Part shown: piece by piece, positions 1-64,000 of the stretch
How the letters are laid out: each line of letters opens with the position of its first letter
Numbering within the stretch: position 1 is the stretch's first letter
Assembly: GCA_029004215.1 (NCBI GenBank)
Contig: JAQULH010000001.1
Location: 11,947-75,946, forward strand
DNA from: Patescibacteria group bacterium
GTDB lineage: Bacteria > Patescibacteriota > Patescibacteriia > 2-12-FULL-60-25
DNA: 64,000 nucleotides
Direction of reading: 5' to 3'
Translations under genes and position numbers: made by a program
Notes under the pieces: generated by a model
The model's input: the letters and a program-made list of their open reading frames with translations, nothing else
Databases searched by the model: none
Told to the model about the DNA's origin: nothing

Positions 1-195
1 TGGGGAGAGATAGGCCTGCTTTGCAACGGGATCTTTAACGAGGTCTACGAGCATCCCAATCATCCGGGAGTCGTCATCATGTACGGGGAGCACTCTCAAG
101 AGAAGATTGCTGAGATTCTCAGCGGCGACTTCGGCGAATACGAGGTCGTCCAGGGGTATGACAACCCCAAACTTCCCTTTAGACCCGCGTTCTGA
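1..195 (+). CDS. hypothetical protein, C-terminal fragment (ORF enters from the window edge)
   Basis: Frame +1 is open from nt 1 to TGA at 193-195 (...EYEVVQGYDNPKLPFRPAF*). No motif recognised. Confidence 0.4.
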   Translation, partial: WGEIGLLCNGIFNEVYEHPNHPGVVIMYGEHSQEKIAEILSGDFGEYEVVQGYDNPKLPFRPAF

Positions 196-226
196 GTTCA
201 GCGCGTACATTCTCAGGAGGCGTGTC

Positions 227-553
227 ATGTCAGAGGAAAACAAATACCCAAGAGCCGTTGGCACGAGTGCCGTCGTGACTGAAAAGCAATGGAACCAGGC
301 AGCACCTTTCGGGCATTGCCCAGCTTGCGGAAGCGTCGGGATCGAAGAGCTGAATATCCCCGGAGATCCGGAGATCTGCTTCTACTGTCCTGATGAAGGC
401 TGCAAGACCATACAGAACGGTCGAAGCGAGCCAGCCCGCACGAAGTGGAACAACGAGAAAACCGAAGAGCTCTTGGAAAAAGAAGCGCAAGGGGAAACCT
501 GGAACGTGATTCACTTTCCGGGCCAGGATGTCTCTGATATCTGCCCTGACTGA
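227..553 (+). CDS. small Cys-rich (zinc-ribbon-like) hypothetical protein
   Basis: ATG 227 is preceded by AGGAGG at 215-220. Contains HCPAC...CFYCPDEGC cysteine motifs. This start is preferred over the 107 start of the ORF track, which overlaps the upstream ORF. Confidence 0.6.
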   Translation: MSEENKYPRAVGTSAVVTEKQWNQAAPFGHCPACGSVGIEELNIPGDPEICFYCPDEGCKTIQNGRSEPARTKWNNEKTEELLEKEAQGETWNVIHFPGQDVSDICPD

Positions 554-596
554 GCCCAGCTCACCCATCGTTCCTCTCAATCTTCTTCCGTCAATT

Positions 597-624
597 CCGT
601 AGGGTTCGTCCTGCGGTTTTTTTT
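597..624 (+). terminator. intrinsic terminator
   Basis: Hairpin CCGTAGGG-TTCG-TCCTGCGG (597-616) followed by T8 (617-624). Confidence 0.6.
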
Positions 625-1270
625 ATTTTTTGACGCATTCGTACGAGACAAATAGCGGTCCGACTGCTTTTTTCTCATATGAGCAGTATTTTTCGATGCT
701 TCTTTCAAACTCTTCTTCTTTGTGGAAATATACTTCCGTCTTTACGCCAATTCCGGATGCTAAAACTACCTCGCCTCTGATATAGCCAGTTCTTTTTTCA
801 TCAAGAGAGTTCGCTGGGTCGCTCATCATCATTTTTTCTGTCTTATCATTAAAATCAATAATAATCAGCTTGCCGCCTAATTTAATTTTCTTGAAACAGG
901 TTTCAATCGCTTGATCCAAATCAGCCACTGTATGCAATACCATTGAACAAATGCCTAAATCAAATGATTCGTCAGGTACAGGCAGATCATTGGGCAAACT
1001 CCCGTGCTGTAAAGTGATATTTGGATGCGAGGATGTGCGGTGGATGTATTCAAAAAAGTCATCGGCAATATCCACCCCGTAATATTCATGACTTGTCTGC
1101 AGATATTTTAAAATTGTTCCCCAACCACAGCCAATATCCAGAATTTTGATTTTAGGAGGGAGGCCAAAGAGTATTTGCTGGAGATGCGGTTCAAGATATT
1201 TAACCCTATAGAAATCTTTACCGGACTCATAATTCCTTATCCAAGCCTGAACGTATTCATGGTCGTACAT
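623..1270 (-). CDS. class I SAM-dependent methyltransferase
   Basis: 215-aa ORF with motif I ILDIGCGWGT and a typical downstream acidic/hydrophobic pattern. Confidence 0.85.
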   Translation of the reverse strand: MYDHEYVQAWIRNYESGKDFYRVKYLEPHLQQILFGLPPKIKILDIGCGWGTILKYLQTSHEYYGVDIADDFFEYIHRTSSHPNITLQHGSLPNDLPVPDESFDLGICSMVLHTVADLDQAIETCFKKIKLGGKLIIIDFNDKTEKMMMSDPANSLDEKRTGYIRGEVVLASGIGVKTEVYFHKEEEFERSIEKYCSYEKKAVGPLFVSYECVKK

Positions 1271-1293
1271 AGTCTTTCTTGAACGTTGGGGGT

Positions 1294-1833
1294 TTATTTT
1301 TTTAATACCTTATTAAGTTCTTCTGAATTTTTAAAAAATAGTATTTTTGATTTTGTTTTATGCCCTTCTTTAATAAACTCTCTTATTGTATGCCCTGTTA
1401 TGCCCCCGCTTCCTTCTAGGACATATATATTTTTTGACATCCCACTCATTATTGTAACTTCGTACATCGTACCTACCTTCCCGCTGATAACTATTGCCAT
1501 GTCAACCTTTGAGCACATGTCTAAAGACCTTAGATAATTATCAATGACTGACAATTTTTTACTAAAATATTTTTTTTGAAAGATGATGTCTGTATATTCT
1601 GACAAATCAGCGTCATGAAATCGGGAATGATCTGTCATGGACCTGCCGGTGGCATACGAGATTACTTTTCCGCCTGCTTTGATCGCTGACAGAGCCACAA
1701 TATGAGGGTAGCCGTTTGTGCCGCCGGTTACTATGGTATGTTTATTTATAGCGATTAGTCTACCGATTTCTTTAGCCTTTTTAATAATTTGAGGATTATC
1801 GGTTTTAGTTGTTCCAATAATAGCAATTTTCAT
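1294..1833 (-). CDS. TIGR00725/LOG-like Rossmann-fold protein
   Basis: MKIAIIGTT...IVTGGTNGYPHIVALSAIKAGGKVISYATG resembles the LOG/SLOG (TIGR00725) family. The start could instead be the upstream ATG at 1851. Confidence 0.6.
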   Translation of the reverse strand: MKIAIIGTTKTDNPQIIKKAKEIGRLIAINKHTIVTGGTNGYPHIVALSAIKAGGKVISYATGRSMTDHSRFHDADLSEYTDIIFQKKYFSKKLSVIDNYLRSLDMCSKVDMAIVISGKVGTMYEVTIMSGMSKNIYVLEGSGGITGHTIREFIKEGHKTKSKILFFKNSEELNKVLKK

Positions 1834-1922
1834 ATATGCACATCTTGCCATTTAGCTTAAAAAATGTATAGAATGGATCAGGTGCGAAGCGGCGTGAGCC
1901 TCACTGGTTTAAGTGAGGTTTT

Positions 1923-3374
1923 ATGTTACGCCTCTCTCAGATTTTCAATATAAACCGCGCGGCTTTGGGCATGGTTGCCTGTCTTTTAGGCGTGACTGTC
2001 CATTCGTTTTTTCCTCTTATCACCATTCCGACGCAAATCTGGTGGTTGATGGCAGTCGTGTTATTGGTGATTGGAGTTTTGATGTTTAGGAGCCGCTTGT
2101 TTGTATCTTGTTTCTTGTATCTTGGTGTTTGCCTCCTGGGCCTGTTACGTTTTGACGTCGCTGTGCCGCCAAGCATCCAGATAGGAGAAACAAAGACCTA
2201 CGCTGCCAACGTTCAAAATGTTACAGACAGCCTTTATGGCACTCAGGCGGCCGTCAAAATAGAGGATGAAGGATTCCGAGCATTGCTTACGCTCAAAACC
2301 GAAATTCCAATTGGTTCTACGATACGTTTTTCATGCGCGTTAAAACCAGTTATCCAAAAGCCGGACGAGCTGGATCGGCGTTTTGCGTATCGTTTGCACC
2401 AAGCGCAGGCGCAATGTACGCCTAAAGAGCTGATGATCCTCGCGCCACCGGCTTGGTGGGATGTGCGGCAAACATTCGCGGATCTTCGAGTTTGGACCAA
2501 CCGACGTATTATGTCTGTCTTGCCAGGTGAAGAGGGAGCTCTGATCGCGGGTATGCTTTATGGCGAGAGGGGGATGTCTCAAAAATCCAACGATCTTTTC
2601 CGCCGCGCGGGGCTAACGCACTTAATTGCCGTCTCGGGCTCAAACATCACCATTGTCGCGTCGATTGTTTTCGCAGTCTTGCTCGGGTTTGGGCTGTGGA
2701 GACGCCAGGCATTCTGGATGACGACCATCATCCTCGCCTCATACGTCACATTCACCGGTTTTTCAGCCTCGGTTGCCCGCGCGGCGGTCATGGGTTGGTT
2801 GGTTCTGCTGGCGCGACACGTTGGCCGACAGCCGCGGACTTGGCACGTGCTGCTTGTCTCGGCTTTTACGCTCTGTCTGATTGATCCGTGGATGCTGGCC
2901 TTTGATGCTGGATTTGCTTTGTCATTCCTGGCAACTATTGGCCTCATGAGTTGGTCACCGATTTTAAACCATCGCTTAAAGTTTTTGCCGGAAATTGGAG
3001 GATTGCGCGAAGCAGCTGCCACCACCATCTCCGCCACGCTCATGACAACGCCCTACATGGCTTTTGCTTTTGAGCGCGTGTCGCTGGCCGGCCTGCTAAC
3101 TAACTTGGTTGCTGTGCCGCTTGTGTCTTGGGCCATGCTGTTCGGCGCTCTGAGCGCTACTTGGGGCCAACTCATCGGATGGCAAGTTATTGCAATGCCA
3201 TCAGTCGGCGTCGCCAAGATTATTTTTTTGTCGGCCAGCTTGGCAGATTATTTTCCGTGGCTGTCCATCCAAATGCAGAGCATGAATTTTATGTTTCTCG
3301 TCGCGACTTATGCACTCCTGCTCTGGATTTGGTTTAAGTTACGCATAAAAAATAAGTTTTCCACAAAAGATTGA
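1923..3374 (+). CDS. comEC: ComEC/Rec2 family DNA internalisation channel (membrane core only)
   Basis: Polytopic membrane ORF with the family motif AGLTHLIAVSGSNITIV. No C-terminal metallo-beta-lactamase domain. Confidence 0.85.
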   Translation: MLRLSQIFNINRAALGMVACLLGVTVHSFFPLITIPTQIWWLMAVVLLVIGVLMFRSRLFVSCFLYLGVCLLGLLRFDVAVPPSIQIGETKTYAANVQNVTDSLYGTQAAVKIEDEGFRALLTLKTEIPIGSTIRFSCALKPVIQKPDELDRRFAYRLHQAQAQCTPKELMILAPPAWWDVRQTFADLRVWTNRRIMSVLPGEEGALIAGMLYGERGMSQKSNDLFRRAGLTHLIAVSGSNITIVASIVFAVLLGFGLWRRQAFWMTTIILASYVTFTGFSASVARAAVMGWLVLLARHVGRQPRTWHVLLVSAFTLCLIDPWMLAFDAGFALSFLATIGLMSWSPILNHRLKFLPEIGGLREAAATTISATLMTTPYMAFAFERVSLAGLLTNLVAVPLVSWAMLFGALSATWGQLIGWQVIAMPSVGVAKIIFLSASLADYFPWLSIQMQSMNFMFLVATYALLLWIWFKLRIKNKFSTKD

Positions 3375-3436
3375 TAATTTTGTAAAAATAAAATAACAAA
3401 ATGTCAGATGTTAAACTCCGTGAGACGAAAATAATT

Positions 3437-3465
3437 GTAGAGACGTTACATTACAACGTTCCTAC
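3437..3465. repeat. degenerate copy of the GTAGAGACG hairpin terminator family
   Basis: GTAGAGACGTTACATTACAACGTTCCTAC flanked by AAAATAATT / AATTATTTT, directly after the comEC stop. Confidence 0.6.
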
Positions 3466-4054
3466 AATTATTTTGTTCGCTGTCATTAACATCATAAATT
3501 GACCATGGACGCTAAACGCCGCACGCTGTAAGTGAGGCTTCACAGCTTCGCACCTCGAAAGCAACAGACTCGGAACGCAAGATTGATCGCACAGCGCGCC
3601 AGTATCCGGCAGGACCAATGAGCTAAACGGGCATTGGCCTCTGCCGCTAGTCGGTTCGGCAACTGATTGGCAGACGATGCATTTATAAAGTGCGTTTTAC
3701 ATACATCAAAGATGGGTCCTGGAGGGGATTTTTCATCAAAGATGCCATTTCGTCATGTAGCTAATGACTACAAGGCACAAATGGAGGGGCGTATCAGTCG
3801 AGCTAAAAAAGCTAAAGCCGATGTCCAAAATCGGCCTGAGAAAAAATCGTAGTTACAATTGGCAGCGCGATATTCATAAACACGCTGTTGACCATGTTCC
3901 AGCCTTTGATTGGCGACAGGAGCGGTCATGTGATTACGGTTCATTGGGTCAGGACTTTTGCCAAAAGTCCGGAGGCGGGCCGTTCCGAGTTTGTTGCCCA
4001 AGACTGCTTTGGTCTCCTCTACGACGCGTATTGGAGGGAACCGGAGGCAGTCTC

Positions 4055-6286
4055 ATGGAAAAGAAGCTTGGCACATCGAAAATCAGGTTTTTCACGTTGT
4101 TCTGCATGCTGCTGATTGTTGCAAGTTGCGGCAACCTTGGACCGGTCGAGCCGAACCAAGGGGGAGGTATTGCGCCCGTAAGCCACAACTCCAACAGTTC
4201 GACCGGCACGCAGGGTTGCACTGTATATGCCGTGCGCTACCCGACCACTGTTGAGGATTTCCAAAAGTTGCTTTACGGCAATCGAGGATTTCTCACCGAG
4301 TACAATGGCATCAAGCACCTGGGCCACGACATCATTTATGCCGAGGGCACAGCCATCCACCCCATTGCCTGCGGCAAAATCGTTTATTACGGGCCTGCCA
4401 GCGGATATGGGACTCTGGTCATTGTGATCGAGCACAAGCTGGCAGCGGCGCTGACCGTCACGAATGGTGACGGCACGACAACAGCCGTCACGTCTTTTCT
4501 TACTATCTACGGTCATCAGCGTAAGACCCAGCAAATGAACGGCGGCAACGCTCTGACCTGGCAGGTCGGGGATTATGTTGGCCCGGATGATGTCATTAGC
4601 TACGTGCAGAACGATGTTGCAAACGGCGACGGGCCGGAACATCTGCATTTGGGAGTCAGATTGCAGAGCACAGCTGAAGCCAAGGTTGTTGATCCTTCGG
4701 CTTGGTTCCGCGGCAATGACACGGCAGATGGGAAGTACAAGAAGTACTACACCGATCCCGCGACTTTTATTCCCAATTTGCAGACAGCGCTCGAGGGTTC
4801 TTCGGGCGTTGATCCGGAGCAGGCTGCGACAGCCATGCATTACCCGGTTGGGACTTTGCTCCAAGAATACGGAGGAGGTTACTGGTTGGTCGTGGGCGAG
4901 AACAGTATCTTGAATGCGACTGGCTATGACCATCTGCCTAAGAGTTGTGCAGTCAACATGCCTCTCCAGGCATTGAACTGCTACACCCAAGTCCAATTCG
5001 ATCCGTTCTCACTCTACCTGGACGCCAAGGTCATCAAGTTCGACGGCGAACCGCAGGTCTACCAACTTTTTCCTGGCAATGGCTTTGCGACCACGGGTTA
5101 CCGGACATTCCTGTCATACGACTCTTTTCTGTCGTGGGGTTACAAGGATGGCGACATCGTGTCCTATCCGTTCACGCAGAAGGCGTCAACGCTCAACGCT
5201 TTGCAAGACAAAGGTATGGTCGGTTTCATGCCGGGAGCCTTGGTCAAAGGTAAAGGCCAGAGCGAGGTGGCAGTTGCTGACCAGAACGGCCAACGTCGTC
5301 CCATCTTCAACTGGGACGTGTTCCTGGCTTTGGGCTATCAGCAGCAGTGCATCTATGAAATCGAACCAACCACGCTTGATGTTGTGGCCGGCTCGCGTTC
5401 TGATCAAGTCATAACCTTGTCCGAGACAGGACAGTGTGGCGCCCAAGGGCAAGGAGGATCATCCGGTATAGGCGGGTCTGGAGGATCTGTTGGGTCGGGT
5501 GGTATGACGAATGAAGGAGGATCTTCTGGTTCGACTGGGCAAGGAGGAAGCCAGCCGAGTGTCGGCGGAGCAAGCGGGTCATCTGCAACAGGCGGATCCG
5601 GAGGGCTGGATTATTTGTGCGCACCGGGCTCAACAGATTCATGTGCCTGCGGTGGCGGAGTCCTTGGCAGCCAAGTTTGTCGTGACGACGGCCAGGCTTA
5701 CGACCCTTGTATATGTCCTGATGCAGGAAGCGGCGGTTTTGGCGGATCGCAAGGGCAAGGAGGCTCAACCGGAGTCGGAGGAACGACGAGCATCGGCGGG
5801 TCATCAGGTCAGGGAGGATCAATCAACGTCGGTGGTTCAAGCGGCAGCGGAGGAACGTCCAACAACTCCAGCCTTTGCCAAACCAAAGGTGTGGCCAACA
5901 AGACGGTGATCATTATCAATGCGCCGGTCGGCCAATCCAATGTCATCTCCGTCTTCGGCTGGATTGATTATCCGGGTTGGAGCGGAGTGCCGGACGTGTC
6001 TTGGAGCGGTTGGGCTTGGGGAGCGACAGGCGTGGACCAACTCGTCTTCCAAAAAGGCGATGTTTACCAAGGTACCAAGTACATCTTCGCGCCAGGAGTC
6101 TCATCCAATAATGGCCAGCCGCAAGATGCCTGGTATTGCGAACAGACAGGCTGCCCAATCGGGACATTTGTGGTCTGCAATGGCCTACAAGAAGCCTGCC
6201 GCGTGCAGGATGGCGTACTGTCCGGCAAAGCCTCGTACAACGCTAACCAAGCAGGCTGGCAAAATATCCAGTGCGTATTACCTTAG
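4055..6286 (+). CDS. M23 family metallopeptidase lipoprotein with Gly/Ser-rich linkers and Cys-rich C-terminal domains
   Basis: GGAGG at 4043-4047, then ATG 4055. Lipobox LLIVASC. M23 motifs HLGHD and EHLHLG. Two GGS-rich linkers (about 5440-5600 and 5720-5870) flank a 6-Cys module. The 3764 start of the ORF track is rejected. Confidence 0.8.
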   Translation: MEKKLGTSKIRFFTLFCMLLIVASCGNLGPVEPNQGGGIAPVSHNSNSSTGTQGCTVYAVRYPTTVEDFQKLLYGNRGFLTEYNGIKHLGHDIIYAEGTAIHPIACGKIVYYGPASGYGTLVIVIEHKLAAALTVTNGDGTTTAVTSFLTIYGHQRKTQQMNGGNALTWQVGDYVGPDDVISYVQNDVANGDGPEHLHLGVRLQSTAEAKVVDPSAWFRGNDTADGKYKKYYTDPATFIPNLQTALEGSSGVDPEQAATAMHYPVGTLLQEYGGGYWLVVGENSILNATGYDHLPKSCAVNMPLQALNCYTQVQFDPFSLYLDAKVIKFDGEPQVYQLFPGNGFATTGYRTFLSYDSFLSWGYKDGDIVSYPFTQKASTLNALQDKGMVGFMPGALVKGKGQSEVAVADQNGQRRPIFNWDVFLALGYQQQCIYEIEPTTLDVVAGSRSDQVITLSETGQCGAQGQGGSSGIGGSGGSVGSGGMTNEGGSSGSTGQGGSQPSVGGASGSSATGGSGGLDYLCAPGSTDSCACGGGVLGSQVCRDDGQAYDPCICPDAGSGGFGGSQGQGGSTGVGGTTSIGGSSGQGGSINVGGSSGSGGTSNNSSLCQTKGVANKTVIIINAPVGQSNVISVFGWIDYPGWSGVPDVSWSGWAWGATGVDQLVFQKGDVYQGTKYIFAPGVSSNNGQPQDAWYCEQTGCPIGTFVVCNGLQEACRVQDGVLSGKASYNANQAGWQNIQCVLP

Positions 6287-6297
6287 CCTACTCACTC

Positions 6298-6324
6298 GCC
6301 CTGCATTCTTGCGGGGCCTTTTTA
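6298..6324 (+). terminator. intrinsic terminator
   Basis: GCCCTGC-ATTCTT-GCGGGGC followed by CTTTTTAT. Confidence 0.55.
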
Positions 6325-6383
6325 TCCCAGGCACTTATCCCCATGACGGTTTTTCGTCCGTTTGGTAAGGTATGTGTCATATA

Positions 6384-6398
6384 GAACAATAATAGAAC
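6384..6398. promoter_or_regulatory. GAAC-N7-GAAC direct repeat (candidate LexA/SOS-type operator) upstream of recA
   Basis: GAACAATAATAGAAC lies 13-27 nt upstream of the recA ATG. It matches the direct-repeat SOS box form known from Alphaproteobacteria. Confidence 0.35.
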
Positions 6399-6410
6399 AC
6401 ATAACATATT

Positions 6411-7493
6411 ATGCCCAAGAAAGTTGATGAGCGCGATGCTCGCAAACTGGCCGCGCAAGAGGCTATTGATCAAATTAAAGAAAGGTTTGGCGAAGGTTCA
6501 ATCATGCGTCTTGGAGAGGCCAAGAAAATGCTGGTGGAGGCTGTGCCGACCGGTTGCCTGTCGTTAGATCTGGCACTGGGTGTTATGGGAGTGCCGCGTG
6601 GTCGCGTGGTCGAGATTTACGGCCCAGAAGCGTCCGGTAAAACCACTCTAGCCCAACATATCATTGCTGAGGTCCAAAAGATGGGCGGCTTGGCTGCTTT
6701 TGTTGATGCGGAACACGCGCTCGATCCTGACTATGCTCGCAAGATTGGCGTGAACATCAATGACATGTTGATTTCCCAACCTGATACTGGCGAGCAAGCT
6801 TTGGATATCGTCGAAACACTCGTGCGATCCAATGCAGTCGATGTCGTTGTTGTGGACTCAGTAGCCGCACTCACGCCCAAAGCCGAAATCGAAGGTGAGA
6901 TGGGGGATAGCCACATGGGTTTGCAGGCCAGGCTCATGAGCCAAGCTTTGCGCAAGTTAACTTCTGTCATCTCTCGCACCAAGACGGTTGTAATTTTCAT
7001 TAACCAGATCCGCCAAAAGATTGGAGTCATGTTCGGCAATCCCGAAACAACAACCGGCGGCATGGCCCTCAAGTTCTACTCATCCATGCGCATCGAAGTC
7101 AGGCGCAGCGCACAAATCAAAATGGGTGACCGCATCATTGGTAATCGAGTTAAGGCCAAGATCGTGAAAAACAAGATGGCCGCGCCTTTCCGCAATTGCG
7201 AATTCGATATCATGTACAACGAAGGCATCTCGATTGCTGGCGACCTGGTTGATTTGGGCGTTGAGTGGGGAGTGGTTAAAAAGTCAGGCAACAGTTATGC
7301 ATATAATGATGAAAAGTTAGGCATGGGCCGCGAAAATGCCAAACAAACTTTGCGTTCCAGGCCGGATTTAATGTCTAAAATCCGTGAACAGGTAACGGCC
7401 GCCTGGCGCGTCAAAGAGGAGGAAGGTAGTTTATCACCGACTGGCGGGAATGCCGGGGGTGTGGAAGATGAGGTTCCGCCAACCGAGGAATAG
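6411..7493 (+). CDS. recA: recombinase RecA
   Basis: Walker [12 protein letters not shown] and a full-length RecA-like sequence with an acidic C-terminus. Confidence 0.97.
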
Positions 7494-7510
7494 CTGTTAA
7501 TTTAGCCAAC

Positions 7511-17500: not shown

Positions 17501-18008
17501 CAAGCTTTTCGATGGCCGTACCGGTGAGTCATATGAATACAGCCCGACAGTCGGTTACAACTACATACTCAAGCTGAACCACATGGTGGAAGATAAGATC
17601 CACCAGCGTTCCATTGGACCGTACTCGCTCATCACCCAGCAGCCTTTGGGCGGCAAAGCCCAGTCCGGCGGACAGCGCTTTGGTGAAATGGAAGTCTGGT
17701 CACTCGAAGCTTACGGCGCGGCCCACACCCTGCAGGAAGTCTTGACCATCAAGTCAGACGACGTGCCAGGCCGTTCCAAGGCTTACGAATCAATTATCAA
17801 AGGCGAACTCATATCAAAGGTCAACGTGCCAGAATCGTTTAATGTCTTGGTCCGCGAACTCAAGGGCCTGTGTTTGGACGTGGAGCTGCTGAAGGACGGC
17901 CAACGCATCGAAGAGAGCAAACCAGAACATGTGGCCAAGCCGGCTCTTGCCCCGACGTCAGAAGAGATGTCGTGGGACGCCCCGGCTGAAGAGTTAAGCG
18001 CTTCCTAA
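14547..18008 (+). CDS. rpoB: DNA-directed RNA polymerase subunit beta
   Basis: Full-length RpoB homology throughout. ATG 14547 is preferred over TTG 14505. TATAAT at 14531-14536 lies 10 nt upstream. Confidence 0.97.
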   Translation: MPTQVFRRQPLKETERRYFTASRDAMALPDLIEIQKYSYRWFLESGLKELFSEISPIRDFIGRDLELWFTDYFIDEPKFDEKTSKVKSITFEAPLRVKTKLINKRTQETKEQEIYLGDLPVMTDRGTFVINGIERVIVSQLVRSAGAFFTAEIGRGRRYYGAKVIPNRGAWLEFETDGNGVIWVKIDRKRKVAATALLRTFGMSTDEEILETFKDIDIHPLNKYIEATVAKDIAKNEDEGNIEVYKRIRPGDLATADNAKSLIHSMFFKFERYDLGPVGRYKFNQRFGKAWDDQMVTKEENRILSKEDLVLILKEIIRLNNTQEEPDDVDHLGNRRVRAIGELLQSRFRIGLARMERIVKDRMSTQEITTLTPGRLVNARPVIGAVREFFMSSQLSQFMDQTNPLSELEHKRRLSATGPGGLSRERAGFEVRDVHRTHYGRICPIQSPEGPNIGLVGHLSSYARINEYGFIETPYRKVKNWAENDGNDGVGLTLRVDVRDGEGKLVAEANKEITKDMAKKLAKVSITKLPVVPTVTSEIVFLNAFTEERGTTAPATTPIGKDGKFLVERTPARKNGEPTIVDVHEIDYVDVSSKQILSISTSLIPFVEHDDGQRALMGSNMQRQAVPCIKPEAPIVGTGVERRAAVDSGHALLAPDDGTITALDGSHIELQTENGQIRRYELVKFQRSNHSTCLNQRVRVNKGQKVYAGEVLLDGTSCENGEMALGQNLLCAYLIWDGYNFEDAIILSERLVHQDRFTSIHIEHYNMDVRDTKLGPEQVTNDIPNVSEEKLKNLDENGIVRIGAEVKSGDILVGKITPKGETDLSAEEKLLRAIFGEKARDVRDTSLYLQHGARGKVVGITVFTRENGDKLQPGVLKRIVVAVADLRKVQVGDKLAGRHGNKGVISRIIPLADMPFLEDGTPVDVILSPLGVVSRMNLGQTLETHMGLAANALGYRVATPVFDGVPEEIMRSELVRAGFPDDGKIKLFDGRTGESYEYSPTVGYNYILKLNHMVEDKIHQRSIGPYSLITQQPLGGKAQSGGQRFGEMEVWSLEAYGAAHTLQEVLTIKSDDVPGRSKAYESIIKGELISKVNVPESFNVLVRELKGLCLDVELLKDGQRIEESKPEHVAKPALAPTSEEMSWDAPAEELSAS

Positions 18009-18021
18009 CCGCAAAAAGCTT

Positions 18022-21000
18022 ATGTCTTTCTTCCAATCAGAAAACGTCAAGACAACAGACTTCAACGGCATGCGCCTTAAGCTCGCCTCTCCGGAGACGA
18101 TCAGGGCCTGGTCTTACGGTGAGGTCACCAAGCCCGAGACCATCAACTACCGCACGCAGAAACCTGAAAAGAGCGGCTTGTTTGCCGAAGAGATTTTTGG
18201 CCCGTCCAAGGACTGGGAATGTTATTGCGGCAAATATAAAAAGATCCGTTATAAGGGGATTGTCTGCGACAAGTGCGGAGTCGAGGTTACCCACTCGTTG
18301 GTGCGCCGCGAACGCATGGCTCACATCGAGCTGGCTTCGCCCGTGACCCACATTTGGTTTTTGCGCAGCGTGCCGTCCAGGATCGGCACGGTATTGGATG
18401 TTTCAGTCGTGGCTTTGGAAAAGGTGGTCTACTTTGCGGCTTTCATCGTGACCGACGTCAACGAAGAGCTCAAGCAGCAAGTCGTGGACCAGCTGAATGT
18501 CGAGTACAAAGGCAAGCGCAAGCAGATTGAAATGGATTTTGAACGCGAGGTCGCCCAGGCCAACGAAAAAGCCAAGAAGCAGGATCTGCCGGCCGAAGCA
18601 GTGACCAAAGAGTTGGACAAGATCCAGGGCAACAAGGAACGCAAGCTCAAGGAACTAGAAACCGATGTGACTGAGCTGGAGCGCGAACTCAAGACCTTGC
18701 AACCGTTAAAGATCATTTCGGAAAACGAATACCACGAGTACTCATTGAAGTTCGGCCATGTGTTCGAAGCCAAGATCGGCGCCGAAGCCATTGACGAGCT
18801 TTTGAAGAAAATTGATGTTGAGGCCACCATGAAGGCCCTCCAGGCTGAGCTGGTCAAAGCTTCCGGTGCCAAGTATGAGCACATCATCCGCCGTCTCAAG
18901 CTCCTGAAGTCATTTACGATGCAGAATTTGGATCCGCATTGGACAGTGCTCAAGGCCATCCCTGTCATTCCGCCCGACTTGCGCCCAATGGTTGCTTTGG
19001 ATGGAGGTCGCTTTGCCACTTCTGACTTGAACGACCTTTATCGCCGTGTCATCAACCGCAACAACCGCCTCAAGCGTTTGCTTGAGCTGCATGCTCCGGA
19101 AGTCATTACGCGCAATGAAAAGCGCATGTTGCAAGAAGCGGTTGATGCCTTGATCGACAATAGCGCCCGCCATTCTAAGACAGTTATCGCTGCCACCGGC
19201 AAGAAACGCCAACTCAAATCTTTGGCCGACATTCTGAAGGGCAAGCAAGGCCGCTTCCGCCAAAACCTTTTGGGCAAACGCGTGGACTACTCCGGCCGTT
19301 CAGTCATCGTCGTCGGCCCGAACCTTAAGATGCACCAATGCGGATTACCCAAGAGCATGGCTTTGGAACTTTTCCGTCCGTTTATCATTGCCCAGCTCAT
19401 TAAGCGCGAAATTGTGCACAATATCCGTTCGGCTAATCGTTTTATTGAAGGCGATAATGCTGAAGTGTGGGATATCTTGGAAACCATTGCCAGCAACGCC
19501 GTGGTGCTCTTAAACCGCGCACCTACGCTGCACCGCTTGGGTATCCAGGGTTTTCAACCAGTCTTGATTGAAGGCAAAGCCATCCAAATCCATCCGCTCG
19601 TTTGTACGGCTTTCAACGCCGACTTCGACGGCGACCAAATGGCCGTGCACGTGCCTTTGACCGAAGAAGCCCAATGGGAAGCGCGCGAAATAATGCTTTC
19701 GACCAAGAACTTGCTCAAGCCCGCCACTGGCACGCCGGTTACCACGCCAACGCAGGATATCGTGTGGGGCGTGTACTACATGACCAGCATGCTTGAAGCC
19801 GGCGACAAGCCGATCAAGTCTTTTGGTACGGCCGAAGAGGCGGTTTATGCCTACCAGGCCAAGTACATCACAGCCCGCGATAAGATTAAGGTGCGCGTGT
19901 CGGCTGATGTGCCGGCCATTGAAACTACGGTTGGCCGCATCCTCCTGCACCGCTTGTTGCCAGTTGGCATGCCTTTCATCAATGAAAGATTGGGTAAAAA
20001 ACAAGTCGGCGAATTGACCCAACAATGTATTGATCGTTTTGGCTTTGAAGAGACGGCCCGCTTCTTGGATCGCATCAAAGAGTTCGGTTACAAGTACATC
20101 ACGCTCTCAGGCTTTTCCTATGGCATCGGCGACTTGCCCCGCATTCCCGGCAAGGGCGACCTTATGACTGAAGCTAGCCAGCGCGTGTTGACCATTGAAG
20201 AACAATACAAAGAAGGTCTGTTGACCAAGCGTGAACGTTACACCCAAATCGTAAAAGTCTGGTCAGATATCCAGGACCGCATCAAGAACATGTCCAAGCA
20301 AGCGCTTGACCCCAAGGGTTCTGTCTCGGCCATGATCGATTCCGGCGCCCGCGGTTCAGTCGTGCAGCTGATGCAGGTGGTTGGCATGAAGGGCTTGGTG
20401 ACCAACCCGTCCGGTGAAATTATCGAGCTGCCCATCAAATCATCTTTCCGCGAAGGTTTGGACGTGTTGGAATATTTCATCTCTTCCCACGGTACTCGCA
20501 AAGGTTTGACTGATACGGCTTTGAAGACCGCCAACGCCGGTTACCTGACGCGGCGTTTGGTTGATGTTTCCCAAGACGTGATCATTACCAGCGAAGATTG
20601 CGGCGATACGGATGGTTTCCACCTGACACATGAAGAGTGCGAAGAAATCGGTGAAAGCATGCTCACGCGCATCGTGGGCCGCGTGTTGGCCAAGGATATT
20701 ATCCCGCCGCGCGCCAAGAAGCCATTGATTGCCAAGGGAACACTGATTACTGATGATGAGATTCTCAAACTCAAGGCCCTTGAAAAACCATTGGGTGAAG
20801 TTTGGGTGCGTTCGGTCATGACTTGCAAGAACACGCGCGGCCTGTGCCAGAAGTGTTATGGTTTTGACCTGGCTTATAACGAAGCAGCCAGGCTCGGAGC
20901 AGCTGTCGGCGTGGTCGCCGCCCAATCAGTCGGTGAACCTGGTACCCAGCTCACCATGCGCACCTTCCATACTGGAGGTGTGGCATCCGGCCAAGATATC

Positions 21001-22005
21001 ACCCAAGGTCTACCTCGCGTCGAAGAGCTTTTTGAAGCCCGCGTGCCTAAGCATTCGGCTGTCATGGCGCCGGTTGCGGGTAAAATTTCGATCATCAATC
21101 CCGAAGCCAAGGAAATCAAGACTGCCGCCGGCCAGCGTATCGTTGATACGGCTCGCGGAGGCAAGATCTTGCGTATCATGTCCGATCAGTTGAGCGAAGA
21201 TGTTTTCGTGGTGACCAGCAAGGACAGCGTCAAAGTTAAAGATGGCGCTAAGGTGGATGAAGGCGAAATCATCATCGTGCGTAATGACGGGACAGAGATC
21301 CAATCATTGCATACAGGCACCATCAAACTCGTTAAGAACCGTTTGACTGTCATCTGGCAAGGCTTGGCAGCCACTGATTTGCCGGCACCTATGGGTTTTA
21401 GGATCATTATTAAGGAAGGCGATGAGGTCCAGGCCGGCGACCAGCTGACAGAAGGTCATTTGGATTTGCAATTGCTGTTCAAGACCAAGGGCCATAAGGC
21501 TGTCATGCAATATTTGCTCAAGGAAGTCTTGTCCATCTATGCCACGCAAGGCCAGAAGATCAACTCCAAACACATCGAGTTGCTCATCCGCCAGATGTTC
21601 TCGCGTTCATACGTCAAAGACGCGGGCGACACCGAACTTTTGCCAGGCGAGATTGTGGAACGCTGCCGCGCCCAGGAAGAAAACGACCGGGTGACTGCCA
21701 AGGGCGGCCGTCCGGCTGAGCTGGACAGCTTGTTCATGGGTATCACCAAAGTCGCTCTGACCACCGAATCCTTCTTGTCATCAGCTTCCTTCCAAGAAAC
21801 AGCCCGCGTGCTCATCCACGCTGCCATCACCGGCAAGGTTGATCATCTTGAAGGCTTGAAGGAAAACGTCATCATCGGCCGCTTGATCCCGGCCGGTACG
21901 GGCTTTGGCTACCACCACCCGGAGCTGAACCTGGTTGGCATCCCAAAGGAAGAGTTGTCCGAGGCGATTCCAGAACCTGAGCCAGTTGTAGAAGAAGTCC
22001 AATAA
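18022..22005 (+). CDS. rpoC: DNA-directed RNA polymerase subunit beta'
   Basis: Zn-finger CYCGKYK...CDKCGVEV, the catalytic NADFDGD motif, and full-length RpoC. Confidence 0.97.
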   Translation: MSFFQSENVKTTDFNGMRLKLASPETIRAWSYGEVTKPETINYRTQKPEKSGLFAEEIFGPSKDWECYCGKYKKIRYKGIVCDKCGVEVTHSLVRRERMAHIELASPVTHIWFLRSVPSRIGTVLDVSVVALEKVVYFAAFIVTDVNEELKQQVVDQLNVEYKGKRKQIEMDFEREVAQANEKAKKQDLPAEAVTKELDKIQGNKERKLKELETDVTELERELKTLQPLKIISENEYHEYSLKFGHVFEAKIGAEAIDELLKKIDVEATMKALQAELVKASGAKYEHIIRRLKLLKSFTMQNLDPHWTVLKAIPVIPPDLRPMVALDGGRFATSDLNDLYRRVINRNNRLKRLLELHAPEVITRNEKRMLQEAVDALIDNSARHSKTVIAATGKKRQLKSLADILKGKQGRFRQNLLGKRVDYSGRSVIVVGPNLKMHQCGLPKSMALELFRPFIIAQLIKREIVHNIRSANRFIEGDNAEVWDILETIASNAVVLLNRAPTLHRLGIQGFQPVLIEGKAIQIHPLVCTAFNADFDGDQMAVHVPLTEEAQWEAREIMLSTKNLLKPATGTPVTTPTQDIVWGVYYMTSMLEAGDKPIKSFGTAEEAVYAYQAKYITARDKIKVRVSADVPAIETTVGRILLHRLLPVGMPFINERLGKKQVGELTQQCIDRFGFEETARFLDRIKEFGYKYITLSGFSYGIGDLPRIPGKGDLMTEASQRVLTIEEQYKEGLLTKRERYTQIVKVWSDIQDRIKNMSKQALDPKGSVSAMIDSGARGSVVQLMQVVGMKGLVTNPSGEIIELPIKSSFREGLDVLEYFISSHGTRKGLTDTALKTANAGYLTRRLVDVSQDVIITSEDCGDTDGFHLTHEECEEIGESMLTRIVGRVLAKDIIPPRAKKPLIAKGTLITDDEILKLKALEKPLGEVWVRSVMTCKNTRGLCQKCYGFDLAYNEAARLGAAVGVVAAQSVGEPGTQLTMRTFHTGGVASGQDITQGLPRVEELFEARVPKHSAVMAPVAGKISIINPEAKEIKTAAGQRIVDTARGGKILRIMSDQLSEDVFVVTSKDSVKVKDGAKVDEGEIIIVRNDGTEIQSLHTGTIKLVKNRLTVIWQGLAATDLPAPMGFRIIIKEGDEVQAGDQLTEGHLDLQLLFKTKGHKAVMQYLLKEVLSIYATQGQKINSKHIELLIRQMFSRSYVKDAGDTELLPGEIVERCRAQEENDRVTAKGGRPAELDSLFMGITKVALTTESFLSSASFQETARVLIHAAITGKVDHLEGLKENVIIGRLIPAGTGFGYHHPELNLVGIPKEELSEAIPEPEPVVEEVQ

Positions 22006-22017
22006 CATAAAATAAAC

Positions 22018-22058
22018 AAAAAAGTAGAGACGTTGCATTGCACCGTCTCTACTTTTTT
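22018..22058. terminator. GTAGAGACG-family hairpin terminator (bidirectional form)
   Basis: A6-GTAGAGACGTTGCATTGCACCGTCTCTAC-T6, directly after rpoC. Confidence 0.75.
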
Positions 22059-22102
22059 AGAATCTCGACAAGCTGGCTATCAAAAGGTAACATCTTGGCG
22101 AT

Positions 22103-22822
22103 ATGTCAGGCCACAGCAAATGGAGCAAAGTTAAGCAGTTCAAGGGCGCGATCGATGCCAAACGCTCGGCCAACTTTACCAAGTTGGCGCGTGAGATAGA
22201 AATCGCTGTCCGCGAAAAAGGCCCTGACCCAGGCATGAATTTTCGTTTGCGCATGGCCATAGACCGGGCGCGTTCCGGCAACATGCCCAAAGACAGCATT
22301 GAACGAGCTATCACGCGCGGCTCAGGATCTGACGACGGGGTTCAGGTCGAATCTTTACGATATGAAGCATATGGTCCGGGCGGTTCAGGATTGATTATTG
22401 AGTGCCTGACTGACAGCCATAACCGTACGGCTAATGACGTTAAGCATATTCTGTCCAAGAACGGCGGCACTTTGGCTGCATTGGGTTCAGTGGCTTTTCA
22501 GTTTGACCATAAAGGCGTAGTCAGGGCCGCTACCATCTCAAAAGACAAAAGAGATGAAGTTGAATTGGCACTGATTGATGCGGGAGCCGAAGATATCCGT
22601 GACGAAGAAGGGGAGATGACCATAATCAGCGCGCCGGCAGATTTATCCAAAGTCAGCGAGGCTGCTTCCAAGACAGGCTTAACAGTCTCATCAGCTGAAT
22701 TTGAGTGGTTACCCAAGATAATGGTTTCACTTGATCCGGCAGCCGGTGAGGCAATTGCCAAATTGATTGAAATTCTGGAAGAGAATGATGATGTGCAAAA
22801 TGTCTTTACCAATGCCAACTAA
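22103..22822 (+). CDS. yebC: YebC/PmpR family transcriptional regulator
   Basis: MSGHSKWSKVKQFKG N-terminus and full-length family similarity. Confidence 0.9.
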   Translation: MSGHSKWSKVKQFKGAIDAKRSANFTKLAREIEIAVREKGPDPGMNFRLRMAIDRARSGNMPKDSIERAITRGSGSDDGVQVESLRYEAYGPGGSGLIIECLTDSHNRTANDVKHILSKNGGTLAALGSVAFQFDHKGVVRAATISKDKRDEVELALIDAGAEDIRDEEGEMTIISAPADLSKVSEAASKTGLTVSSAEFEWLPKIMVSLDPAAGEAIAKLIEILEENDDVQNVFTNAN

Positions 22823-23366
22823 TCCCGCAACCCCAAATCCTTCCCGCCTTAAAAAGGGGGAAGGGGCACTCAGGGTCCTGGGAGTGGATCCAGGGTTTGG
22901 TCGTACCGGAGTCGGAGTCGTCGAAATCGAAGGAGGTAAAGCTCGGCATATCTGTCATAGTTGCATCGAGACTCCGGCATCAGATGATTTTTCTCTGCGT
23001 TTGCAAGTGTTGCGCGACGGGATTATCGAAGCTATCAAGGAATTTAAACCCCAGGCAGCAGTCGTCGAAAAATTGTTTTTCCAGACTAACGTCAGTACTG
23101 CCATCAACGTGGGCATGGCTCGCGGCGTAATTCTTTTAGTTTTGGCTGATGCCGGCCTGCCCGTCGTCGAATTAACTCCCAATGAGGTAAAACAGGCCGT
23201 GGCAGGCTATGGTAGCGCTGATAAGAAACAGATGCAGGCTATGGTAGCGCGCCTCTTGTGTCTCAAGTGCGTCCCAAAACCGGATGATGCAGCTGATGCC
23301 TTGGCAATTGCCATGGCTGGTGGGGCGGTTTTTTTAACCAAAAAAAGGTTGTCCTCCAACCGTTGA
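22812..23366 (+). CDS. ruvC: crossover junction endodeoxyribonuclease RuvC
   Basis: LGVDPGFGRTGVGVV catalytic Asp motif and C-terminal DDAADALAIA. The start is uncertain (in-frame ATGs at 22767-22812); 22812 overlaps the yebC stop by 11 nt. Confidence 0.8.
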   Translation: MPTNPATPNPSRLKKGEGALRVLGVDPGFGRTGVGVVEIEGGKARHICHSCIETPASDDFSLRLQVLRDGIIEAIKEFKPQAAVVEKLFFQTNVSTAINVGMARGVILLVLADAGLPVVELTPNEVKQAVAGYGSADKKQMQAMVARLLCLKCVPKPDDAADALAIAMAGGAVFLTKKRLSSNR

Positions 23367-23438
23367 CAAAGCCCGGTTTTTCTCTTGTCTGCGGCCTGTA
23401 TTTGTGTTAATCTGAAGCGGTCAAAAAGACTATAAATT

Positions 23439-24083
23439 ATGCAGATTTACTGGCACGGCTACTCAACCATCCGCATCGAGGCAAAGCATGGCGAAACGAC
23501 TTCGGTTATCATGACCGACCCTTTTGAAAATGAGGCGGCCATACGTTTCCCGAGGGCTACCCAGCCGGATATCTTGTTGCTTTCGCACCAAGACAGAAAG
23601 CAATTCAATCTTGAAGGGGTTGCAGGTTCGCCTTTTCTGATTTCTGATCCAGGTGAATACGAAGTGCGTGGCATTTTTGTGAACGGCGTACAGGACTCCA
23701 AGGTAGACCAGGGCGCACTACGCCCTTTGATGTATCGCATCGAAGCTGAAGACATTAGCGTGGCCTTCCTGGGCCAATTGAACCGTAAGCCAACAGATGT
23801 CGAACTCGAAGCTTTGGGCAATATTGATATCCTTATTTTACCGGTGGGCGGAGGTAATGTTTTGGATGCTAAGTTATCAGCCAATATCATATCCATGGTA
23901 GAGCCGCGCATAGTGGTCCCCATCCATTACCATGTGCCGGGCATCAAGGCCAAGCTCGGGACAGTTGAGAACTTCTGTGATGCTGTTGGAGTCTGTAAGC
24001 GCCAGGATATGAATAAGTTAAAAATTTCCAAAAAAGACCTGCCGGCTGATGAGGTAATGATCATGGTCATTGAACGTACCTAA
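23439..24083 (+). CDS. MBL-fold metal-dependent hydrolase (UPF0173-like)
   Basis: 214 aa. MQIYWHGYSTIRIE...LLLSHQD...PVGG...VPIHY pattern. Confidence 0.7.
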   Translation: MQIYWHGYSTIRIEAKHGETTSVIMTDPFENEAAIRFPRATQPDILLLSHQDRKQFNLEGVAGSPFLISDPGEYEVRGIFVNGVQDSKVDQGALRPLMYRIEAEDISVAFLGQLNRKPTDVELEALGNIDILILPVGGGNVLDAKLSANIISMVEPRIVVPIHYHVPGIKAKLGTVENFCDAVGVCKRQDMNKLKISKKDLPADEVMIMVIERT

Positions 24084-24129
24084 GTCTTTATGGACTTTAA
24101 GGACTTTACAGACTTTATAAACTGACAAT

Positions 24130-24669
24130 ATGCCCTTTGCTGAACCACGTGCACGTTCAACTAAAAAATCCGGGAACCGTGACCAGGCTTCTAAACCGCA
24201 AGGCGCGGAAGGATCACGATTTTTTAGCGATGCGGAAAAGCGGCGGTTGATTGAAGCTCACGCAGCTGATCGCCAACCCCTCGACCGTATGGCGCGCGTT
24301 TCGTTGTGGGCCGGGGTCATTATCTGCGTGGCAGCTATCGGAGTCGGCTGGCTTTACAGCGTGCGCAACGGCATGGCGGAAATTTTTCCAACGGTTCAGA
24401 AGGCGGCGCAAAGTGTTGGTCAGACTAAGGAAGAGGCTGCTTGGCAGCAATACCAATACCGCGAGCAGATCCACGCGGGAGCCGATAACATGTTGAAGCA
24501 AGTTGAAAAGATCGAGAAAGAGCAGATGGGGGGAGGGCTTAACCAGTTCATTCAGCAGAGCATGGATATGGCCAGTGCCACGAACATGTTCCTAGCCTCT
24601 TCAACCAAGGCGACAGTGAATTCTGACTTGTTCCGCGCAGCTGTTACTCCGAGCCAGAAAGTTAAATAA
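24130..24669 (+). CDS. hypothetical single-TM protein
   Basis: 179-aa ORF with one TM segment (VSLWAGVIICVAAIGVGWLY). No motif recognised. Confidence 0.5.
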   Translation: MPFAEPRARSTKKSGNRDQASKPQGAEGSRFFSDAEKRRLIEAHAADRQPLDRMARVSLWAGVIICVAAIGVGWLYSVRNGMAEIFPTVQKAAQSVGQTKEEAAWQQYQYREQIHAGADNMLKQVEKIEKEQMGGGLNQFIQQSMDMASATNMFLASSTKATVNSDLFRAAVTPSQKVK

Positions 24670-24701
24670 GTTAAATTGCCATTGAGCGTCATGCAAGACT
24701 A

Positions 24702-27200
24702 ATGCCTATGCCAGAGAAGGAACTCCAACCAGTCGAATCCAATATCGGCTCCATAATTTCCCAGTCTCTTTCCGAAGAGATGCGGAATTGCTATTTGGAT
24801 TATGCCATGTCGGTCATTGTGCAGCGTGCTTTGCCCGACGTGAGGGACGGCCTAAAGCCAGTGCATCGACGCATTCTCTTCTCCATGTGGCAGAGCGGGT
24901 TGCGTTCGACCGCCAAGTTCAAGAAGTGCGCCACCGTGGTCGGAGACGTGCTTGGTAAATACCATCCGCACGGCGACATGGCCGTCTATGATTCATTGGT
25001 GCGCATGGCCCAGGATTTTTCTTTGCGCTATCCGTTAATCAGGGGACAGGGCAACTTCGGATCGATTGACGGCGATAGCGCGGCTGCTTACCGCTATACG
25101 GAATCAAAGATGGAAAGCATTGCGGATGAGATGCTGCTGGATATCGATAAGGACACGGTTGACTTCCGCCCCAACTTTGACGGTTCAATCAAAGAGCCTT
25201 CAGTCTTGCCGGCCAAACTGCCCAACCTTTTATTGAACGGCACGTTGGGCATTGCTGTGGGCATGGCCACCAATATCCCGCCGCATAACCTGAACGAGCT
25301 TTGCGATGCGACGACCGCCATAATCGATAATCCGGACGTTGAGGTTGATGAACTGATTAAGATTGTCAAAGGCCCGGATTTCCCGACTGGTGGCATTATC
25401 TACGACAAAAATGCCATCAAACAGGCCTATGCCACAGGCAAGGGCGGTATCGTGATGCGCGCCAAGACGGAAATCCAGGAGGAAAAGGCCGGGTCATTCA
25501 GGATCTTGGTTACGGAAATCCCTTATGGCATCAACAAGTCAACGCTCTTGGAAAAGATGGCTTCTTTGGTGCAGGAAAAGAAAATTGAAGGCATCCGCGA
25601 TTTGCGCGACGAGTCGAACAAGGATGGCATCCGTATAGTCATTGAACTCAAAAAAGATGCTTATCCCAAGAAAGTCTTGAACCAGCTCTTCAAGATGACC
25701 CAGCTGCAGGAAACATTCCACGTCAACATGCTGGCTTTGGTGGATGGCATCCAGCCGCGCGTGCTGACCCTCAAGGATTTGCTGAGTGAATACATCAAGC
25801 ATCGCCAAGTAGTTGTCCGCCGCAGGACGGAATATGACTTGGCCAAAGCCAAGGACCGGGCGCATATCTTGGAAGGCTTGCGCATTGCGCTTTTGAAGAT
25901 CAACGAAGTCATCGAGACCATCAAGAAATCCAAAGACAAGGATGAGGCCAAGGTCAACCTCATGAAAAAGTTTAAGCTTTCCGAGCCGCAGACCATGGCT
26001 ATCTTAGAAATGCGCCTGCAGCAGTTAGCCAACCTGGAACGTTTACGGGTCGAACAGGAATATAAGGAAAAGATGGAATTGATCAAGGAATTGGAAGCGA
26101 TATTAAAGTCAGTCAAGAAGATGTTGGATATAATCAAGCAGGAAATTTTGGAACTTAAAGATAAATTCGGCGACGAGCGACGCACGGTAGTTATCCCGCA
26201 TCCGGTTGGCGAGTTTTCCATGGCCGACCTTGTGCCGGATGAGTCTACAATCATCATGCTCACCAAAGATGGTTACATCAAGCGATTGCCGCCGGATACT
26301 TTTAGGACGCAGGGCAGGGGAGGCAAAGGCGTAGCCGGGCTTTCGACTAAAGAGGAAGACGAGGTCGAGCAGTTGTTTTCCACTAACACGCATGCCGACA
26401 TCCTGTTTTTTACCAGCCGCGGCCGTGTCTTCCAGCTTAAGGCTTACGAAGTGCCGCAAGGCAGCCGAACATCCAAAGGCCAGGCCATCGTTAACTTTTT
26501 GCAACTTGGTCCGAGCGAAAGGGCGACAGTTTCGCTCCCGCTGACTGATGTTGAAGGCAGCAAATTCCTGACTATGGTCACCAGCCGCGGTACGATCAAG
26601 AAGACTTCTTTGGAAGATTTTGCCCACGTGCGCCGCAGCGGTTTGATTGCCATTACCTTGCACGAAGGCGATGACCTCTTATGGGTCAAGCCGACCGATG
26701 GCAAGGATGAAATTTCATTGGTGACCAAGAACGGGCAGTCCATCCGATTCTCAGAAGAGGATGTGCGCGCCATGGGCCGCTCAGCAGCCGGCGTGCGCGG
26801 CATCAAGCTTAAGGGCAACGATGAGGTCGTGGGTATGGACGTGATTGATCCTAAGTTGGCAGCCAAAGGCCTGTTTACCTTGTTCACCGTGACAGAAAAC
26901 GGTTTGGGCAAGCAAACTGACTTACAAGAATACAAAACCCAAGGCCGCGGTGGTTCTGGCATCCGCACCATGAAGGTTACTGCCAAGACCGGGCCGGTTA
27001 TCGGCGCTTTCGTGGCCAGCAAGGATGATGACCGTGACTTGATGTTGATTAGCAAGAAAGGCGTTGTCATCCGTGTGGCTTACAAAGGCGTTCCAACTTT
27101 GGGCCGCGATACTCAAGGCGTGCGCATTATGCGCTTTAAGGAAGAGGGTGATATGCTTTCGAGCGCTGCACTGGTCAGCACTGACGGAGAGGAGAAGTAA
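24702..27200 (+). CDS. gyrA: DNA gyrase subunit A
   Basis: The AAYRYTE stretch contains the conserved active-site Tyr. A C-terminal beta-pinwheel repeat region follows. gyrB is not adjacent. Confidence 0.97.
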
Positions 27201-27210
27201 AACCCCAAAT

Positions 27211-27251
27211 AAAAAAGTAGAGACGTTGCATTGCAACGTCTCTACTTTTTT
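27211..27251. terminator. GTAGAGACG-family hairpin terminator (bidirectional)
   Basis: A6-GTAGAGACGTTGCATTGCAACGTCTCTAC-T6, between converging gyrA and clpP. Confidence 0.8.
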
Positions 27252-27253
27252 AT

Positions 27254-27865
27254 TTATTCCAGCACCTTATCTATCAATCCGTATGCCTTAGCCGTCTTTG
27301 GATCCATGAAGTTATCGCGTTCCGTGTCAGCTTCAACTTGTTTAAAAGGCTTACCGGTGTGTTTAGCCAGGATTCGGTTAAGTTGGTCTTTCATCTTAAG
27401 CAGGCGTTCAGCGCGGATTTTAATGTCAGTGGCTTGGCCTTCGACTCCACCCAGCAGTTGGTGGATCATGATCTCGGAATTGGGCAAGGCAAAACGCTTG
27501 CCCTTGGCCCCACCGGCCAAAAGCACGGCGCCCATGGAAGCTGAGAGGCCGATGCAAATCGTCGAAACATCGCAAGCAATGCTTTGCATGGTGTCGTAAA
27601 TGGCCAAACCGGCGTTGACCGAACCGCCCGGGGAGTTGATGTAAAGCTTGATATCCTTGGTTTTGTCTTGGCTTTCCAAAAACAGCAACTGGGCGATCGT
27701 GATATTGGCCACATCATCGTCAATGGCTGAACCAAGCATGATGATCCGGTCTTTCAGGAGGCGGGAATAGATGTCATAAGCCCGCTCGCCGCCCTGTGAT
27801 TTTTCAATAACTGTCGGTACTAAGTAGGAGCCGGTCATTTTTGAGGTAATGGTATAGGGATTCAT
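27254..27865 (-). CDS. clpP: ATP-dependent Clp protease proteolytic subunit
   Basis: Catalytic Ser context GLSASMGA, plus His and Asp. ATG 27865 is preferred over TTG 27874. TATATT (27879-27874) lies 8 nt upstream. Confidence 0.95.
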
Positions 27866-27891
27866 ATCAAACAAATATAACCTAAGCCCAT

Positions 27892-27918
27892 TTAGCAGTC
27901 AAATGGTGAGAGTGCTAA
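27892..27918. promoter_or_regulatory. CIRCE (HrcA operator) upstream of clpP
   Basis: TTAGCAGTC-N9-GAGTGCTAA against the consensus TTAGCACTC-N9-GAGTGCTAA. It overlaps the -35 region of the clpP promoter. Confidence 0.75.
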
Positions 27919-27929
27919 ATAACTGAGAA

Positions 27930-27948
27930 CCCCCTTTATTAAAGGGGG
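27930..27948 (-). terminator. hairpin after the DHH phosphoesterase gene
   Basis: CCCCCTTT-ATT-AAAGGGGG palindrome, 15 nt downstream of the stop at 27963. Confidence 0.45.
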
Positions 27949-27962
27949 AAGCGAAGGGGGAA

Positions 27963-28928
27963 TTAAACTATCTTAACTCCCTTTTCAGTCTCAACTATTT
28001 GCCCGGGTATCGTGAAGCCAGAGGCGAGTTTGTGCCCGCCGCCGCCAAAAAGCTTGGCGATTTTTGAGACGTCTGTCCTGACCGAGCGGAGAGAGCCCTT
28101 GATGGTATTTTCATTGGCTTGGGTCAAGACCATAATGGTTTCAGCCCCGCCGCAAATGGTGTTCAAAAAATTAATCAGGCCTTCGGTTGCTCCGGCATTG
28201 GTATCAGCCTTGGCCAAATCCTCTTGCTTTAGATAAGTCGTGGCCAAGTTTAACTTAGGGTTGTGTTTGAGCCTGGTCAGAGCTTTTCCCCAGAGATTAA
28301 GGGTTTTAGCATCCTTGTTTTTAAACATGGCTTTGGCCACTTCAGAGGAGCGTGCGCCGGCTGACAGCAGATCAGAAGTCAGCTCCATGCTATGGATGCT
28401 GGTGGCGGCGTTCGTAAAATAGGTCGTGTCGTTCATGATGCCAACCATGAGCGAAGTGGCCATAGCTGCATCGAGTTTCTGGTCATTAGCCCTTAGGAAG
28501 TCGGCCACGATTTCAGCCGTTGAACTGGCCGTCTCATCAACCAAGTTAAAATCGCCAAAGAGGTCATTGCCTTTGTGGTGGTCGATATTAATAGTCAGAT
28601 ACCCAGCTGGCAAATTTTCAACCAGCTTATGGATTCCGGCATAAGGCAGGGTGCCGCAGTCCAAGACTACCAATGCGTTGTATTGGAGATCAAATGTTTT
28701 GGGGTCAGAAGTGAAGTCGTTGAAGTGATCAAGAAAGGAAAAGTGGGGCAGGGGTTTGTCCAGGCAAAAGAGCGTCACATCCTTGCCTTGCTTTTTAAGC
28801 CAATGGGCCATAGCTGTAGTGGCCCCCAAAGTATCGCCGTCCGGTTTTTGGTGGGCTACCAAAAGCAACCGGCTCTTGCCGGCCAACAGGTCGAATAATT
28901 TATGGTGTTGCTGCCCATTCGTTTCCAT
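27963..28928 (-). CDS. DHH/DHHA1 family phosphoesterase (NrnA-like)
   Basis: DGDTLGA, NIDHH and GGGH motifs. Confidence 0.8.
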   Translation of the reverse strand: METNGQQHHKLFDLLAGKSRLLLVAHQKPDGDTLGATTAMAHWLKKQGKDVTLFCLDKPLPHFSFLDHFNDFTSDPKTFDLQYNALVVLDCGTLPYAGIHKLVENLPAGYLTINIDHHKGNDLFGDFNLVDETASSTAEIVADFLRANDQKLDAAMATSLMVGIMNDTTYFTNAATSIHSMELTSDLLSAGARSSEVAKAMFKNKDAKTLNLWGKALTRLKHNPKLNLATTYLKQEDLAKADTNAGATEGLINFLNTICGGAETIMVLTQANENTIKGSLRSVRTDVSKIAKLFGGGGHKLASGFTIPGQIVETEKGVKIV

Positions 28929-28986
28929 AAAGGATTGAACAGCTTAGCGTTAAAAAGCCTAGGCGTCAACTGTCGGGGGAAGGGAT

Positions 28987-29331
28987 CTAAAGCTCGCCTT
29001 TTTCCTTCAGCTCGTCAATGTATTTTTCCATGTTAAAAGCTTCCTCCTCAGTCTGGTCAAAGGTCCAATAGATGTTGGGCAAATGCCTGAGCCGCAGGGA
29101 TTTGGCCATCTCTTTTAAGATATCGTGGCGGTAGGTTTTTAGGGTCTCCAAGACCAACTCCTCGTCTGCTAAAGGAACCACGCTTAAAACTACCTTGGCA
29201 TTGGCCTGGTCAGGAGCCAGTTTGGCATCCACTACGGTCACAAATGATGTTCGGGGGAATTCAACCTTTTTCTTAAGGACGTCAGCCATGGCTTCCTTGA
29301 AATGTTCCGTTTTTTGTTCAATTGAGGTCAT
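28987..29331 (-). CDS. rbfA: ribosome-binding factor A
   Basis: The 114-aa C-terminal part of the 250-aa ORF has the RbfA pattern (...VTVVDAKLAPDQANAKVVLSV...). The N-terminal 136 aa is antisense of smc and is rejected. Confidence 0.75.
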   Translation of the reverse strand: MTSIEQKTEHFKEAMADVLKKKVEFPRTSFVTVVDAKLAPDQANAKVVLSVVPLADEELVLETLKTYRHDILKEMAKSLRLRHLPNIYWTFDQTEEEAFNMEKYIDELKEKGEL

Positions 29332-29422
29332 ACCAACATAACTTACAAGATGATGGTCCGGCTGGCAATGTTTTCCCCTTGCCTCGCGGGCCAGGAGGAC
29401 GTAAGCTATTTGCGTTGTTTTT

Positions 29423-31636
29423 ATGTATCTCAAGCGTTTGGAACTACAGGGATTTAAGACATTTGCCCAAAAAACGGTTTTGGTTTTTGAACCGGATGCA
29501 GGCAACCGACGAGGGTTAACGGCCGTGGTCGGCCCAAACGGGTCCGGTAAATCAAATATTGCCGATTCTTTGCGCTGGGTGATGGGTGAGCAAAGCCTCA
29601 AGCTTTTACGTGCCAAGAAATCAGAAGACGTCATCTTTTCAGGATCGGATAAAAAGCCGCGGGCCGGTTTCGCGGAAGTCAGTATGACGCTGGTCAATGA
29701 TGACCGGCAGGATTTGGATTTTTCTGAAATTTTCATCACGCGTCGGCTTTACCGTGACGGACAATCTGAATACGAGATTAACAAGCAGGCGGTCAGGCTG
29801 ACGGACGTGATAATGCTCTTGGCCCAATGCGGCATTGGCCAGCGTACTTATAGCGTCATTGGCCAGGGCATGGTGGACGACATACTTTCGGCTTCGCCGT
29901 CAGAGCGCAAGGACTTTTTTGATGAAGCTGCCGGCTTGCGGCCTTTCCAACTCAAAAGGCAAGCGAGCATCAACAAATTGGACGCGGCGCGTGAGAACTT
30001 GAAACAGACAGAAACTTTGCTCCGCGAAATCGGCCCGCGGCTGACTTCTCTTGAGCGGCAAGTCAAAAGGTTGGAGCAGCGTGAGAACCTGGAATCGGAA
30101 CTTAAAGAATTAGAAGTCCAGTACCATGGTGGCATGTGGCACCAGTTGAGAGCGGCCCTCAAAACTTCACAAGGCGCCCATCAAAAAGCCGCTGAACGCG
30201 CGGCCCAGGCCACTGCCCAAGCAGACAAACTCGAAGCCGAATTGCACGCCATGGAAAAGGCCACTCCGCCGTCAGAAGGTTTCCGTGAGTTGCGGGCCAG
30301 TCTGGAAAAGTTTTCAGAAGAACGGGTCAAATTGCGTGAACGCCAACTCAAACTCGAATCAAATCGTGAAATAGCCAAAGCGCGCGCCGAAAAGCCTTGG
30401 TCGCCATTGCCGCTTTCAAAGATAATTGGTGAAATCGAATCATTGCACAAGCGCCAGTTGGAGTTATTGGAAATGCTGGAAAACCCCAAGTCAGACCAAC
30501 TTAAGATTAAAAGTCTGGCCAGCGAGATCCATGACCAGGTGGCTGAGCTTTTGAATAAACTGCAAAGGCCGGCACCAGAGCCATCCAAGCCAGGGAATGA
30601 AGATCCTGCCGTTGCCGAGGAAGCCTCAGAGATCCTGATGGCCATGGCCAATGTCGACAAGCGCATGCATGAGGCGCAATTCGAACTGGAACAATGGAAC
30701 AAAAAAGAAGACCAAAAGCGTTCGCATATTTTTGATGTCCAACGCGAGCTTTCGGGCCGGCGGCAGGAGGTCCAAACAGCCGAGCGCCAAATGAGTGAAG
30801 CGGCCGTTGAGCTGGCACGCGTGGAAACCAGGCGAGATGCGTTTTTGCAGGAACTGCGCACCCATCGGCCTGAGCAGGAGTCATCCCTTGATGCCTTGGC
30901 TGACAAGATCCAATCCCATGAACAGCCGGATGCTTTATTGCCAAAGCTAACCAAGCTGCGGGCCCAGCTTGAGTGGATCGGGGGCATTGATCCGGAAATT
31001 TTGAAAGAACATCAGCAGACCAAGGTTCGTTACGACGAGCTTTCAACCCAAACCAATGATTTATCACAAGCCATCGGTTCATTGGAAACTATCATCAAAG
31101 AGTTGGACCAGACCATTGCTGAACGGAGCGCTGCCTCATTCCGCAGCCTTAACCACCAATTTGAGCTTTACTTCAAGCGCCTGTTTAACGGCGGCGAAGC
31201 CAAGCTGGTAGAGGTCTTCCCAGAACCTGAATACAACGAGCAGGGTGAGATGGTTAAAGAGGTTGACCCTAATGCCGGCCGGGTAGGTGTAGATATTTTG
31301 GCAACGCCTCCGGGTAAGCGCTTAAAGGCCATTGCTTTGCTTTCGGGAGGGGAGAGGGCCTTGGTTTCCATTGCCCTAATCTGTGCCATAATGGCTACCA
31401 ACCCGTCGCCTTTTGTTGTTTTGGACGAAGTTGATGCTGCTTTGGACGAATCTAACTCCAATAAGTTTGCCGAGATAATCACTACCCTGGCAGATCGCAC
31501 CCAATTCGTAATTGTGACCCATAATCGGGCAACTATGTCCTCGGCCCACATCCTGTATGGAGTTACCATGGGAGCAGATGGAGTTTCCCAGTTGCTTTCT
31601 GTTAAATTACAGGATGTGATTAAGCAGGCCAAGTAG
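29423..31636 (+). CDS. smc: SMC-type chromosome segregation ATPase, unusually short (737 aa), no recognisable hinge
   Basis: N-terminal FKTF...GPNGSGKSN, C-terminal LSGGERAL signature and Walker B VVLDEVDAALD. The middle is coiled-coil-like, broken only by a Pro-rich stretch near 30556-30615. Confidence 0.85.
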   Translation: MYLKRLELQGFKTFAQKTVLVFEPDAGNRRGLTAVVGPNGSGKSNIADSLRWVMGEQSLKLLRAKKSEDVIFSGSDKKPRAGFAEVSMTLVNDDRQDLDFSEIFITRRLYRDGQSEYEINKQAVRLTDVIMLLAQCGIGQRTYSVIGQGMVDDILSASPSERKDFFDEAAGLRPFQLKRQASINKLDAARENLKQTETLLREIGPRLTSLERQVKRLEQRENLESELKELEVQYHGGMWHQLRAALKTSQGAHQKAAERAAQATAQADKLEAELHAMEKATPPSEGFRELRASLEKFSEERVKLRERQLKLESNREIAKARAEKPWSPLPLSKIIGEIESLHKRQLELLEMLENPKSDQLKIKSLASEIHDQVAELLNKLQRPAPEPSKPGNEDPAVAEEASEILMAMANVDKRMHEAQFELEQWNKKEDQKRSHIFDVQRELSGRRQEVQTAERQMSEAAVELARVETRRDAFLQELRTHRPEQESSLDALADKIQSHEQPDALLPKLTKLRAQLEWIGGIDPEILKEHQQTKVRYDELSTQTNDLSQAIGSLETIIKELDQTIAERSAASFRSLNHQFELYFKRLFNGGEAKLVEVFPEPEYNEQGEMVKEVDPNAGRVGVDILATPPGKRLKAIALLSGGERALVSIALICAIMATNPSPFVVLDEVDAALDESNSNKFAEIITTLADRTQFVIVTHNRATMSSAHILYGVTMGADGVSQLLSVKLQDVIKQAK

Positions 31637-31753
31637 TTTTTTGCTCAATCTAGCCAATTTCTTGCCCTTGACGCTGATATTAGCGCATGTAATACTTTAA
31701 TCAGTTCCTTAAACGCCAAGTCAGCTTGGCGTAAATTTGTCATCGGTTTACCC

Positions 31754-31782
31754 TTGACATATTTCCCGGGACGTGATATAAA
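31754..31782 (+). promoter_or_regulatory. sigma70 promoter with extended -10
   Basis: TTGACA (31754-31759), 17 nt, TGATATAAA (31774-31782). Confidence 0.5.
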
Positions 31783-31789
31783 CATCAAT

Positions 31790-31996
31790 CCTGAACCGTT
31801 AGGAAAAAGGACACTATTCGACAACCCAGCCAGAGGCTTCCAGCAATCTGCATCCACGACAAGCATGGAATCTTTTCATAGGTTTAAGCTGGTCTTCGGA
31901 CTCGCTTTTCCCTACAAAAAGGTTTCTTGGGTGCGGATTGCTAGAGGTCTTTGACCAACGTCCCGCCTTCGCTAAAGCTACGGCGGGCGTTTTTGT
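31790..31996 (+). ncRNA. candidate ~200-nt structured small RNA or cis-regulatory leader (unclassified)
   Basis: A promoter lies upstream. A 13-bp long-range helix (including two G-U pairs) joins 31838-31850 and 31929-31941. A cUUCGg hairpin (GTCTTCGGAC) is present. A terminator (CCCGCC...GGCGGG plus T5) sits at 31962-31996. Confidence 0.3.
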
Positions 31997-32036
31997 TTAC
32001 AGGGTTGCCTTTTACTTATACTATTCTGTCATTGTT

Positions 32037-32243
32037 ATGCTTACTGCCAAGATTACAAAAATAGAGAACCAGCACATCACGCTAGCCTTATTGGACGGGC
32101 AGGTGCTCGTGGTACCTGAATCGTCCATCGAGGGTAAACCAGCTGAAGGCCTGTCAGTCAGCCTGCTCATGGCCGTTCCTGGATCCGAGGATGCAGCGCG
32201 CCAAAAATTGGCCAAGGACATTCTCAATGAACTTATCTCTTAG
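32037..32243 (+). CDS. small hypothetical protein (DUF3006-like pattern)
   Basis: 68 aa from ATG 32037: ITKIENQHITLALLDGQVLVVPESSIEG... The family assignment is weak. Confidence 0.4.
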   Translation: MLTAKITKIENQHITLALLDGQVLVVPESSIEGKPAEGLSVSLLMAVPGSEDAARQKLAKDILNELIS

Positions 32244-32288
32244 GTCTCTTAAAAATTCGTTACTCGTTACTATTTACTCGTTACCGGT

Positions 32289-34121
32289 ATGCCATCATCC
32301 GAAGCCAAGAAAACAAAGAAAACTATCGTCAAATCAACTCTAGTTTGGTTTGGCATTACCCTGGGAGTCATTGTCCTGTTAGGTGCAGTCTTGGGTGGCG
32401 GGGTTTTTGCTTATACCCGGATGTATAGCAACCGCATTTATCCCGGAGTGCGCGTCTTGGGCGTTAGGCTTGATGGCCTGAGCAAGGAGGAAGCTAGGCG
32501 GCAATTAGACAAAGCAGTTGATGCCTCTTTGGAAAAAGGTTTGGTTTTTGTTTTAGATAGCAAGCAAGAAACTATCCAAGTCTCATCTGACAGCGACTTG
32601 CCTGATTTGATCCGCTTTGATCTGGATAAGGCAATAGACGATGCTTATAATGTCGGTCGCGAGAATGCCATACCTAAAATTGCAGTTGAAATTTTGGCGG
32701 CTCGAATCCGTCCTAAACAAGTGGCCGTAAATATCGACATTGACCAGGATCGCATTAAAGAGGCTCTTAACCTCCAATTTGCAACTAAACTGCCCGAACC
32801 TGTAGATGCGACTTTTTCCATTGATGCTAAATCCGGAACAGAGCCAATGGTTCGTGTTTTGCCTGAAAAAGAAGGCAAGACTTTGGATTTAGCCGGAGTT
32901 TTCGAAAAGCTCCGCCAGCAAGCCGCCATCCTGGCTTTCCAGCCCATAACTTTACATGTCACCAAGCTGGCAGCCCAAAGAAAGTCGGCAGATCTCCAAC
33001 CCTTGGTAGATAAGGCAGAAGAGATGCTGAACAGGCCTTCCTTAAAGTTCACGTATGATGGGAAAAGTTACAAGATCCCCACCTCCACTTTAGCGACTTG
33101 GATTATCGCTGATCCAAGAAGTGATTCTGTAACAATAGACAGCTCAGCTTTTGCTACCAGCATAAGGGACATTGTCAAAGGAGTTGAATCGGAGAGTAAG
33201 AATGGCAACCTCGAAGTCAAAGACGGCAAGATAGTCACCTTTACGGCTTCCACAGTCGGCAAAAAAATCAATATTGATAAGACTTTGGGGCCAGTCCTGA
33301 ATTCTTGGCCGCCTTCTTCCACTTTCCCCTTGATCGTCGAAGAGGAGAGGGGGGCGATTACAGGCAATGATTTAGACCAGTTTGGCGTCAAAGAACTGAT
33401 TGGAGTGGGCGTATCTAATTTTGGCAATTCCCCGCCCAATCGCATTAGAAATATCAAGAAAGCGGTTTATGAAAGGGTTAATGGCACATTGATTGCTCCC
33501 GATGAGGAGTTCTCAATGCTAAAGACTTTGGGGCCGGTGGACGGAGCTCACGGCTGGTTGCCTGAACTTGTCATTAAAGGCGACAAGACAATGCCCGAAT
33601 TCGGCGGCGGCTTGTGCCAGATTGGTACGACCATGTTCAGGGCCGCTTTGGCTACAGGCTTGCCTGTCACGGAAAGACGGAATCATTCTTATCGCGTCAG
33701 TTATTATGAGCCGGCCGGAACAGATGCCACGATTTATGAGCCTTCGCCAGATCTGAAATTCAAAAATGATACGGGCAAGTACATCATCCTCAATGCCTAT
33801 ATCAAGGGCACGCAGGTCTACTTTGAAATGTGGGGGACTAAGGATGGCCGAAAAGTCACCCAGACCAAGCCCAGGATTTACAATATCGTGCCCGCCCCTC
33901 CCACCAAGTTGACGGAAACCGAAGATCTGGCTCCCGGCAAGAAAAAATGTTCCGAATCCGCCCATGCAGGCGCTGATGCCGAGTTCTCCACGACTGTTGA
34001 ATACGCTGATGGCCGCAAACGTGAGGAGACTTTTTCCAGCCATTATCGCCCTTGGCAAGCAGTTTGCCTGATCGGTGTTGCCAAAGGTACTCTCGGAACA
34101 GCTACAAGCACAACGCCATAA
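32289..34121 (+). CDS. VanW/YoaR family protein with N-terminal TM anchor
   Basis: VanW core GGGLCQIGTTMFRAALATGLPVTERRNHSYRVSYY. Confidence 0.85.
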   Translation: MPSSEAKKTKKTIVKSTLVWFGITLGVIVLLGAVLGGGVFAYTRMYSNRIYPGVRVLGVRLDGLSKEEARRQLDKAVDASLEKGLVFVLDSKQETIQVSSDSDLPDLIRFDLDKAIDDAYNVGRENAIPKIAVEILAARIRPKQVAVNIDIDQDRIKEALNLQFATKLPEPVDATFSIDAKSGTEPMVRVLPEKEGKTLDLAGVFEKLRQQAAILAFQPITLHVTKLAAQRKSADLQPLVDKAEEMLNRPSLKFTYDGKSYKIPTSTLATWIIADPRSDSVTIDSSAFATSIRDIVKGVESESKNGNLEVKDGKIVTFTASTVGKKINIDKTLGPVLNSWPPSSTFPLIVEEERGAITGNDLDQFGVKELIGVGVSNFGNSPPNRIRNIKKAVYERVNGTLIAPDEEFSMLKTLGPVDGAHGWLPELVIKGDKTMPEFGGGLCQIGTTMFRAALATGLPVTERRNHSYRVSYYEPAGTDATIYEPSPDLKFKNDTGKYIILNAYIKGTQVYFEMWGTKDGRKVTQTKPRIYNIVPAPPTKLTETEDLAPGKKKCSESAHAGADAEFSTTVEYADGRKREETFSSHYRPWQAVCLIGVAKGTLGTATSTTP

Positions 34122-34146
34122 ACAAATTGTGTTATAATTCCACCGT

Positions 34147-34512
34147 ATGCATCAAGACCTGCAGTCAAATTGGTTGTCTTCCGAAGAAGAAGGCCAACTT
34201 TCGGTAGACGTCTTCCGAGACGGGGATATGCTGGTGATTCGCTCATTGGTAGCCGGGGTAGCGCCGGATGATTTGGATGTTTCCATCAGCAGCGACCTCT
34301 TGACCATCCGGGGTAAGCGCAAAAATGAAAAGAAAGTCGGTTCAGATGATTGGTTTTACCAGGAGTGCTATTGGGGTGCTTTTAGCCGTTCAATAGTCTT
34401 ACCTTGCCATGTGGCAGCCGATCATGCAGAAGCCCAGCTCAAAAACGGCTTGCTTGAAGTCAGGATTCCCATCCGTTCGGATGGCAGGCAGGTAAAAGTC
34501 AAATGGGGGTAG
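34147..34512 (+). CDS. Hsp20/alpha-crystallin family small heat-shock protein
   Basis: Alpha-crystallin domain ...LTIRGKR...FSRSIVLP...AQLKNGLLEVRIP. Extended -10 TGTTATAAT (34130-34138) lies 8 nt before the ATG. Confidence 0.9.
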   Translation: MHQDLQSNWLSSEEEGQLSVDVFRDGDMLVIRSLVAGVAPDDLDVSISSDLLTIRGKRKNEKKVGSDDWFYQECYWGAFSRSIVLPCHVAADHAEAQLKNGLLEVRIPIRSDGRQVKVKWG

Positions 34513-34534
34513 GGAACCAGGAAAATTTGTCCCC

Positions 34535-34562
34535 AACCGGCTGTTTTGGCCGGTTCTTTTTT
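34535..34562 (+). terminator. intrinsic terminator after hsp20
   Basis: AACCGGC-loop-GCCGGTT followed by CTTTTTT. Confidence 0.65.
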
Positions 34563-34572
34563 GCGCTCAACC

Positions 34573-35382
34573 ATGATATTCTATTATGGCCTTATGCAGG
34601 AGGAATCCAAAGGTTTGAAATTGGCAATAAAGCAACATTGGAACCAACTGAACAAGAAGCAAAAAAGCTTTTTTGTAGTATTTGTTTTGTGCGCGATAGC
34701 GGCCTTGGTTTTTTCATACTCAAGTGTTCGTGAAGGTATCAATGCGCCTTGGCGAGTTTCCATAAAAGATTTGGAAAAGAACAAAAGCATGCTCAAGGAT
34801 TCGGATAAAGATAAGGAGAACTACCAAAAGCGGACTGATACTGACGGTGATGGATTATCGGATTGGGATGAAGAGCATCTTTACCACAGCTCGCCTTACC
34901 TTTGGAGTACGGCTGGCGACGGAATGCCTGACAATGTGAAAATCGCCATGGGCGAGAATCCATTATGCAAGCATGGCGAGCCTTGTACGGTGGAGGCAAT
35001 GAGTTTTAATCTGCCGACCACGACTTATCCTGGTAGCAGTATGCTGGACAATAGTGTCAAAGATGATTTGGGGAATATCATGATGGGCGATAGCCAAGCG
35101 GGGCAAAATTTTAGGCAGGCAGCGAGCGAGGCTGGAGTTGATATGAGTTTGGATAGCGCGATCCCGCGCGATCCGGCACTCTTGCGACAGGCCTTATTGC
35201 AGACCGGCCAGGTTACCCAGGCTGACCTGGATAAGATTTCTGACCAGCAACTTTTACAATATTTTGATGAAGCCAAAGTTGAGCTTTTGAAGAGTAATCC
35301 GAATTTAGCCGCTACCTCGACCACAACAGGAGCCAAGAAAAGTAATACAACCAGCAACCCGGCTGCTGAATTGCCGAATTGA
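34573..35382 (+). CDS. single-TM protein with a thrombospondin-type-3-like Ca-binding repeat
   Basis: TM segment FFVVFVLCAIAALVFSY. DTDGDGLSDWDEE at about 34834-34875. The start is ambiguous (34573 or 34594). Its stop is 2 nt before the giant-gene ATG. Confidence 0.6.
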   Translation: MIFYYGLMQEESKGLKLAIKQHWNQLNKKQKSFFVVFVLCAIAALVFSYSSVREGINAPWRVSIKDLEKNKSMLKDSDKDKENYQKRTDTDGDGLSDWDEEHLYHSSPYLWSTAGDGMPDNVKIAMGENPLCKHGEPCTVEAMSFNLPTTTYPGSSMLDNSVKDDLGNIMMGDSQAGQNFRQAASEAGVDMSLDSAIPRDPALLRQALLQTGQVTQADLDKISDQQLLQYFDEAKVELLKSNPNLAATSTTTGAKKSNTTSNPAAELPN

Positions 35383-35384
35383 TT

Positions 35385-38300
35385 ATGCAAAAGAACGGCT
35401 TTGAAGCAGCAAAGAAAATAATTGTCAGCTTGGTTATCCTGGCAATGTTTGGAGCTTTGGTCGCTCCGTTCAGCCAAGTCTTTGCACAAGCCGGAGCCGT
35501 GCAAGATCCGGGTGAATCGCCACCAGTGGATGCGAATCCTTTAACTTGCAGTGAGCAATATGCCGCGCAGTTAATAGAATATCCAACGCACATGTTGAGC
35601 ATGGGCACCGGGCAATTGGTAATGAGCGACACGTTGGCCACCCTTAAAAAGGACTATATGGAATGCGTGGCCACTAAAACAGCCAAGCAAAAGGATTGGT
35701 GGTACCGTCGGGGTTTATATCTGAAAAATCAATGGGGCACGCGGGTTTTGACGTCCATCTTTGGAGGCTTGGTTGATGCCATGGCCATGATCTCCCAGCG
35801 TATCGCTTATGAAGCGGCCGCTGATTTGCTTTATGGCAACCCTGGCAATGAGCCAAGGTTTTGGAATTCATCTTTTGATACTTGGTTGGAAAATGCCGGC
35901 ATGGATGCCAGCAGCAAGTTTATTGATCGTCTGGATGTTGTCGTGGGTGACTGGACCCAAAGCACAACGGCCACTTATGACCCCAAGACTAACCAGGTCA
36001 TCCCCGGTTTTAGGTTCAGTTTTTGTAAACCGCCCAATCCATATACTTTGCGTTTGTCTTTGGGCCTGGGTGAAGTCGCGAGGCTTGGCCCGGGAGCTTG
36101 TAACTTGAAAAAAGTTGCGGAGAATTTTAAGGCTATTGGCGACTTGGTATCTTCCGGCGACGCCATCCAACTCCATCGTCCCACGGTTCAATATGGCGCC
36201 AGCGACCTGTCAGTAGGCGTGGAAACCAACTCCACATATTTTAACTATTTGATCAATAAGCGGGCCGGGCTATCTTTGAACCGGCAGGAAGACCGTGGCT
36301 TGAGGCCGGTTATGGATGTTGTGAGCGGCAAGATTAAGATTCCTACGTTGATGATGGAGCAGAGCTATAGGGATTTGAGCCCGACTAAGATGGGCTTGAG
36401 CAGTGAAGCGGAACAGCGGGGCGCTATCGTGAGCGCTTATTTCCAAGTCGGATTGGAGAACATTCCCATGCTCGCTCTGACGACATTCACGAATACTTTG
36501 ATTGTCGGTTTGTTGCACAAATGGCTCGATCCAAAGGGTGCCACTGGTCTCGACAATACAGCGACTCCGCAACAAATAACCATTACGGCTGAGAGTTTGA
36601 AGAATGCTGATGCAACCGGAGAAGCGCAAGATTTGTACGAAAGGCAGGCCTTTGCCAAAGCCTTAGGAGATTATTTGATACCGAATTTCGCATCGACTGA
36701 AGATCGAGACATTATATCTGAGTTAACAACTTGTAATACGCCGCGCAAGCGTTTCAATTGCGCCATGGACCAAGCCTTGGGCGTGGCTATCCAAGTCGGT
36801 ACCAGGGAAGGGGCGCTGACAGTCGGTCGGGCATCAGGCATCGGGGGGCAGGGTGCGACTTTTAGCCCGGCTACCCAGGCCTTGCACAGTGACTGGGAGA
36901 TGGTTCCGGAAAGCGATATTAAGAATAACACTGATCCCACCTGTGCCCAACGCGCTTATTGTGCCGGCAACCTTAAGAAAATGCGTTTGGCGCGTATCAT
37001 AACAATTGGTTGGGAAATGGCGGCCAATTCACCTTATAATACAAAGCACAACGGCAAAAATATAACTTTGGGGGAGGTTATCCGCGGTTTTTATGATTGC
37101 AATGATCAAGGCAAGCTGGATAAAGATCATCCCTGGTGCCACCTGATTGATCCCAATTGGATTTTGATGGCGCCGAAGTACCAATGTCGAGCCACTGGTT
37201 TTAGTGATGCCATACTTCCTGGCGTGGGTACGCGCTTGGAAGATTGCGGCGACATGGTAAGTTGCCTTAAGTCAAACCAAAATAATGAGTGCGTGGGCGG
37301 TTACGGATATTGCTTGGCGGAACGCCCCGCGTGGAAGTTTGAAGCCCAAGAATGCGCTGAACAATATGTAAGCTGCCGTACTTATAATTATGTCGGTGGC
37401 CAAGTCTCCTTGCTGCGCAATACGACTGACAAGGGCAATTGTTCGGAAGAAAATATGGGTTGTACCTGGTATGCTACGGAGCGTTACGTGACCAGCACGG
37501 CCTCGCCGGATAACCTTTGGGTAAGTTCAGTCACCAGCGGCCCTCGGGTTTATTTTGATCGTGGAGCGCAACCCTGCTCTTCCGAGGGTTGCACTAAAGT
37601 TTTCAGGGTCACCACTGGCCAAAGTGCTTTGAATTTGGTGCAGAACGGGTCGTTTGAAAATCTAACGACAGCTACAATCAACGATCAAACGGTCATCCAA
37701 AAAGTAAATGGCTGGCGCACCGGATCAAATTGTACATTGGATAAAGCGATATTGAGTGATGCTTATGACGGGACATATTCACTATCTTTGAGTGGACAGA
37801 CCTGTGAACCAACTAGTCAGGACATTGCGATTTACCCCGGCAGGTATTATGTCTTGAGCTATTACCTCAAAACCCAAGCCAAGGTAGGGAAAAATGTGGC
37901 TGACGTTAAGTTTTATAAACGCTTAGCCAATGGCAGTGTCCAGCAGATAAATGACAATATCACTACCTATGGAGATTGCAGTGCCTCGGGCGGTGACCTG
38001 ACTTTTAGCAAGCAGGCGACCGATTCATGGGAAAGGATCAGTTGTGAGTTCGTTTCTCCTAAAGATGTTGCTTATATAACACTGAAACTGGGTGGTACTT
38101 CGGGAGTTCTGTTTTATGATGGAGTACAACTTGAAGAGAGCGAAGTCACGACGCCTTTCATAGATGGTGTTTCTCAGGCTTTGTTGTCTGACAAGCTCAA
38201 GACGGCCTATCTCAAGATCGCACCGGATGAATATAAATGTACGGGTGACGACACGAAAGACCATCCCGGATGCAAGCGTTTTGCGCGTGTATGCCGCCAG

Positions 38301-41300
38301 ACGGATGTAGGTTGCCAAGGCTACAAGGATGTAGAGGATATAACAGCGCCGGAAATCCCTGCCAACTTAACTGCCAAGGACCTTTGTCCGGCTATTTGCG
38401 CCGGTTATGGAGAGTACCGCAAGTTGCCTTCGACTTTTGACCTGGTAAAAGACCCGTCCCACCCGCCTTTTGACGATCCGCAAGACGAGACCACCTCGTA
38501 CTTCATTCCGGGCTCTTTGACTGAGGCCTGCTCGCTTGAGGATGTTGGCTGCGAACCGTTTACCAGCATGGAAGCAGCTACCAGCACCGGCGAAAAAGTC
38601 GCTTATTATAAAGATGTGCGCCTGTGCCAAAAGCCCAATGACCAGGCAGCTACGTATTTTACTTGGGAAGGGTCAGATGTTTCCGGTTATCAGATCAGAA
38701 CTTGGTCGCTGATTGCATCTGATCCGGCCAACGTCACTTCAAGTGCGCCGAAATTAGTCTTGCGGGGAGGCAGCCTCGGGCAGATCAAAGATCCGGCAAC
38801 TTGCAATGATGTAACTTGGAAGCTGGGCAATGACCCGGATTGCCGCCAGTTCTATGATGTGGGCGGTCATGTCTATTATATTTTTTATTCCCAGACAGTA
38901 TCTTCAGACCCGACCTGTACGACTTATCGCAAGGATGACTCGACCGAGGCGGATTGCGTAAAGACCGGAGGAGATTTTGTGATGGCCAGCAAGTCCTGTA
39001 CTTATCAGGCACTGCCTTCAGAAAGTCTGTCTTGTCCGGCCACGGCCGGCGGTTGCCGCGCTTACCTCGGCCCAACCGGTCGCAATGCAATCAATGTTTT
39101 CCGTGATACTTTTGCCACAGGCACCCAAATAGCTTTTGATAAGTCACAAGGCGGCAATACCACACTCCAATATTCCAATGAGTCGGTTTTGGTGGGGGAC
39201 AGGTCGCTCAAACTCGAAGCTCCGCTCGGTTCATCAATTGATGCGACGCTCAAGCTGGCCATCAATTCGACCAGCACGCTCATGCGGGTTTCGTTCTGGG
39301 CCAAGGCCAACCGGCCACGCGGCCAAAACGACCAGCCTTCCAAAGTCATGATTGACGGGGTTGAGGCCGGGACTTTTTATCCGGATGCCGTTTGGTCCCG
39401 TTTTGAGGTCGGTCCTTTCACTGCCAAACAAAATCCGACACTCGTCGAGATTGTGGCCCCGTCCCAGTCCCAGACACAGAACAACATAATTTATGTTGAT
39501 ACGTTCAGCGTAGACCAGTTGAATGACGTGCAGTTTGTGCGCAAGAACCATTGGGCAATACCTTTGGCTTGCGACTCAACGCCCGAGGGCACGCCCGAAC
39601 CGCGCTATATGGTAGGTTGCCGCGAATATAGCAGCCGAAACGGCGATACGGTTTTTGTCCGCAATTTCAGCCGCTTGTGCCGTGATACAGCCATAGGTTG
39701 CAGCGCCTTCATCGATACCAACGACAAGCCTCAGCCTTATTCCGAAACCAAGACAATCAAAGGCACGAATTTTCCTGCGGATTTTAACTTGAACAGCTAT
39801 GCCAAGCACGGTGCGGCTAAGGCTTACGAAGAACAGTTCTTTGGCGATTGGTCGGTAACCAGCCAACCTTACCGTTATTATTACGCCATTGATGACGCCC
39901 GGGGGCGGTGCGATTCTTCGCAAGCTTCTTGCCGAGGTTATGGCAAACCGATTTTCCGCCAGGACAGGATTGCTTTGGCAACCACCACCTATCAAGTTGA
40001 TCCGGCTAATGCGGACATATACTACAATCAAAAAGACTTGTTCGGTTTTGATACGGTCCTCTTTAAGGATGATTGGAGCAAGTATCTTAAGGACAATGGC
40101 GATCCGAACATGGCTTGCCGCAAAGACGAGCTGTTCTGTGACCAGTTCAAGAGCGGCAACGTGACAGAATATTTCCGAGATCCGGGTAAGCAGGCCTGCG
40201 TCTGGCGCGCTTCTAAGAAGCTGACCAAAAATGCAGCTTATAACATCCCGTCGGACGGAGATTATTCCGGTTGGTTCCGCGAGGGCACGGACATACCGTG
40301 TTATCCTCCCTACCTTTCGTCCGGCAATAATTATTTGATTCAGTACACCGGCGAAAGCGATTATGCGGGTTGGGGCGGCAAGTGCCCGGTTGACCAAAGC
40401 GAGTGTACCGAATTGGTCGATCCCAATGACACTTCTGATCAGTCGCATCCAAACGGAAGGTCTTATTATGTCATTAACGGTCCTAAGCTTGATAAATCTT
40501 CATGCGGCGGCACAGCTGATCCGCTTTCGGGCTGTATCCTCTTCCAAGATAAGGGGGTCGGCACGTTGCAGGCCAGCAGCCAAGCCACTTATTCCAAGGT
40601 CATGGCCGAAAGAGGGGCAGCCCAACCGCCTATTGATTGCAAAGGCAACCCGGGTGACCAATATTGCGTAGCGACCAGGAAATGTAAGAATTTCAAGTCC
40701 ACCTACAATACTAATATCGTTGTCCCGCCGGGAGACAGCATCGGCGCCGCCGGGGACGAAAATGAGTTTAATAAAAATTGGACCAAATATCTAAAAGACA
40801 GCAATCTTGAAAATAAAGTTTGCACCCAACCGTCCCAATGCAATTCGGATGTCAAAGTCAGTTCTAGGGGCGGGGCCATGGTTACCATTGGTTTTGTTAC
40901 AGGTGATTGTCCGGAAAGCAGCAACGATGCCAACGTGGTCATAAAAGTCAAAATGGACCGCGAATGCGCGCGTTGGATGGGTTGCCGCACGGGTGAGACT
41001 GTTTACGATGCCGGGCAGAATAAATACGTCACCCAATGTACGGACATGAATATCTGCGAACGCAATGGTTCGCGGAATGATGATATTTATTGTTCCAAAT
41101 TTACGGAACGTGACAGTGAAAATTTCTTGTCGCCCGGCCAGTATGTCGATACTGACAGTTATAGCGGCCGCGAGGTCGGTTTCGGCAAGATGGATTATTC
41201 CGGCTTGATTTCACCCGACCATTATTTGGTGGCTGACATCCAGACCAGGGCGGTAGGTTATGACCTTTTGAGTGGCAGCAAGCTGGCCGACCGTTATCGC

Positions 41301-44300
41301 TATGATTTGCGAGCCGTAGCTGAAGTCCCAAGCGACGCTAAGGAAATTAAAGGCGTGGAAGACCCGCTCTTCAAAGTACCCGGCATAAGTTTATGTAAAG
41401 ATGTGCGGACTGACCGCGTAGGTTATTCAGAAGACGGAAAGTGTATTTTGCCGATCAGCGAAGCTTCATCTTTGATGCTTGTCGCCGGACAACTGACAAC
41501 GGATCTGACACGTGATATCAGGCAACTTTATAATTCCTTTGAATCAGGCTACGCAGATACAGGCAATAATGTGTTGCAAAGTGCCATGCCATTGCCTGAG
41601 TGCCAGATTTATCCGGAAGAAGCCTCTCCTTTGCCAAACCAGTACGTGGCAGAATGGAACAGCTCGGTCAACCCTCCAACGCCCAAGAAGATGGTGGAAG
41701 GTTATGAGCATGCCAACGCTTGCGTATATAAGGAAGATTGTTCCTGTTCTTACCGTAAAGTCAGGTATTCGGGCGGGGAGAGATATTATGCCCTGGATGG
41801 CGCTGCGCCGTCGGTGGGTATTTGTATGGGCGGCGATTTGGACGGACAACCCTGCGTACCCGGAGGCTATGTGGCAGTCGGCGCGCAGAACAGAGTTCTG
41901 TCAAAATCAACAGTCACGGATTCCTGCAAAGGGGGAACTTGCTTGCCTATCCAGGATGTTGTTTCCGTGTTTGGGAAATATGGTTATTGTCTGGAAAGGG
42001 ATCTTACCAGGATTAGCTCAGCCTCCCAAACCATAGCTCCCTGCCTTACGTGGAGCCCCATGGCTGTTTTGGGCGGCAAGTACGACGTATCGCACCGTTC
42101 TCCAACCGCCAGCTACACTCCTCCGCAAGGCATGGGTGAGTATTACTGCTCAAGCGGGGCCAACGTGCAAAAGTTAATTACTCCAAACGTCACTACGGCT
42201 TATGAAGCCGGGTATATAAAACACTGGGCCAGTACGGATTTCATAATGCCGGGCAACCAGCAGCAGTTTGCCTATTCGCGGCCCGATGTCTGGTGGAATA
42301 CCAAAACAAAGAATAATTACCAAAATATTTACCTTGATGGTTCGTCCAACCTTTACCAAGACAGTACTTATTCCGCTTGTCCCACTTGTTCAATTAAATT
42401 GGATGAAACTGCGGCGCACGTGTGCACAGTGGGTGTCGGCAAGGTTGGAAAAGGTTGTACCAACGACGTTGATTGCGGCAGTGGCGGTAAGTGCGGTGAT
42501 AGTTCCACGCTGCGCGTAACCGGCAATGAAACCAAGAACATGCAATATGCCTGTCGCCGCGCATCCCTTTGCGAGGGCTTAAGGCCGGAAGACAAGGATG
42601 TGAGCACTTCTTGTGATACGGCTGAGAACCGTTTGGCAAAGAACAGCAAATGTCAAGATGCCAATAACCAAGATGGCCTTTGGATTCAGACAGGTGGGGG
42701 CTTCAGCCGTTCTTATTTGGAATACTTCATACCTTATCGTCCAAGCTTTGAGGGTTTGCAACAGGATGCTTCGAGGCCTAACCCCAATTACTTTGACTAT
42801 CGGTTTGGGCTTTTCAGGTTCGGCATACAGCCTGATGCTGTCGGTTCTGCTTGTAAGTGGAATCCCAAGTGGTTTGGGATGGATTATCCGACTGTTAACC
42901 AGGACAAACAGACGGCTTTCTCTTGTACTAACTTTTTGCAGCAGGTCCAAAGCGCTTCCAACCAAATAACCCAGCTGGCGCAACAATCCATGCCCTTGAT
43001 TTTGGACAGGGGTTCTGAGGAATTGTTAAGTGATCCGCAGGGCGTGCCGTATAAGCTGGGTTGTTTAGGCAACCAGTCAGGCTCGTGTTACTTTAAATTT
43101 TGGCAGTCCGGTTTCAATGACCAGGACCAGGGAGAATTCAATTGGATTGATGGAGGAGGTTATAAGACTACCCCCGAGACTTTTAGGTGGGAAAAGGTCT
43201 ACAGCATCTGGTACGGCCAACAGTGCAGGTCCGGCAGACCCTATTTTGCCATCAGGGCCATGTTCCAAAATGTAAATTCCGCAGAAAATGCGCTGGAGCC
43301 GGACGAGGCCAGGTTTGATAAACTTTCAGGGCCTTGGCAGTTCATAGGGTTTTGGGTCACGACTTGTATGCCCAACCAGGTCTTGAATGATCCTGGTTTG
43401 ATGTATTTGCGTTTGGATATAGTTAAGGCAGATGTCTGCAAGGAGGTGTCGCAGGTTATTGCGCCATATACCAGGGAAAGCGCGGCTTTCGCTGACAGGG
43501 TCTGGGCCCAAGGGAGGTTTATCTTGCCGGTTTTGGGTTTGCAATATAATTCGCCCAATGAACCTTTTGGGTCAGCCTTGGCTACCAAGCAGATTGGCAA
43601 TGATCCAATGCTCATGGGCGCTTCGGTCCCGCTTTCAGGCGATTACCTGAAATCACCGACTTTCGTTGATTCTGGTTTGAGCATGCAGAGCATATTTAAT
43701 GATCAGCAAAATTCCTGGATGCCTTTGTCAAATTTGTTTGCCAGGATTTATAAGGTTTACCGTTGGTCGCCTTACACGGTCAATGTAGGGGACTGGGCCT
43801 GCGTCAAGGGAGATAAGATGGCCAATAAATGCAGTGTGAATGCCAACACTTACCAGGGTCTGATAGATTGCGGAGATTACGCCACTTGCTCCGATGAACT
43901 TGATACAAGCTTGGTCAACCTGGATTGGCGTTGCAATGCCTTGTCCGGCGTTAACCGCGGGTTAAGTTGCGGTACGTCGAATAATTGGACCTCGCCGACC
44001 AGAAACTCTGATCCGATTTGCCATAATGCGGCTGTTTACGCCCACAGGGATTCTGTAACTAATAATATATCCACTAGCCATTGCAGCGAACAGGATACGA
44101 GTGATTGCGTATTGTCCAAACCCGGTTGCGAACCGGCCAACCAAGCCCACCCTGACTTTTTGGCCTACACGGTTAACAGCAAGGATTATGACCCCGCCAA
44201 GAAAGACTTTACTATCAACTTTAAGCCGTTTATATGCACGGACCAGAATTTTTATGCTTTTCCGACTTTGGAAACGGTCAGTGCCAATACCATCCAGGCG

Positions 44301-47300
44301 TCCAAATGGTCTGATGCCTCCATGCTGCTTTATGCTGCTTTGAAGGTTTCCTTGAAATGGAGATGTGATTACAATTTAGACGGTTCGCCGCCGACCTGTG
44401 ATCCTATAAGCGACTTCTGTGGGCAAGGCCAGGGCAACGCCAGTGTTCTTGGTATTTTAGCCGCCCTCAATGCTCAATTGATAGGCGCCAACGACTCATA
44501 CGACATGAGGAGCGCTTTTAAGGCAGCTTTTGACAACGAAAAATCCCATCCCAACTTTAACGGCATTGATTCGAGTTACAATGCCTTCACCTCGCCGCTT
44601 AACGGAGTCATGAACCTATGGAAGACAAAAGGTATAACTGAAAAAACACTGCCTATCAGAATTGCCCTGGGCAAATGGAATATAGATAGGCTTAGTCAGC
44701 TGATTAATTATAAATGCAGCGCCGATTCGGTTAACGCAGACCACCGTTGCCTGGCCATCGGTTCACTGCCAACAGATTTGAATACGTTCATACAAACGCA
44801 TAACGGAAACCAGCCAATCGCCAATGACTTCCCGAATTTGTATAAGTCCTATCAGACTTTATATTGTCCCAAGCGCATAGACCCCTGCGGTACGCCCGGC
44901 GTGCCCCAGTACCCGTATTACAATCCTCCTCCCGGCAAGTCGGTTATGGATATGGAAGGCTTGTCGCCGCCAGCTTGCGGTTACTGTTCTCTGAACGATC
45001 CCACCGGATGGGGCGCTTCCCAGAATGACCAGTATTACGGAAAGATGCCCAAAGACGCCCAAGGCAAGGATACCGGTTATTGCGTAGGATTTAGCAAATA
45101 TTCACGTTGCAGTACGAATGCCGATTGTACGTTCAATAATTTTGAATACTGGGGCGCCCATCAGGAAGAGACCAGGACAGACGGCATACTTGGTTATGAT
45201 TATGACAACCTGACAGTTGATTTCCCGTTGTTATACCTGCAAGATGACAAGTCTCCGATAAGCAAGGATCCGCAACCCACTGCCGTGAACCTGCCTACGC
45301 CTTTGTTCGAAAAAACAGACTTGGTACCGGGCGATCTGATTAAGGATGAATACCGTGTGCCGGATAAATATTCCGAACCGGCCGTTTTGACCGTCTTGAA
45401 CAGCGGCGACAGTGTATGCCTATTAAGACCCGTCGGCAAAATTTGTATGGCCATCGCCCAAGAATTGTTTGATAGGTATGGCGAGACCAACAAGACGGAC
45501 GGCGTAGCCTTGGGCTATAAGGATATGCATAGTGGCCAGTCAACTCTGAACAAAGTCGGGGATGTGATGGCTAAGCTGGCCCAAGATTCTTATTGGGCCC
45601 TAGTGCCAGGCTATAACGGGATCAAGCTAATAGAAGATATTTGCGGTGATAAGTGCGATCCGTCTGCCGGGCACAGGAAGGACTATGGTGATACCTTGAT
45701 AAAGGAGCTGATGCAAGAATTCGATAAATGCGAAACCATTTGCGATAACGGCGCCGTTTTGGCACCCAACGGCTATGCAGCCCATTTTGAGGATATTGTT
45801 AATAAGAGCGTGGCCACACCGACCTCAAAACCTGTCAGAACAGTCAGCCTGGCTCCGTTTGTTGTTAATCCATTATGGGAGACGATTCGTTCAATCGGTT
45901 ACTCCACAAATAAGACAATAAGTTATTGCGAAGAGGACGGGGATAATTTTGCGAAAGACAATAATTCTTGTTGCCAGGGTAGCAGCTTCCAATCTTCTTA
46001 TGTTACGGCCTACTTCTTGAAGGGATTGTATTACCAATATAGCTGGCGCTTTCAGATCCGCAATATATATGATGAAGACAAGTGCGGGGATGTACCGCGT
46101 ACCTGGGAATCGTATATGCCGTACGCAGTCGACGGCGTCCCTCTGGCCGGCATATTTAATATAACTTCTCAGTTGACTGGGACTTTCTTGGACAATTACC
46201 CCCGTTTTGAGCTCCTCTGGCCTAATGGTTTTGACCATAGGCTCCAGGACCTGGGCAAAGATACTTTGGTAAATGACATGTTCCCCTGGTCTGTAAGTGA
46301 GGTTTATTTTACCAGCCTGTTCCCTCTACTGGATAAAGGTTACAGCTTGTTTGACACGAACCCAGCGAAAATCCTTTACAACGGTGCAATCAGCTGGTTC
46401 CAGTATATGAGGATTTGGAGTGGTTTTGGCTATTCCGAAGATCTTAAAAATGCTTTTGACAATTATTTGGTGGCTTTACAGGACAAAACCAACAAGCAAG
46501 CGGCCTTTGATAATGCCAAGGCCAGTGATGACAAGGCCTGTTCCAATCAGCCAGACCCTTTGTTTTGTGATTATTCCGCAACCACTAAAGCTCAAGCGGA
46601 GTTGGATAAGATAAAAGATGATTTTACCAAGGCAGAAGCGGCTTATCAGAAGCAATATAAAATTGACATGCAGGACCATTATTTCAGCCAGACGGGCTGG
46701 GGGACTTTAATAGACGAAAATGATCCCAGGCTGCAGCTTTATCCGGGGGCTTTGCCGGCGGCTAAGCCTTTGGCAGACAAGGCTGCTTCTGCAGCAGCTC
46801 CCCTTAAGCCAATATTTGTTCCTGGCCATTGCGAGCCGCCTAAAAACGGTACGGATTTTGACTCTAAACAACTGGCCGCCCGCGGCGTTGACCTGGGGCT
46901 GCAAGATAAAGATGCGGGTAAATATAATATTGCCGGCAAACCGGCATTTACCTGGCCAGCGGGCGGGGCTAACGATTCTGGCTATAAGACATGGTATACC
47001 GATACAGTTTATGGAGGCGCAGGTTTTAGCAGCGGTTGGCATGGTGCGACAGATTATTACAATCCGCCGAATCAGGTTCAGTCGGACAAGCTTGAGGGCG
47101 ATGGCACCGGCGCGAGCAATGGGTATACAGCTGCGACTTATGACAGTTTGGTGAATATCACCAATCCTCCCGAGGCGTATATTCCGGCAGAAATTGTTCC
47201 TGATCCGTTGGGACGATTCGGTGAAGACATCCTTATGCCGGCTCCGGTAGGCAGCGTCGGGAAAATAAGCAGAACCACTTGTCGTTGCGATGGAGGCGTA

Positions 47301-48977
47301 TTTGACGGCCAAGCCATGTCCAGTATTTTGGATTGTAATTCAAAATTGCAAGCTTCAGAAAACCCTTTTGCTCAGGATGGCTTAGGCAATTTAATACATG
47401 ACCCGAATGTTTCTTATCAACAAGATCCATCTGCTTATTGCAAGCCGGTCAGTAAAGAAGACGGCAAGCCTACTGATGAGTGCCAGGCCAAAACCGGTGA
47501 AGCCGGTAACCCGGACCCGGACCTGGATGATAACCTCTGTACCCACCGTCCGGGTTATGTGCCACGCGGCGATGTTTGTGCCGACGGACGTGATCAGTGC
47601 TTGGTGACATATAACTTGCACGATAATGTTTCAGTGGATTCCTATCTTAAATCCAAGGACGTTAAGGCCGCGCCATCGGCCACAGACGTTACTCCTGGTT
47701 TGGACACTTATCATTTCTTGAGCGGCTGTGGTGCCAACGGTTGCGATCTGAGTCAAGGATTCAGGCTTAAGGATGATAAGCAGCTGACAGCTCCTTATAA
47801 ACCGCAACCGCCTATGGTAGCGGCTCCGGATATGACTAAGAGTTCAGCTTCCGCCAATGCCGTACCGATTGCCGCGCTGGATGCGTTCACGATTAACAAT
47901 CTGCCCCAAGGCTTATTATTTGCGGGCGGCGGGCAAAGCTTGGTAACCATGAGGTTCTATGCTTGGACAGCCCATGATCAGGGTCCGATTAAGAAGATTG
48001 TGATCGACTGGGGCGATGGCACTGTCAATCGGATCGATTATGCGCAAATGAAGAACCAAAAGCCGATATGCAATACGGATCGTGAATGTGCGACTGTTCC
48101 GGGATTGGCTTGCTCAGGTGATGCTGATTGTCCGCCGGGTACTGGCGGTTGCGTCCCGACCGGTTACTGCAAGAAGCAGTCTTACACGCCATGCCACCGG
48201 GACAGTGACTGCGACCAAAAATCCAAAGGTGACACTTGTGAATATAGGATTTTGTTTGGCAACAGTCCGGATGCTTGCCGACAAGGCTATATGGAATTTG
48301 GCCACGTTTATAAATGCGAGACCTTGAAAGATATTCCAGATTTCAGTTGTTATGACAATACCGGTTCTGATTTGAAGTGCTCCAAAGAACCAAACCTGAC
48401 ATGTGATTATTGCAAGGAAGGTGAGTCGTGCGTTAAGGGGCTTGCTCCCCAGAAGGGCTGTTTCAACGAGCAACTTAATCATTGTCGCTTTACGCCGCGA
48501 GTCATGGTGTTTGATAACTGGGGTTGGTGCACCGGGGATTGTTCAAACGTCAATGACGGCAAGGCTGATGACAGGATAGTCCGCCATCCGAACCTGGGCT
48601 GTTATGACGGCTCCCAAACTAAGATTAACTCAGAAGTCATGTCCAAGCCGGCAACCAGCCAAGTGATTTCTTCGAGGCCTTCAAAGACGGGATATAATGC
48701 CCAAGAATGTGCTGATCAAGATTCCTTGGTAATTAACAGCTTTATTCCCAAGGACAGTATCTATTATCAGCGACGTCCATGGATTGTGTACCAGGGAGCG
48801 ATTGAGCTGCAGGCTGGCGAACAGGCTCTGCAAGGTCTCAATCTGCAAAGCGGCAGCCAGAATACATGCGAGCAAAATTGCCAACTCGCTTACAATGTTT
48901 GTCAGGCCCAAAATAAGCCTAATTGCGCAGTAGGTTTATCCTTGTGTACCCAAATGTGTGGCAGCAAGATCCAATAA
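35385..48977 (+). CDS. giant secreted Cys-rich protein (~4,530 aa), function unknown
   Basis: Uninterrupted 13.6-kb ORF. Signal peptide or anchor at 35385-35492. CBM4_9/jelly-roll-like segments at about 37620-38140 and 39090-39520. PKD-like IDWGDGT at 48003-48023. Confidence 0.85.
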   Translation: MQKNGFEAAKKIIVSLVILAMFGALVAPFSQVFAQAGAVQDPGESPPVDANPLTCSEQYAAQLIEYPTHMLSMGTGQLVMSDTLATLKKDYMECVATKTAKQKDWWYRRGLYLKNQWGTRVLTSIFGGLVDAMAMISQRIAYEAAADLLYGNPGNEPRFWNSSFDTWLENAGMDASSKFIDRLDVVVGDWTQSTTATYDPKTNQVIPGFRFSFCKPPNPYTLRLSLGLGEVARLGPGACNLKKVAENFKAIGDLVSSGDAIQLHRPTVQYGASDLSVGVETNSTYFNYLINKRAGLSLNRQEDRGLRPVMDVVSGKIKIPTLMMEQSYRDLSPTKMGLSSEAEQRGAIVSAYFQVGLENIPMLALTTFTNTLIVGLLHKWLDPKGATGLDNTATPQQITITAESLKNADATGEAQDLYERQAFAKALGDYLIPNFASTEDRDIISELTTCNTPRKRFNCAMDQALGVAIQVGTREGALTVGRASGIGGQGATFSPATQALHSDWEMVPESDIKNNTDPTCAQRAYCAGNLKKMRLARIITIGWEMAANSPYNTKHNGKNITLGEVIRGFYDCNDQGKLDKDHPWCHLIDPNWILMAPKYQCRATGFSDAILPGVGTRLEDCGDMVSCLKSNQNNECVGGYGYCLAERPAWKFEAQECAEQYVSCRTYNYVGGQVSLLRNTTDKGNCSEENMGCTWYATERYVTSTASPDNLWVSSVTSGPRVYFDRGAQPCSSEGCTKVFRVTTGQSALNLVQNGSFENLTTATINDQTVIQKVNGWRTGSNCTLDKAILSDAYDGTYSLSLSGQTCEPTSQDIAIYPGRYYVLSYYLKTQAKVGKNVADVKFYKRLANGSVQQINDNITTYGDCSASGGDLTFSKQATDSWERISCEFVSPKDVAYITLKLGGTSGVLFYDGVQLEESEVTTPFIDGVSQALLSDKLKTAYLKIAPDEYKCTGDDTKDHPGCKRFARVCRQTDVGCQGYKDVEDITAPEIPANLTAKDLCPAICAGYGEYRKLPSTFDLVKDPSHPPFDDPQDETTSYFIPGSLTEACSLEDVGCEPFTSMEAATSTGEKVAYYKDVRLCQKPNDQAATYFTWEGSDVSGYQIRTWSLIASDPANVTSSAPKLVLRGGSLGQIKDPATCNDVTWKLGNDPDCRQFYDVGGHVYYIFYSQTVSSDPTCTTYRKDDSTEADCVKTGGDFVMASKSCTYQALPSESLSCPATAGGCRAYLGPTGRNAINVFRDTFATGTQIAFDKSQGGNTTLQYSNESVLVGDRSLKLEAPLGSSIDATLKLAINSTSTLMRVSFWAKANRPRGQNDQPSKVMIDGVEAGTFYPDAVWSRFEVGPFTAKQNPTLVEIVAPSQSQTQNNIIYVDTFSVDQLNDVQFVRKNHWAIPLACDSTPEGTPEPRYMVGCREYSSRNGDTVFVRNFSRLCRDTAIGCSAFIDTNDKPQPYSETKTIKGTNFPADFNLNSYAKHGAAKAYEEQFFGDWSVTSQPYRYYYAIDDARGRCDSSQASCRGYGKPIFRQDRIALATTTYQVDPANADIYYNQKDLFGFDTVLFKDDWSKYLKDNGDPNMACRKDELFCDQFKSGNVTEYFRDPGKQACVWRASKKLTKNAAYNIPSDGDYSGWFREGTDIPCYPPYLSSGNNYLIQYTGESDYAGWGGKCPVDQSECTELVDPNDTSDQSHPNGRSYYVINGPKLDKSSCGGTADPLSGCILFQDKGVGTLQASSQATYSKVMAERGAAQPPIDCKGNPGDQYCVATRKCKNFKSTYNTNIVVPPGDSIGAAGDENEFNKNWTKYLKDSNLENKVCTQPSQCNSDVKVSSRGGAMVTIGFVTGDCPESSNDANVVIKVKMDRECARWMGCRTGETVYDAGQNKYVTQCTDMNICERNGSRNDDIYCSKFTERDSENFLSPGQYVDTDSYSGREVGFGKMDYSGLISPDHYLVADIQTRAVGYDLLSGSKLADRYRYDLRAVAEVPSDAKEIKGVEDPLFKVPGISLCKDVRTDRVGYSEDGKCILPISEASSLMLVAGQLTTDLTRDIRQLYNSFESGYADTGNNVLQSAMPLPECQIYPEEASPLPNQYVAEWNSSVNPPTPKKMVEGYEHANACVYKEDCSCSYRKVRYSGGERYYALDGAAPSVGICMGGDLDGQPCVPGGYVAVGAQNRVLSKSTVTDSCKGGTCLPIQDVVSVFGKYGYCLERDLTRISSASQTIAPCLTWSPMAVLGGKYDVSHRSPTASYTPPQGMGEYYCSSGANVQKLITPNVTTAYEAGYIKHWASTDFIMPGNQQQFAYSRPDVWWNTKTKNNYQNIYLDGSSNLYQDSTYSACPTCSIKLDETAAHVCTVGVGKVGKGCTNDVDCGSGGKCGDSSTLRVTGNETKNMQYACRRASLCEGLRPEDKDVSTSCDTAENRLAKNSKCQDANNQDGLWIQTGGGFSRSYLEYFIPYRPSFEGLQQDASRPNPNYFDYRFGLFRFGIQPDAVGSACKWNPKWFGMDYPTVNQDKQTAFSCTNFLQQVQSASNQITQLAQQSMPLILDRGSEELLSDPQGVPYKLGCLGNQSGSCYFKFWQSGFNDQDQGEFNWIDGGGYKTTPETFRWEKVYSIWYGQQCRSGRPYFAIRAMFQNVNSAENALEPDEARFDKLSGPWQFIGFWVTTCMPNQVLNDPGLMYLRLDIVKADVCKEVSQVIAPYTRESAAFADRVWAQGRFILPVLGLQYNSPNEPFGSALATKQIGNDPMLMGASVPLSGDYLKSPTFVDSGLSMQSIFNDQQNSWMPLSNLFARIYKVYRWSPYTVNVGDWACVKGDKMANKCSVNANTYQGLIDCGDYATCSDELDTSLVNLDWRCNALSGVNRGLSCGTSNNWTSPTRNSDPICHNAAVYAHRDSVTNNISTSHCSEQDTSDCVLSKPGCEPANQAHPDFLAYTVNSKDYDPAKKDFTINFKPFICTDQNFYAFPTLETVSANTIQASKWSDASMLLYAALKVSLKWRCDYNLDGSPPTCDPISDFCGQGQGNASVLGILAALNAQLIGANDSYDMRSAFKAAFDNEKSHPNFNGIDSSYNAFTSPLNGVMNLWKTKGITEKTLPIRIALGKWNIDRLSQLINYKCSADSVNADHRCLAIGSLPTDLNTFIQTHNGNQPIANDFPNLYKSYQTLYCPKRIDPCGTPGVPQYPYYNPPPGKSVMDMEGLSPPACGYCSLNDPTGWGASQNDQYYGKMPKDAQGKDTGYCVGFSKYSRCSTNADCTFNNFEYWGAHQEETRTDGILGYDYDNLTVDFPLLYLQDDKSPISKDPQPTAVNLPTPLFEKTDLVPGDLIKDEYRVPDKYSEPAVLTVLNSGDSVCLLRPVGKICMAIAQELFDRYGETNKTDGVALGYKDMHSGQSTLNKVGDVMAKLAQDSYWALVPGYNGIKLIEDICGDKCDPSAGHRKDYGDTLIKELMQEFDKCETICDNGAVLAPNGYAAHFEDIVNKSVATPTSKPVRTVSLAPFVVNPLWETIRSIGYSTNKTISYCEEDGDNFAKDNNSCCQGSSFQSSYVTAYFLKGLYYQYSWRFQIRNIYDEDKCGDVPRTWESYMPYAVDGVPLAGIFNITSQLTGTFLDNYPRFELLWPNGFDHRLQDLGKDTLVNDMFPWSVSEVYFTSLFPLLDKGYSLFDTNPAKILYNGAISWFQYMRIWSGFGYSEDLKNAFDNYLVALQDKTNKQAAFDNAKASDDKACSNQPDPLFCDYSATTKAQAELDKIKDDFTKAEAAYQKQYKIDMQDHYFSQTGWGTLIDENDPRLQLYPGALPAAKPLADKAASAAAPLKPIFVPGHCEPPKNGTDFDSKQLAARGVDLGLQDKDAGKYNIAGKPAFTWPAGGANDSGYKTWYTDTVYGGAGFSSGWHGATDYYNPPNQVQSDKLEGDGTGASNGYTAATYDSLVNITNPPEAYIPAEIVPDPLGRFGEDILMPAPVGSVGKISRTTCRCDGGVFDGQAMSSILDCNSKLQASENPFAQDGLGNLIHDPNVSYQQDPSAYCKPVSKEDGKPTDECQAKTGEAGNPDPDLDDNLCTHRPGYVPRGDVCADGRDQCLVTYNLHDNVSVDSYLKSKDVKAAPSATDVTPGLDTYHFLSGCGANGCDLSQGFRLKDDKQLTAPYKPQPPMVAAPDMTKSSASANAVPIAALDAFTINNLPQGLLFAGGGQSLVTMRFYAWTAHDQGPIKKIVIDWGDGTVNRIDYAQMKNQKPICNTDRECATVPGLACSGDADCPPGTGGCVPTGYCKKQSYTPCHRDSDCDQKSKGDTCEYRILFGNSPDACRQGYMEFGHVYKCETLKDIPDFSCYDNTGSDLKCSKEPNLTCDYCKEGESCVKGLAPQKGCFNEQLNHCRFTPRVMVFDNWGWCTGDCSNVNDGKADDRIVRHPNLGCYDGSQTKINSEVMSKPATSQVISSRPSKTGYNAQECADQDSLVINSFIPKDSIYYQRRPWIVYQGAIELQAGEQALQGLNLQSGSQNTCEQNCQLAYNVCQAQNKPNCAVGLSLCTQMCGSKIQ

Positions 48978-48991
48978 TTGATCGCTAGGAT

Positions 48992-49020
48992 TTGACATGA
49001 AGCGAAATGGAGTATATAGT
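48992..49020 (+). promoter_or_regulatory. sigma70 promoter upstream of nusA
   Basis: TTGACA (48992-48997), 17 nt, TATAGT (49015-49020). Confidence 0.5.
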
Positions 49021-49089
49021 TAGCAAGTTGACTCGTTCTGGATGAACGGGTCTTCTTTTACCCCAAATTGATAAAACATCATTAACCCT

Positions 49090-50397
49090 ATGGCATCACA
49101 AATATCACAAGCTATCAAAGCTATTTGCGACGAAAAGTTGCTGACGGAAGAAGCTGTACTCGAGGCGGTCGAAGCAGCCTTGGCCGCGGCTTACCGCAAG
49201 GATTTTGGCAATAAGAACCAAAACATAAAAAGCGAGTTCGATCCAGAGCTTTATGACGGAGCTACGGCCGGTATCCGCATTTTTGACGTTAAGGAAGTTG
49301 TGGCAGACATGGAATTGCCCGAAGATTATTTCGAGCGTTTTGAGGCAGCTCACGTTGGCAAGAAGGATAAAGATCGACAAGCTCCCACGTCAGCTCCTGT
49401 TGAACAACCGGTGGCTATTCCTCAAGGAGAGGAAGGCTCAGAAGAAGAATTTGTTTTCAATCCCAAGACAATGATCATGCTTTCTGATGCCCGCGACCTT
49501 AAGCCTGATGCCCAGGTTGGGGATGAGATCCGTGTCGAGTTGGCTATCCCAACCGCTTTCGGGCGCATGGCAGCCCAGACGGCCAAGCAGGTCATCATGC
49601 AAAAACTACGCGAAGCTGAACGCAACGTCATATATCAGGATTTTAAGGAACGTGAAGGTGAGCTTATGAATGTGACTGTCCAACGCCGCGAGGGTCGTGT
49701 TGTATTGATTGATCTTGGCCGTGCGACCGGCGTCATCCTGCCTGAAGACCAGATCGAAGGTGAGCGTTATTTCCCCGGCACTCGCATCAAGGCTATCTTG
49801 CGTGAAGTGACTTTAACCAACAAAGGCCCGGAAATCAGGCTTTCGCGTTCCAGCCCAGGCTTGGTGGCTGCCATGTTTGCCCAAGAAATTCCGGAAGTTG
49901 CCAACGGCGTGGTTGAAATCAAAGACATTGCCCGCGAGTCAGGCAGTCGCACCAAGGTGGCTGTCACGACCAATGACGACATGATTGATCCAATAGGGTC
50001 TTGCATTGGCCAACGCGGCACGCGTATCCAAACCATTATCCGCGAATTGGGCGGTGAAAAAGTTGATGTCGTCCTTTGGAGCGAAAATGAATCAGAATAT
50101 ATTGCCGCCTCATTGAGTCCGGCCCGGGTTATGAATGTGGAACTCAAACCTAACGAACATTTGGCGATTGTCCAAGTCACCCCGGATCAGCTCTCGTTAG
50201 CCATTGGCAAGGGCGGACAAAATGTCAGGTTGGCTGCCAAGCTGACTAATTGGAAGATTACTGTCATTAATGTTGAGCTTGGCCAGGTTGTGGCTGACTC
50301 AGAGGTTGGTGAGATTGCCAAGGAAGATGAAACTCCAAAACAAGAGGTAGAGGCCACTGCGACCGAGGAGAGCCAGACGAGTGAAGAGAAGTCTTAG
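49090..50397 (+). CDS. nusA: transcription termination/antitermination factor NusA
   Basis: NusA N-terminal domain, S1 domain and two KH domains (GxxG: CIGQRGTRIQ, AIGKGGQNVR), with an acidic tail. Confidence 0.95.
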   Translation: MASQISQAIKAICDEKLLTEEAVLEAVEAALAAAYRKDFGNKNQNIKSEFDPELYDGATAGIRIFDVKEVVADMELPEDYFERFEAAHVGKKDKDRQAPTSAPVEQPVAIPQGEEGSEEEFVFNPKTMIMLSDARDLKPDAQVGDEIRVELAIPTAFGRMAAQTAKQVIMQKLREAERNVIYQDFKEREGELMNVTVQRREGRVVLIDLGRATGVILPEDQIEGERYFPGTRIKAILREVTLTNKGPEIRLSRSSPGLVAAMFAQEIPEVANGVVEIKDIARESGSRTKVAVTTNDDMIDPIGSCIGQRGTRIQTIIRELGGEKVDVVLWSENESEYIAASLSPARVMNVELKPNEHLAIVQVTPDQLSLAIGKGGQNVRLAAKLTNWKITVINVELGQVVADSEVGEIAKEDETPKQEVEATATEESQTSEEKS

Positions 50398-50415
50398 TTA
50401 ACCAACATATATATT

Positions 50416-51177
50416 ATGATGTGGCTTTATAATGAAATCCTTTTTCGTCCGATTCTCAACCTGTTGATTTGGCTTTACGGTGCTTTACCCGGGGCTGATT
50501 TGGGCATCGCGATTATCGTTTTGACAATCATCGTCAAATTGATCCTTTATCCGTTTACTGTTTCTCAGATTAAACAGCAAAGGGCCTTGCAAACCATGCA
50601 GCCCAAAATTGCTGAGATTAGGAAGCGGCTAAAGGGTGATAAGGAAGCTCAAGCCAAGGAGCTCATGGAGCTCTATCGTAAAGATAAGGTTAATCCGGCC
50701 GCTTCTTGTTTACCTTTGGTTATCCAACTGCCAGTTTTTATTGCTTTGTACCAGGCCTTGTCTGTGGGCTTGAAGTCACAAGCCCTGACCATGCTTTATT
50801 CCTTTGTACCCAATCCAGGCACTATCCACGCCATGCTTTTCGGGTTCATGGATTTGACCCAACCGAATTATGTCTTGGCTGTCTTGGCTGCTGCTGTGCA
50901 ATTTTGGCAGACATGGATGATGATGAAACCGCCGGGCGCGGCCACGCCTCCGCCGTCCGAGGTCAAGGAAGATAAGGGCGCCAAGGATGAGGACATGGCA
51001 GCCATGGTCAATAAACAAATGATGTATGTCATGCCAATCATGACATTGATTATTGGCATCAAGTTACCCGGAGGATTAACGCTTTATTGGTTCGTTATGA
51101 GTTTGTTGACAGTCGCTCAGCAGTATTGGCTCATGCGTAAACCAATCCCGCCAACTCCCGAAGCTCAATTGCAATAA
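50416..51177 (+). CDS. yidC: membrane protein insertase YidC/Oxa1 (short form)
   Basis: ...MQPKIAEIRKRLKGDKEAQAKELMELYRKDKVNPAASCLPLVIQLPVFIALY pattern. Confidence 0.9.
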   Translation: MMWLYNEILFRPILNLLIWLYGALPGADLGIAIIVLTIIVKLILYPFTVSQIKQQRALQTMQPKIAEIRKRLKGDKEAQAKELMELYRKDKVNPAASCLPLVIQLPVFIALYQALSVGLKSQALTMLYSFVPNPGTIHAMLFGFMDLTQPNYVLAVLAAAVQFWQTWMMMKPPGAATPPPSEVKEDKGAKDEDMAAMVNKQMMYVMPIMTLIIGIKLPGGLTLYWFVMSLLTVAQQYWLMRKPIPPTPEAQLQ

Positions 51178-51179
51178 AT

Positions 51180-51509
51180 ATGTTCAGATTCAACCCCAAG
51201 TCGCGCCTTACGGTTCGCACCAAGTCCGGGACTTTGCTGGGTATAGTCATCACTGTCGAAGTCAACCAGGCTACTGGCAGGATTGATACTTTCTTGGTGG
51301 CAGCGAGCCGTGTCTTGTCGGTTATCTCTGATAAGTCATTGGCCATAAACTGGAGTCAGGTGGTTGATTGGCAGGATGATGAGGTTATTGTGGCTGATGC
51401 AGTAGAGCGCGAAGCAGCGGTCAATGTCGCTGTAGCAACTCCGGCCACGCCACGTTCGTTCGCGAACGACGTGGCCGCATCCTCGGTGCAAATGAGCGAA
51501 CAGCAATAA
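51180..51509 (+). CDS. PRC-barrel-like small protein
   Basis: 109 aa. ...VRTKSGTLLGIVITVEVNQATGRIDTFLV... resembles YlmC/YmxH PRC-barrel proteins. Weak call. Confidence 0.45.
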   Translation: MFRFNPKSRLTVRTKSGTLLGIVITVEVNQATGRIDTFLVAASRVLSVISDKSLAINWSQVVDWQDDEVIVADAVEREAAVNVAVATPATPRSFANDVAASSVQMSEQQ

Positions 51510-51527
51510 TCCATTATCGCCAGCACT

Positions 51528-52541
51528 ATGGACCATGTGCGAAGCGCGATTATAAGGACACTAGCCTTTCAGGCTGCTTGGGGTTATGCGCCAACGCGTT
51601 TGCAGTTAGCCATGATGTTGGATGTGGGTTGTGTTGAGACACAAGATATTACGCCTCAACAAATCAACACAGCAGTTGTCATGGATGAACTGGATCGCCT
51701 GATTGCAGAAAATATTGTTTGCGAACAACAAGCTCATGTAGCTTTGGCGCATTTTGCTTACCAAATAGAAAAAGGACGGGCAAAAGAGTTTTATTTCCCG
51801 CGTAAATTGCGACGTGCGCGGCAAGTAGCCTCATACTTAAGCCGTTTGCCTTGGGTGCGCGCCGTTTGTTTATGCAATACAACTGCTTTAGGTCAAGCTC
51901 GCGATGAAGGTGATTTGGATTTTTTTGTAATTGCCAAAGCCGGTTCTATTTGGCGCACCAGGTTTTTTGCAACCCTGCCTTTCAAACTATTGGGCGCCCG
52001 ACCGACTTCTGTCATTGCGAGGAGCGGCAGCGACGAAGCAATCTCCGGAGATTGCCACGCTACGTCTAACTTCGCTCGCAATGACAAGCCACGAGCAACA
52101 GATCCAGTTTGTTTATCATTCTTTGTGACAGATGATTCATTAGACCTTTCGCCTCACATGTTGCAGGGCGATGATCCGTATTTCCGTTATTGGTTCTTGT
52201 CGCTTTTACCCCTGACTGACGATGGAGTGCTGAAGAGTCTTTGGGACCAGAACATTAAAATCAGGCAGAGGCACCCTTTGGCAAAGCCATGGATGCCCTT
52301 GGATGGCGATGATTTGCTCAAGCCCACCAAGCCTGCCCAGCAGCCGGTTCGTTCATGGCTAGAGGATACCTTGAAAAAGGCGCAGCAAAATAAGTTTCCT
52401 GCGTCGATTAAGTTAATTGCCAACCAAGACACGAGGGTTGTTGTCAACGACCAGTGCCTAAAGTTCCATGTGGATGATAAACGTGAGAAGTATTGGTCGG
52501 ATTATTGCGATATCTGTAAACAATATGGGATTGAGCCGTAA
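51528..52541 (+). CDS. hypothetical protein (possible nucleotidyltransferase-fold core) carrying an in-frame 75-bp repeat insertion
   Basis: 337-aa ORF. GQARDEGDLDFFVIA resembles a nucleotidyltransferase acidic motif. See the repeat at 52011-52085. Confidence 0.5.
   Translation: MDHVRSAIIRTLAFQAAWGYAPTRLQLAMMLDVGCVETQDITPQQINTAVVMDELDRLIAENIVCEQQAHVALAHFAYQIEKGRAKEFYFPRKLRRARQVASYLSRLPWVRAVCLCNTTALGQARDEGDLDFFVIAKAGSIWRTRFFATLPFKLLGARPTSVIARSGSDEAISGDCHATSNFARNDKPRATDPVCLSFFVTDDSLDLSPHMLQGDDPYFRYWFLSLLPLTDDGVLKSLWDQNIKIRQRHPLAKPWMPLDGDDLLKPTKPAQQPVRSWLEDTLKKAQQNKFPASIKLIANQDTRVVVNDQCLKFHVDDKREKYWSDYCDICKQYGIEP
52011..52085. repeat. 75-bp palindromic repeat unit inserted in frame in a CDS
   Basis: Terminal inverted repeat GTCATTGCGAG / CTCGCAATGAC and a central 18-bp palindrome GCAATCTCCGGAGATTGC (52038-52055). 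Exactly 25 codons (VIARSGSDEAISGDCHATSNFARND). Confidence 0.7.
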
Positions 52542-54066
52542 AGCCTACGAAATAGTTTGGCGCCTGGCCATTCTTACGTTGCCTTGGCAGACGCGTTGGT
52601 TTGTTGATGCCCAACTTGTTGGCTGGCCTTGGGAGCAGGGGAGGATCTCGATTTATATTGCTTGGCTGCCTTTGGTAGCAACTATCATCCTCGGGATTTT
52701 TCAGCCCAAACGTGCTCTGCCTTTTTCTTTTCGTCGTAATTTGTTTTGGCTAATTGCGGCTTTGGGAGCCTGCACTATAATCGCCGCACCATCGCCTGCC
52801 ACGGCAGCCATCCAATGGTGGATACAAGTGATATTACTTGCAGCATTTTTTGTTACGTTATTTAGAACCAAAGTCGAACCGGTCAAGGTTGCTCTTTGGT
52901 TTGTCTTATCACTCGTGCCGCATGCTCTGCTTGCCATCTGGCAGTTCGCAACGCAAACAGTCATTGGCAGTTCGTGGCTTGGAATGTCGCCGCAAAACCC
53001 GGCTGACTTGGGCGTCTCAGTTGTCCAGACTTCTGTTGGACGCTTCTTACGCGCTTATGGCGGATTTCCTCATCCCAACATCCTTGGTGGTTGGATGGCA
53101 ACAGGATTGCTCACTGCACTTTGGTTCAACATTCCCCCTCTTAAATTAAGAGGGGGCAAGGGGGTGATATGGTTAATCGAGGGTCTCTTCACTCTCGCGC
53201 TTTTTTACTCTTTTTCCCGCAGCGCCTGGCTCGCCGCTGCCGTCGGACTTGCCCTGTTCGTCATTCCGAGCGTAGGCGCCGCGCCCGCCATCGCTACGCT
53301 CAGGCGTTGCGGGCGGGAGGAATCTGCGAAGCTTATGAACTTGGGTGAATCTGCGAAGCTAACAAACGTCGTGAATCATCCCAACGGAGCCAAACGACGG
53401 TGGCTTTCTTTCGCTATCCCCATCATCCTCTTTGCAACGTTAACTATCGTCCATCGCGACCTCGTATTCACGCGCCTGCAGACGACGTCCCGCCTCGAGC
53501 AGAAATCGATCGTGACCAGGCTGCAGACGCTTAAGGACGGCATAGACGTCTTCCAATCCCGTCTGCTTTTCGGCACTGGCCCGAACTCTGAATTGCCAGT
53601 TTTGGCCTCCTTAAAAAAACAATGGATAGAAGAAGACTCAATCCGGATAGCTGCAATCGGTCAATTCCCCGGTCACCCTAACTCTTGGAACGCTGACGAG
53701 TACGTGCGCAGCCGCATGGCGGCCATCGGACCGCTCGAACCGCCACACATAGTTTGGTTGCTGATTCTCGTCAACTTCGGAATCGCAGGTTCTTTATTTA
53801 TTTTTGGCTTTGGACTTTATTTGCTACGGAGTATTTTGAATAAATGGAGCTCGCTTGATCCCAACGCAAAGATATTCATTCCAACTCTTGCTATTTGCTA
53901 TTTGATCCTTGCCACGTTGGACCATTATCCATGGTCACTTTGGTCCGGTCAGGTGTTGTCGGTAGTTGTTGTTTTTGTCATCCTGAGCGCAGTCGAAGGA
54001 TCTGGACCGAAACTGGATGAGAAACATAGCCCTCGATTATTGACAGATGGGTCGGAAAGTGCTTAA
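52525..54066 (+). CDS. O-antigen ligase/Wzy_C family membrane protein
   Basis: Polytopic membrane ORF with an FSRSAWLAA motif. ATG 52525 is preferred. Two repeat-derived segments lie inside it (53260-53360 and 53977-54003). Confidence 0.7.
   Translation: MGLSRKAYEIVWRLAILTLPWQTRWFVDAQLVGWPWEQGRISIYIAWLPLVATIILGIFQPKRALPFSFRRNLFWLIAALGACTIIAAPSPATAAIQWWIQVILLAAFFVTLFRTKVEPVKVALWFVLSLVPHALLAIWQFATQTVIGSSWLGMSPQNPADLGVSVVQTSVGRFLRAYGGFPHPNILGGWMATGLLTALWFNIPPLKLRGGKGVIWLIEGLFTLALFYSFSRSAWLAAAVGLALFVIPSVGAAPAIATLRRCGREESAKLMNLGESAKLTNVVNHPNGAKRRWLSFAIPIILFATLTIVHRDLVFTRLQTTSRLEQKSIVTRLQTLKDGIDVFQSRLLFGTGPNSELPVLASLKKQWIEEDSIRIAAIGQFPGHPNSWNADEYVRSRMAAIGPLEPPHIVWLLILVNFGIAGSLFIFGFGLYLLRSILNKWSSLDPNAKIFIPTLAICYLILATLDHYPWSLWSGQVLSVVVVFVILSAVEGSGPKLDEKHSPRLLTDGSESA
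53260..53360. repeat. GTCATTCCGAG-type repeat unit plus a 14-nt direct repeat, in frame inside the ligase gene
   Basis: GTCATTCCGAGCGTAG...CTACGCTC...GGAGGAATC, with an internal pairing CGCCCGCC/GGCGGG. GAATCTGCGAAGCT occurs at 53320-53333 and 53347-53360, which is a 27-nt period. Confidence 0.6.
53977..54003. repeat. GTCATCCTGAGCG-type repeat unit forming the C-terminal coding end of the ligase ORF
   Basis: GTCATCCTGAGCGCAGTCGAAGGATCT (translated VILSAVEGS). It shares the head motif with 52011 and 53260. Confidence 0.55.
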
Positions 54067-54107
54067 ATTCGGCCATTGCAGTAAACGTTTCATTAGGAGG
54101 TCGAGTC

Positions 54108-54464
54108 ATGGGAAACCCGGCGAGATTCTTTCTGATCATCCCGAGCAAGAGCTATCCGACGCAATCGGAGATGGAAGCCCTCAGGCCCGGCGATTCATTG
54201 CGTTTCACAGTCGTGGAAGGCGACCTGAAGCATGCTGCATCCTCGGAGAAGCTGGATGTCGAACTGACTCCCGTTCTCCACCCGGGTGGTTATCGCGTCG
54301 ATGAAGATCCAGTGGGTGTCTGGCATATAGAGGGTACCTTCAAGATCAACGGCGAGGTCTTCACTGGTCAGTGCCTGTATGAGGTCGATCCCGAAGCGTG
54401 TAAGCAGTTCATGAAGATACCTTGTTATGGTCACAGCCGCGGTTTGGTTCAGATCAACCCGTAG
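54108..54464 (+). CDS. hypothetical protein (118 aa)
   Basis: AGGAGG at 54095-54100, then ATG 54108. No motif recognised. Confidence 0.6.
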   Translation: MGNPARFFLIIPSKSYPTQSEMEALRPGDSLRFTVVEGDLKHAASSEKLDVELTPVLHPGGYRVDEDPVGVWHIEGTFKINGEVFTGQCLYEVDPEACKQFMKIPCYGHSRGLVQINP

Positions 54465-54479
54465 CAGGCAGACTCCTCG

Positions 54480-54533
54480 CAGAGCTCAAGTTGGCACCCC
54501 TCGCCGGCTTGAGCTCTTGTTGTATATATTGAG
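54480..54533 (+). terminator. 54-bp terminator-like repeat, copy 1
   Basis: 10-bp stem AGAGCTCAAG / CTTGAGCTCT, then TGTTGTATATATT. Identical 54/54 to 55129-55182. Confidence 0.7.
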
Positions 54534-54557
54534 CTAAAATTTAAGACCTATCGGCGG

Positions 54558-54586
54558 TTGACAAAACCGCTGATTTGTAGTATATT
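54558..54586 (+). promoter_or_regulatory. consensus sigma70 promoter
   Basis: TTGACA (54558-54563), 17 nt, TATATT (54581-54586). Confidence 0.6.
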
Positions 54587-54650
54587 GCTCAATTCTCTAA
54601 AGCATGGCGTGGTGTCGTGCCGAAGGGGGTACACCTCAAGGAGGTCTAAA

Positions 54651-55112
54651 ATGGACATTCGTAGTCATCAAGTGAAGAAGATTCTGAGGGTCGGCGTTGT
54701 GGTGGATGGACGAGTCGTAGCTGAGAAGCTGTACACTCCCGGCTCCGAGGTCACCATTGGGAGCACGCCGGACTGCGACTTCACGCTGCAGGATATTCTG
54801 TTCGTGAAACACGTACTCTTCACCTACGGGCCTGACGAGAGCACCTTGGCCATGCTACCCGGCATGACGTACAAGCTGTTCATCACGGATCAGGGTCTCA
54901 AGGAAGGCAAAGTATCCAGGTCCGAGGTCACGAAGGAGTTCAAGGTTGTGCCGTACTTCCGTGGCAGAGTCACAGTGGGCAGTGCCTCGTTTCTCCTCCA
55001 GTTCGTGGACAGGCCCGAGCGGCCCGAGCCGCCCAAGAAACGCACCTTGCGAGGTTTCATCCGAAGGATCCTGTTCGGGCCTGACGCTGACTACCTCCCC
55101 ACGTGCCTGTAG
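54651..55112 (+). CDS. hypothetical protein with a degenerate FHA-like segment (153 aa)
   Basis: AGGAGG at 54639-54644, then ATG 54651. VTIGSTPDCDFTL...VKHVLF resembles the FHA core but lacks the canonical Arg and Ser. Confidence 0.6.
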   Translation: MDIRSHQVKKILRVGVVVDGRVVAEKLYTPGSEVTIGSTPDCDFTLQDILFVKHVLFTYGPDESTLAMLPGMTYKLFITDQGLKEGKVSRSEVTKEFKVVPYFRGRVTVGSASFLLQFVDRPERPEPPKKRTLRGFIRRILFGPDADYLPTCL

Positions 55113-55128
55113 GCCCCAGGCCGCCCCT

Positions 55129-55182
55129 CAGAGCTCAAGTTGGCACCCCTCGCCGGCTTGAGCTCTTGTTGTATATATTGAG
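55129..55182 (+). terminator. 54-bp terminator-like repeat, copy 2
   Basis: Identical to 54480-54533. Starts 17 nt after the stop at 55112. Confidence 0.7.
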
Positions 55183-55186
55183 TGTC

Positions 55187-55215
55187 TTGACGCTTAGCCT
55201 AGCCAACTATAAGAT
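55187..55215 (+). promoter_or_regulatory. groESL promoter
   Basis: TTGACG (55187-55192), 17 nt, TAAGAT (55210-55215). CIRCE lies immediately downstream. Confidence 0.55.
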
Positions 55216-55226
55216 GTTTCTACCCT

Positions 55227-55253
55227 TTAGCAGACTCAACTCAAGACTGCTAA
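55227..55253. promoter_or_regulatory. CIRCE (HrcA operator) in the groES leader
   Basis: TTAGCAGAC-N9-GACTGCTAA. Arms match the consensus 7/9 and 8/9. Confidence 0.65.
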
Positions 55254-55294
55254 TAGAGGTCTAAAATTTAGCTAAATAACCCAATTATATTTTT

Positions 55295-55585
55295 ATGAAT
55301 TTACGACCCTTGAACGATCGACTGATCGTCAAAGCACTTCCCAAAGAGGAAGTGACAAAGTCAGGAATTATCTTGCCTGACACTGCTGATAAGGAGCGTC
55401 CGGAGCAAGGCGAAGTAATCGCTGTTGGCCCGGGCAAATTATTGGAAGATGGCAAGCGTTCTGCAATGGACGTCAAAGTCGGCGATAAGATCCTTTTCAA
55501 GAAATATGCGCCTGATGAAGTTAAGGTTGAAGGCCAAGAATACTTAGTCATCTCAGAGTACGATGTGCTCGCAGTACTCGAATAA
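55295..55585 (+). CDS. groES: co-chaperonin GroES
   Basis: [13 protein letters not shown]...GIILPDTA... canonical sequence. Confidence 0.97.
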
Positions 55586-55594
55586 TTTGAATCT

Positions 55595-57223
55595 ATGTCA
55601 AAACAACTTCTTTATAATGATGCTGCCCGCCAAGCTTTGAAGCGCGGCGTGGACCAGCTGGCCAATGCAGTTAAAGTCACTTTGGGTCCGCGCGGCCGCA
55701 ATGTCGTTTTAGACAGGGGTTATGGCACGCCTTCCATGACCAAAGACGGCGTGACGGTTGCCAAGGAAATTGAGCTCGAGGACAAGTTTGAGAATATCGG
55801 CGCTGAACTCGTCAAAGAAGCCGCTTCCAGGACAAGCGACGTGGCTGGTGATGGGACAACGACTGCCACTGTGTTGGCTCAAGCCATGATTGCCGAGGGC
55901 ATCAAGCACATTACGGCCGGTGCCAACCCGCTCGAAGTCAAACGCGGCATTGATAAAGGCACAGAAGCCATCGTCAAAGAAATCCGCGAGAAGATTGCCA
56001 AACCGGTCAAAGACCAGGAAATAGAAAACGTTGCGACCATCTCAGCCAATGACCCGGAGATCGGTAAGATTATTGCTGAAGTCATGCAACAAATGGGTAA
56101 GGACGGCGTGATTACAGTTGAAGAGTCACAGACTTTTGGCATTGATAAGGAAGTGGTGTTGGGCATGCGCATTGATAAGGGTTATGCCTCGCCCTATCTG
56201 ATTACCAATTCTGATCGCATGCTATCTGAATATACTGACCCTTACATTTTGATCACTGATAAGAAAATCAGTGCCATCCACGACTTGCTGCCAATCCTCG
56301 AAAAGATTGTGCAGACCGGCAAGAAAGATATTGTCATCATTTGCGATGATATCGAAGGAGAGGCCCTGACAACTTTAATCGTTAACAAATTGCGCGGTAC
56401 TTTCTCTGCTTTGGCAGTTAAAGCCCCTGGCTTTGGCGACCGCCGCAAGGAGATGCTGGCTGACATTGCGACTGTGACTGGCGCGACAGTCATTACTGAT
56501 GAACTTGGGCGCAAGTTGGATTCTATCACCATGGAAGACCTGGGTTCAGCCCATAAAGTCATTGCGACCAAGGACCATACGACTTTTGTCGAAGGCAAGG
56601 GAGACCAAAAGAACGTTGATAGCCGCGTGGCCCAGATCCGCAAGCAACTCGAGAACACTGATTCTGATTTTGACCGTGAAAAATTGCAAGAACGTTTGGC
56701 CAAACTGGCCGGCGGCGTAGGCGTGATTAAGGTTGGTGCTGCGACTGAAGTCGAAATGAAAGAAAAGAAAGATCGCATTGACGATGCCGTAGCTGCCACT
56801 AAGGCCGCTGTTGAAGAAGGGATCGTGCCGGGCGGCGGCGTGGCTCTGATACAAGCCATGGCGGTTTTGGACAGCCTTCAGCTTGAAGGTGATGAGAAGG
56901 CCGGTTTATTGATTTTGAAGAAAGCCATCGAAGCTCCGGTTTATGCCATTGCCGAAAATGCCGGCCGCAAAGGCGATGTTATCGTCGAATCAGTCAAAGC
57001 CAGTGGCGGTAAGTTGGGCTATGATGCTGCCAAGGATGAGATGAATGTTGATGTCGTGGCTCGCGGCATAATCGATCCGGCTAAGGTGACGCGTTCTGCC
57101 TTGCAAAACGCCTCTTCGGTCGCCGGAATGTTCCTGACAACCGAGTGCGTGGTGACTGATTTGCCAAAAAAGGAAGCCCCAGCCGTCCCTAATATGGGAG
57201 GCATGGGCGGGATGGACTACTAA
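55595..57223 (+). CDS. groEL: chaperonin GroEL
   Basis: Canonical GroEL, including [12 protein letters not shown] and the C-terminal GGMGGM tail. Confidence 0.98.
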
Positions 57224-57346
57224 CGGTACGAATTAACAATTAACAATGAATAATTAACAAATTGAGGAAGATCTTCCCTTTTTTGCTTATTTGGGGTATC
57301 ATTGAATTATTAATTGTTAATTATAAATTATTAATTAAATTGAAGT

Positions 57347-57697
57347 ATGCCAGAAGAAGCAAGCGCACCCGTCAAAATGCATTTTGACGAGAAAGATGTC
57401 AAGGAAAATTCAATTATTGCCGCCTTGAGCTATATCGGTATTCTCTGTTTAATTCCTCTCTTGGCCAAGAAGGATTCCAAGTTTGCCCAAGAGCATGGCA
57501 AGCAGGGTTTGGTGCTTTTGATCGCCTGGGTCGTAGTTGTGGTTGTTGGCTGGATCCCGATTCTGGGCTGGATCGTTGGTTTCTTTGGGAGCATCCTATT
57601 ATTGGTCCTCTCTCTGGTAGGCTTTATCAAATGCCTCATGGGCGAGTTCTGGGAGGTTCCAGTCTTGGGCCAATATCGCAATAAGTTCAATTTGTAA
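57347..57697 (+). CDS. DUF4870-like small membrane protein
   Basis: ENSIIAALSYIGILCLIPLL...KFAQEHGKQGLVL pattern with 2-3 TM segments. Confidence 0.55.
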   Translation: MPEEASAPVKMHFDEKDVKENSIIAALSYIGILCLIPLLAKKDSKFAQEHGKQGLVLLIAWVVVVVVGWIPILGWIVGFFGSILLLVLSLVGFIKCLMGEFWEVPVLGQYRNKFNL

Positions 57698-57711
57698 TTT
57701 TAGTTGGTTAT

Positions 57712-57740
57712 GTAGAGACGCCCAGCTGGGGCGTCTCTTT
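57712..57740 (+). terminator. GTAGAGACG-family hairpin terminator (variant loop)
   Basis: GTAGAGACGCCC-AGCTG-GGGCGTCTCT followed by TTGTATATT. Confidence 0.6.
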
Positions 57741-57759
57741 GTATATTAGCACCCGGGGT

Positions 57760-57788
57760 TTGACAACATAGCTGTTTTCTGATATGTT
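57760..57788 (+). promoter_or_regulatory. sigma70 promoter of the 57953 cassette
   Basis: TTGACA (57760-57765), 17 nt, TATGTT (57783-57788). Confidence 0.55.
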
Positions 57789-57952
57789 CATCTTTCGGAA
57801 ATTTTGGATTTAAGCTTATAATTAAGTTAAGTTTGAACATTACAAACACCCGGAAGAAACGATTATTCGTCTCATTTTGAGCCGGCTAACCGTTTCTCCC
57901 GGGTTATGATCACAAGCTTCTCGAGCAGTTCCTCCATGAAAGGAGATGCATC

Positions 57953-58933
57953 ATGCATCGAAAGATTTTCGCGCTGTTGGCAGTACTCGTCGCTGTGGTG
58001 ATGGTCGCGGGCGTTTCGTCCGGACAGAATAAGCCTGGCTTCTCTGCGCCTTCGTCCAAGTCGGCTACGAGCGCTCCGGCTCCGGTTGCAAGTGCACCCG
58101 CAAGCAACCTCACGCCCATGCCGGGCTCGACTGCCTGGACTGACGGTCTTTACCACGCCGCGTGGGGGAACATCGTCAGTAAGGGTGCGGTTGCCATCAG
58201 CAACGTCGAGGTCGTAGACGGAAAATTGCTTTTCGTAGCACGGATTTCGACGGACGACAGGTTCCATGTTGTGCTCGGTGACAAAATGCACAACAAAGGA
58301 TACTTCGGCATCTCGGAACTCAAAGCCTCGGGATCGGGCGTCATCTCTTTCAGCGGATTGGACGGGCAAGAACTGTCTGAATATGAAGACGTCGAGAACT
58401 TCGAGGTGAAGGGCAGACATTCCGTGGGCCGTCGCGACTCTGGAATGATCACGGGCGTTGGCCACGGCATCAGCAGACCCGTACCAACGATGCCTCCTCT
58501 ACCTTCGCGTATGTCCCATGGCATTCAGGTACGCGACTACATCTTGGCCAACGGCGAGCCCCTTCTGGTTCACTGCGATGATGACAGCTGCCGCGTCTGG
58601 TGGGGCGAAGCGGAAACCCGCCCGTTCGCCAGGATCTCCGATCTCGCTTTTGAGAACGGCAAGGTGAGCTACACCGCGCGCAACGCCGACAAGTCCTTGC
58701 AGGTGTTCTGGGGCGGGGCAGAGAGTCCCAAGTACAAGGAGGTCGACCCGTACGAGCTCGTAGATGGCAAGCCCATGTACTGCGGTACCGGGTTGGACGG
58801 CAAGAGCTACATCGGTGAAGGCGTGACGCGTTCAGCGCCGTTCGAGGAAATCGTGGAATACGGCGTCGAAGCGGGCAAGTCCCTCTACATCGCGCGCCGC
58901 GCCGTCGTTCCCGTCCCCGCCAAGAAGTTGTGA
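57953..58933 (+). CDS. secreted or anchored repeat protein (WG-like beta-repeats), 326 aa
   Basis: AGGAG at 57941-57945, then ATG 57953. Signal or TM segment IFALLAVLVAVVMVAGVSSG. Recurring G-K-x-x-Y/F ... W-G-G modules. The family name is tentative. Confidence 0.6.
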   Translation: MHRKIFALLAVLVAVVMVAGVSSGQNKPGFSAPSSKSATSAPAPVASAPASNLTPMPGSTAWTDGLYHAAWGNIVSKGAVAISNVEVVDGKLLFVARISTDDRFHVVLGDKMHNKGYFGISELKASGSGVISFSGLDGQELSEYEDVENFEVKGRHSVGRRDSGMITGVGHGISRPVPTMPPLPSRMSHGIQVRDYILANGEPLLVHCDDDSCRVWWGEAETRPFARISDLAFENGKVSYTARNADKSLQVFWGGAESPKYKEVDPYELVDGKPMYCGTGLDGKSYIGEGVTRSAPFEEIVEYGVEAGKSLYIARRAVVPVPAKKL

Positions 58934-58944
58934 TCCCACCTCCT

Positions 58945-59001
58945 AAGAACCGGCCAGAGACCCTTCGCGTAAGCGAAGGCAACTCCTCTGGGCCGGTTCT
59001 T
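58945..59001 (+). terminator. nested hairpin terminator
   Basis: Outer arms AAGAACCGGCC / GGCCGGTTCTT and inner hairpin CCTTCGC-GTAA-GCGAAGG, then CATTTTC. Confidence 0.55.
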
Positions 59002-59062
59002 CATTTTCAAAAAATTATCAATTCGTCTCGACAATCCGTCTTTCTCGCGGTAGCATGTGGCC

Positions 59063-60193
59063 ATGCTGGATGATTTGAAACAGCGTTTAGTTGCCCTCCG
59101 CGCCAAGCTGGATGAAGCCTGGCAAGTTTTGGATTTGGCTGCACGCAAGGAGGAAATAGGCGCTTTGGAGTATGAAGTTTCTTTGCCGGATTTTTGGAAC
59201 CAACCGGACAAAGCCAAACGCGAAATGCAAAAGATGTCTGACTTAAAAAAGGAATATGACCAATGGTCAGGCTTGCGCGCCGAGGTGCTTGAGTTGGATG
59301 AACTGGTAGAGCTTTCAGCCAAGGAAAAAGACCAGACATTTGAGTCAGAGGCAACTAAGAAATTGGAAGAGTTAGAAAAAAAGTTTAGTCAGATCGAGTT
59401 TGCCATAATGTTTTCAGGCGAGCATGACGCTTCCAATGCAGTCGTATCTATCCATGCGGGTGCCGGCGGTACTGATGCGCAGGATTGGGCCGAGATGTTG
59501 CAGCGCATGTATTTTCGTTACGCTGAAAAGAAAGATTGGAAAGTCAGGCTGGTTGATGAAAGCAGGGGAACAGAAGCCGGGATAAAATCCTGCACGTTTT
59601 TTGTGGAAGGCAGGCAGGCTTACGGCCATCTTAAAGGTGAAGCTGGGGTGCATCGCCTGGTCCGCCTTTCGCCCTTTAACGCCGACTCGCTTCGCCAAAC
59701 ATCTTTTGCGCTGGTCGAAGTTCTGCCCGAACTGGAAGATGACGCTGAGATAGAAATAAAGCCCGATGATTTGCGGATCGATACTTTTATGAGCGGCGGC
59801 AAGGGCGGTCAATCGGTTAATACGACTTACTCCGCGGTCAGGATTGTCCACTTACCGACTAAGATTACGGTCACCTGCCAGAATGAAAGATCGCAGGCCC
59901 AGAACCGTGAGACAGCCATGAAGATTTTGAAATCAAAGTTAGCCTTGCTCAAAGAAGAGGCTGTGCAGAAGGAGAAGCAAGAGCTACGTGGCGAGTTCCA
60001 TAGCGCCGAGTGGGGGAGCCAAATCAGGTCTTACGTACTCCAACCTTATCGGATGGTCAAAGATCTGCGGACTGGATATGAAACTTCTGACACGGAGGGC
60101 GTTTTGGATGGCGATTTGGAAGCTTTTGTTGAAGCTGAGTTAAAACAAGGAGTCAAACCCGGGCAGGTCAGGGAAGATCTGAATAAGGAGTAG
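59063..60193 (+). CDS. prfB: peptide chain release factor 2 (no programmed frameshift)
   Basis: SPF and GGQ motifs in a single continuous ORF. TAGCAT (59051-59056) lies 6 nt before the ATG. Confidence 0.93.
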   Translation: MLDDLKQRLVALRAKLDEAWQVLDLAARKEEIGALEYEVSLPDFWNQPDKAKREMQKMSDLKKEYDQWSGLRAEVLELDELVELSAKEKDQTFESEATKKLEELEKKFSQIEFAIMFSGEHDASNAVVSIHAGAGGTDAQDWAEMLQRMYFRYAEKKDWKVRLVDESRGTEAGIKSCTFFVEGRQAYGHLKGEAGVHRLVRLSPFNADSLRQTSFALVEVLPELEDDAEIEIKPDDLRIDTFMSGGKGGQSVNTTYSAVRIVHLPTKITVTCQNERSQAQNRETAMKILKSKLALLKEEAVQKEKQELRGEFHSAEWGSQIRSYVLQPYRMVKDLRTGYETSDTEGVLDGDLEAFVEAELKQGVKPGQVREDLNKE

Positions 60194-60215
60194 GCTTGAA
60201 TTTGGGTTAAGGGGG

Positions 60216-60244
60216 TTGACAAAATCCCTTTTTTCGTATATAGA
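60216..60244 (+). promoter_or_regulatory. sigma70 promoter of the 60277 cassette
   Basis: GGGGGTTGACAAAAT with TTGACA at 60216-60221. The -10 is TATATA (60237-60242) or TATAGA (60239-60244). Confidence 0.5.
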
Positions 60245-60276
60245 TAAATCCAGCTCGTTGGAGAAAGGGAAAGCAA

Positions 60277-60648
60277 ATGACTATAACCAATAGGCCTCCG
60301 CCCAAAGGCCAGGGTCTCGGACCTGTGACGCGTACCAAACCCACCCATTACCCCTGTGTGGTCCTCTGGGTCTTTCAGCCGCCCGATGGCCCCAAAACCG
60401 TCGGGTTCAATGAGCTGAGAAACGAAGCCGCCTTTGTCTCGCTAATCGAAGCCATGGACTACGAAGTCCGCCAGACGGGCGGAGAACTGCTGACCTTCAA
60501 GGTCGTTCATCCCGCACCTATCAGCCAAACAGCTTTTGCTGTGCGTTTCTGCAAGGTTGACGGAGAACGGGGATCGGACGAACTGTTCTGCGGCACATGT
60601 GGTGGCAAGACCACACTTGTCGGCTTTAAGGACAACGCCAAGAAGTAG
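60277..60648 (+). CDS. hypothetical protein (123 aa)
   Basis: GGAGA/AGGGA purine tract at 60260-60270. C-terminal CGTCGG motif. No family recognised. Confidence 0.55.
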   Translation: MTITNRPPPKGQGLGPVTRTKPTHYPCVVLWVFQPPDGPKTVGFNELRNEAAFVSLIEAMDYEVRQTGGELLTFKVVHPAPISQTAFAVRFCKVDGERGSDELFCGTCGGKTTLVGFKDNAKK

Positions 60649-60663
60649 AAGGAGGAGAGGAAG

Positions 60664-61014
60664 ATGACGCAGAGAAAAATTTTGGTCGTGGAAGATGAAT
60701 CAGCCCTCGCGATGACCTATGTAAGGGTCTTCGAGAAGAGGCAGGCGATTGTCCTTGTGGCCTCAGACACGGACACTGCCGCGGGTTTGTTTCTGGCGAA
60801 CCAGGACATCACCGACGTGATCCTTGACGGCGAAGTGCCCGGTTCAATGACGACAACAGAGCTGGCTGCGGAGTTCAGGAAGGCATCGAATTGTCGGCTG
60901 GTGGCGGCAGTGGGAAGCCTGGAGAAGTCGTGCGAACTGGTCAGGCTGTGCGATGCATCTTGCGAGAAACCATTCGATGCAGCCACGCTTTGTGGACTAC
61001 TTGGCCTCTCTTGA
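60664..61014 (+). CDS. stand-alone response-regulator receiver (CheY-like) domain
   Basis: GGAGGAG at 60651-60657. ILVVEDE, VILDG (candidate phospho-acceptor Asp) and EKPF (Lys-Pro). Confidence 0.7.
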   Translation: MTQRKILVVEDESALAMTYVRVFEKRQAIVLVASDTDTAAGLFLANQDITDVILDGEVPGSMTTTELAAEFRKASNCRLVAAVGSLEKSCELVRLCDASCEKPFDAATLCGLLGLS

Positions 61015-61077
61015 TTGAAGATTCAATAGGGGCCTCTTTTTATTCCTTGATTTTAGATATAAGGTTATACTGACAAT

Positions 61078-61692
61078 ATGCAAATAATCAGTCTCGAAGA
61101 CCAAAAAGCGGCCGTGGAACAAGCGGTCCAGGTTTTGCGTCAAGGTGGAGTTATTGTCTTTCCAACCGAAACCTCATATGGTTTGGGTTGTGATCCGCGT
61201 AACTTAGCCGCATTAGGAAAAATCTATCGCATCAAGGAGAGGTCGACCTCAAAAGCCCTGCCTTTAGTTTCGTGTTCGATTGAACAAGTGAGGAGCATAT
61301 TTGATGTTCCTAAAGCCGTCGAAGAATTAGTTGCCAAGTATTGGCCTGGTCCGTTGACCATCCTGCTTGAACCAAAGGATATGAGCCTGCGCCATCAGAT
61401 GCCTGTCTTTAAAGACGGTTTATCAGCCATCCGTGTCTCGTCACATCCTTTTGTCCAGGCCTTGGCTTGCTCCTATAATTTCCCGATAACTGCCACCTCG
61501 GCCAACATGACTGGCATGGCAGATCCTTATTCCATGAACGACCTGCTTAAGGTGTATAAGCCTGTAGACGCCAGCAAACAGCCGGATTTGATTATCGATG
61601 GCGGTGATTTGCCATACAATCCACCTTCAACCATTGTTAAAGTTGAGTCTGGAAAGATTGAAGTCCTTAGGCAGGGGGCAATTGAGTTATGA
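61078..61692 (+). CDS. tsaC: L-threonylcarbamoyladenylate synthase (TsaC/YwlC/Sua5 family)
   Basis: VFPTETSYGLGCD and SANMTG motifs. TATACT (61066-61071) lies 6 nt before the ATG. Confidence 0.85.
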   Translation: MQIISLEDQKAAVEQAVQVLRQGGVIVFPTETSYGLGCDPRNLAALGKIYRIKERSTSKALPLVSCSIEQVRSIFDVPKAVEELVAKYWPGPLTILLEPKDMSLRHQMPVFKDGLSAIRVSSHPFVQALACSYNFPITATSANMTGMADPYSMNDLLKVYKPVDASKQPDLIIDGGDLPYNPPSTIVKVESGKIEVLRQGAIEL

Positions 61693-62510
61693 CGCCTTCA
61701 GAAATAAAAGCCGCCATGGCAAAAGTCGGTGGCACCGCCAACAAGCATCTTGGCCAACATTTTTTGATTGATAATAAGGCTTTGGAAGTTATTGTAGAAT
61801 CTGCGGAAATTAAAAAAAGAGATCGTGTATTAGAGGTTGGCCCGGGTTTGGGGGTTTTGACACGCGAGCTGATCAATCGCGGTGCAGATGTTATCGCGAT
61901 TGAAAAAGACCGACGTTTCACTGATAATCTCAATAAGATTGCTGGCCTAGAACTGCATATAGGAGATGCATCAAAAAATGATTGGGACTCAATAGTTGGC
62001 AGCAAGCCTTGGAAGTTTGTATCCAATCTGCCATATGCCATCACCTCACTGGCTTTGCGTAAAGCTTTATACGCCAAAAACCCGCCAACAGTTATTGTTG
62101 TGCTAGTACAGCGCGAAGTAGCAGAGCGTGTCTTGGCTCGTGATGGAAAGACATCACTTTTATCCTTGATGGTTGGGCTGGCTTCGACAGAAGCGGACAT
62201 TATCCGCCGCGTATTGGCTGGGGCTTTTTATCCACCACCCAAAGTTGAGTCAGCGATATTGAAAATCGTACCAACGTACAACGTACAACGTACAACATCG
62301 TGGGGGATCGAACCGGAAGAAGTGATGAAAATTGCAAAGCAAGGTTTTGCCCACCCGCGCAAGCTGCTGCAACGCAACTTGGGTATAGAAAGTGGTCAAT
62401 GGCAAGAATTATCAAAGCAAATAGGTTTTGACATAAAAACTCGGGCGGAAGACCTTAAAGTTGAGCAATGGGTGGAACTGGCTAAAACGAACAAAGGCTC
62501 CGGAGAGTGA
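61689..62510 (+). CDS. rsmA: 16S rRNA (adenine1518/1519-N6)-dimethyltransferase
   Basis: LGQHFLID, EVGPGLG and NLPY motifs. ATGA overlap with tsaC. Confidence 0.93.
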   Translation: MTPSEIKAAMAKVGGTANKHLGQHFLIDNKALEVIVESAEIKKRDRVLEVGPGLGVLTRELINRGADVIAIEKDRRFTDNLNKIAGLELHIGDASKNDWDSIVGSKPWKFVSNLPYAITSLALRKALYAKNPPTVIVVLVQREVAERVLARDGKTSLLSLMVGLASTEADIIRRVLAGAFYPPPKVESAILKIVPTYNVQRTTSWGIEPEEVMKIAKQGFAHPRKLLQRNLGIESGQWQELSKQIGFDIKTRAEDLKVEQWVELAKTNKGSGE

Positions 62511-62525
62511 ACTCGCGGAGCCTTT
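62493..62525. terminator. 10-bp perfect hairpin between converging genes
   Basis: AAAGGCTCCG (62493-62502) pairs with CGGAGCCTTT (62516-62525). The rsmA stop codon lies in the loop. Confidence 0.55.
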
Positions 62526-62548
62526 GAGTAGGTGGGAACCATCTCGCA

Positions 62549-63052
62549 TTATCGCGGGGCGGCTGAATAGGAAGGGCTAAAGGGCGATTTTCGCGGTTTG
62601 GGTAGGTCGGGCTGTCCGAGCTCAAACGTGAGCTCTACCTCGAAGAGAGGACGCCCGGCTTCTTCTGGCAGGCGGAGCCGCTCGTTGAAGTCGCAGGACT
62701 GGGGCCTCCTGTCTCTCGGCCTCGTCCTCTTTGGTTTCTTGTCAGCCTCAACTGGTCGATGCCAGGTCTTCTTGATGCTCCCATCGGGCAGGGTGATTTC
62801 GGCTGTGACGGACTTCGTTCCACTGGGCCAGAGGGCAAGGCCGGTTTCACCCATGAAGAAGAGGGTGATCCAGTCGCAGGCTTCCTTGGTTTTGCCAAAC
62901 GAGCTGACGATGAAGGTGTAGTCTTTTCCGTCCTTCTTCGTAGTGAAGTAGAACAGAACTTCCTGCAAGCTCACGCCTCTCTGGATCCTCCCTTGGGCTT
63001 CCTGCACGCTCCCGCTGCTCTGGCTCATCCTCCGAACGAATTGAGCTTTCAT
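62549..63052 (-). CDS. hypothetical protein (167 aa)
   Basis: GGAGGAG (63064-63058) lies 5 nt before ATG 63052. Basic, Pro-rich C-terminal half. No family recognised. Confidence 0.6.
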   Translation of the reverse strand: MKAQFVRRMSQSSGSVQEAQGRIQRGVSLQEVLFYFTTKKDGKDYTFIVSSFGKTKEACDWITLFFMGETGLALWPSGTKSVTAEITLPDGSIKKTWHRPVEADKKPKRTRPRDRRPQSCDFNERLRLPEEAGRPLFEVELTFELGQPDLPKPRKSPFSPSYSAAPR

Positions 63053-63064
63053 CTCATCTCCTCC

Positions 63065-63313
63065 TTACGCGGCGCGTTCCATGGCGCGGCGGGACAGGTG
63101 TCTCTCGATCTCGGGCAAGGTCTCGCGTTCGAGCTTGTCGAGTTCGACGAAGATCCTCATGATCTCCTCGTCGTGTTGCGGGTCGGCCAGAGCACTCAGG
63201 CTAGACCACTCCTCGCGCAGGTTTTGAATCTCATCCATGATCGAGTCGCGACGTTCTCGCACCTGGTCTGTGCTAAGCACGTGCAACGGGGCAATTGCGG
63301 GGACTTTGTCCAT
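63065..63313 (-). CDS. small helical hypothetical protein (82 aa)
   Basis: AAGGAG (63325-63320) lies 6 nt before ATG 63313. Charged, coiled-coil-like sequence. The 139-aa version of the ORF track would include the promoter. Confidence 0.55.
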   Translation of the reverse strand: MDKVPAIAPLHVLSTDQVRERRDSIMDEIQNLREEWSSLSALADPQHDEEIMRIFVELDKLERETLPEIERHLSRRAMERAA

Positions 63314-63401
63314 GATAGTCTCCTTGTGACGGCCTCGGGGAGGAGGCCGGATGGGCTGGGCACTGGCGCTAATGCTATGCGCCTTGTCAAAGAATTGACT
63401 A

Positions 63402-63430
63402 ACTTTAGCATAAAAATCAGATTTTGTCAA
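63402..63430 (-). promoter_or_regulatory. sigma70 promoter of the 63313-62549 operon
   Basis: On the minus strand: GGGGGTTGACAAAAT with TTGACA (63430-63425), 17 nt, TAAAGT (63407-63402). Confidence 0.5.
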
Positions 63431-63560
63431 CCCCCTTGGGTTGCCCTCGTGACATGAGCGATGCACTGCGCCCAATGCTGTCAAATTGGTCTATTTAAAG
63501 CCCTCTTTATTAAGGGGTGAGCAGAGGGATTTTAGCCTTGACAGGTCGGACAAAAAGTCC

Positions 63561-63589
63561 TTGACAGGCCTTATGTCTTCGGCTAAACT
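63561..63589 (+). promoter_or_regulatory. candidate rRNA operon promoter
   Basis: TTGACA (63561-63566), 17 nt, TAAACT (63584-63589). A second CCTTGACAGG copy lies 23 nt upstream (63536-63545). Confidence 0.5.
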
Positions 63590-63611
63590 TCTCGCACCTT
63601 ACAAAACCAAC

Positions 63612-63697
63612 CGAAGCTCGAATATCGAAGCTCGAATCTCGGGACACATAATCGAGATTCGAGATTCGAGATTCAGCGAAGCGGAACTTCGAGATTC
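63612..63697. repeat. short direct and inverted repeats in the rRNA leader
   Basis: CGAAGCTCGAAT x2 (63612-63623, 63626-63637). CGAGATT x3 in tandem (63653-63673) plus one more copy (63690-63696). GAATCTCG is the reverse complement of CGAGATTC. Confidence 0.6.
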
Positions 63698-63862
63698 GCT
63701 GATTTGTATGCTGTTTGGACAACAGAAGAGTGATCGTCTAAGGAAATACGTTCTTCAATCCTTTGATCGAGCTATGCTTGATCATGGGTGTAAGTTATAA
63801 AAAAAGACCCTCGCATCTCTACCAGGAGTGCGAGGGGGATGATGATCTGATTATGTCAGGTC

Positions 63863-64000
63863 ATTACTGAGAGTTTGATCCTGGCTCAGGACGAACGTTG
63901 GCGGCGTGTCTAAGGCATGCAAGTCGAGCGGATTTTATAACGTAGCAATACGTTGTGAGATTAGCGGCAAACGGGTGCGTAACACATTGGTAATCTACCC
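63863..64000 (+). rRNA. rrs: 16S ribosomal RNA, 5' end (continues beyond the window)
   Basis: AGAGTTTGATCCTGGCTCAG at 63870-63889, followed by ...GCATGCAAGTCGAGCGG... The exact 5' end is estimated. Confidence 0.95.

Follow-up and report, generated by a model that had tools for sequence, protein, structure and literature searches.

The 64-kb stretch of DNA analysed here (the window), part of a Patescibacteria/CPR chromosome, appears to carry two mRNA architectures side by side. Core genes are without Shine-Dalgarno (SD) sequences and many of them are apparently leaderless, while the lineage-specific, fast-evolving genes interspersed among them have a strong promoter, a long leader and an SD; to this reading as a whole we assign a probability of roughly 0.55. 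SD-less housekeeping genes combined with SD-led accessory genes are the inverse of the usual bacterial pattern. The reading is built on a dichotomy in SD use which has compositional correlates and recurs in relatives with an intact anti-SD, and on modules that are gained or lost as complete units and whose products include orphans. The analysis covered 64 kb of the host genome and about 300 kb from relatives (denoted by L numbers), and no ribosomal-protein operon was seen in either.

SD pairing at cassette and backbone starts

The initial annotation had reported SD motifs ahead of eleven genes in cassettes between backbone operons and none at most backbone starts, and proposed free-energy scoring against the 16S tail. 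All eleven motifs were confirmed, and the scoring reproduces the split within the window. The SD duplex with the 16S tail has a dG of -8.3 to -12.4 kcal/mol in 10 of the 11 cassette genes, and the mean is -9.9 for cassettes (n=11) versus -1.4 for the backbone (n=31; Mann-Whitney p = 3e-6). Since only 2.9% of the 2112 non-start ATGs in the whole window reach -8 kcal/mol or lower, 10 strong SDs in 11 genes are well above chance (binomial p ~2e-14), an excess which holds even if the start picks of the initial annotation were guided by the SD.

Backbone starts, which are backed by orthologue alignments with up to 12 relatives, lie at background dG in 28 of 31 genes. The three with dG of -7.5 or lower, itself a background-level share, are comEC (GAGGT within a terminator hairpin), the 9799 gene (GAGGAG) and ksgA (GGGGG), the last being an addition to the two exceptions noted earlier. 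Start revisions at seven backbone genes (rpoB 14547, ftsK 7550, clpP 27865, rbfA 29331, prfB 59063, a Wzy-like gene 52525 and the giant gene 35385) left the SD result unchanged.

The impression by eye that cassettes are GC-richer holds on measurement (GC 0.567 vs 0.488, GC3 0.685 vs 0.533, p = 1e-5). Their RSCU correlates with that of the backbone at 0.45, compared with 0.84 between rpoBC/gyrA/groEL and the remaining backbone.

Organization of the cassette modules

The module layout consists of a consensus TTGACAaaa promoter, a leader of 30-160 nt, an SD, an ORF and a hairpin. An extended promoter shared by several cassettes had been described; the exact 15-mer GGGGGTTGACAAAAT occurs twice, accompanied by two variants with 2 mismatches, all of them in cassette slots. 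Hairpins, claimed for all cassettes, lie 3' of eight cassette genes, and the one at C60664 is weak. The cassette genes may also share regulation.

C227 (215-553, plus strand) has AGGAGG at 215-220, 6 nt before an ORF at 227-553 for a Cys-rich, zinc-ribbon-like protein of 108 aa, followed by a hairpin at 597-616. Profile searches gave no family match for it, and no homologue was found among the relatives compared. The gene starting at 4055 (4043-6317, plus strand) encodes an M23-peptidase lipoprotein (Pfam M23), with GGAGG at 4043-4047 (spacer 7 nt), an ORF at 4055-6286 and a terminator at 6298-6317. Its description as an orphan is refuted by synteny across the clade: L085 (77%), L093, L082, L083 and L088 (40%) carry an orthologue between comEC and recA, with the SD kept in L085, L082 and L088.

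On the minus strand, C12051 (10885-12065; 388 aa, GC3 0.84) has GAAGGAG at 12059-12065 (spacer 7 nt) and three hairpins downstream, from 10747 to 10870. The zinc-ribbon gene C12931 (12575-12941, minus strand; 118 aa) is led by GGAGGG at 12936-12941 (spacer 4 nt), and its orthologue in L085 (43%) is found at the corresponding position, behind a TTGACA promoter of its own and the SD AAGGAGGA.

The C54108 module (54005-54552, plus strand) comprises the promoter TTGACA-18-TAAATT at 54040-54069, AGGAGG at 54095-54100 (spacer 7 nt), an ORF at 54108-54464 and a hairpin at 54481-54517. The entire unit is missing from the near-identical L108 as an exact indel of 54005-54552, and in L104 the slot holds the conserved promoter and leader with an unrelated ORF. 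The adjoining C54651 module (54553-55182, plus strand) has the promoter TTGACA-17-TATATT at 54558-54586, AAGGAGG at 54638-54644 (spacer 6 nt), an ORF at 54651-55112 and a hairpin at 55130-55166. L104 and L108 share its leader and SD at 82-83% but its protein at just 30-31% identity, unlike groES and groEL, which are 99% identical in the same comparison. Copies of a 59-nt repeat (54475-54533 and 55124-55182), containing the hairpins of C54108 and C54651, lie on both sides of the C54651 unit.

The C57953 module (57748-59024, plus strand) has the promoter TTGACA-17-TATGTT at 57760-57788, a leader of about 158 nt, the SD AAAGGAGA at 57938-57946 (spacer 6 nt), an ORF at 57953-58933 for a secreted protein with WG-like repeats and a hairpin at about 58945-59001. 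Relative to L108 it is an exact promoter-to-terminator indel, 57748-59024. The protein is 82% identical in L104 and 25% in L001, where the promoter geometry is the same. Read support at the cassette junctions had been named as a check; for C57953, the cassette checked, an independent Logan contig is identical over both junctions.

Two modules are bicistronic. That of C60277 and C60664 (60211-61014, plus strand) starts with GGGGGTTGACAAAAT at 60211-60225. C60277 (ORF 60277-60648) has a weak purine-rich SD, GGAGAAAGGGAAAG (60260-60273; dG -6.4), and is present in L108 (93%) and missing from L104, L001 and L110. C60664 (ORF 60664-61014), a lone receiver domain, has the SD AGAAGGAGGAGAGGAAG at 60647-60663 with a spacer of 0 nt and is present in L108, L104, L001 and L110 (41-75%), with a strong SD every time. 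The module of C63313 and C63052 (62492-63435, minus strand) has a promoter with GGGGGTTGACAAAAT and TAAAGT at 63402-63435 and a hairpin at about 62492-62526. C63313 (ORF 63065-63313) is preceded by AAGGAGA at 63319-63325 (spacer 5 nt) and C63052 (ORF 62549-63052) by AAGGAGGAGA at 63057-63066 (spacer 4 nt); they are 83% and 77% identical in L108, and the slot holds non-homologous SD-led genes in L104, L110 and L001. Four small cassette ORFs are putative, those of C227 and C54108 being called from SD and GC3 and those of C63052 and C63313 from SD, GC3 and a single close relative.

Family searches with the cassette proteins gave no phage, defence or NCBIfam match. The label 'FHA-like', given earlier to one of them, found no support (no Pfam match; AlphaFold2 model pLDDT 40).

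A candidate structured RNA within a cassette

The region at 10.8-14.1 kb had been taken as a cassette of orphan coding DNA, but 12975-14063 appears to be a conserved non-coding RNA. This structured candidate of about 1.09 kb (12975-14098, minus strand; transcript from about 14063 to 12975) has a consensus promoter, TTGACA-17-TATAGT (14070-14098), and a 3' hairpin with a U-run, and the region holds no ORF. It is 75-85% identical in nucleotide sequence in L085, L098, L084 and L097, and has no match in Rfam. Of the 79 pairs of its 3' domain 16 are compensatory, as are 7 of the 65 pairs of its 5' domain.

Backbone promoters abutting start codons

In many operon-first backbone genes, 6-12 nt separate the -10 box from the ATG, a feature missed in the initial annotation, and the spacing is kept in orthologues. 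Such a distance implies leaderless mRNAs or leaders of at most 5 nt, so the promoter positions suggest leaderless transcription of backbone first genes; the contrast would be between leaderless or unstructured mRNAs and leadered, SD-bearing ones.

Pairs of -35 and -10 boxes adjoin the ATG at four genes. In prfB (59028-59065, plus strand), TCGACA-17-TAGCAT ends 6 nt from the ATG at 59063, a leaderless geometry without SD, and a spacing of exactly 6 nt between a TAnnnT box and the ATG recurs in 5 of 10 orthologues as well as in L108 and L110. In clpP (27863-27918, minus strand; TTGACT-17-TATATT, 8 nt, ATG 27865), the -35 is overlapped by a CIRCE-like inverted repeat, and in L105 and L107 the -10 box is separated from the ATG by 8-9 nt. 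The others are yebC (22065-22105, plus strand; TCGACA-17-TAACAT, 9 nt, ATG 22103) and ftsK (7511-7552, plus strand; GTGACA-17-TAAAAT with TG, 10 nt, ATG 7550). Eight relatives have a -10-like hexamer 10 nt from the ftsK ATG (TAAAAT; TAAGCT in L088), and the complete TGCTAAAAT is present in six of these.

The hsp20 gene (34130-34149, plus strand) has an extended -10, TGTTATAAT, with its hexamer at 34133-34138, 8 nt from the ATG at 34147; the TGnTAnAnT box, exactly 8 nt and ATG recur in 4 of 4 genomes despite differing flanks. A DHH phosphoesterase gene (28926-28975, minus strand) has TTGACG-17-TAAGCT (-10 at 28941-28946) 12 nt from the ATG at 28928, and its mRNA would have a leader of about 5 nt without SD; the geometry is kept in L105 and L107, and in L106 the box is TAATCT and the gap 15 nt. 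In rbfA (29329-29345, minus strand), TAAGTT lies 8 nt from the ATG at 29331. In tsaC (61066-61080, plus strand; ATG 61078), TATACT precedes the ATG also in L001, L108 and L110, the gap being 7 nt in L108 and 6 nt in the other two and the window. The distance from -10 to ATG is conserved despite variable flanks in orthologues of hsp20, DHH, clpP, rbfA, ftsK, prfB and tsaC.

Among core first genes, 43% have a -10-like hexamer at 4-12 nt from the ATG vs 17-24% at control offsets, a modest enrichment confounded by AT-richness near starts. Core first genes have a pyrimidine at -1 in 87% of cases and show maxima of T at -12 and -7, though T at -1 also occurs at internal backbone genes, which leaderless transcription does not explain. 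Clear leaders do exist at some backbone genes: about 65 nt at nusA, about 18 nt at MBL and, at rpoB, some 440 nt of conserved sequence ahead of the gene. Backbone genes within operons either overlap the gene before them or begin 2-18 nt after it, and translational coupling probably operates there.

Two initiation regimes across the lineage

The two regimes are lineage-wide: the SD split recurs in about 10 related Patescibacteria whose genomes were assembled independently. With genes called blind to SD, by first ATG, the SD-led share in relatives is 8% among conserved ORFs vs 20-27% among variable ones (Fisher p = 0.013), and SD-led genes exceed the local core mean in GC3 by 0.06 (p = 2e-4). 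Further insertions in L105, L104, L108 and L110 are likewise GC3-rich and SD-led. As a control, the same pipeline gave 59-85% SD-led genes at Bacillota loci and 0-11% in other Patescibacteria.

Whether CCUCC is present at all had been posed as a check. The window holds the 5' end of a 16S rRNA gene (63863-64000, plus strand; Rfam), which the window edge cuts so that the 3' end lies beyond. Its first 138 nt are identical in L108, where GroEL is 99% identical. The 16S 3' end of L108 is GGATCACCTCCTTT, and the canonical end ...GGAUCACCUCCUUU is found in L002, L003, L004, L007 and L108. The anti-SD is therefore intact in relatives, and the tail in L108 indicates that an SD is readable.

Origin and turnover of the cassettes

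Recent import of the cassettes from SD-using donors was one of two explanations offered initially, and their atypical GC and codon usage, as foreign origin predicts, and patchy distribution among close relatives agree with it. However, large protein searches detected no donor for C57953, with five matches in 5.8 billion proteins, in close relatives only, or for C12051, for which 1.84 billion representatives yielded one other cluster (47% identity), likewise from close relatives. Across relatives, at least five cassette genes (M23, receiver, zinc-ribbon 12931, C57953 and C54651) are fixed in position with the SD kept, and M23, receiver and zinc ribbon are old residents. Moreover, promoter and leader are conserved even where the ORF has diverged or been exchanged for another (leaders 73-83% conserved beside ORFs unrelated or about 30% identical), and near-identical genomes differ by the presence or absence of complete modules, whose exchange may proceed by recombination. 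Recent import is thus poorly supported, and the other explanation, an SD-dependent accessory set, here endogenous and hypervariable, fits better. The term 'accessory regulon' holds as far as an SD-dependent accessory set goes; accessory is not equivalent to SD-led, because low-GC, SD-less insertions occur, such as MTase/SLOG at 623-1851 and, in relatives, genes for DUF559 and 23S-IVP.

In the model of an endogenous SD-dependent set that we propose, housekeeping genes would start translation without SD:anti-SD pairing. Operon-first genes would have no leader or one of at most 5 nt, a few having short A/U-rich leaders, and internal genes would presumably be translated via coupling or re-initiation. 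Accessory genes would form self-contained modules in fixed slots between backbone operons, each with a sigma-70 promoter close to consensus (TTGACAaaa, T-rich spacer, TGnTAtagT), a leader of 30-160 nt, a canonical SD 4-7 nt before the ATG, a GC3-rich ORF and a hairpin. Their mRNAs may need the SD because they are leadered and GC-rich, and the ribosome would be able to use it because CCUCC is intact. The modules would then be a flexible gene pool internal to the clade rather than foreign imports, their ORFs being swapped or diverging very fast behind conserved promoter-leader-SD shells.

Shine-Dalgarno sequences at backbone and cassette starts

The backbone of the window, that is its conserved housekeeping genes, differs from the cassettes, the variable genes and modules lying in slots between the backbone operons, in the Shine-Dalgarno (SD) sequence before the start codon. 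When the 18 nt before each start are scored against the 16S tail CACCUCCUUU, the mean energy of the SD:anti-SD duplex (dG) is -9.9 kcal/mol for the 11 cassette genes versus -1.4 kcal/mol for 31 backbone genes (p = 3e-6). Among 2112 other ATGs in the window, dG <= -8 is reached by 2.9% (3.4% once upstream GC is matched). Because this background is so low, the strong SDs of 10 of the 11 cassette genes are beyond chance (p about 2e-14). Three strong SDs among the 31 backbone genes represent the background level, and 28 of the 31 are themselves at background. All 11 SD motifs reported in the initial annotation are present where it had placed them in the window, and the two backbone exceptions that it had flagged, comEC and the gene at 9799, are borne out; to these we add a GGGGG before ksgA.

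The backbone identities proposed in the same annotation are supported by Pfam in the window (comEC, recA, ftsK, rpoB, rpoC, yebC, ruvC, the MBL hydrolase, gyrA, clpP, the DHH phosphoesterase, rbfA, smc, VanW, hsp20, the 4530-aa giant protein, nusA, yidC, groES, groEL, prfB, tsaC and ksgA). For the internal backbone genes rpoC, groEL, yidC, a PRC gene, g51528, a Wzy-like gene, gyrA and the giant gene, dG lies between 1.2 and -3.0 kcal/mol, and nusA and the MBL hydrolase gene are leadered, yet lack an SD. The giant gene itself (35385-48977, + strand) has an N-terminal hydrophobic segment and a CBM_4_9 match near the N-terminal part; its position is kept in relatives (4278-4480 aa), it is SD-less and it starts 2 nt after the preceding gene. 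Further, prfB (59063-60193, + strand), which encodes RF2, is one unbroken ORF without the SD-stimulated +1 frameshift site that is common in bacteria. The missing site is in keeping with native genes that are translated without reliance on the anti-SD.

Searches with PrfB and FtsK retrieved syntenic loci from Patescibacteria metagenome-assembled genomes only, near Uhrbacteria, Kerfeldbacteria and Magasanikbacteria. The nearest relatives compared, whose loci are denoted by L and a number, were L108/L109 (GroEL 99%, PrfB 94%), L104/L085/L105 (GroEL 93%), L110, L001, L106 and L107. In this clade rplJ and rplL are not found upstream of rpoB. The 16S rRNA gene begins at 63863 and the window ends 138 nt into the gene, so that its own 16S 3' end falls outside; these 138 nt are the same in L108. 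The 16S 3' end reads GGAUCACCUCCUUU in L108 and four other relatives, with CCUCC kept in all five. Tsurumaki et al. (2022, PMC9297842) described that some Parcubacteria, members of the same superphylum, have lost the anti-SD motif, and thereby documented weakened reliance on SD in CPR. In contrast, the clade of the window retains CCUCC as well as strong SDs on a subset of its genes.

It is barely credible that this pattern is an artefact, whether of start choice biased by SD, of backbone starts set wrongly, or of a chimeric assembly or bin in which foreign fragments were joined between CPR operons. The cassette starts had been picked partly by their SD and the window comes from a metagenome-assembled genome. 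However, an SD-blind gene call, which takes the first ATG of non-overlapping ORFs, retrieves 9 of the 11 cassette starts. Applied to relatives, it shows the contrast again: SD-led ORFs make up 8% of conserved versus 20-27% of variable ORFs (p = 0.013) and have a GC3 0.06 above that of the local core (p = 2e-4). By the same pipeline the SD-led share is 59-85% in Bacillota loci, so it is able to detect SDs where they are present. The share is 20-36% in the clade of the window, compared with 0-11% in loci of other Patescibacteria. Backbone starts were checked against orthologue N-termini, with which they agree; some were moved, and none gained an SD. About 10 independent assemblies, produced by different projects, show the same architecture, the sequences at the junctions are kept from genome to genome, and an independent Logan contig is 100% identical over 57694-59074, spanning both junctions of the cassette gene C57953 (cassette genes are named by start position).

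5' ends of the backbone genes

Promoter scans and reading of upstream regions place promoter-like elements very close to many backbone starts. Full -35 and -10 pairs with a 17-nt spacer precede the ATG at a gap of 6 nt in prfB (TCGACA-17-TAGCAT), 8 nt in clpP (TTGACT-17-TATATT), 9 nt in yebC (TCGACA-17-TAACAT), 10 nt in ftsK (GTGACA-17-TAAAAT) and 12 nt in the DHH gene (TTGACG-17-TAAGCT). The hsp20 promoter (TGTTATAAT) ends 8 nt from its ATG, and -10-like hexamers are located at 6 nt in tsaC (TATACT) and 8 nt in rbfA (TAAGTT). This geometry is kept in orthologues. It is found for hsp20 in 4/4 genomes and for the DHH gene (TTGACG-17-TAAGCT-12) in 3/4; for ftsK, 8 relatives share a -10-like hexamer at a distance of 10 nt from the ATG, and in six of these the full TGCTAAAAT is present. 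In clpP, rbfA, prfB and tsaC the geometry is likewise kept while the neighbouring bases change. Of 88 conserved first-in-operon genes taken from the window and from relatives, 43% have a -10-like hexamer 4-12 nt from the ATG, compared with 17-24% at control offsets. These genes have T or C at -1 in 87% of cases and T peaks at -12 and -7, and the T peaks match the prediction for a transcription start at the A of the ATG. Although the effect is modest, these sequence features are suggestive of many backbone first genes being leaderless or nearly so.

Some backbone genes do have leaders, of about 65 nt in nusA, about 18 nt in the MBL hydrolase gene and, as a conserved region, about 440 nt in rpoB. 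Internal genes (rpoC, groEL, yidC and others) overlap the upstream gene or start 2-18 nt after it and are therefore probably translated by coupling. A purely leaderless model does not account for these SD-less internal genes.

It is somewhat unlikely that the backbone is not leaderless and instead relies on non-SD ribosome binding on leadered mRNAs, through Bacteroidetes-like A/U-rich signals or through AT-rich period-7 arrays to which S1 or some other factor binds. In that case, AT-richness would have given rise to the -10-like hexamers near the ATG, and the cassette side would be unaffected. In line with such a view, internal operon genes also lack an SD and have T at -1, the leaders of nusA, the MBL hydrolase gene and rpoB exist, and tandem period-7 arrays occupy intergenic spacers before many SD-less starts, many of them as two partly complementary (inverted) arrays. 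In the window they are located at 57231-57260, 57305-57337, 32257-32284 and 63612-63674, in L001 at 274-304, 1589-1676, 2440-2535, 5924-6009 and 7838-7863, and they are present also in L104, L002 and L004. The arrays stop 4-10 nt before SD-less backbone starts, the distance being 7-10 nt at many such starts of L001, L104 and the window, and the period-7 autocorrelation is specific to core upstream regions, with a value of 0.32 upstream of conserved first genes versus about 0.27 for other periods and 0.235 before SD-led genes. A published parallel exists in the TAACTGA heptamer direct repeats of Beggiatoaceae, Cyanobacteria and Bacteroidetes (MacGregor 2015, PMC4679880), which are likewise tandem 7-nt repeats ending a few nucleotides before starts that have no canonical ribosome-binding site. 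In contrast to these, the unit in the clade of the window varies by spacer and genome (AATTCAT, AATTAAG, ATTCGTA, TCGTTAC, CGAATCT) and the arrays are often inverted pairs. What speaks against leadered non-SD initiation is the full -35-N17--10 promoter at the distance of a start site at the ATG in prfB, clpP, yebC, DHH, ftsK and hsp20, and the conservation of this distance while the sequence between varies. Moreover, no single A-rich motif at a fixed offset emerged from the position profile of 127 starts, whose only features are AT-richness, weak peaks of T at -12 and -7, and pyrimidine at -1.

The region upstream of rpoB (14100-14546, + strand) is 75-96% conserved over roughly 440 nt in L085, L098 and L081 (for example GGTCTGGCCGGAGGAGACGCG), and this conservation suggests that rpoB has a long structured leader.

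Architecture and turnover of the cassette modules

The top sigma-70 consensus matches of the window fall in the cassette slots. These promoters consist of TTGACAaaa, a T-rich spacer and frequently TGnTAtagT, and the extended form that had been described as shared between cassettes is confirmed as an exact 15-mer, GGGGGTTGACAAAAT, at 60211 and 63435 (- strand). Because the promoters lie 30-160 nt upstream of the ATG, the cassette mRNAs are leadered. The hairpins said to follow the cassette ORFs were also found. In relatives, an exact TTGACA-N16-18-TAnnnT is present at 4/35 SD-led genes versus 0/91 core genes. At just 4/35, the perfect-consensus promoter is supportive, and the idea that all SD-led genes of the relatives have one was dropped.

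Whole modules come and go between close genomes. The segment 57748-59024, which comprises the promoter, leader, ORF and hairpin of C57953 (a secreted protein with WG-like repeats), is missing in L108, with the break precisely between the DUF4870 terminator and the -35 of prfB; neither target-site duplication nor inverted repeats were found at this junction in comparison with L108. The C54108 unit (54005-54552) is missing from L108 in like fashion. C60277 is 93% identical in L108 and is absent from L104, L001 and L110, while L105 has a two-gene insertion between rbfA and smc with GC3 of 0.70 and 0.73 and SD-like sites of dG -7.2 and -11.0 kcal/mol. Cassette content is out of step with backbone kinship, as the closest genome, L108, lacks C57953 and L104 has an 82% copy. 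A 59-nt direct repeat (54475-54533 and 55124-55182, 97% identical) terminates the adjacent C54108 and C54651 units. It consists of a 15-bp-stem hairpin and TGTTGTATATATTGAG and is present as a single copy each in L104 and L108, and it is possible that it serves as a recombination handle for adding units.

The shells of the modules are conserved where the ORFs change. The leader and SD of C54651, which had been called FHA-like, are 82-83% identical in L104 and L108, whereas the proteins are 30-31% identical and the neighbouring groES/groEL 98-99%. A single-sequence AlphaFold2 model of C54651 has a pLDDT of 40, too low for fold comparison. The promoter and leader of C54108 align with L104 at 73% and the ORF behind them is unrelated. 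At the C57953 slot, L001 encodes a secreted protein of 25% identity (E = 2e-4); its gene has a strong SD and, some 160 nt upstream, the TTGACAAAA...TATATT promoter again. The lone receiver-domain gene (C60664) is found in L108, L104, L110, L001 and L007 at 41-75% identity with a strong SD every time, and the M23 lipoprotein gene (4055) between comEC and recA is kept down to 40% identity, its SD being retained in L085 and L082 and weaker in L088. Together with the Zn-ribbon gene C12931 and C57953, these two remain in the same slot with their SD kept down to 25-57% identity. Clean promoter-to-terminator indels and ORF swaps behind kept leaders point to modular change of gene content without mobile-element machinery.

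Composition and origin of the cassettes

The earlier impression that the cassettes are richer in GC than the backbone holds on full counting (GC 0.567 vs 0.488, GC3 0.685 vs 0.533, p = 1e-5). GC2 is also higher (0.439 vs 0.386), as is the GC of the upstream 40 nt (0.545 vs 0.389), and the RSCU correlation with the backbone is 0.45 for the cassettes and 0.84 for rpoBC/gyrA/groEL.

One reading of these values is that the SD-led genes are simply the most strongly expressed ones, their strong promoters, strong SDs and C-ending codons all having been selected for efficiency, with no tie to accessory status. The cassette promoters are indeed the best sigma-70 consensus matches of the window, and in two-fold codon boxes a preference for C over T is common to the cassettes and rpoBC, gyrA and groEL. 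However, the cassettes differ from the latter in their Leu (CTG/CTC, not TTG), Arg and Gly codons, and the shifts of the two sets relative to the backbone correlate at just 0.33. High expression was therefore rejected as the sole cause of the high GC3. GC2 and the leaders are GC-richer as well, and the classic highly expressed genes groES, groEL, rpoB, rpoC, nusA, clpP and recA are SD-less in the window and in all relatives. We consider expression level a quite improbable explanation.

It is also unlikely, though less so, that the cassettes are recent horizontal acquisitions, an option raised in the initial annotation, in which foreign DNA from SD-using, GC-richer donors still carries the donor SDs, promoters and codon usage. 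Such an origin would agree with their atypical composition and codon usage, with presence and absence varying among genomes whose backbone proteins are 94-99% identical, and with unrelated ORFs filling several slots in different relatives. However, no donor was found for the two of the 11 cassette proteins searched at full depth. C57953 has five matches in 5.8 billion proteins, all from Patescibacteria-like close relatives (40-100% identical), the 100% match being an NCBI protein from a metagenome-assembled genome of a Patescibacteria group bacterium. For C12051, a single further cluster turned up among 1.84 billion representatives, likewise confined to close relatives. The slots contain no integrase or transposase, no tRNA anchor and no direct-repeat or target-site-duplication junctions, the sole repeat being the 59-nt hairpin after two adjacent units. 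In addition, leaders and promoters are conserved across relatives while ORFs change, and the M23, receiver, Zn-ribbon C12931 and C57953 genes persist in their slots with their SDs. Because these old residents keep both the SD and a high GC3, the signature is not a fading import mark and looks like a maintained trait of a clade-internal flexible gene pool. The four smallest cassette ORFs may have been imported.

The proposal that the cassettes belong to no recognisable family stands for 9 of the 11 (Pfam, NCBIfam, PHROG, PADLOC) and fails for the rest, which include the receiver. A phage or defence origin was rejected, since PHROGs, PADLOC and NCBIfam gave only sub-threshold noise, the receiver domain excepted.

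A third class of genes, opposite in kind, consists of low-GC, SD-less accessory genes (GC3 0.27-0.40), whose insertion spots differ between relatives. Examples are the MTase and SLOG genes of the window (623-1851, - strand, GC3 0.32-0.40), a DUF559 endonuclease-like gene and 23S-rRNA-IVP proteins in L104 (391-747 and 10971-11342), and stretches 183-2312 and 8106-8465 of L085; restriction-modification-like genes are also included.

A candidate structured RNA near rpoB

The minus strand of 12975-14063 contains no ORF and is 75-85% identical at the nucleotide level across five related genomes, L085, L098, L084 and L097 among them, always near rpoB. A search for hidden ORFs in 12932-14546 and in other long spacers gave none that was convincing. 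The promoter (14070-14098) is consensus and perfectly conserved, and the 3' end is formed by a hairpin and a U-run. Judging from these features, 12975-14098 (- strand) is a candidate for a large structured non-coding RNA of about 1.09 kb. In its fold, conserved 5' and 3' domains flank a variable middle. The 3' domain pairs in 94.5% of cells, with compensatory changes at 16/79 pairs; shuffled controls gave 8.3 +/- 2.0, with 16 reached in 0/500, and slid controls 0-3. The 5' domain has 7/65 compensatory pairs, from three sequences only. No Rfam match was obtained even at E <= 10, and RNase P, tmRNA, SRP, 6S, OLE, GOLLD, ROOL and group I/II introns were rejected on this ground. For RNase P, a resemblance to CR-I/CR-V seen by eye was not accompanied by consistent P4 pairing. 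Six GGAGG motifs occur in the RNA, against a background of 0.88 per kb (about 6-fold), and the alignment with relatives shows no change in three of the six.

Other elements in the window

A 46-nt bidirectional terminator (A-run, stem, T-run) at 22014-22059 is reused at 27207-27252 with 96% identity, after rpoC and between gyrA and clpP respectively, and is partly repeated at 3427-3472. Behind the DUF4870 gene lies a related AGAGACG stem (57714-57738). CIRCE-like inverted repeats, conserved in relatives, are located upstream of groES (about 55227-55253, + strand, TTAGCAGACT-N9-ACTGCTAA) and overlapping the -35 of clpP (about 27892-27918, - strand, TTAGCACTC-N9-GACTGCTAA), which suggests HrcA-type heat-shock control that includes clpP. 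A candidate SOS-type operator is the direct repeat ATAGAACA...ATAGAACAC just before recA (6381-6404, + strand), where L093, L091 and L089 keep TAGAAC-N(4-6)-AGAAC. Finally, a near-perfect promoter with no ORF behind it (10709-10737, - strand, TTGACA-17-TATTAT) is oriented antisense to the HTH gene at 9799, reading into its 3' end, and adjoins a 14-bp bidirectional hairpin (10747-10779). It could drive an antisense or small RNA.

Relation to known initiation systems and gene pools

Group C of GeneMarkS-2 (Actinobacteria, Deinococcus) combines leaderless first genes with SD on the rest (Lomsadze et al. 2018, PMC6028130). The window resembles it in having a Pribnow box about 10 nt before many first-in-operon starts (6-12 nt in the eight genes described above), beside canonical SDs on leadered genes and an intact anti-SD. 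However, group C uses SD on internal and leadered native genes, whereas in the 64-kb window and the loci of relatives these are SD-less and the SD sits in atypical variable genes. The same work also defines an "atypical gene" class, which along with groups C and B offers the closest framework for the window. In the Bacteroidetes-type group B the anti-SD is present and rarely used (PMC6028130, PMC3155529). A canonical 16S tail, with CCUCC read in five relatives, almost no native SD and AT-rich, low-structure regions before starts are common to both. The window differs in belonging to another phylum, in that no single A-rich motif at a fixed offset was found, and in its SD-led subset tied to hypervariable slots, which is undescribed for group B within the literature searched.

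With acquired gene classes and flexible genomic islets the cassettes share deviant GC3 and codons, fixed slots with conserved flanks and differing, swapped content, and patchy presence (C57953, C54108, C60277). In contrast to islets, each unit comprises one or two genes together with a promoter, leader, SD and hairpin of its own, GC deviates upward, and mobility genes, tRNA anchors, target duplications and an outside-clade donor are lacking. Integron cassettes are similar in being small swappable single-gene units in series, and the 59-nt imperfect palindrome after two units recalls their recombination sites. The integron reading of this repeat was nevertheless rejected, as the window has no integrase, the repeat has no attC core or inverse core (GTTRRRY/RYYYAAC), a separate promoter drives every unit, and many slots share the units between them.

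Full-text literature searches on SD or leaderless translation in CPR/Patescibacteria returned only the paper on anti-SD loss and unrelated work. We did not find described the mix of SD-less native genes, both first and internal, with SD in hypervariable atypical modules.

In a more far-reaching interpretation, to which we assign a probability of only about 12%, the clade may have abandoned SD pairing for its core proteome while retaining it as a distinct translational channel that serves a hypervariable accessory set. This set would consist of secreted, lipoprotein and small regulatory proteins, possibly acting in host interaction. By altering the availability of the anti-SD, the cell could raise or lower the whole SD-led set, and the strongly promoted RNA at 12975-14063 (- strand), with its GGAGG motifs, is a candidate regulator, perhaps working as a decoy for the anti-SD. 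In addition, ORF swaps between related cells would use the conserved promoter-leader-SD shells and the hairpins as homology arms.

Conserved and highly expressed genes usually have the best SD sites, and the pattern in the window reverses this rule. Gene finders assume a single initiation model per genome. In a lineage with SD-less, probably often leaderless core genes and strongly SD-led variable genes, they will tend to misplace starts and to miscall small accessory genes, and the annotation of CPR genomes is nearly always automatic. The combination of promoter, leader, SD and high GC3 is a practical marker of fast-evolving lineage-specific genes, and the clade offers a natural system for studying how the reduced CPR ribosome chooses between mRNA classes. 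These uncultured bacteria live as episymbionts, and the SD-led lineage-specific genes are the likeliest to mediate that lifestyle.

Follow-up and report, generated by a model that had tools for sequence, protein, structure and literature searches.

A giant cysteine-rich secreted protein and its small membrane partner: a candidate cell-contact structure of Patescibacteria

A large part of bacterial diversity belongs to the Patescibacteria, which live mostly attached to other cells; to our knowledge, the molecules that establish this contact are largely unknown outside the cultured Saccharibacteria, where the T4SS is essential for epibiotic growth. In genomes of only ~1 Mb, the giant genes that are considered here occupy up to 13.6 kb each. 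One of them is located in a stretch of Patescibacteria DNA of 64,000 nucleotides, which we refer to as the window, and the question that it raises is what its product may do at the cell surface. Our answer, which we hold tentatively and regard as nearly an even prospect, is that the giant gene and the small gene that precedes it form a unit whose products build a cell-contact structure outside the cell.

The giant gene extends from the ATG at 35385 to the TAA at 48977 (35385..48977, on the forward strand, as are all features described below) and encodes 4,530 amino acids plus the stop codon, which agrees with the single 13.6-kb ORF that had been described in a previous, sequence-only reading of the window. 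By our own arithmetic, 4,531 open codons would occur by chance with a probability of ~(61/64)^4531, i.e. roughly e^-217. At least eight orthologues of 4,160-4,480 aa, from independent Patescibacteria MAG assemblies of different studies, are uninterrupted and colinear with the giant protein from end to end, at 45-72% identity, so that an assembly chimera or a frameshift is unlikely; the 4,530-aa ORF is genuine. The opposite explanation, i.e. that the ORF is an assembly artefact, a chimera or a decaying pseudogene, could draw on an in-frame TAA in one related locus (L017) and on a related gene that, on a 1.32-Mb contig (L018), was called as five separate genes, but the 13.6 kb of ORF without interruption, the full-length colinearity with more than eight independent assemblies and the Cys positions that are kept along the entire protein leave it scarcely credible. 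An alternative genetic code behind the split genes of L017 was also considered and was rejected, because the interrupting stop is TAA.

Terminator-like hairpins flank the pair of genes on both sides. The upstream hairpin, followed by a T-run (34535..34555), is located directly 3' of the Hsp20 gene and probably separates it from the unit, while a promoter-like site (11/12 matches) and a second terminator-like hairpin (48992..49052) lie between the giant gene and nusA, at the downstream limit of the unit. The VanW and Hsp20 genes, which had been placed directly upstream, are both present, but the hairpin intervenes between Hsp20 and the pair; since these neighbours are also missing in distant members of the family, they offer no functional clue. 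We have therefore rejected a functional link to VanW and Hsp20, the arrangement of which fits lineage-wide synteny: judged from gene context, the linkage is lineage-specific gene order.

The sole constant neighbour of the giant gene is the gene of its small, single-pass partner (34594..35382), whose conserved start is the ATG at 34594 (MQEE...), giving 262 aa in place of the 269 aa that had been read from position 34573. The partner consists of a short N-terminal cytoplasmic tail, one transmembrane segment, an extracellular DTDGDGLSDWDE, a degenerate second TSP3-like loop, a conserved C-x5-C and a conserved C-terminal domain. Its DxDxDGxxDxxE loop is conserved: residues D82, D84, D86, G87, D90 and E93, together with two Cys, are invariant across 12 homologues, and distant members carry two canonical loops. 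The earlier description of the partner as a TSP3-type protein holds for the single transmembrane segment and the DxDxDG loop, while the Bacterial TSP3 repeat profile (PF18884) scores below its gathering cutoff on the partner (14.6 bits vs 25, E 0.031); the homologues have precomputed TSP3_bac matches that are labelled “weak” or “faint”, and weak matches to EF-hand-type Ca loops occur as well. We predict, from these residues, a Ca-binding motif of the TSP3 type.

Two nucleotides separate the stop codon of the partner gene from the giant ATG, as had been noted, a spacing that makes co-translation plausible. Directly 5' of the giant gene, a partner homologue is found in all 16 close loci (gap -4 to +6 nt) and in most of the distant loci that have usable upstream sequence; over most related loci, the gap is between -4 and +21 nt. 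The syntenic pair, for which a search of related MAGs had been suggested, is present in them. This gene order supports a tight coupling of the two genes and suggests an interaction of their products. The ORF at 62759-63457 was tried as a second partner gene and was rejected as unrelated.

The N-terminus of the giant protein (aa 1-36, 35385..35492), read by eye, has the parts of a signal peptide: a basic n-region, an h-region of 18 aa and an AQA|G site of the signal peptidase I type. It had been left open whether this segment is a signal peptide or an anchor; the AQA|G end and the A-x-A-type ends that are common to the members of the family make a signal peptide that is cleaved off the most likely reading. 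It is the only hydrophobic segment of the protein: a hydrophobicity scan over the whole length detected no transmembrane-like stretch past aa 36, and neither a C-terminal transmembrane anchor nor an LPXTG motif nor a C-terminal T1SS signal was found, in agreement with the first reading.

Cys residues are spread over the full length of the protein, as had been seen by eye: there are 170 of them (3.75%), 102 of which are invariant in an alignment of all 8 orthologues, and ~70 are still invariant in relatives at 27-39% identity, where the invariant positions reach to aa 2255. A short motif, C-x6-C-x2-[YF], which the sequence-only reading had missed, recurs along the protein, with the spacings C-x5-C and C-x6-C occurring 17 and 18 times, respectively, against ~5 expected for each. 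The Cys-rich tail that had been quoted as an example (aa ~4476-4530, 48810..48974) is specific to the window protein; it is absent from the orthologues and is not a feature of the family. Genes of disulfide-forming enzymes were not seen within the 64-kb window. The absence of internal tandem repeats was confirmed in two ways: self-BLASTP returned nothing at E<=10, and an all-vs-all hhalign comparison of 200-aa blocks (946 pairs) returned a single match of 26 columns at 41-45% probability. Taken from sequence features, these observations support a secreted, disulfide-rich and non-repetitive protein, in which the signal peptide would be cleaved and the disulfides would form. The RTX, Bap and Ig-like adhesins and Giant1-5 of Apilactobacillus (PMC12863079) are likewise extracellular surface proteins and of similar size, 3,000-8,000 aa, but they are built of tandem domain repeats, while the giant protein has no repeats by BLAST or profile comparison and has an invariant Cys framework; RTX, Bap, Ig-like and cadherin-like Pfam domains were not found in it.

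Along the giant protein, conserved and variable regions alternate. The N-terminal conserved module (aa ~100-745, 35682..37619), which contains DKDHPWCHLIDPNW and GYGYCLAE, defines the family; its residues 500-600 are ~80% identical among orthologues. It is followed by a jelly-roll of the CBM_4_9 type (aa ~750-920, 37632..38144), the first of two that had been proposed. When scanned alone, this segment matches CBM_4_9 (PF02018) at 31.4 bits (gathering score 25.9), and at 27.2 bits within a 513-aa tile, while the match is lost when the whole protein is scanned; the same match occurs in 8 of 13 diverse family members (best E 1.6e-12). In a Foldseek search with a model of the segment (pLDDT 52-70), the matches were 2zex (CBM16; E 3.1e-8, TM 0.70) and also CBM4-2, CBM22 and CBM70. 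Profile and modelled fold together indicate that the segment is a true CBM_4_9 module, the sole known domain that we can detect in the protein. It resembles the CBM4/9/16/22 modules in passing the Pfam threshold and in its superposition on CBM16 and CBM4-2 at TM ~0.7; it differs from them in that it is only ~4% of the protein and has no recognisable glycoside hydrolase attached. The module is a hypervariable cassette: between close relatives it is 32-39% identical, against 74-76% for its flanks.

The second conserved core (aa 950-1750, 38235..40634) is rich in hairpin-like C-x6-C-x2-[YF] motifs and includes the second proposed jelly-roll (aa 1235-1382, 39087-39530). The latter fared less well: sub-threshold CBM_4_9 matches occur in 5 of 11 orthologues (best E 0.0034), but the window sequence has no CBM_4_9 match, either as an isolated segment or in tiles, and hhalign aligns it with the first module at 7% probability over 39 columns, so that its identity as a CBM-like segment is weakly supported. 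Cores 3 and 4 (aa 1850-2300 and 2450-2900, together 40932..44084) are interrupted by a variable insert at aa 2300-2450, and are followed by an indel-rich variable region (aa 2900-3750, 44082..46634), where identity falls to 24-26% between relatives with cores that are ~75% identical.

Near the C-terminus, there is a conserved, beta-rich, Cys-knotted domain (modelled as aa 4139-4387, 47799..48545; RFYAW..IDWGDG..KNxKP.C..CRFTPRV.V.DNWGWC). Its model is confident (pLDDT 85-95, pTM 0.71); fold searches with it against PDB and BFVD returned nothing at E<=0.001, the best PDB match being at E 0.065 and TM 0.15, and proteins named Ig-like or PKD appeared just at E>0.5. The PKD-like character that had been assigned to its IDWGDGT motif is not supported: no PKD HMM matched the segment (aa ~4207) at E<=10 in isolation or at E<=1 on tiles. 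A polymorphic toxin was considered for the giant protein and was rejected, because its C-terminus is the conserved and not the variable part.

Outside the CBM module, the earlier impression of a protein that resembles nothing nameable was borne out: ~96% of it has no Pfam, NCBIfam, PHROGs or PDB match. Whole-protein scans of Pfam, NCBIfam and PHROGs returned just sub-threshold CBM-like NCBIfam matches, and PDB sequence and profile searches with six tiles or alignments returned nothing significant; their best matches, a nitrophorin (E 0.0085) and a transglutaminase elicitor (E 0.1), were treated as noise. The AlphaFold model of aa 36-1235, built from a 6-sequence alignment, has a pLDDT of 37 and is usable in the CBM part alone. 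HMM searches, and structure searches with the CBM and C-terminal models, placed the protein in no characterised adhesin or S-layer family. With ~96% of the protein devoid of a database match, any functional assignment rests on context.

CBM_4_9 modules usually occur as appendages of glycoside hydrolases, and the PDB fold matches of the CBM segment come from xylanases and glucanases. The giant protein could accordingly be a giant extracellular enzyme or enzyme complex that acts on polysaccharide or cell wall, with the CBM targeting an unrecognised catalytic core, e.g. the invariant D-x-D-H-P-W-C...D-P-N-W block; invariant acidic and His residues do occur at aa 500-650, in distant members too, and, in other predatory bacteria of ultra-small size, giant genes have been tied to cell-wall degradation (bioRxiv 10.1101/2023.11.21.568195). 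Yet no catalytic family was detected on any tile by Pfam, NCBIfam or PDB profiles, and the sequence-only reading had seen no catalytic motif; the invariant residues are mostly Cys, Gly, Trp and Pro, a dominance that indicates structural roles; and jelly-rolls of the CBM type are also known in phage fibres and toxins. We consider the enzyme improbable.

The conservation of the cores is unusual for a host-binding adhesin, and a structural part or a part of a machine fits it at least as well. This brings in another alternative to a cell-contact structure: the giant protein may be a general building block of the envelope, e.g. an S-layer-like or wall-associated scaffold that serves the integrity of the cell itself, with the partner as its tether or assembly factor. 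Conservation is very strong in the core and its Cys pattern, the tandem repeats that typify fibrous adhesins are absent, the family is broad and appears to be vertically inherited, and, at each locus examined in the locus tables, there is a single gene in a syntenic core-genome context; in the window and its clade, the genes around the pair are of the housekeeping and envelope kind (SMC, VanW, YidC, Wzy_C-like, GroEL). Against this, S-layer proteins are usually much smaller and fast-diverging; neither an SLH domain nor any other domain known from S-layers or wall binding turned up in Pfam scans of the window protein and 12 other members; the hypervariability of the CBM cassette, like the variable region, would be unexpected in a structural protein that is directed at the cell itself; and the adjacency to T4SS genes in a sister clade, described below, is left without explanation. 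We give the envelope alternative an appreciable but minor probability. Even in that case, it would be the first candidate for what makes the envelope of Patescibacteria cells distinctive.

In the sister clade, the pair heads a chromosomal T4SS cluster of the monoderm type: in three loci (L021, L022 and L087), the small gene and the giant gene are followed, in this order, by genes for a 9-TM protein, an unknown protein, PrgI, a TraC-like protein and a VirB4-like ATPase. In three further related loci (L091, L096 and L101), the 9-TM protein alone of that cluster is nearby. Among the sister-clade loci whose flanks are long enough, only about half have T4SS genes; none is located within 10 kb of the pair in the window and its clade, and no virB4 cluster occurs in the 64-kb window. 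The giant protein has no Pfam or NCBIfam match to known T4SS adhesin domains. Monoderm T4SS depend on adhesins, not pili (PMC12102498). For the T4SS of Patescibacteria, no PrgB-like adhesin has been found, and the lack of a relaxase suggests that they are probably not conjugative (PMC12102498). Like PrgA, PrgB and PrgC of pCF10, the giant protein is a (predicted) secreted surface protein, and in L021, L022 and L087 the giant gene is directly upstream of the genes of VirB6-like, PrgI (VirB3) and VirB4 proteins; the differences are that there is no sequence or domain similarity, that the giant protein is ~3-4 times larger and has no LPXTG wall anchor, and that no T4SS adjoins it in the window.

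The cell-contact structure that we favour would be assembled as follows. The giant protein would be exported by Sec, its signal peptide would be cut after AQA, and, once outside the cell, it would fold as a scaffold of many domains, free of repeats and locked by up to ~85 disulfides. Lacking an anchor itself, it would be held at the membrane or wall by the co-expressed partner, a single-pass protein with the putative Ca-binding TSP3-type loops in its ectodomain. The scaffold (aa 100-2300, aa 2450-2900 and the C-terminal domain) would present the exchangeable modules, i.e. the CBM_4_9 jelly-roll and aa 2900-3750, which may bind glycans on the surface of the other (host) cell and so provide contact and specificity. 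A conserved scaffold with a hypervariable cassette of the glycan-binding type is the pattern that is expected of a specificity device. As the pair is at the head of a T4SS cluster in the sister clade, the structure may also be the extracellular contact part that is otherwise missing from the T4SS. The binding of glycans or of a host is inferred, as would be any link to a T4SS in the source genome. The host-attachment or surface apparatus that was originally proposed appears somewhat better grounded through the hypervariability of the CBM module, the constant partner and the sister-clade T4SS. A more specific version is a disulfide-locked, non-repetitive contact organelle, in which a swappable CBM and the variable region set the host range and the pair has moved off the T4SS operon, from a KsgA-adjacent slot to its position between Hsp20 and NusA; taken with all its parts, we find this version doubtful.

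Among known systems, the large Cys-rich proteins of the Peribacteria (average ~1,655 aa, 7.2% Cys, in a 14-gene cluster), which weakly resemble Cys-rich repeats of Myxococcus (Anantharaman et al. 2016, PMC4736985), share with the giant protein an origin in the CPR, a signal peptide, a predicted extracellular location, a high Cys content and the lack of a functional prediction, and attachment has been proposed for both sets; compared by description, the difference is that here there is one gene of 4,530 aa with 3.75% Cys and no match to such repeats. The giants of the predatory Omnitrophota (West-Roberts et al., bioRxiv 10.1101/2023.11.21.568195) are similar in being encoded by giant genes of ultra-small, host-dependent bacteria and in being thought to act on other cells. 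According to the Lipocone-superfamily preprint (bioRxiv 10.1101/2025.01.14.632903), many recognisable domains with enzymatic and signalling roles occur in them together with transmembrane segments, whereas the giant protein has one recognisable domain and no transmembrane segment beyond its signal peptide.

A literature search found no description of the family of the giant protein, and PMC4736985, bioRxiv 10.1101/2023.11.21.568195 and PMC12102498 do not mention it; the protein is a member of a family without prior description, inside a known kind, the giant surface proteins of episymbionts. An exhaustive profile search returned 1,465 representative clusters, formed at 50% identity, at E<=1e-3 and 1,047 at E<=1e-30. 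The matching proteins are mostly 2,700-4,460 aa long, with matches that begin near residue 50-100, and the named relatives are all “hypothetical protein” entries of Patescibacteria or Uhrbacteria MAGs. Five features are found together in this family, which could become a new entry in Pfam or NCBIfam: the N-terminal module of ~900 aa, the invariant Cys framework to aa ~2255, the FYAW..WGDG..DNWGWC C-terminal domain, the signal peptide and, encoded upstream, the small TSP3 partner.

The giant gene is a single, uninterrupted ORF, as the sequence-only reading had described it: the frame stays open for 4,530 codons, from ATG 35385 to TAA 48977 on the forward strand, and the chance of such a frame in DNA of ~49% GC is, by our own arithmetic, ~e^-217. 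A scan of species-representative genomes has yielded 14 related loci, every one in Patescibacteria-type MAGs, of which several (TPA bins) bear a wrong "Gammaproteobacteria" label and one the label Uhrbacteria; the giant gene is complete and uninterrupted in five of the 14 (4,159-4,307 aa) and, in three further ones, open for more than 4,300 aa up to the end of the retrieved DNA. The full-length alignment with the relatives is colinear, at 45-72% identity, and the closest relative is an NCBI "hypothetical protein" of 4,480 aa. Since uninterrupted, colinear relatives occur in other MAGs, a chimera or a collapsed assembly is, judging from these sequences, ruled out, and we find it scarcely conceivable that the ORF is an artefact of any kind.

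A 928-position N-terminal profile, run by exhaustive hmmsearch over 1.84 billion representatives, has placed 1,465 clusters in the family at E<=1e-3 (1,047 at E<=1e-30), with lengths of 2,700-4,460 aa in nearly all of the best 150 of the 1,465; the profile match begins at residue ~50-100, and the named members, from Candidatus Uhrbacteria, "Patescibacteria group" or uncultured bacterium, are all "hypothetical protein". Two related loci carry split copies: in L017, a distant relative, a lone in-frame TAA (11882-11884) divides the gene into 627 and 2,752 aa, and in L018 (1-11827, on a 1.32-Mb contig) it is broken into five consecutive gene calls; either genuine decay or indel errors of long reads could account for these splits.

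The sole constant neighbour of the giant gene is the small gene directly upstream (34594-35382), whose stop codon, TGA 35380-35382, is separated from the giant ATG by 2 nt, as had been noted. The search for this syntenic pair that had been proposed has recovered it in 16 of 16 close loci, with the two genes -4 to +6 nt apart, and in most distant loci that have upstream sequence to inspect. The start that is kept across orthologues is ATG 34594 (MQEE...), which replaces the 269-aa protein starting at 34573 of the sequence-only reading. Its proposal of a single-TM protein with a thrombospondin-type-3 repeat stands for the TM segment and for an invariant DxDxDGxxDxxE loop, while Pfam TSP3_bac stays sub-threshold in the window copy; a second loop is canonical in distant members, the family profile matches Ca-binding loops weakly, and a C-x5-C and a C-terminal region are conserved. 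A terminator-like hairpin with a T-run (34535-34555) lies right after the Hsp20 gene and overlaps the longest-ORF start of the small gene (TTG 34546). ATG 34594 lies only ~7 nt past a TATTAT box, so the mRNA of the small gene may lack a leader or carry only a very short one.

The giant protein has one hydrophobic stretch, at aa ~8-35, and no TM-like segment has been found beyond it, in agreement with the earlier statement that a C-terminal TM segment is lacking. Between the two N-terminal options that had been offered, the sequence favours a cleaved Sec signal peptide over a signal anchor, because the N-terminus ends AQA|G and its layout (basic n-region, h-region, A-x-A site) is common to distant family members. 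Cysteines are indeed scattered along the whole length: there are 170 (3.75%), of which 102 are invariant in all eight orthologues and 136 are found in at least six, while ~70, each located either N-terminal of aa 2256 or within the C-terminal domain, are still invariant in relatives at 27-39% identity. The spacings C-x5-C and C-x6-C occur 17 and 18 times (~5 expected for each), and a C-x6-C-x2-[YF] mini-motif occurs in ~11 copies at aa 636-1680. Apart from this motif, self-BLASTP has detected no internal repeats, and 946 hhalign profile-profile comparisons of 200-aa blocks have given one match only (26 columns, 41-45% probability); the absence of tandem repeats thus holds, unlike in the giant adhesins that are built of repeats. 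The Cys-rich C-terminal tail (48810-48974, aa ~4476-4530), which had been cited as an example of a protein-wide feature, is found in the window protein only: the orthologues stop ~10 aa past an RPWIVYxG strand. In P0101 (L022, 8001-17063), a member of ~3,000 aa, the C-terminus is a hydrophobic, Gly-rich tail (PPWLIGGFFTGGGLFLSL) that is absent from the other members, possibly an anchor or sorting signal specific to the lineage.

Whole-protein scans with Pfam, NCBIfam and PHROGs have given no match above threshold. Of the two jelly-roll/CBM4_9 segments that had been proposed, the first (aa 745-922) is borne out: scanned in isolation it matches CBM_4_9 (31.4 bits against a gathering score of 25.9), as do 8 of 13 diverse family members (best E 1.6e-12), and its model, at pLDDT 52-70 within an otherwise poor AlphaFold tile (aa 36-1235, pLDDT 37 overall), resembles CBM16, CBM4-2 and CBM22 structures (E 3e-8, TM ~0.7). 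The second (aa 1235-1382) stays putative, with no CBM_4_9 match in the window sequence, sub-threshold matches in 5 of 11 orthologues and an hhalign probability of 7% against the first. The supposed PKD motif is located inside a well-conserved C-terminal domain, seen in 20 database fragments and 79 metagenome loci, which has no PKD HMM match; its mostly beta model, from a 21-sequence alignment (pTM 0.71; aa 4139-4387 at pLDDT 85-95), finds no significant structural match in either the PDB or BFVD (best E 0.06, TM 0.15), and the PKD assignment is not supported. Profiles of six regions, searched against PDB sequences, have returned nothing credible, and ~96% of the protein is left without annotation by these tools. 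That the giant protein is an unrecognised extracellular enzyme, targeted by its CBM, we consider improbable.

Conservation along the protein is blocky: aa 100-745 (~80% identity at aa 500-600), 950-1750, 1850-2300, 2450-2900 and 3750-4400 are conserved, and aa 750-940 (the CBM), 1750-1850, 2300-2450, 2900-3750 and the tail after aa ~4475 are variable. Between relatives with cores at 74-76% identity, the CBM is at 32-39% and, in some pairs, aa 2900-3750 drops to 24-26%, about the level of the deepest comparisons; identity so low beside such cores suggests that the cassettes are replaced or under diversifying selection, as would be expected of a ligand-specificity module. The strong core conservation also fits well with a general envelope or S-layer-like scaffold, a reading that we hold to be possible, if on the unlikely side. 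The best fit of the evidence, to which we would give somewhat less than even confidence, is a two-gene unit forming a surface contact structure: the small protein would be a Ca-binding partner anchored in the membrane, and the giant protein a Sec-exported, disulfide-locked, non-repetitive scaffold that would present variable glycan-binding modules on the outside of the cell and so make contact with another one. Giant secreted surface proteins of ultra-small, host-dependent bacteria are already known as a kind; what appears undescribed so far is this family, together with its Cys framework without repeats, its obligate partner and the fold of its C-terminal domain. Our literature searches have found no paper that describes the family, the nearest published statement being a note on large Cys-rich extracellular proteins of Peribacteria (PMC4736985).

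The VanW (32289-34121) and Hsp20 (34147-34512) genes do lie upstream, as had been reported, and genes for NusA, YidC, a PRC-barrel protein, a Wzy_C-like protein and GroEL lie downstream. The block SMC-VanW-Hsp20-small-giant-NusA-YidC-...-Wzy_C-GroES/EL is kept within the clade of the window; this arrangement is missing elsewhere, and the order in the ~3,000-aa sister clade is Sua5-KsgA-small-giant. Because the block is clade-restricted and the hairpin follows Hsp20, the VanW/Hsp20 linkage is best read as inherited, lineage-specific gene order. The slot after the Sua5-KsgA genes of the window (61078-62510) is empty of the pair and followed by an rRNA operon, whereas in the sister clade the pair comes directly after KsgA, in some cases along with the T4SS, which suggests that the pair was relocated in the window lineage. 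At its end, the window takes in the 5' end of a bacterial 16S rRNA gene (63863-64000; 91.6 bits, model positions 1-131) that continues beyond it. The 112-nt giant-nusA gap contains, at 48992-49052, a near-consensus sigma-70-like site (TTGACA-17-TATAGT, 11/12) followed by a terminator-like hairpin; for a promoter to precede the hairpin is odd, and the element could act on nusA as a leader or attenuator. No disulfide-forming enzyme has been seen in the window; in L017, the pair has thioredoxin and thioredoxin reductase genes (5273-6518) ~4 kb upstream. An 840-aa protein elsewhere in the window (3764-6286 and 1923-3374) has a sub-threshold Peptidase_M23 match (27.6 against 28.7 bits) and adjoins ComEC, RecA and FtsK; for M23-containing proteins of Patescibacteria, a role as VirB1-like wall hydrolases has been considered (PMC12102498).

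Three sister-clade loci (L021, L022 and L087) have, downstream of the pair, a ~9-TM protein, then one or two unknown proteins and, after these, PrgI (VirB3-like), a TraC-like protein and a VirB4-like ATPase; in L091, L096 and L101, homologues of the 9-TM protein occur near the pair, and six other loci with flanking sequence have neither T4SS genes nor such homologues. A survey describes the T4SS of Patescibacteria as chromosomal, monoderm-type and without relaxase, with adhesins such as PrgB not detected (PMC12102498). The two-gene unit may belong to, or work with, the T4SS, a version that we hold to be rather unlikely. The proteins between the giant gene and PrgI/VirB4 (L021 15386-20787; L022 17060-21291; L087 10237-14631) include the conserved ~9-TM protein, of ~810-930 aa, with N-terminal TM segments in a VirB6-like topology and no Pfam match, and a conserved soluble protein of ~450-600 aa; both could be T4SS parts of Patescibacteria that have so far gone unrecognised. 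Very large unknown ORFs also follow the giant gene in L091 (12983-17869; 1,629 aa, including the 9-TM module) and in L094 (1,965 aa).

Follow-up and report, generated by a model that had tools for sequence, protein, structure and literature searches.

The 75-bp palindrome that lies in frame within the gene for a 337-aa protein is a dispersed repeat, and at the sequence level its arms are those of a cassette, located at another site of the same genome, with a gene for a GIY-YIG nuclease. Since both arms correspond to the inverted ends bracketing that gene, we interpret the element as a gene-less, two-arm form of an Ssn/SRM-type (CGTC/TGTC-tagged REP) cassette. That this form spread recently through the Uhrbacteria genome and settled in frame in a tolerant loop is the best explanation of the data, with a probability of about 0.8 for this reading as a whole. 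A preliminary description of the locus had recognized the repeat and missed its parent, the nuclease cassette. The genome (G000) is a metagenome assembly of 65 contigs with 95.5% completeness, and the window is the whole 64,000-nucleotide stretch that was analyzed, with the following features.

51,528–52,541, plus strand: host gene for a 337-aa conserved Patescibacteria protein, with the element between LPFKLLGARP and DPVCLSFF
52,011–52,085, plus strand: palindromic element, 75 bp, 25 codons in frame (residues 162–186, VIARSGSDEAISGDCHATSNFARND)
52,010 and 52,086: flanking T and A, which complete the TGTC tags and give a 77-bp form of the element
52,011–52,021, plus strand: left terminal inverted repeat GTCATTGCGAG, identical to the head that precedes the nuclease gene of full-length cassettes
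52,075–52,085, plus strand: right terminal inverted repeat CTCGCAATGAC, 11 bp
52,038–52,055, plus strand: central perfect 18-bp palindrome GCAATCTCC/GGAGATTGC, the inner ends of both arms
53,259–53,360, plus strand: second repeat-derived in-frame segment, related but separate, in the neighboring Wzy_C (O-antigen-ligase-like) gene

A palindromic element inserted in a variable protein loop

The structural details in the preliminary description, namely a 75-bp palindrome with 11-bp inverted termini and an 18-bp palindromic center, are all correct at 52,011–52,085. The element starts on a codon boundary, because 52,011 − 51,528 = 483 = 3 × 161, and, as had also been stated, its length is a multiple of three and it adds 25 stop-free codons to the 337-aa ORF. 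Its order is GTCATTGCGAG-GAGCGGCAGCGACGAA-GCAATCTCCGGAGATTGC-CACGCTACGTCTAACTTCG-CTCGCAATGAC, one arm written from the tag end inward being TGTCATTGCGAGGAG...GCAATCTCC, and within the 64-kb window the exact terminal 11-mer occurs only at its two ends. The 77-nt DNA folds at −21.3 kcal/mol (z = −4.6, with none of 200 shuffles equally good), and the RNA of the element region at −34.1 kcal/mol (z = −3.2 versus shuffles). The strong fold is a property of the dimer only: each half is a weak hairpin with a 5-bp stem and a 13–19-nt interior, and the half-units alone gave z values of +1.0, +0.2 and −0.3 against shuffles, versus −5.5 for the NTS control.

The host protein has 385 homologs and no Pfam family, and a Foldseek search of its model against the PDB returned non-significant matches to winged-helix regulators and nucleotidyltransferases (best E-value 0.045). 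An alignment of 31 homologs placed the 25 residues within a hypervariable loop between invariant blocks, and the loop is minimal in the distant homologs. At the syntenic loci of related genomes, one ortholog (L005) has a palindrome-free loop of 27 nt and two others (L001 and L003) carry unrelated palindromes at the same loop. From these sequence comparisons, the element is an insertion relative to the orthologs and not native sequence. In the AlphaFold2 model of the host protein (mean pLDDT 85, pTM 0.84), the only segment with values below 50 was 163–186, the insert, which lies in a surface loop and is the only segment modeled as disordered. Among the four open frames, the one in use encodes the most hydrophilic peptide (GRAVY −0.56 vs −0.07, +0.23 and +0.47). 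Most likely, the element would simply be translated, adding 25 disordered, hydrophilic loop residues that have no function themselves, and the predicted tryptic junction peptides of the insert include ...PTSVIAR and SGSDEAISGDCHATSNFAR.

The intact ORF with the segment in frame, in a genome assembled from a metagenome into 65 contigs, could also suggest a native variable loop or an assembly artefact. Nearly identical DNA at seven other loci, some of them intergenic, argues against both, as do the orthologs that lack the segment, the collinearity of the flanks with the orthologous loci, and a variant of the element at the same leucyl-tRNA synthetase (LeuRS) site in an independently assembled genome. 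We regard this explanation as practically negligible.

Near-identical copies in genes and spacers

The 1.2-Mb genome, covered also by a palindrome scan with a 6-nt exact arm, contains eight full-length copies, each exactly 75 bp long and 92–100% identical to the copy at 52,011–52,085. The conserved unit extends one base further on each side (T...A): T precedes GTCAT in seven of the eight copies and A follows ATGAC in all eight, and the TGTC tag is present in 15 of the 16 half-sites. Three copies lie in frame within long ORFs, namely the 337-aa gene, the single LeuRS gene and a membrane-protein gene, and all three are in phase 0 and in the same orientation. The other five occupy short intergenic spacers in either orientation, for example between convergent genes or 9 nt and 6 nt past stop codons; one copy is located in a 5′ leader rather than at a 3′ end. 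Together with the hypervariable loop and the palindrome-free ortholog, these eight near-identical copies bear out the earlier proposal of a dispersed MITE/REP-like element instead of native coding sequence.

The other two genic sites show the same pattern. The LeuRS insert lies directly before VFTTRPDT of the editing domain and comprises 30 residues versus 5 in the Thermus LeuRS (1h3n/2v0c), an excess of exactly 25. LeuRS of the closest relative is element-free, and those of other relatives carry variants or other repeats. The membrane-protein loop is empty in one relative (G008) and holds other elements in two more (G005 and G012). Genic copies would persist only where the frame is kept (75 bp = 25 codons), the reading frame is stop-free and the loop tolerates extra residues.

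Elements with the same termini were found in many phyla, in no fewer than 120 stretches. They translate to ...ARND or ...SLAMT peptides, so the recurrence of an FARND-type motif, which had been pointed out in the preliminary description, is real. Stop-to-stop ORFs in high-GC genomes are mostly spurious, and the intragenic status of copies in other bacteria was confirmed with Pfam only for those inside guaA (GuaA) and uvrA (UvrA). The preliminary description had also raised the question of whether the element is selected for frame neutrality. The lengths of 124 same-terminus elements, divided by length modulo 3, were distributed 50/37/37 (p = 0.26), a result that does not favor such selection. 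A literature search with the sequence strings and peptide motifs of the element returned nothing relevant.

Two inverted REP-like units that form a hairpin recall REPINs, and terminal inverted repeats recall MITEs, which raises the alternative of a classical REP/REPIN moved by a RAYT (Y1 HUH) transposase, or of a classical MITE derived from a DDE insertion sequence. We found no direct repeat flanking any of the eight copies, and no longer element with these termini in the genome besides the GIY-YIG cassette. We rejected RAYT mobilization: the genome, which is 95.5% complete, has no match to Y1_Tnp (PF01797), the element and Y1_Tnp co-occur in four of 31 genomes versus about 5.5 expected by chance, which is no association, and the tag is TGTC, not GTAG. 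As to the classical MITE, the element has the terminal inverted repeats and neither a target-site duplication nor a parent insertion sequence. Either origin is very improbable.

A GIY-YIG cassette with the same arms

On contig C11 (17,313–17,609), a gene encodes a 99-aa protein with a Pfam GIY-YIG domain (E = 1.4e-11, residues 5–79) and no second domain; searches of the PDB and NCBIfam with this protein gave no match. An arm, GTCATTGCGAGGAG...GGCAATCTC, lies 6 nt ahead of its ATG, and a 75-bp copy follows right after its stop codon. In full-length cassettes, the sequences flanking the nuclease ORF are the halves of the central palindrome of the 75-bp element. The full cassette would comprise about 390–430 bp, with one gene for a GIY-YIG protein of ~95–100 aa between inverted arms with TGTCATTGCGAG... 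termini. A similar relation is seen in the neighboring Wzy_C gene, where the head CGTCATTCCGAGCGTAGGCG and the inner end GAGGAATCTGCGAAGCTTAT of the 53,259–53,360 segment match an arm that lies beside the GIY-YIG gene of a sister genome.

We then scored the bracketing of homologous nuclease genes by a 12-mer test against shifted control windows. In relatives, 19 of 29 genes were bracketed by GTCAT-headed inverted 12-mers, versus 0 of 111 control windows; at 46% identity or more, the proportion was 18 of 23, and the exact GTCATTGCGAG was present at eight of the nine closest homologs. The association extends to other phyla, in which 13 of 14 genomes carrying this terminus encode nuclease homologs with 44–56% identity, and 15 of 29 nuclease loci are bracketed (0 of 109 controls), including one with the same arms in a Rickettsiales symbiont. 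The proteobacterial relatives of the repeat family have a CGTC tag. No GIY-YIG gene was detected within 8 kb of 120 further same-terminus elements from diverse genomes (tblastn, 897 kb), and most copies are therefore orphans.

Comparison with known repeat systems

A close enzymatic counterpart is the Ssn system (Chenal et al. 2025, Nat Commun 16:2388, PMC11893778), in which the gene for a single-domain GIY-YIG protein of ~94 aa has a dispersed, (H)GTCAT-headed repeat of its own on either side. Many co-varying pairs of repeat and enzyme are known, and the repeat-gene-repeat layout resembles an insertion sequence (PMC11893778). The 99-aa single-domain protein described here, the activity of which is predicted by analogy, likewise has a gene flanked on both sides by a dispersed repeat, and its homolog in Sphingobium (49% identical, E = 3.7e-22) is flanked by canonical NTS. 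The differences are that three of the eight copies are intragenic, whereas NTS are rarely so (2% in N. meningitidis, PMC11893778), and that the half-units are not stable hairpins by themselves, while the Neisseria NTS is. Patescibacteria, in-frame copies and gene-less two-arm derivatives are outside the coverage of PMC11893778. The SRM motif HGTCWYN(0-2)YYVSBRHN(0-5)WNVSBRGN(0-2)RNCYNB matched neither strand of the element and did match the NTS control; its seven matches genome-wide equal the shuffle level, and two of them look like true NTS.

In-frame REP dimers of 20–30 aa have already been described. CGTC-tagged REP dimers and the Rickettsia palindromic elements (RPEs) occur in frame inside genes for known proteins, such as uvrA, where they add 20–30 residues in presumed loops (Ogata et al. 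2000/2002; Claverie & Ogata 2003; Di Nocera et al. 2013, PMC3733652). The unit of the CGTC repeats carries its tag, CGTC or in many cases TGTC, ahead of an 8–9-bp stem starting with AT, with a 4–5-nt loop and a 3-nt tail; the units are mostly arranged as inverted dimers, and no dedicated enzyme was found for them (PMC3733652). The present element shares the TGTC tags, the AT...AT ends (ATTGC...GCAAT) and the 75-bp dimer encoding 25 aa, in LeuRS and two other genes. It differs in its 5-bp stem with a 13–19-nt interior instead of an 8–9-bp stem-loop, in its host, as Patescibacteria are not among the described host phyla, and in its arms, which bracket a GIY-YIG gene. The likeness to the Rickettsia RPEs is one of tag, inverted dimer and in-frame location. 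With its in-frame site in a surface loop as for the RPEs, the element adds one more case to a known phenomenon; the insertion reported in the preliminary description stands, and a tolerated in-frame hairpin is less unusual than was supposed there, given the RPEs and the CGTC-tagged dimers (PMC3733652).

The REPIN-RAYT system (Bertels & Rainey 2011, PMC3116915) offers a further parallel. There, two inverted REP units form a hairpin that is a non-autonomous multi-copy element, and these repeats also lie on both sides of the enzyme gene. The two inverted units, the hairpin, the many copies and a cognate-type gene flanked by the same repeats are found here as well. REPINs are essentially extragenic, with a GTAG tag and a Y1 HUH transposase (PMC3116915), whereas our element has a TGTC tag, copies also inside genes and no Y1 gene in its own genome.

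Possible role at the RNA level

The preliminary description asked whether the element acts within the mRNA. The hairpin could regulate translation or decay, and the intergenic copies could be terminators or mRNA stabilizers, as proposed for classical REPs. Besides the strong RNA fold, this possibility draws on several intergenic copies that, as is usual for REPs (PMC3733652), lie between convergent genes or 6–9 nt past a stop codon, and on both-sided changes in the central stem among relatives (CTCCGGAG, which is the form at 52,011–52,085, vs CTAC(N)GTAG). However, both-sided changes are equally expected for a DNA palindrome that is recognized as single-stranded DNA, the three host genes are unrelated, the intergenic copies are freely oriented, one copy is inverted between sister genomes and another lies in a 5′ leader. 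An Rfam scan of 51,900–52,200 with E-values up to 10 gave no match in the element, and one chance SAM-VI match outside it, and the characterized nuclease, SsnA of N. meningitidis, neither binds nor cuts RNA (PMC11893778). On this weak test, an RNA-level role is unsupported, and we consider it improbable.

Mobility of the element

Sequence comparison with the sister genome G005 revealed that copies differ in both presence and orientation. The copy on contig C5 is absent from G005, where the flanks are 89% identical; the difference in the spacer exceeds 75 bp, and the empty site is therefore not a clean one. At the C2 site, G005 has a copy in inverted orientation, and at the C25 site it has an extra gene instead.

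If SsnA is a guide, the GIY-YIG nuclease may be what moves the copies. SsnA binds its repeat in the single-stranded form of the DNA and cleaves immediately upstream of the tag, with no activity on duplex DNA or RNA (PMC11893778). The arm-bracketed cassette would then be an autonomous minimal transposon, with the predicted nuclease as the sole enzyme moving both the cassette and its 75-bp derivatives. Different families landing time and again in the same permissive loops of essential proteins (LeuRS, membrane enzymes) would be a steady source of new loop sequence for the reduced proteomes of Patescibacteria and of symbionts such as Rickettsia, and the nuclease would be the missing enzyme for the RPEs and CGTC REPs. 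We put this forward tentatively, at odds clearly below even.

Alternatively, the arms and the GIY-YIG gene may belong together although the nuclease is not the mobilizer. The copies would have spread via recombination or gene conversion among themselves, another transposase or uptake of foreign DNA, the nuclease would be a homing-type passenger directed at the palindrome or a domesticated host factor, and the in-frame copy would be a relic. SsnA affects transformation, and Chenal et al. favor a domesticated, host-serving Ssn in Neisseria over transposition, for example to limit recombination of incoming single-stranded DNA (PMC11893778). In G000, there is one GIY-YIG locus, plus an incomplete second one at a gap in the assembly, versus eight short copies. 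Moreover, the repeat family that occupies a given protein loop varies among sister genomes, which gene conversion at an existing palindrome could explain, and the C2 copy is inverted in place. On the other hand, many relatives have several copies of the nuclease gene (as many as 8 per 1.4 Mb), as is typically seen with selfish elements, and the terminus family co-varies with the nuclease subfamily. In addition, the 44–56% identity of a ~95-aa protein with the same arms across Patescibacteria, Bacteroidota and Proteobacteria suggests that the cassette has spread horizontally as a whole. We consider this alternative unlikely.

Implications

For annotation, the 25 residues of the 337-aa protein, together with the segments in LeuRS, the membrane glycosyltransferase-like protein and Wzy_C, are repeat-derived passengers rather than family-specific motifs, and many "hypothetical proteins" with ...ARND or ...SLAMT at their end are translated copies of this repeat family. 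LeuRS, an essential aminoacyl-tRNA synthetase encoded by a single gene, accommodates an insert of this kind where its editing domain begins. The locus joins three literatures that have not been explicitly linked, those on in-frame palindromes of the Rickettsia type, on CGTC-tagged REPs "without a transposase" and on the Ssn nucleases, and comparison of sister genomes gives evidence that copies are gained, lost and inverted. If the nuclease is the mobilizing enzyme, few known mobile elements that are self-contained would be as small as the cassette.

Element and copies

The preliminary description reported a 75-bp palindrome with 11-bp terminal inverted repeats and a perfect 18-bp centre, lying in frame and free of stops within a gene; coordinates, sequence and ORF all agree with it. 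The element (window 52011–52085) reads GTCATTGCGAG GAGCGGCAGCGACGAA GCAATCTCCGGAGATTGC CACGCTACGTCTAACTTCG CTCGCAATGAC, its 11-bp ends being exact inverted repeats of each other and its centre (52038–52055) a perfect 18-bp palindrome. The exact terminal 11-mer occurs within the window solely at these two ends. The sole long ORF spanning the site (51528–52541, 337 aa) is entered 483 nt (161 codons) past its ATG, and the 25 codons of the element, without a stop in the host frame, encode VIARSGSDEAISGDCHATSNFARND (residues 162–186). The predicted folding energy was −34.1 kcal/mol as RNA (z −3.2 versus shuffles) and −21.3 kcal/mol as DNA (77 nt; z −4.6). The window also holds three copies (27207–27255, 22018–22058 and 3428–3474) of another perfect or near-perfect palindrome of 20–24 bp, AAAAAAGTAGAGACGTTGCA / TGCAACGTCTCTACTTTTTT, each flanked by an A-run and a T-run, which look like a repeated two-way terminator family.

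A blastn search of the own genome (1.195 Mb, 65 contigs, GC 49%, 95.5% complete) recovered 8 full-length copies, each exactly 75 bp and 92–100% identical to the window copy, besides a few partial ones. In 15 of 16 half-sites the element has a T before it or an A after it, which makes TGTCAT...ATGACA the conserved unit. The flanks are pyrimidine-rich, and no target-site duplication was found at the 8 copies. Three copies lie within long ORFs and five within short intergenic spacers, where the orientation is not fixed: two are located 9 nt and 6 nt past stop codons, and the remaining positions are a gap between convergent genes, the stretch from a −10 box to a start codon, and a place beside a nuclease gene. 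The family is patchy, being present in 13 of 31 genomes (the own genome and 30 relatives); full-length copies are confined to a few of them, and shorter "half" matches reach tens of copies in two genomes.

Insertion into protein-coding genes

Nearly all of the 385 homologs of the 337-aa host protein, which has no Pfam family, are from Patescibacteria. When 31 homologs are aligned, the 25 residues stand as an insert flanked by two invariant blocks, ...LPFKLLGARP and DPVCLSFF..., and more distant homologs (~306–312 aa) have the minimal loop ARPGERSVDPV at this place. We compared syntenic loci (NusA, YidC, PRC-barrel protein, host gene, Wzy_C, GroES/EL) at the DNA level: one ortholog has a plain 27-nt loop at the insert site, and the two closest loci carry unrelated palindromes there, TAACTCACCC...GGGTGAGTTA and CCTCCCCTT...AAGGGGAGG. 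In an AlphaFold2 model built with the 31-sequence alignment (mean pLDDT 85, pTM 0.84), residues 163–186, corresponding to the insert, were the sole segment with pLDDT below 50; the predicted fold gave weak matches only, to winged-helix regulators and nucleotidyltransferases. Near the N terminus, a variable loop of the protein (VETQDITPQQ here versus VETQNFASNS in relatives) may derive from a related GTAGAGACG palindrome that entered in frame and then decayed.

The second genic copy lies in the single-copy leucyl-tRNA synthetase (LeuRS) gene, at the turn immediately before VFTTRPDT, where the editing domain begins. The site comprises 30 residues versus 5 in Thermus thermophilus LeuRS (1h3n/2v0c), which is exactly 25 more. 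No element is present there in the relative whose LeuRS is most similar; of other relatives, one has a 75-bp variant, one a related GTCATTTCGAC element, and further ones quite different repeat-like inserts. Across 19 related genomes (loci L006–L024), at least 8 different repeat-like inserts occupy this loop, including VIPT..EGSL, ITNYELR, KFQVASSKSQ and TRTGTRTNADQ, and it is a hot spot. In the own genome and in the related genome G002, a remnant (GTCATTTCG..CTTCT) is followed by two different full elements at the identical nucleotide position.

The third genic copy lies between two hydrophobic segments of a PMT_2-like membrane protein (weak Pfam match). One relative has nothing in this loop, and in two more it is occupied by two other repeat families. 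These insertions in three host genes, together with the 8 near-identical copies counted genome-wide, bear out the earlier proposal of a dispersed MITE/REP-like repeat.

A second in-frame repeat-derived segment is located at window 53259–53360, inside the Wzy_C gene (52468–54066), whose protein exceeds its orthologs by 47–93 aa. Both its head, CGTCATTCCGAGCGTAGGCG, and its inner end, GAGGAATCTGCGAAGCTTAT, match at 95–100% over 20 nt an arm beside a GIY-YIG gene in the sister genome G005 (locus L174). The loop is completely different among three syntenic orthologs, one of which has SLRAKFDGAWRS, the GTCATTGCGAG family read in a reverse frame.

Signs of movement from the comparison of sister genomes

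The joined flanks of intergenic copies were searched in relatives. The copy on contig C5 is missing from G005, where one alignment (89% identity) crosses the junction; the short spacer differs by ~85 nt, not exactly 75. Another copy (C2:55858–55932) is present in G005 (C22:9442–9514, locus L228) with identical flanks and opposite orientation, which is consistent either with excision followed by re-entry or with a flip across its palindromic ends. The central stem of relatives shows two-sided changes (CTCCGGAG versus CTAC-N-GTAG) that retain the palindrome. In the own genome, a 75-bp copy at C25:2634–2708 separates a TATAAT box from the start of the following gene; the equivalent site in G005 (C55:48735–49343, locus L227) has an extra 186-aa gene and a duplicated promoter-like stretch.

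A GIY-YIG cassette as the parent form

One copy lies directly past the stop codon of a small nuclease gene:

C11:17313–17609, minus strand, 99-aa ORF with a single GIY-YIG domain (Pfam E 1.4e-11)

GTCATTGCGAGGAGTTTGACGACGTGGCAATCTC is positioned 6 bases ahead of its ATG. Further upstream (C11:17610–17980) are tandem 49-nt half-elements (CTTTTGTCATTGCGAGGAGGGAGTCAGACGACTGACGCGGCAATCTCCC) of the same arm kind. The array is broken by a 100-N assembly gap, after which this gene starts a second time; it probably represents a tandem duplication of the cassette that has been collapsed.

Homologs of the GIY-YIG protein occur in 24 of the 31 genomes, with up to 8 copies per genome. The layout in relatives is constant: an arm (GTCAT...), a few bases, the ORF from ATG to stop, a few bases, and the complementary arm (...ATGAC). 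Loci were scored as bracketed when a GTCAT-headed 12-mer within 200 nt upstream had its reverse complement within 200 nt downstream, with at most 2 mismatches; this applied to 19 of 29 loci versus 0 of 111 control windows shifted by 700–1100 nt. The exact GTCATTGCGAG arm accompanies 8 of the 9 closest homologs (at least 54% identity), and more distant ones have other GTCAT-headed arm families. The arm inner ends (GGCAATCTC ... GAGATTGCC) each supply one half of the central palindrome of the 75-bp element, which is thus the GIY-YIG cassette in a gene-less form, lacking the ORF.

Elements with the same 11-bp termini were found in at least 120 stretches, from taxa including Bradyrhizobium, Sphingomonads, Pedobacter, Mucilaginibacter, Flavobacterium, Chloroflexi, Planctomycetes, Coxiellaceae, Rickettsiales and Berkelbacteria. 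Nuclease homologs (44–56% identity) were present in 13 of 14 such genomes, and 15 of 29 loci were bracketed versus 0 of 109 controls. In a Rickettsiales symbiont the arms of the gene are CGTCATTGCGAGGAG...GAAGCAATCC; in Sphingobium, a nuclease gene adjoins a canonical Neisseria-type NTS. The identity of 44–56% between the ~95-aa protein here and Bacteroidota and Proteobacteria proteins with the same arm sequence (L232–L261; Bradyrhizobium, Tisiphia, Pedobacter, Mucilaginibacter, Coxiellaceae and others) suggests horizontal spread of the cassette across phyla.

Frame use

The preliminary description raised the question of whether the element is selected for frame neutrality. Although the own 8 copies are all 75 bp, the lengths of 124 same-terminus elements from other genomes divide 50/37/37 modulo 3 (chi-square p = 0.26), which gives no support to frame neutrality of the family as such. 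Two frames per strand are open, and the third closes at the TGA within CAATGAC. All three genic copies in the own genome use the VIA...RND orientation and frame, as do copies in two Pfam-confirmed genes of Gammaproteobacteria MAGs (L078, L083), GuaA and UvrA (5/5; p ~0.03 versus two equally likely open frames). These two in-frame elements with the same 11-bp termini are 78 bp long in the GMP synthase GuaA (VIARPRSGAAISKNSEIASEGAPRND) and 87 bp in UvrA (VIASKAKQSHS...APRND). VIA...RND is the most hydrophilic of the four open frames (GRAVY −0.56); other frames also occur, as SLRAK... readings in one host-protein homolog (P0006) and in the Wzy_C protein of locus L005. Selection after insertion is the simplest reading, the survivors being only those copies that yield a soluble, stop-free loop at a permissive place. 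For a role of the element at the RNA level, no supporting evidence was found.

Discussion

CGTC-tagged REPs, whose tag is often TGTC, have stems beginning with AT and are mostly inverted dimers; R. conorii RPEs terminate in CGTC, intragenic dimers encode 20–30 aa, often within repair genes, and these repeats were concluded to be without a dedicated transposase (Di Nocera et al. 2013, PMC3733652). The hairpin repeats NTS/SRM, which have an (H)GTCAT head, flank the genes of single-domain GIY-YIG proteins of ~94 aa (Ssn, cd10448). These proteins cleave single-stranded DNA on the upstream side of the repeat and influence transformation in Neisseria; their repeat-gene-repeat layout was likened to an insertion sequence, with domestication favoured (Chenal et al. 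2025, PMC11893778). With its tag, its dimer form, an in-frame product of 25 aa and its partner gene, the element conforms to both descriptions (PMC3733652, PMC11893778). There are three differences: the SRM search motif does not fit it, its half-units do not form stable hairpins, and its genic share is 3 of 8 copies versus 2% for NTS. In contrast to REPIN-RAYT systems, no RAYT is present. The own genome also contains two near-identical matches to the Neisseria NTS consensus, TGTCATCCTCGCGAATGCGGGGATCCAG (C6:536) and TGTCATTCCCGCGAAGGCGGGAATCCAG (C13:13038).

Taken together, the element is a CGTC/TGTC-tagged REP dimer, or SRM repeat of an Ssn-type GIY-YIG cassette, and appears to be tolerated in frame as Rickettsia RPEs are. 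The original observation stands in full, and its main interpretation is supported. What is new is the phylum and the looser unit structure; the kind itself is already known. A role of the small nuclease itself in mobilising them would be of wider interest.
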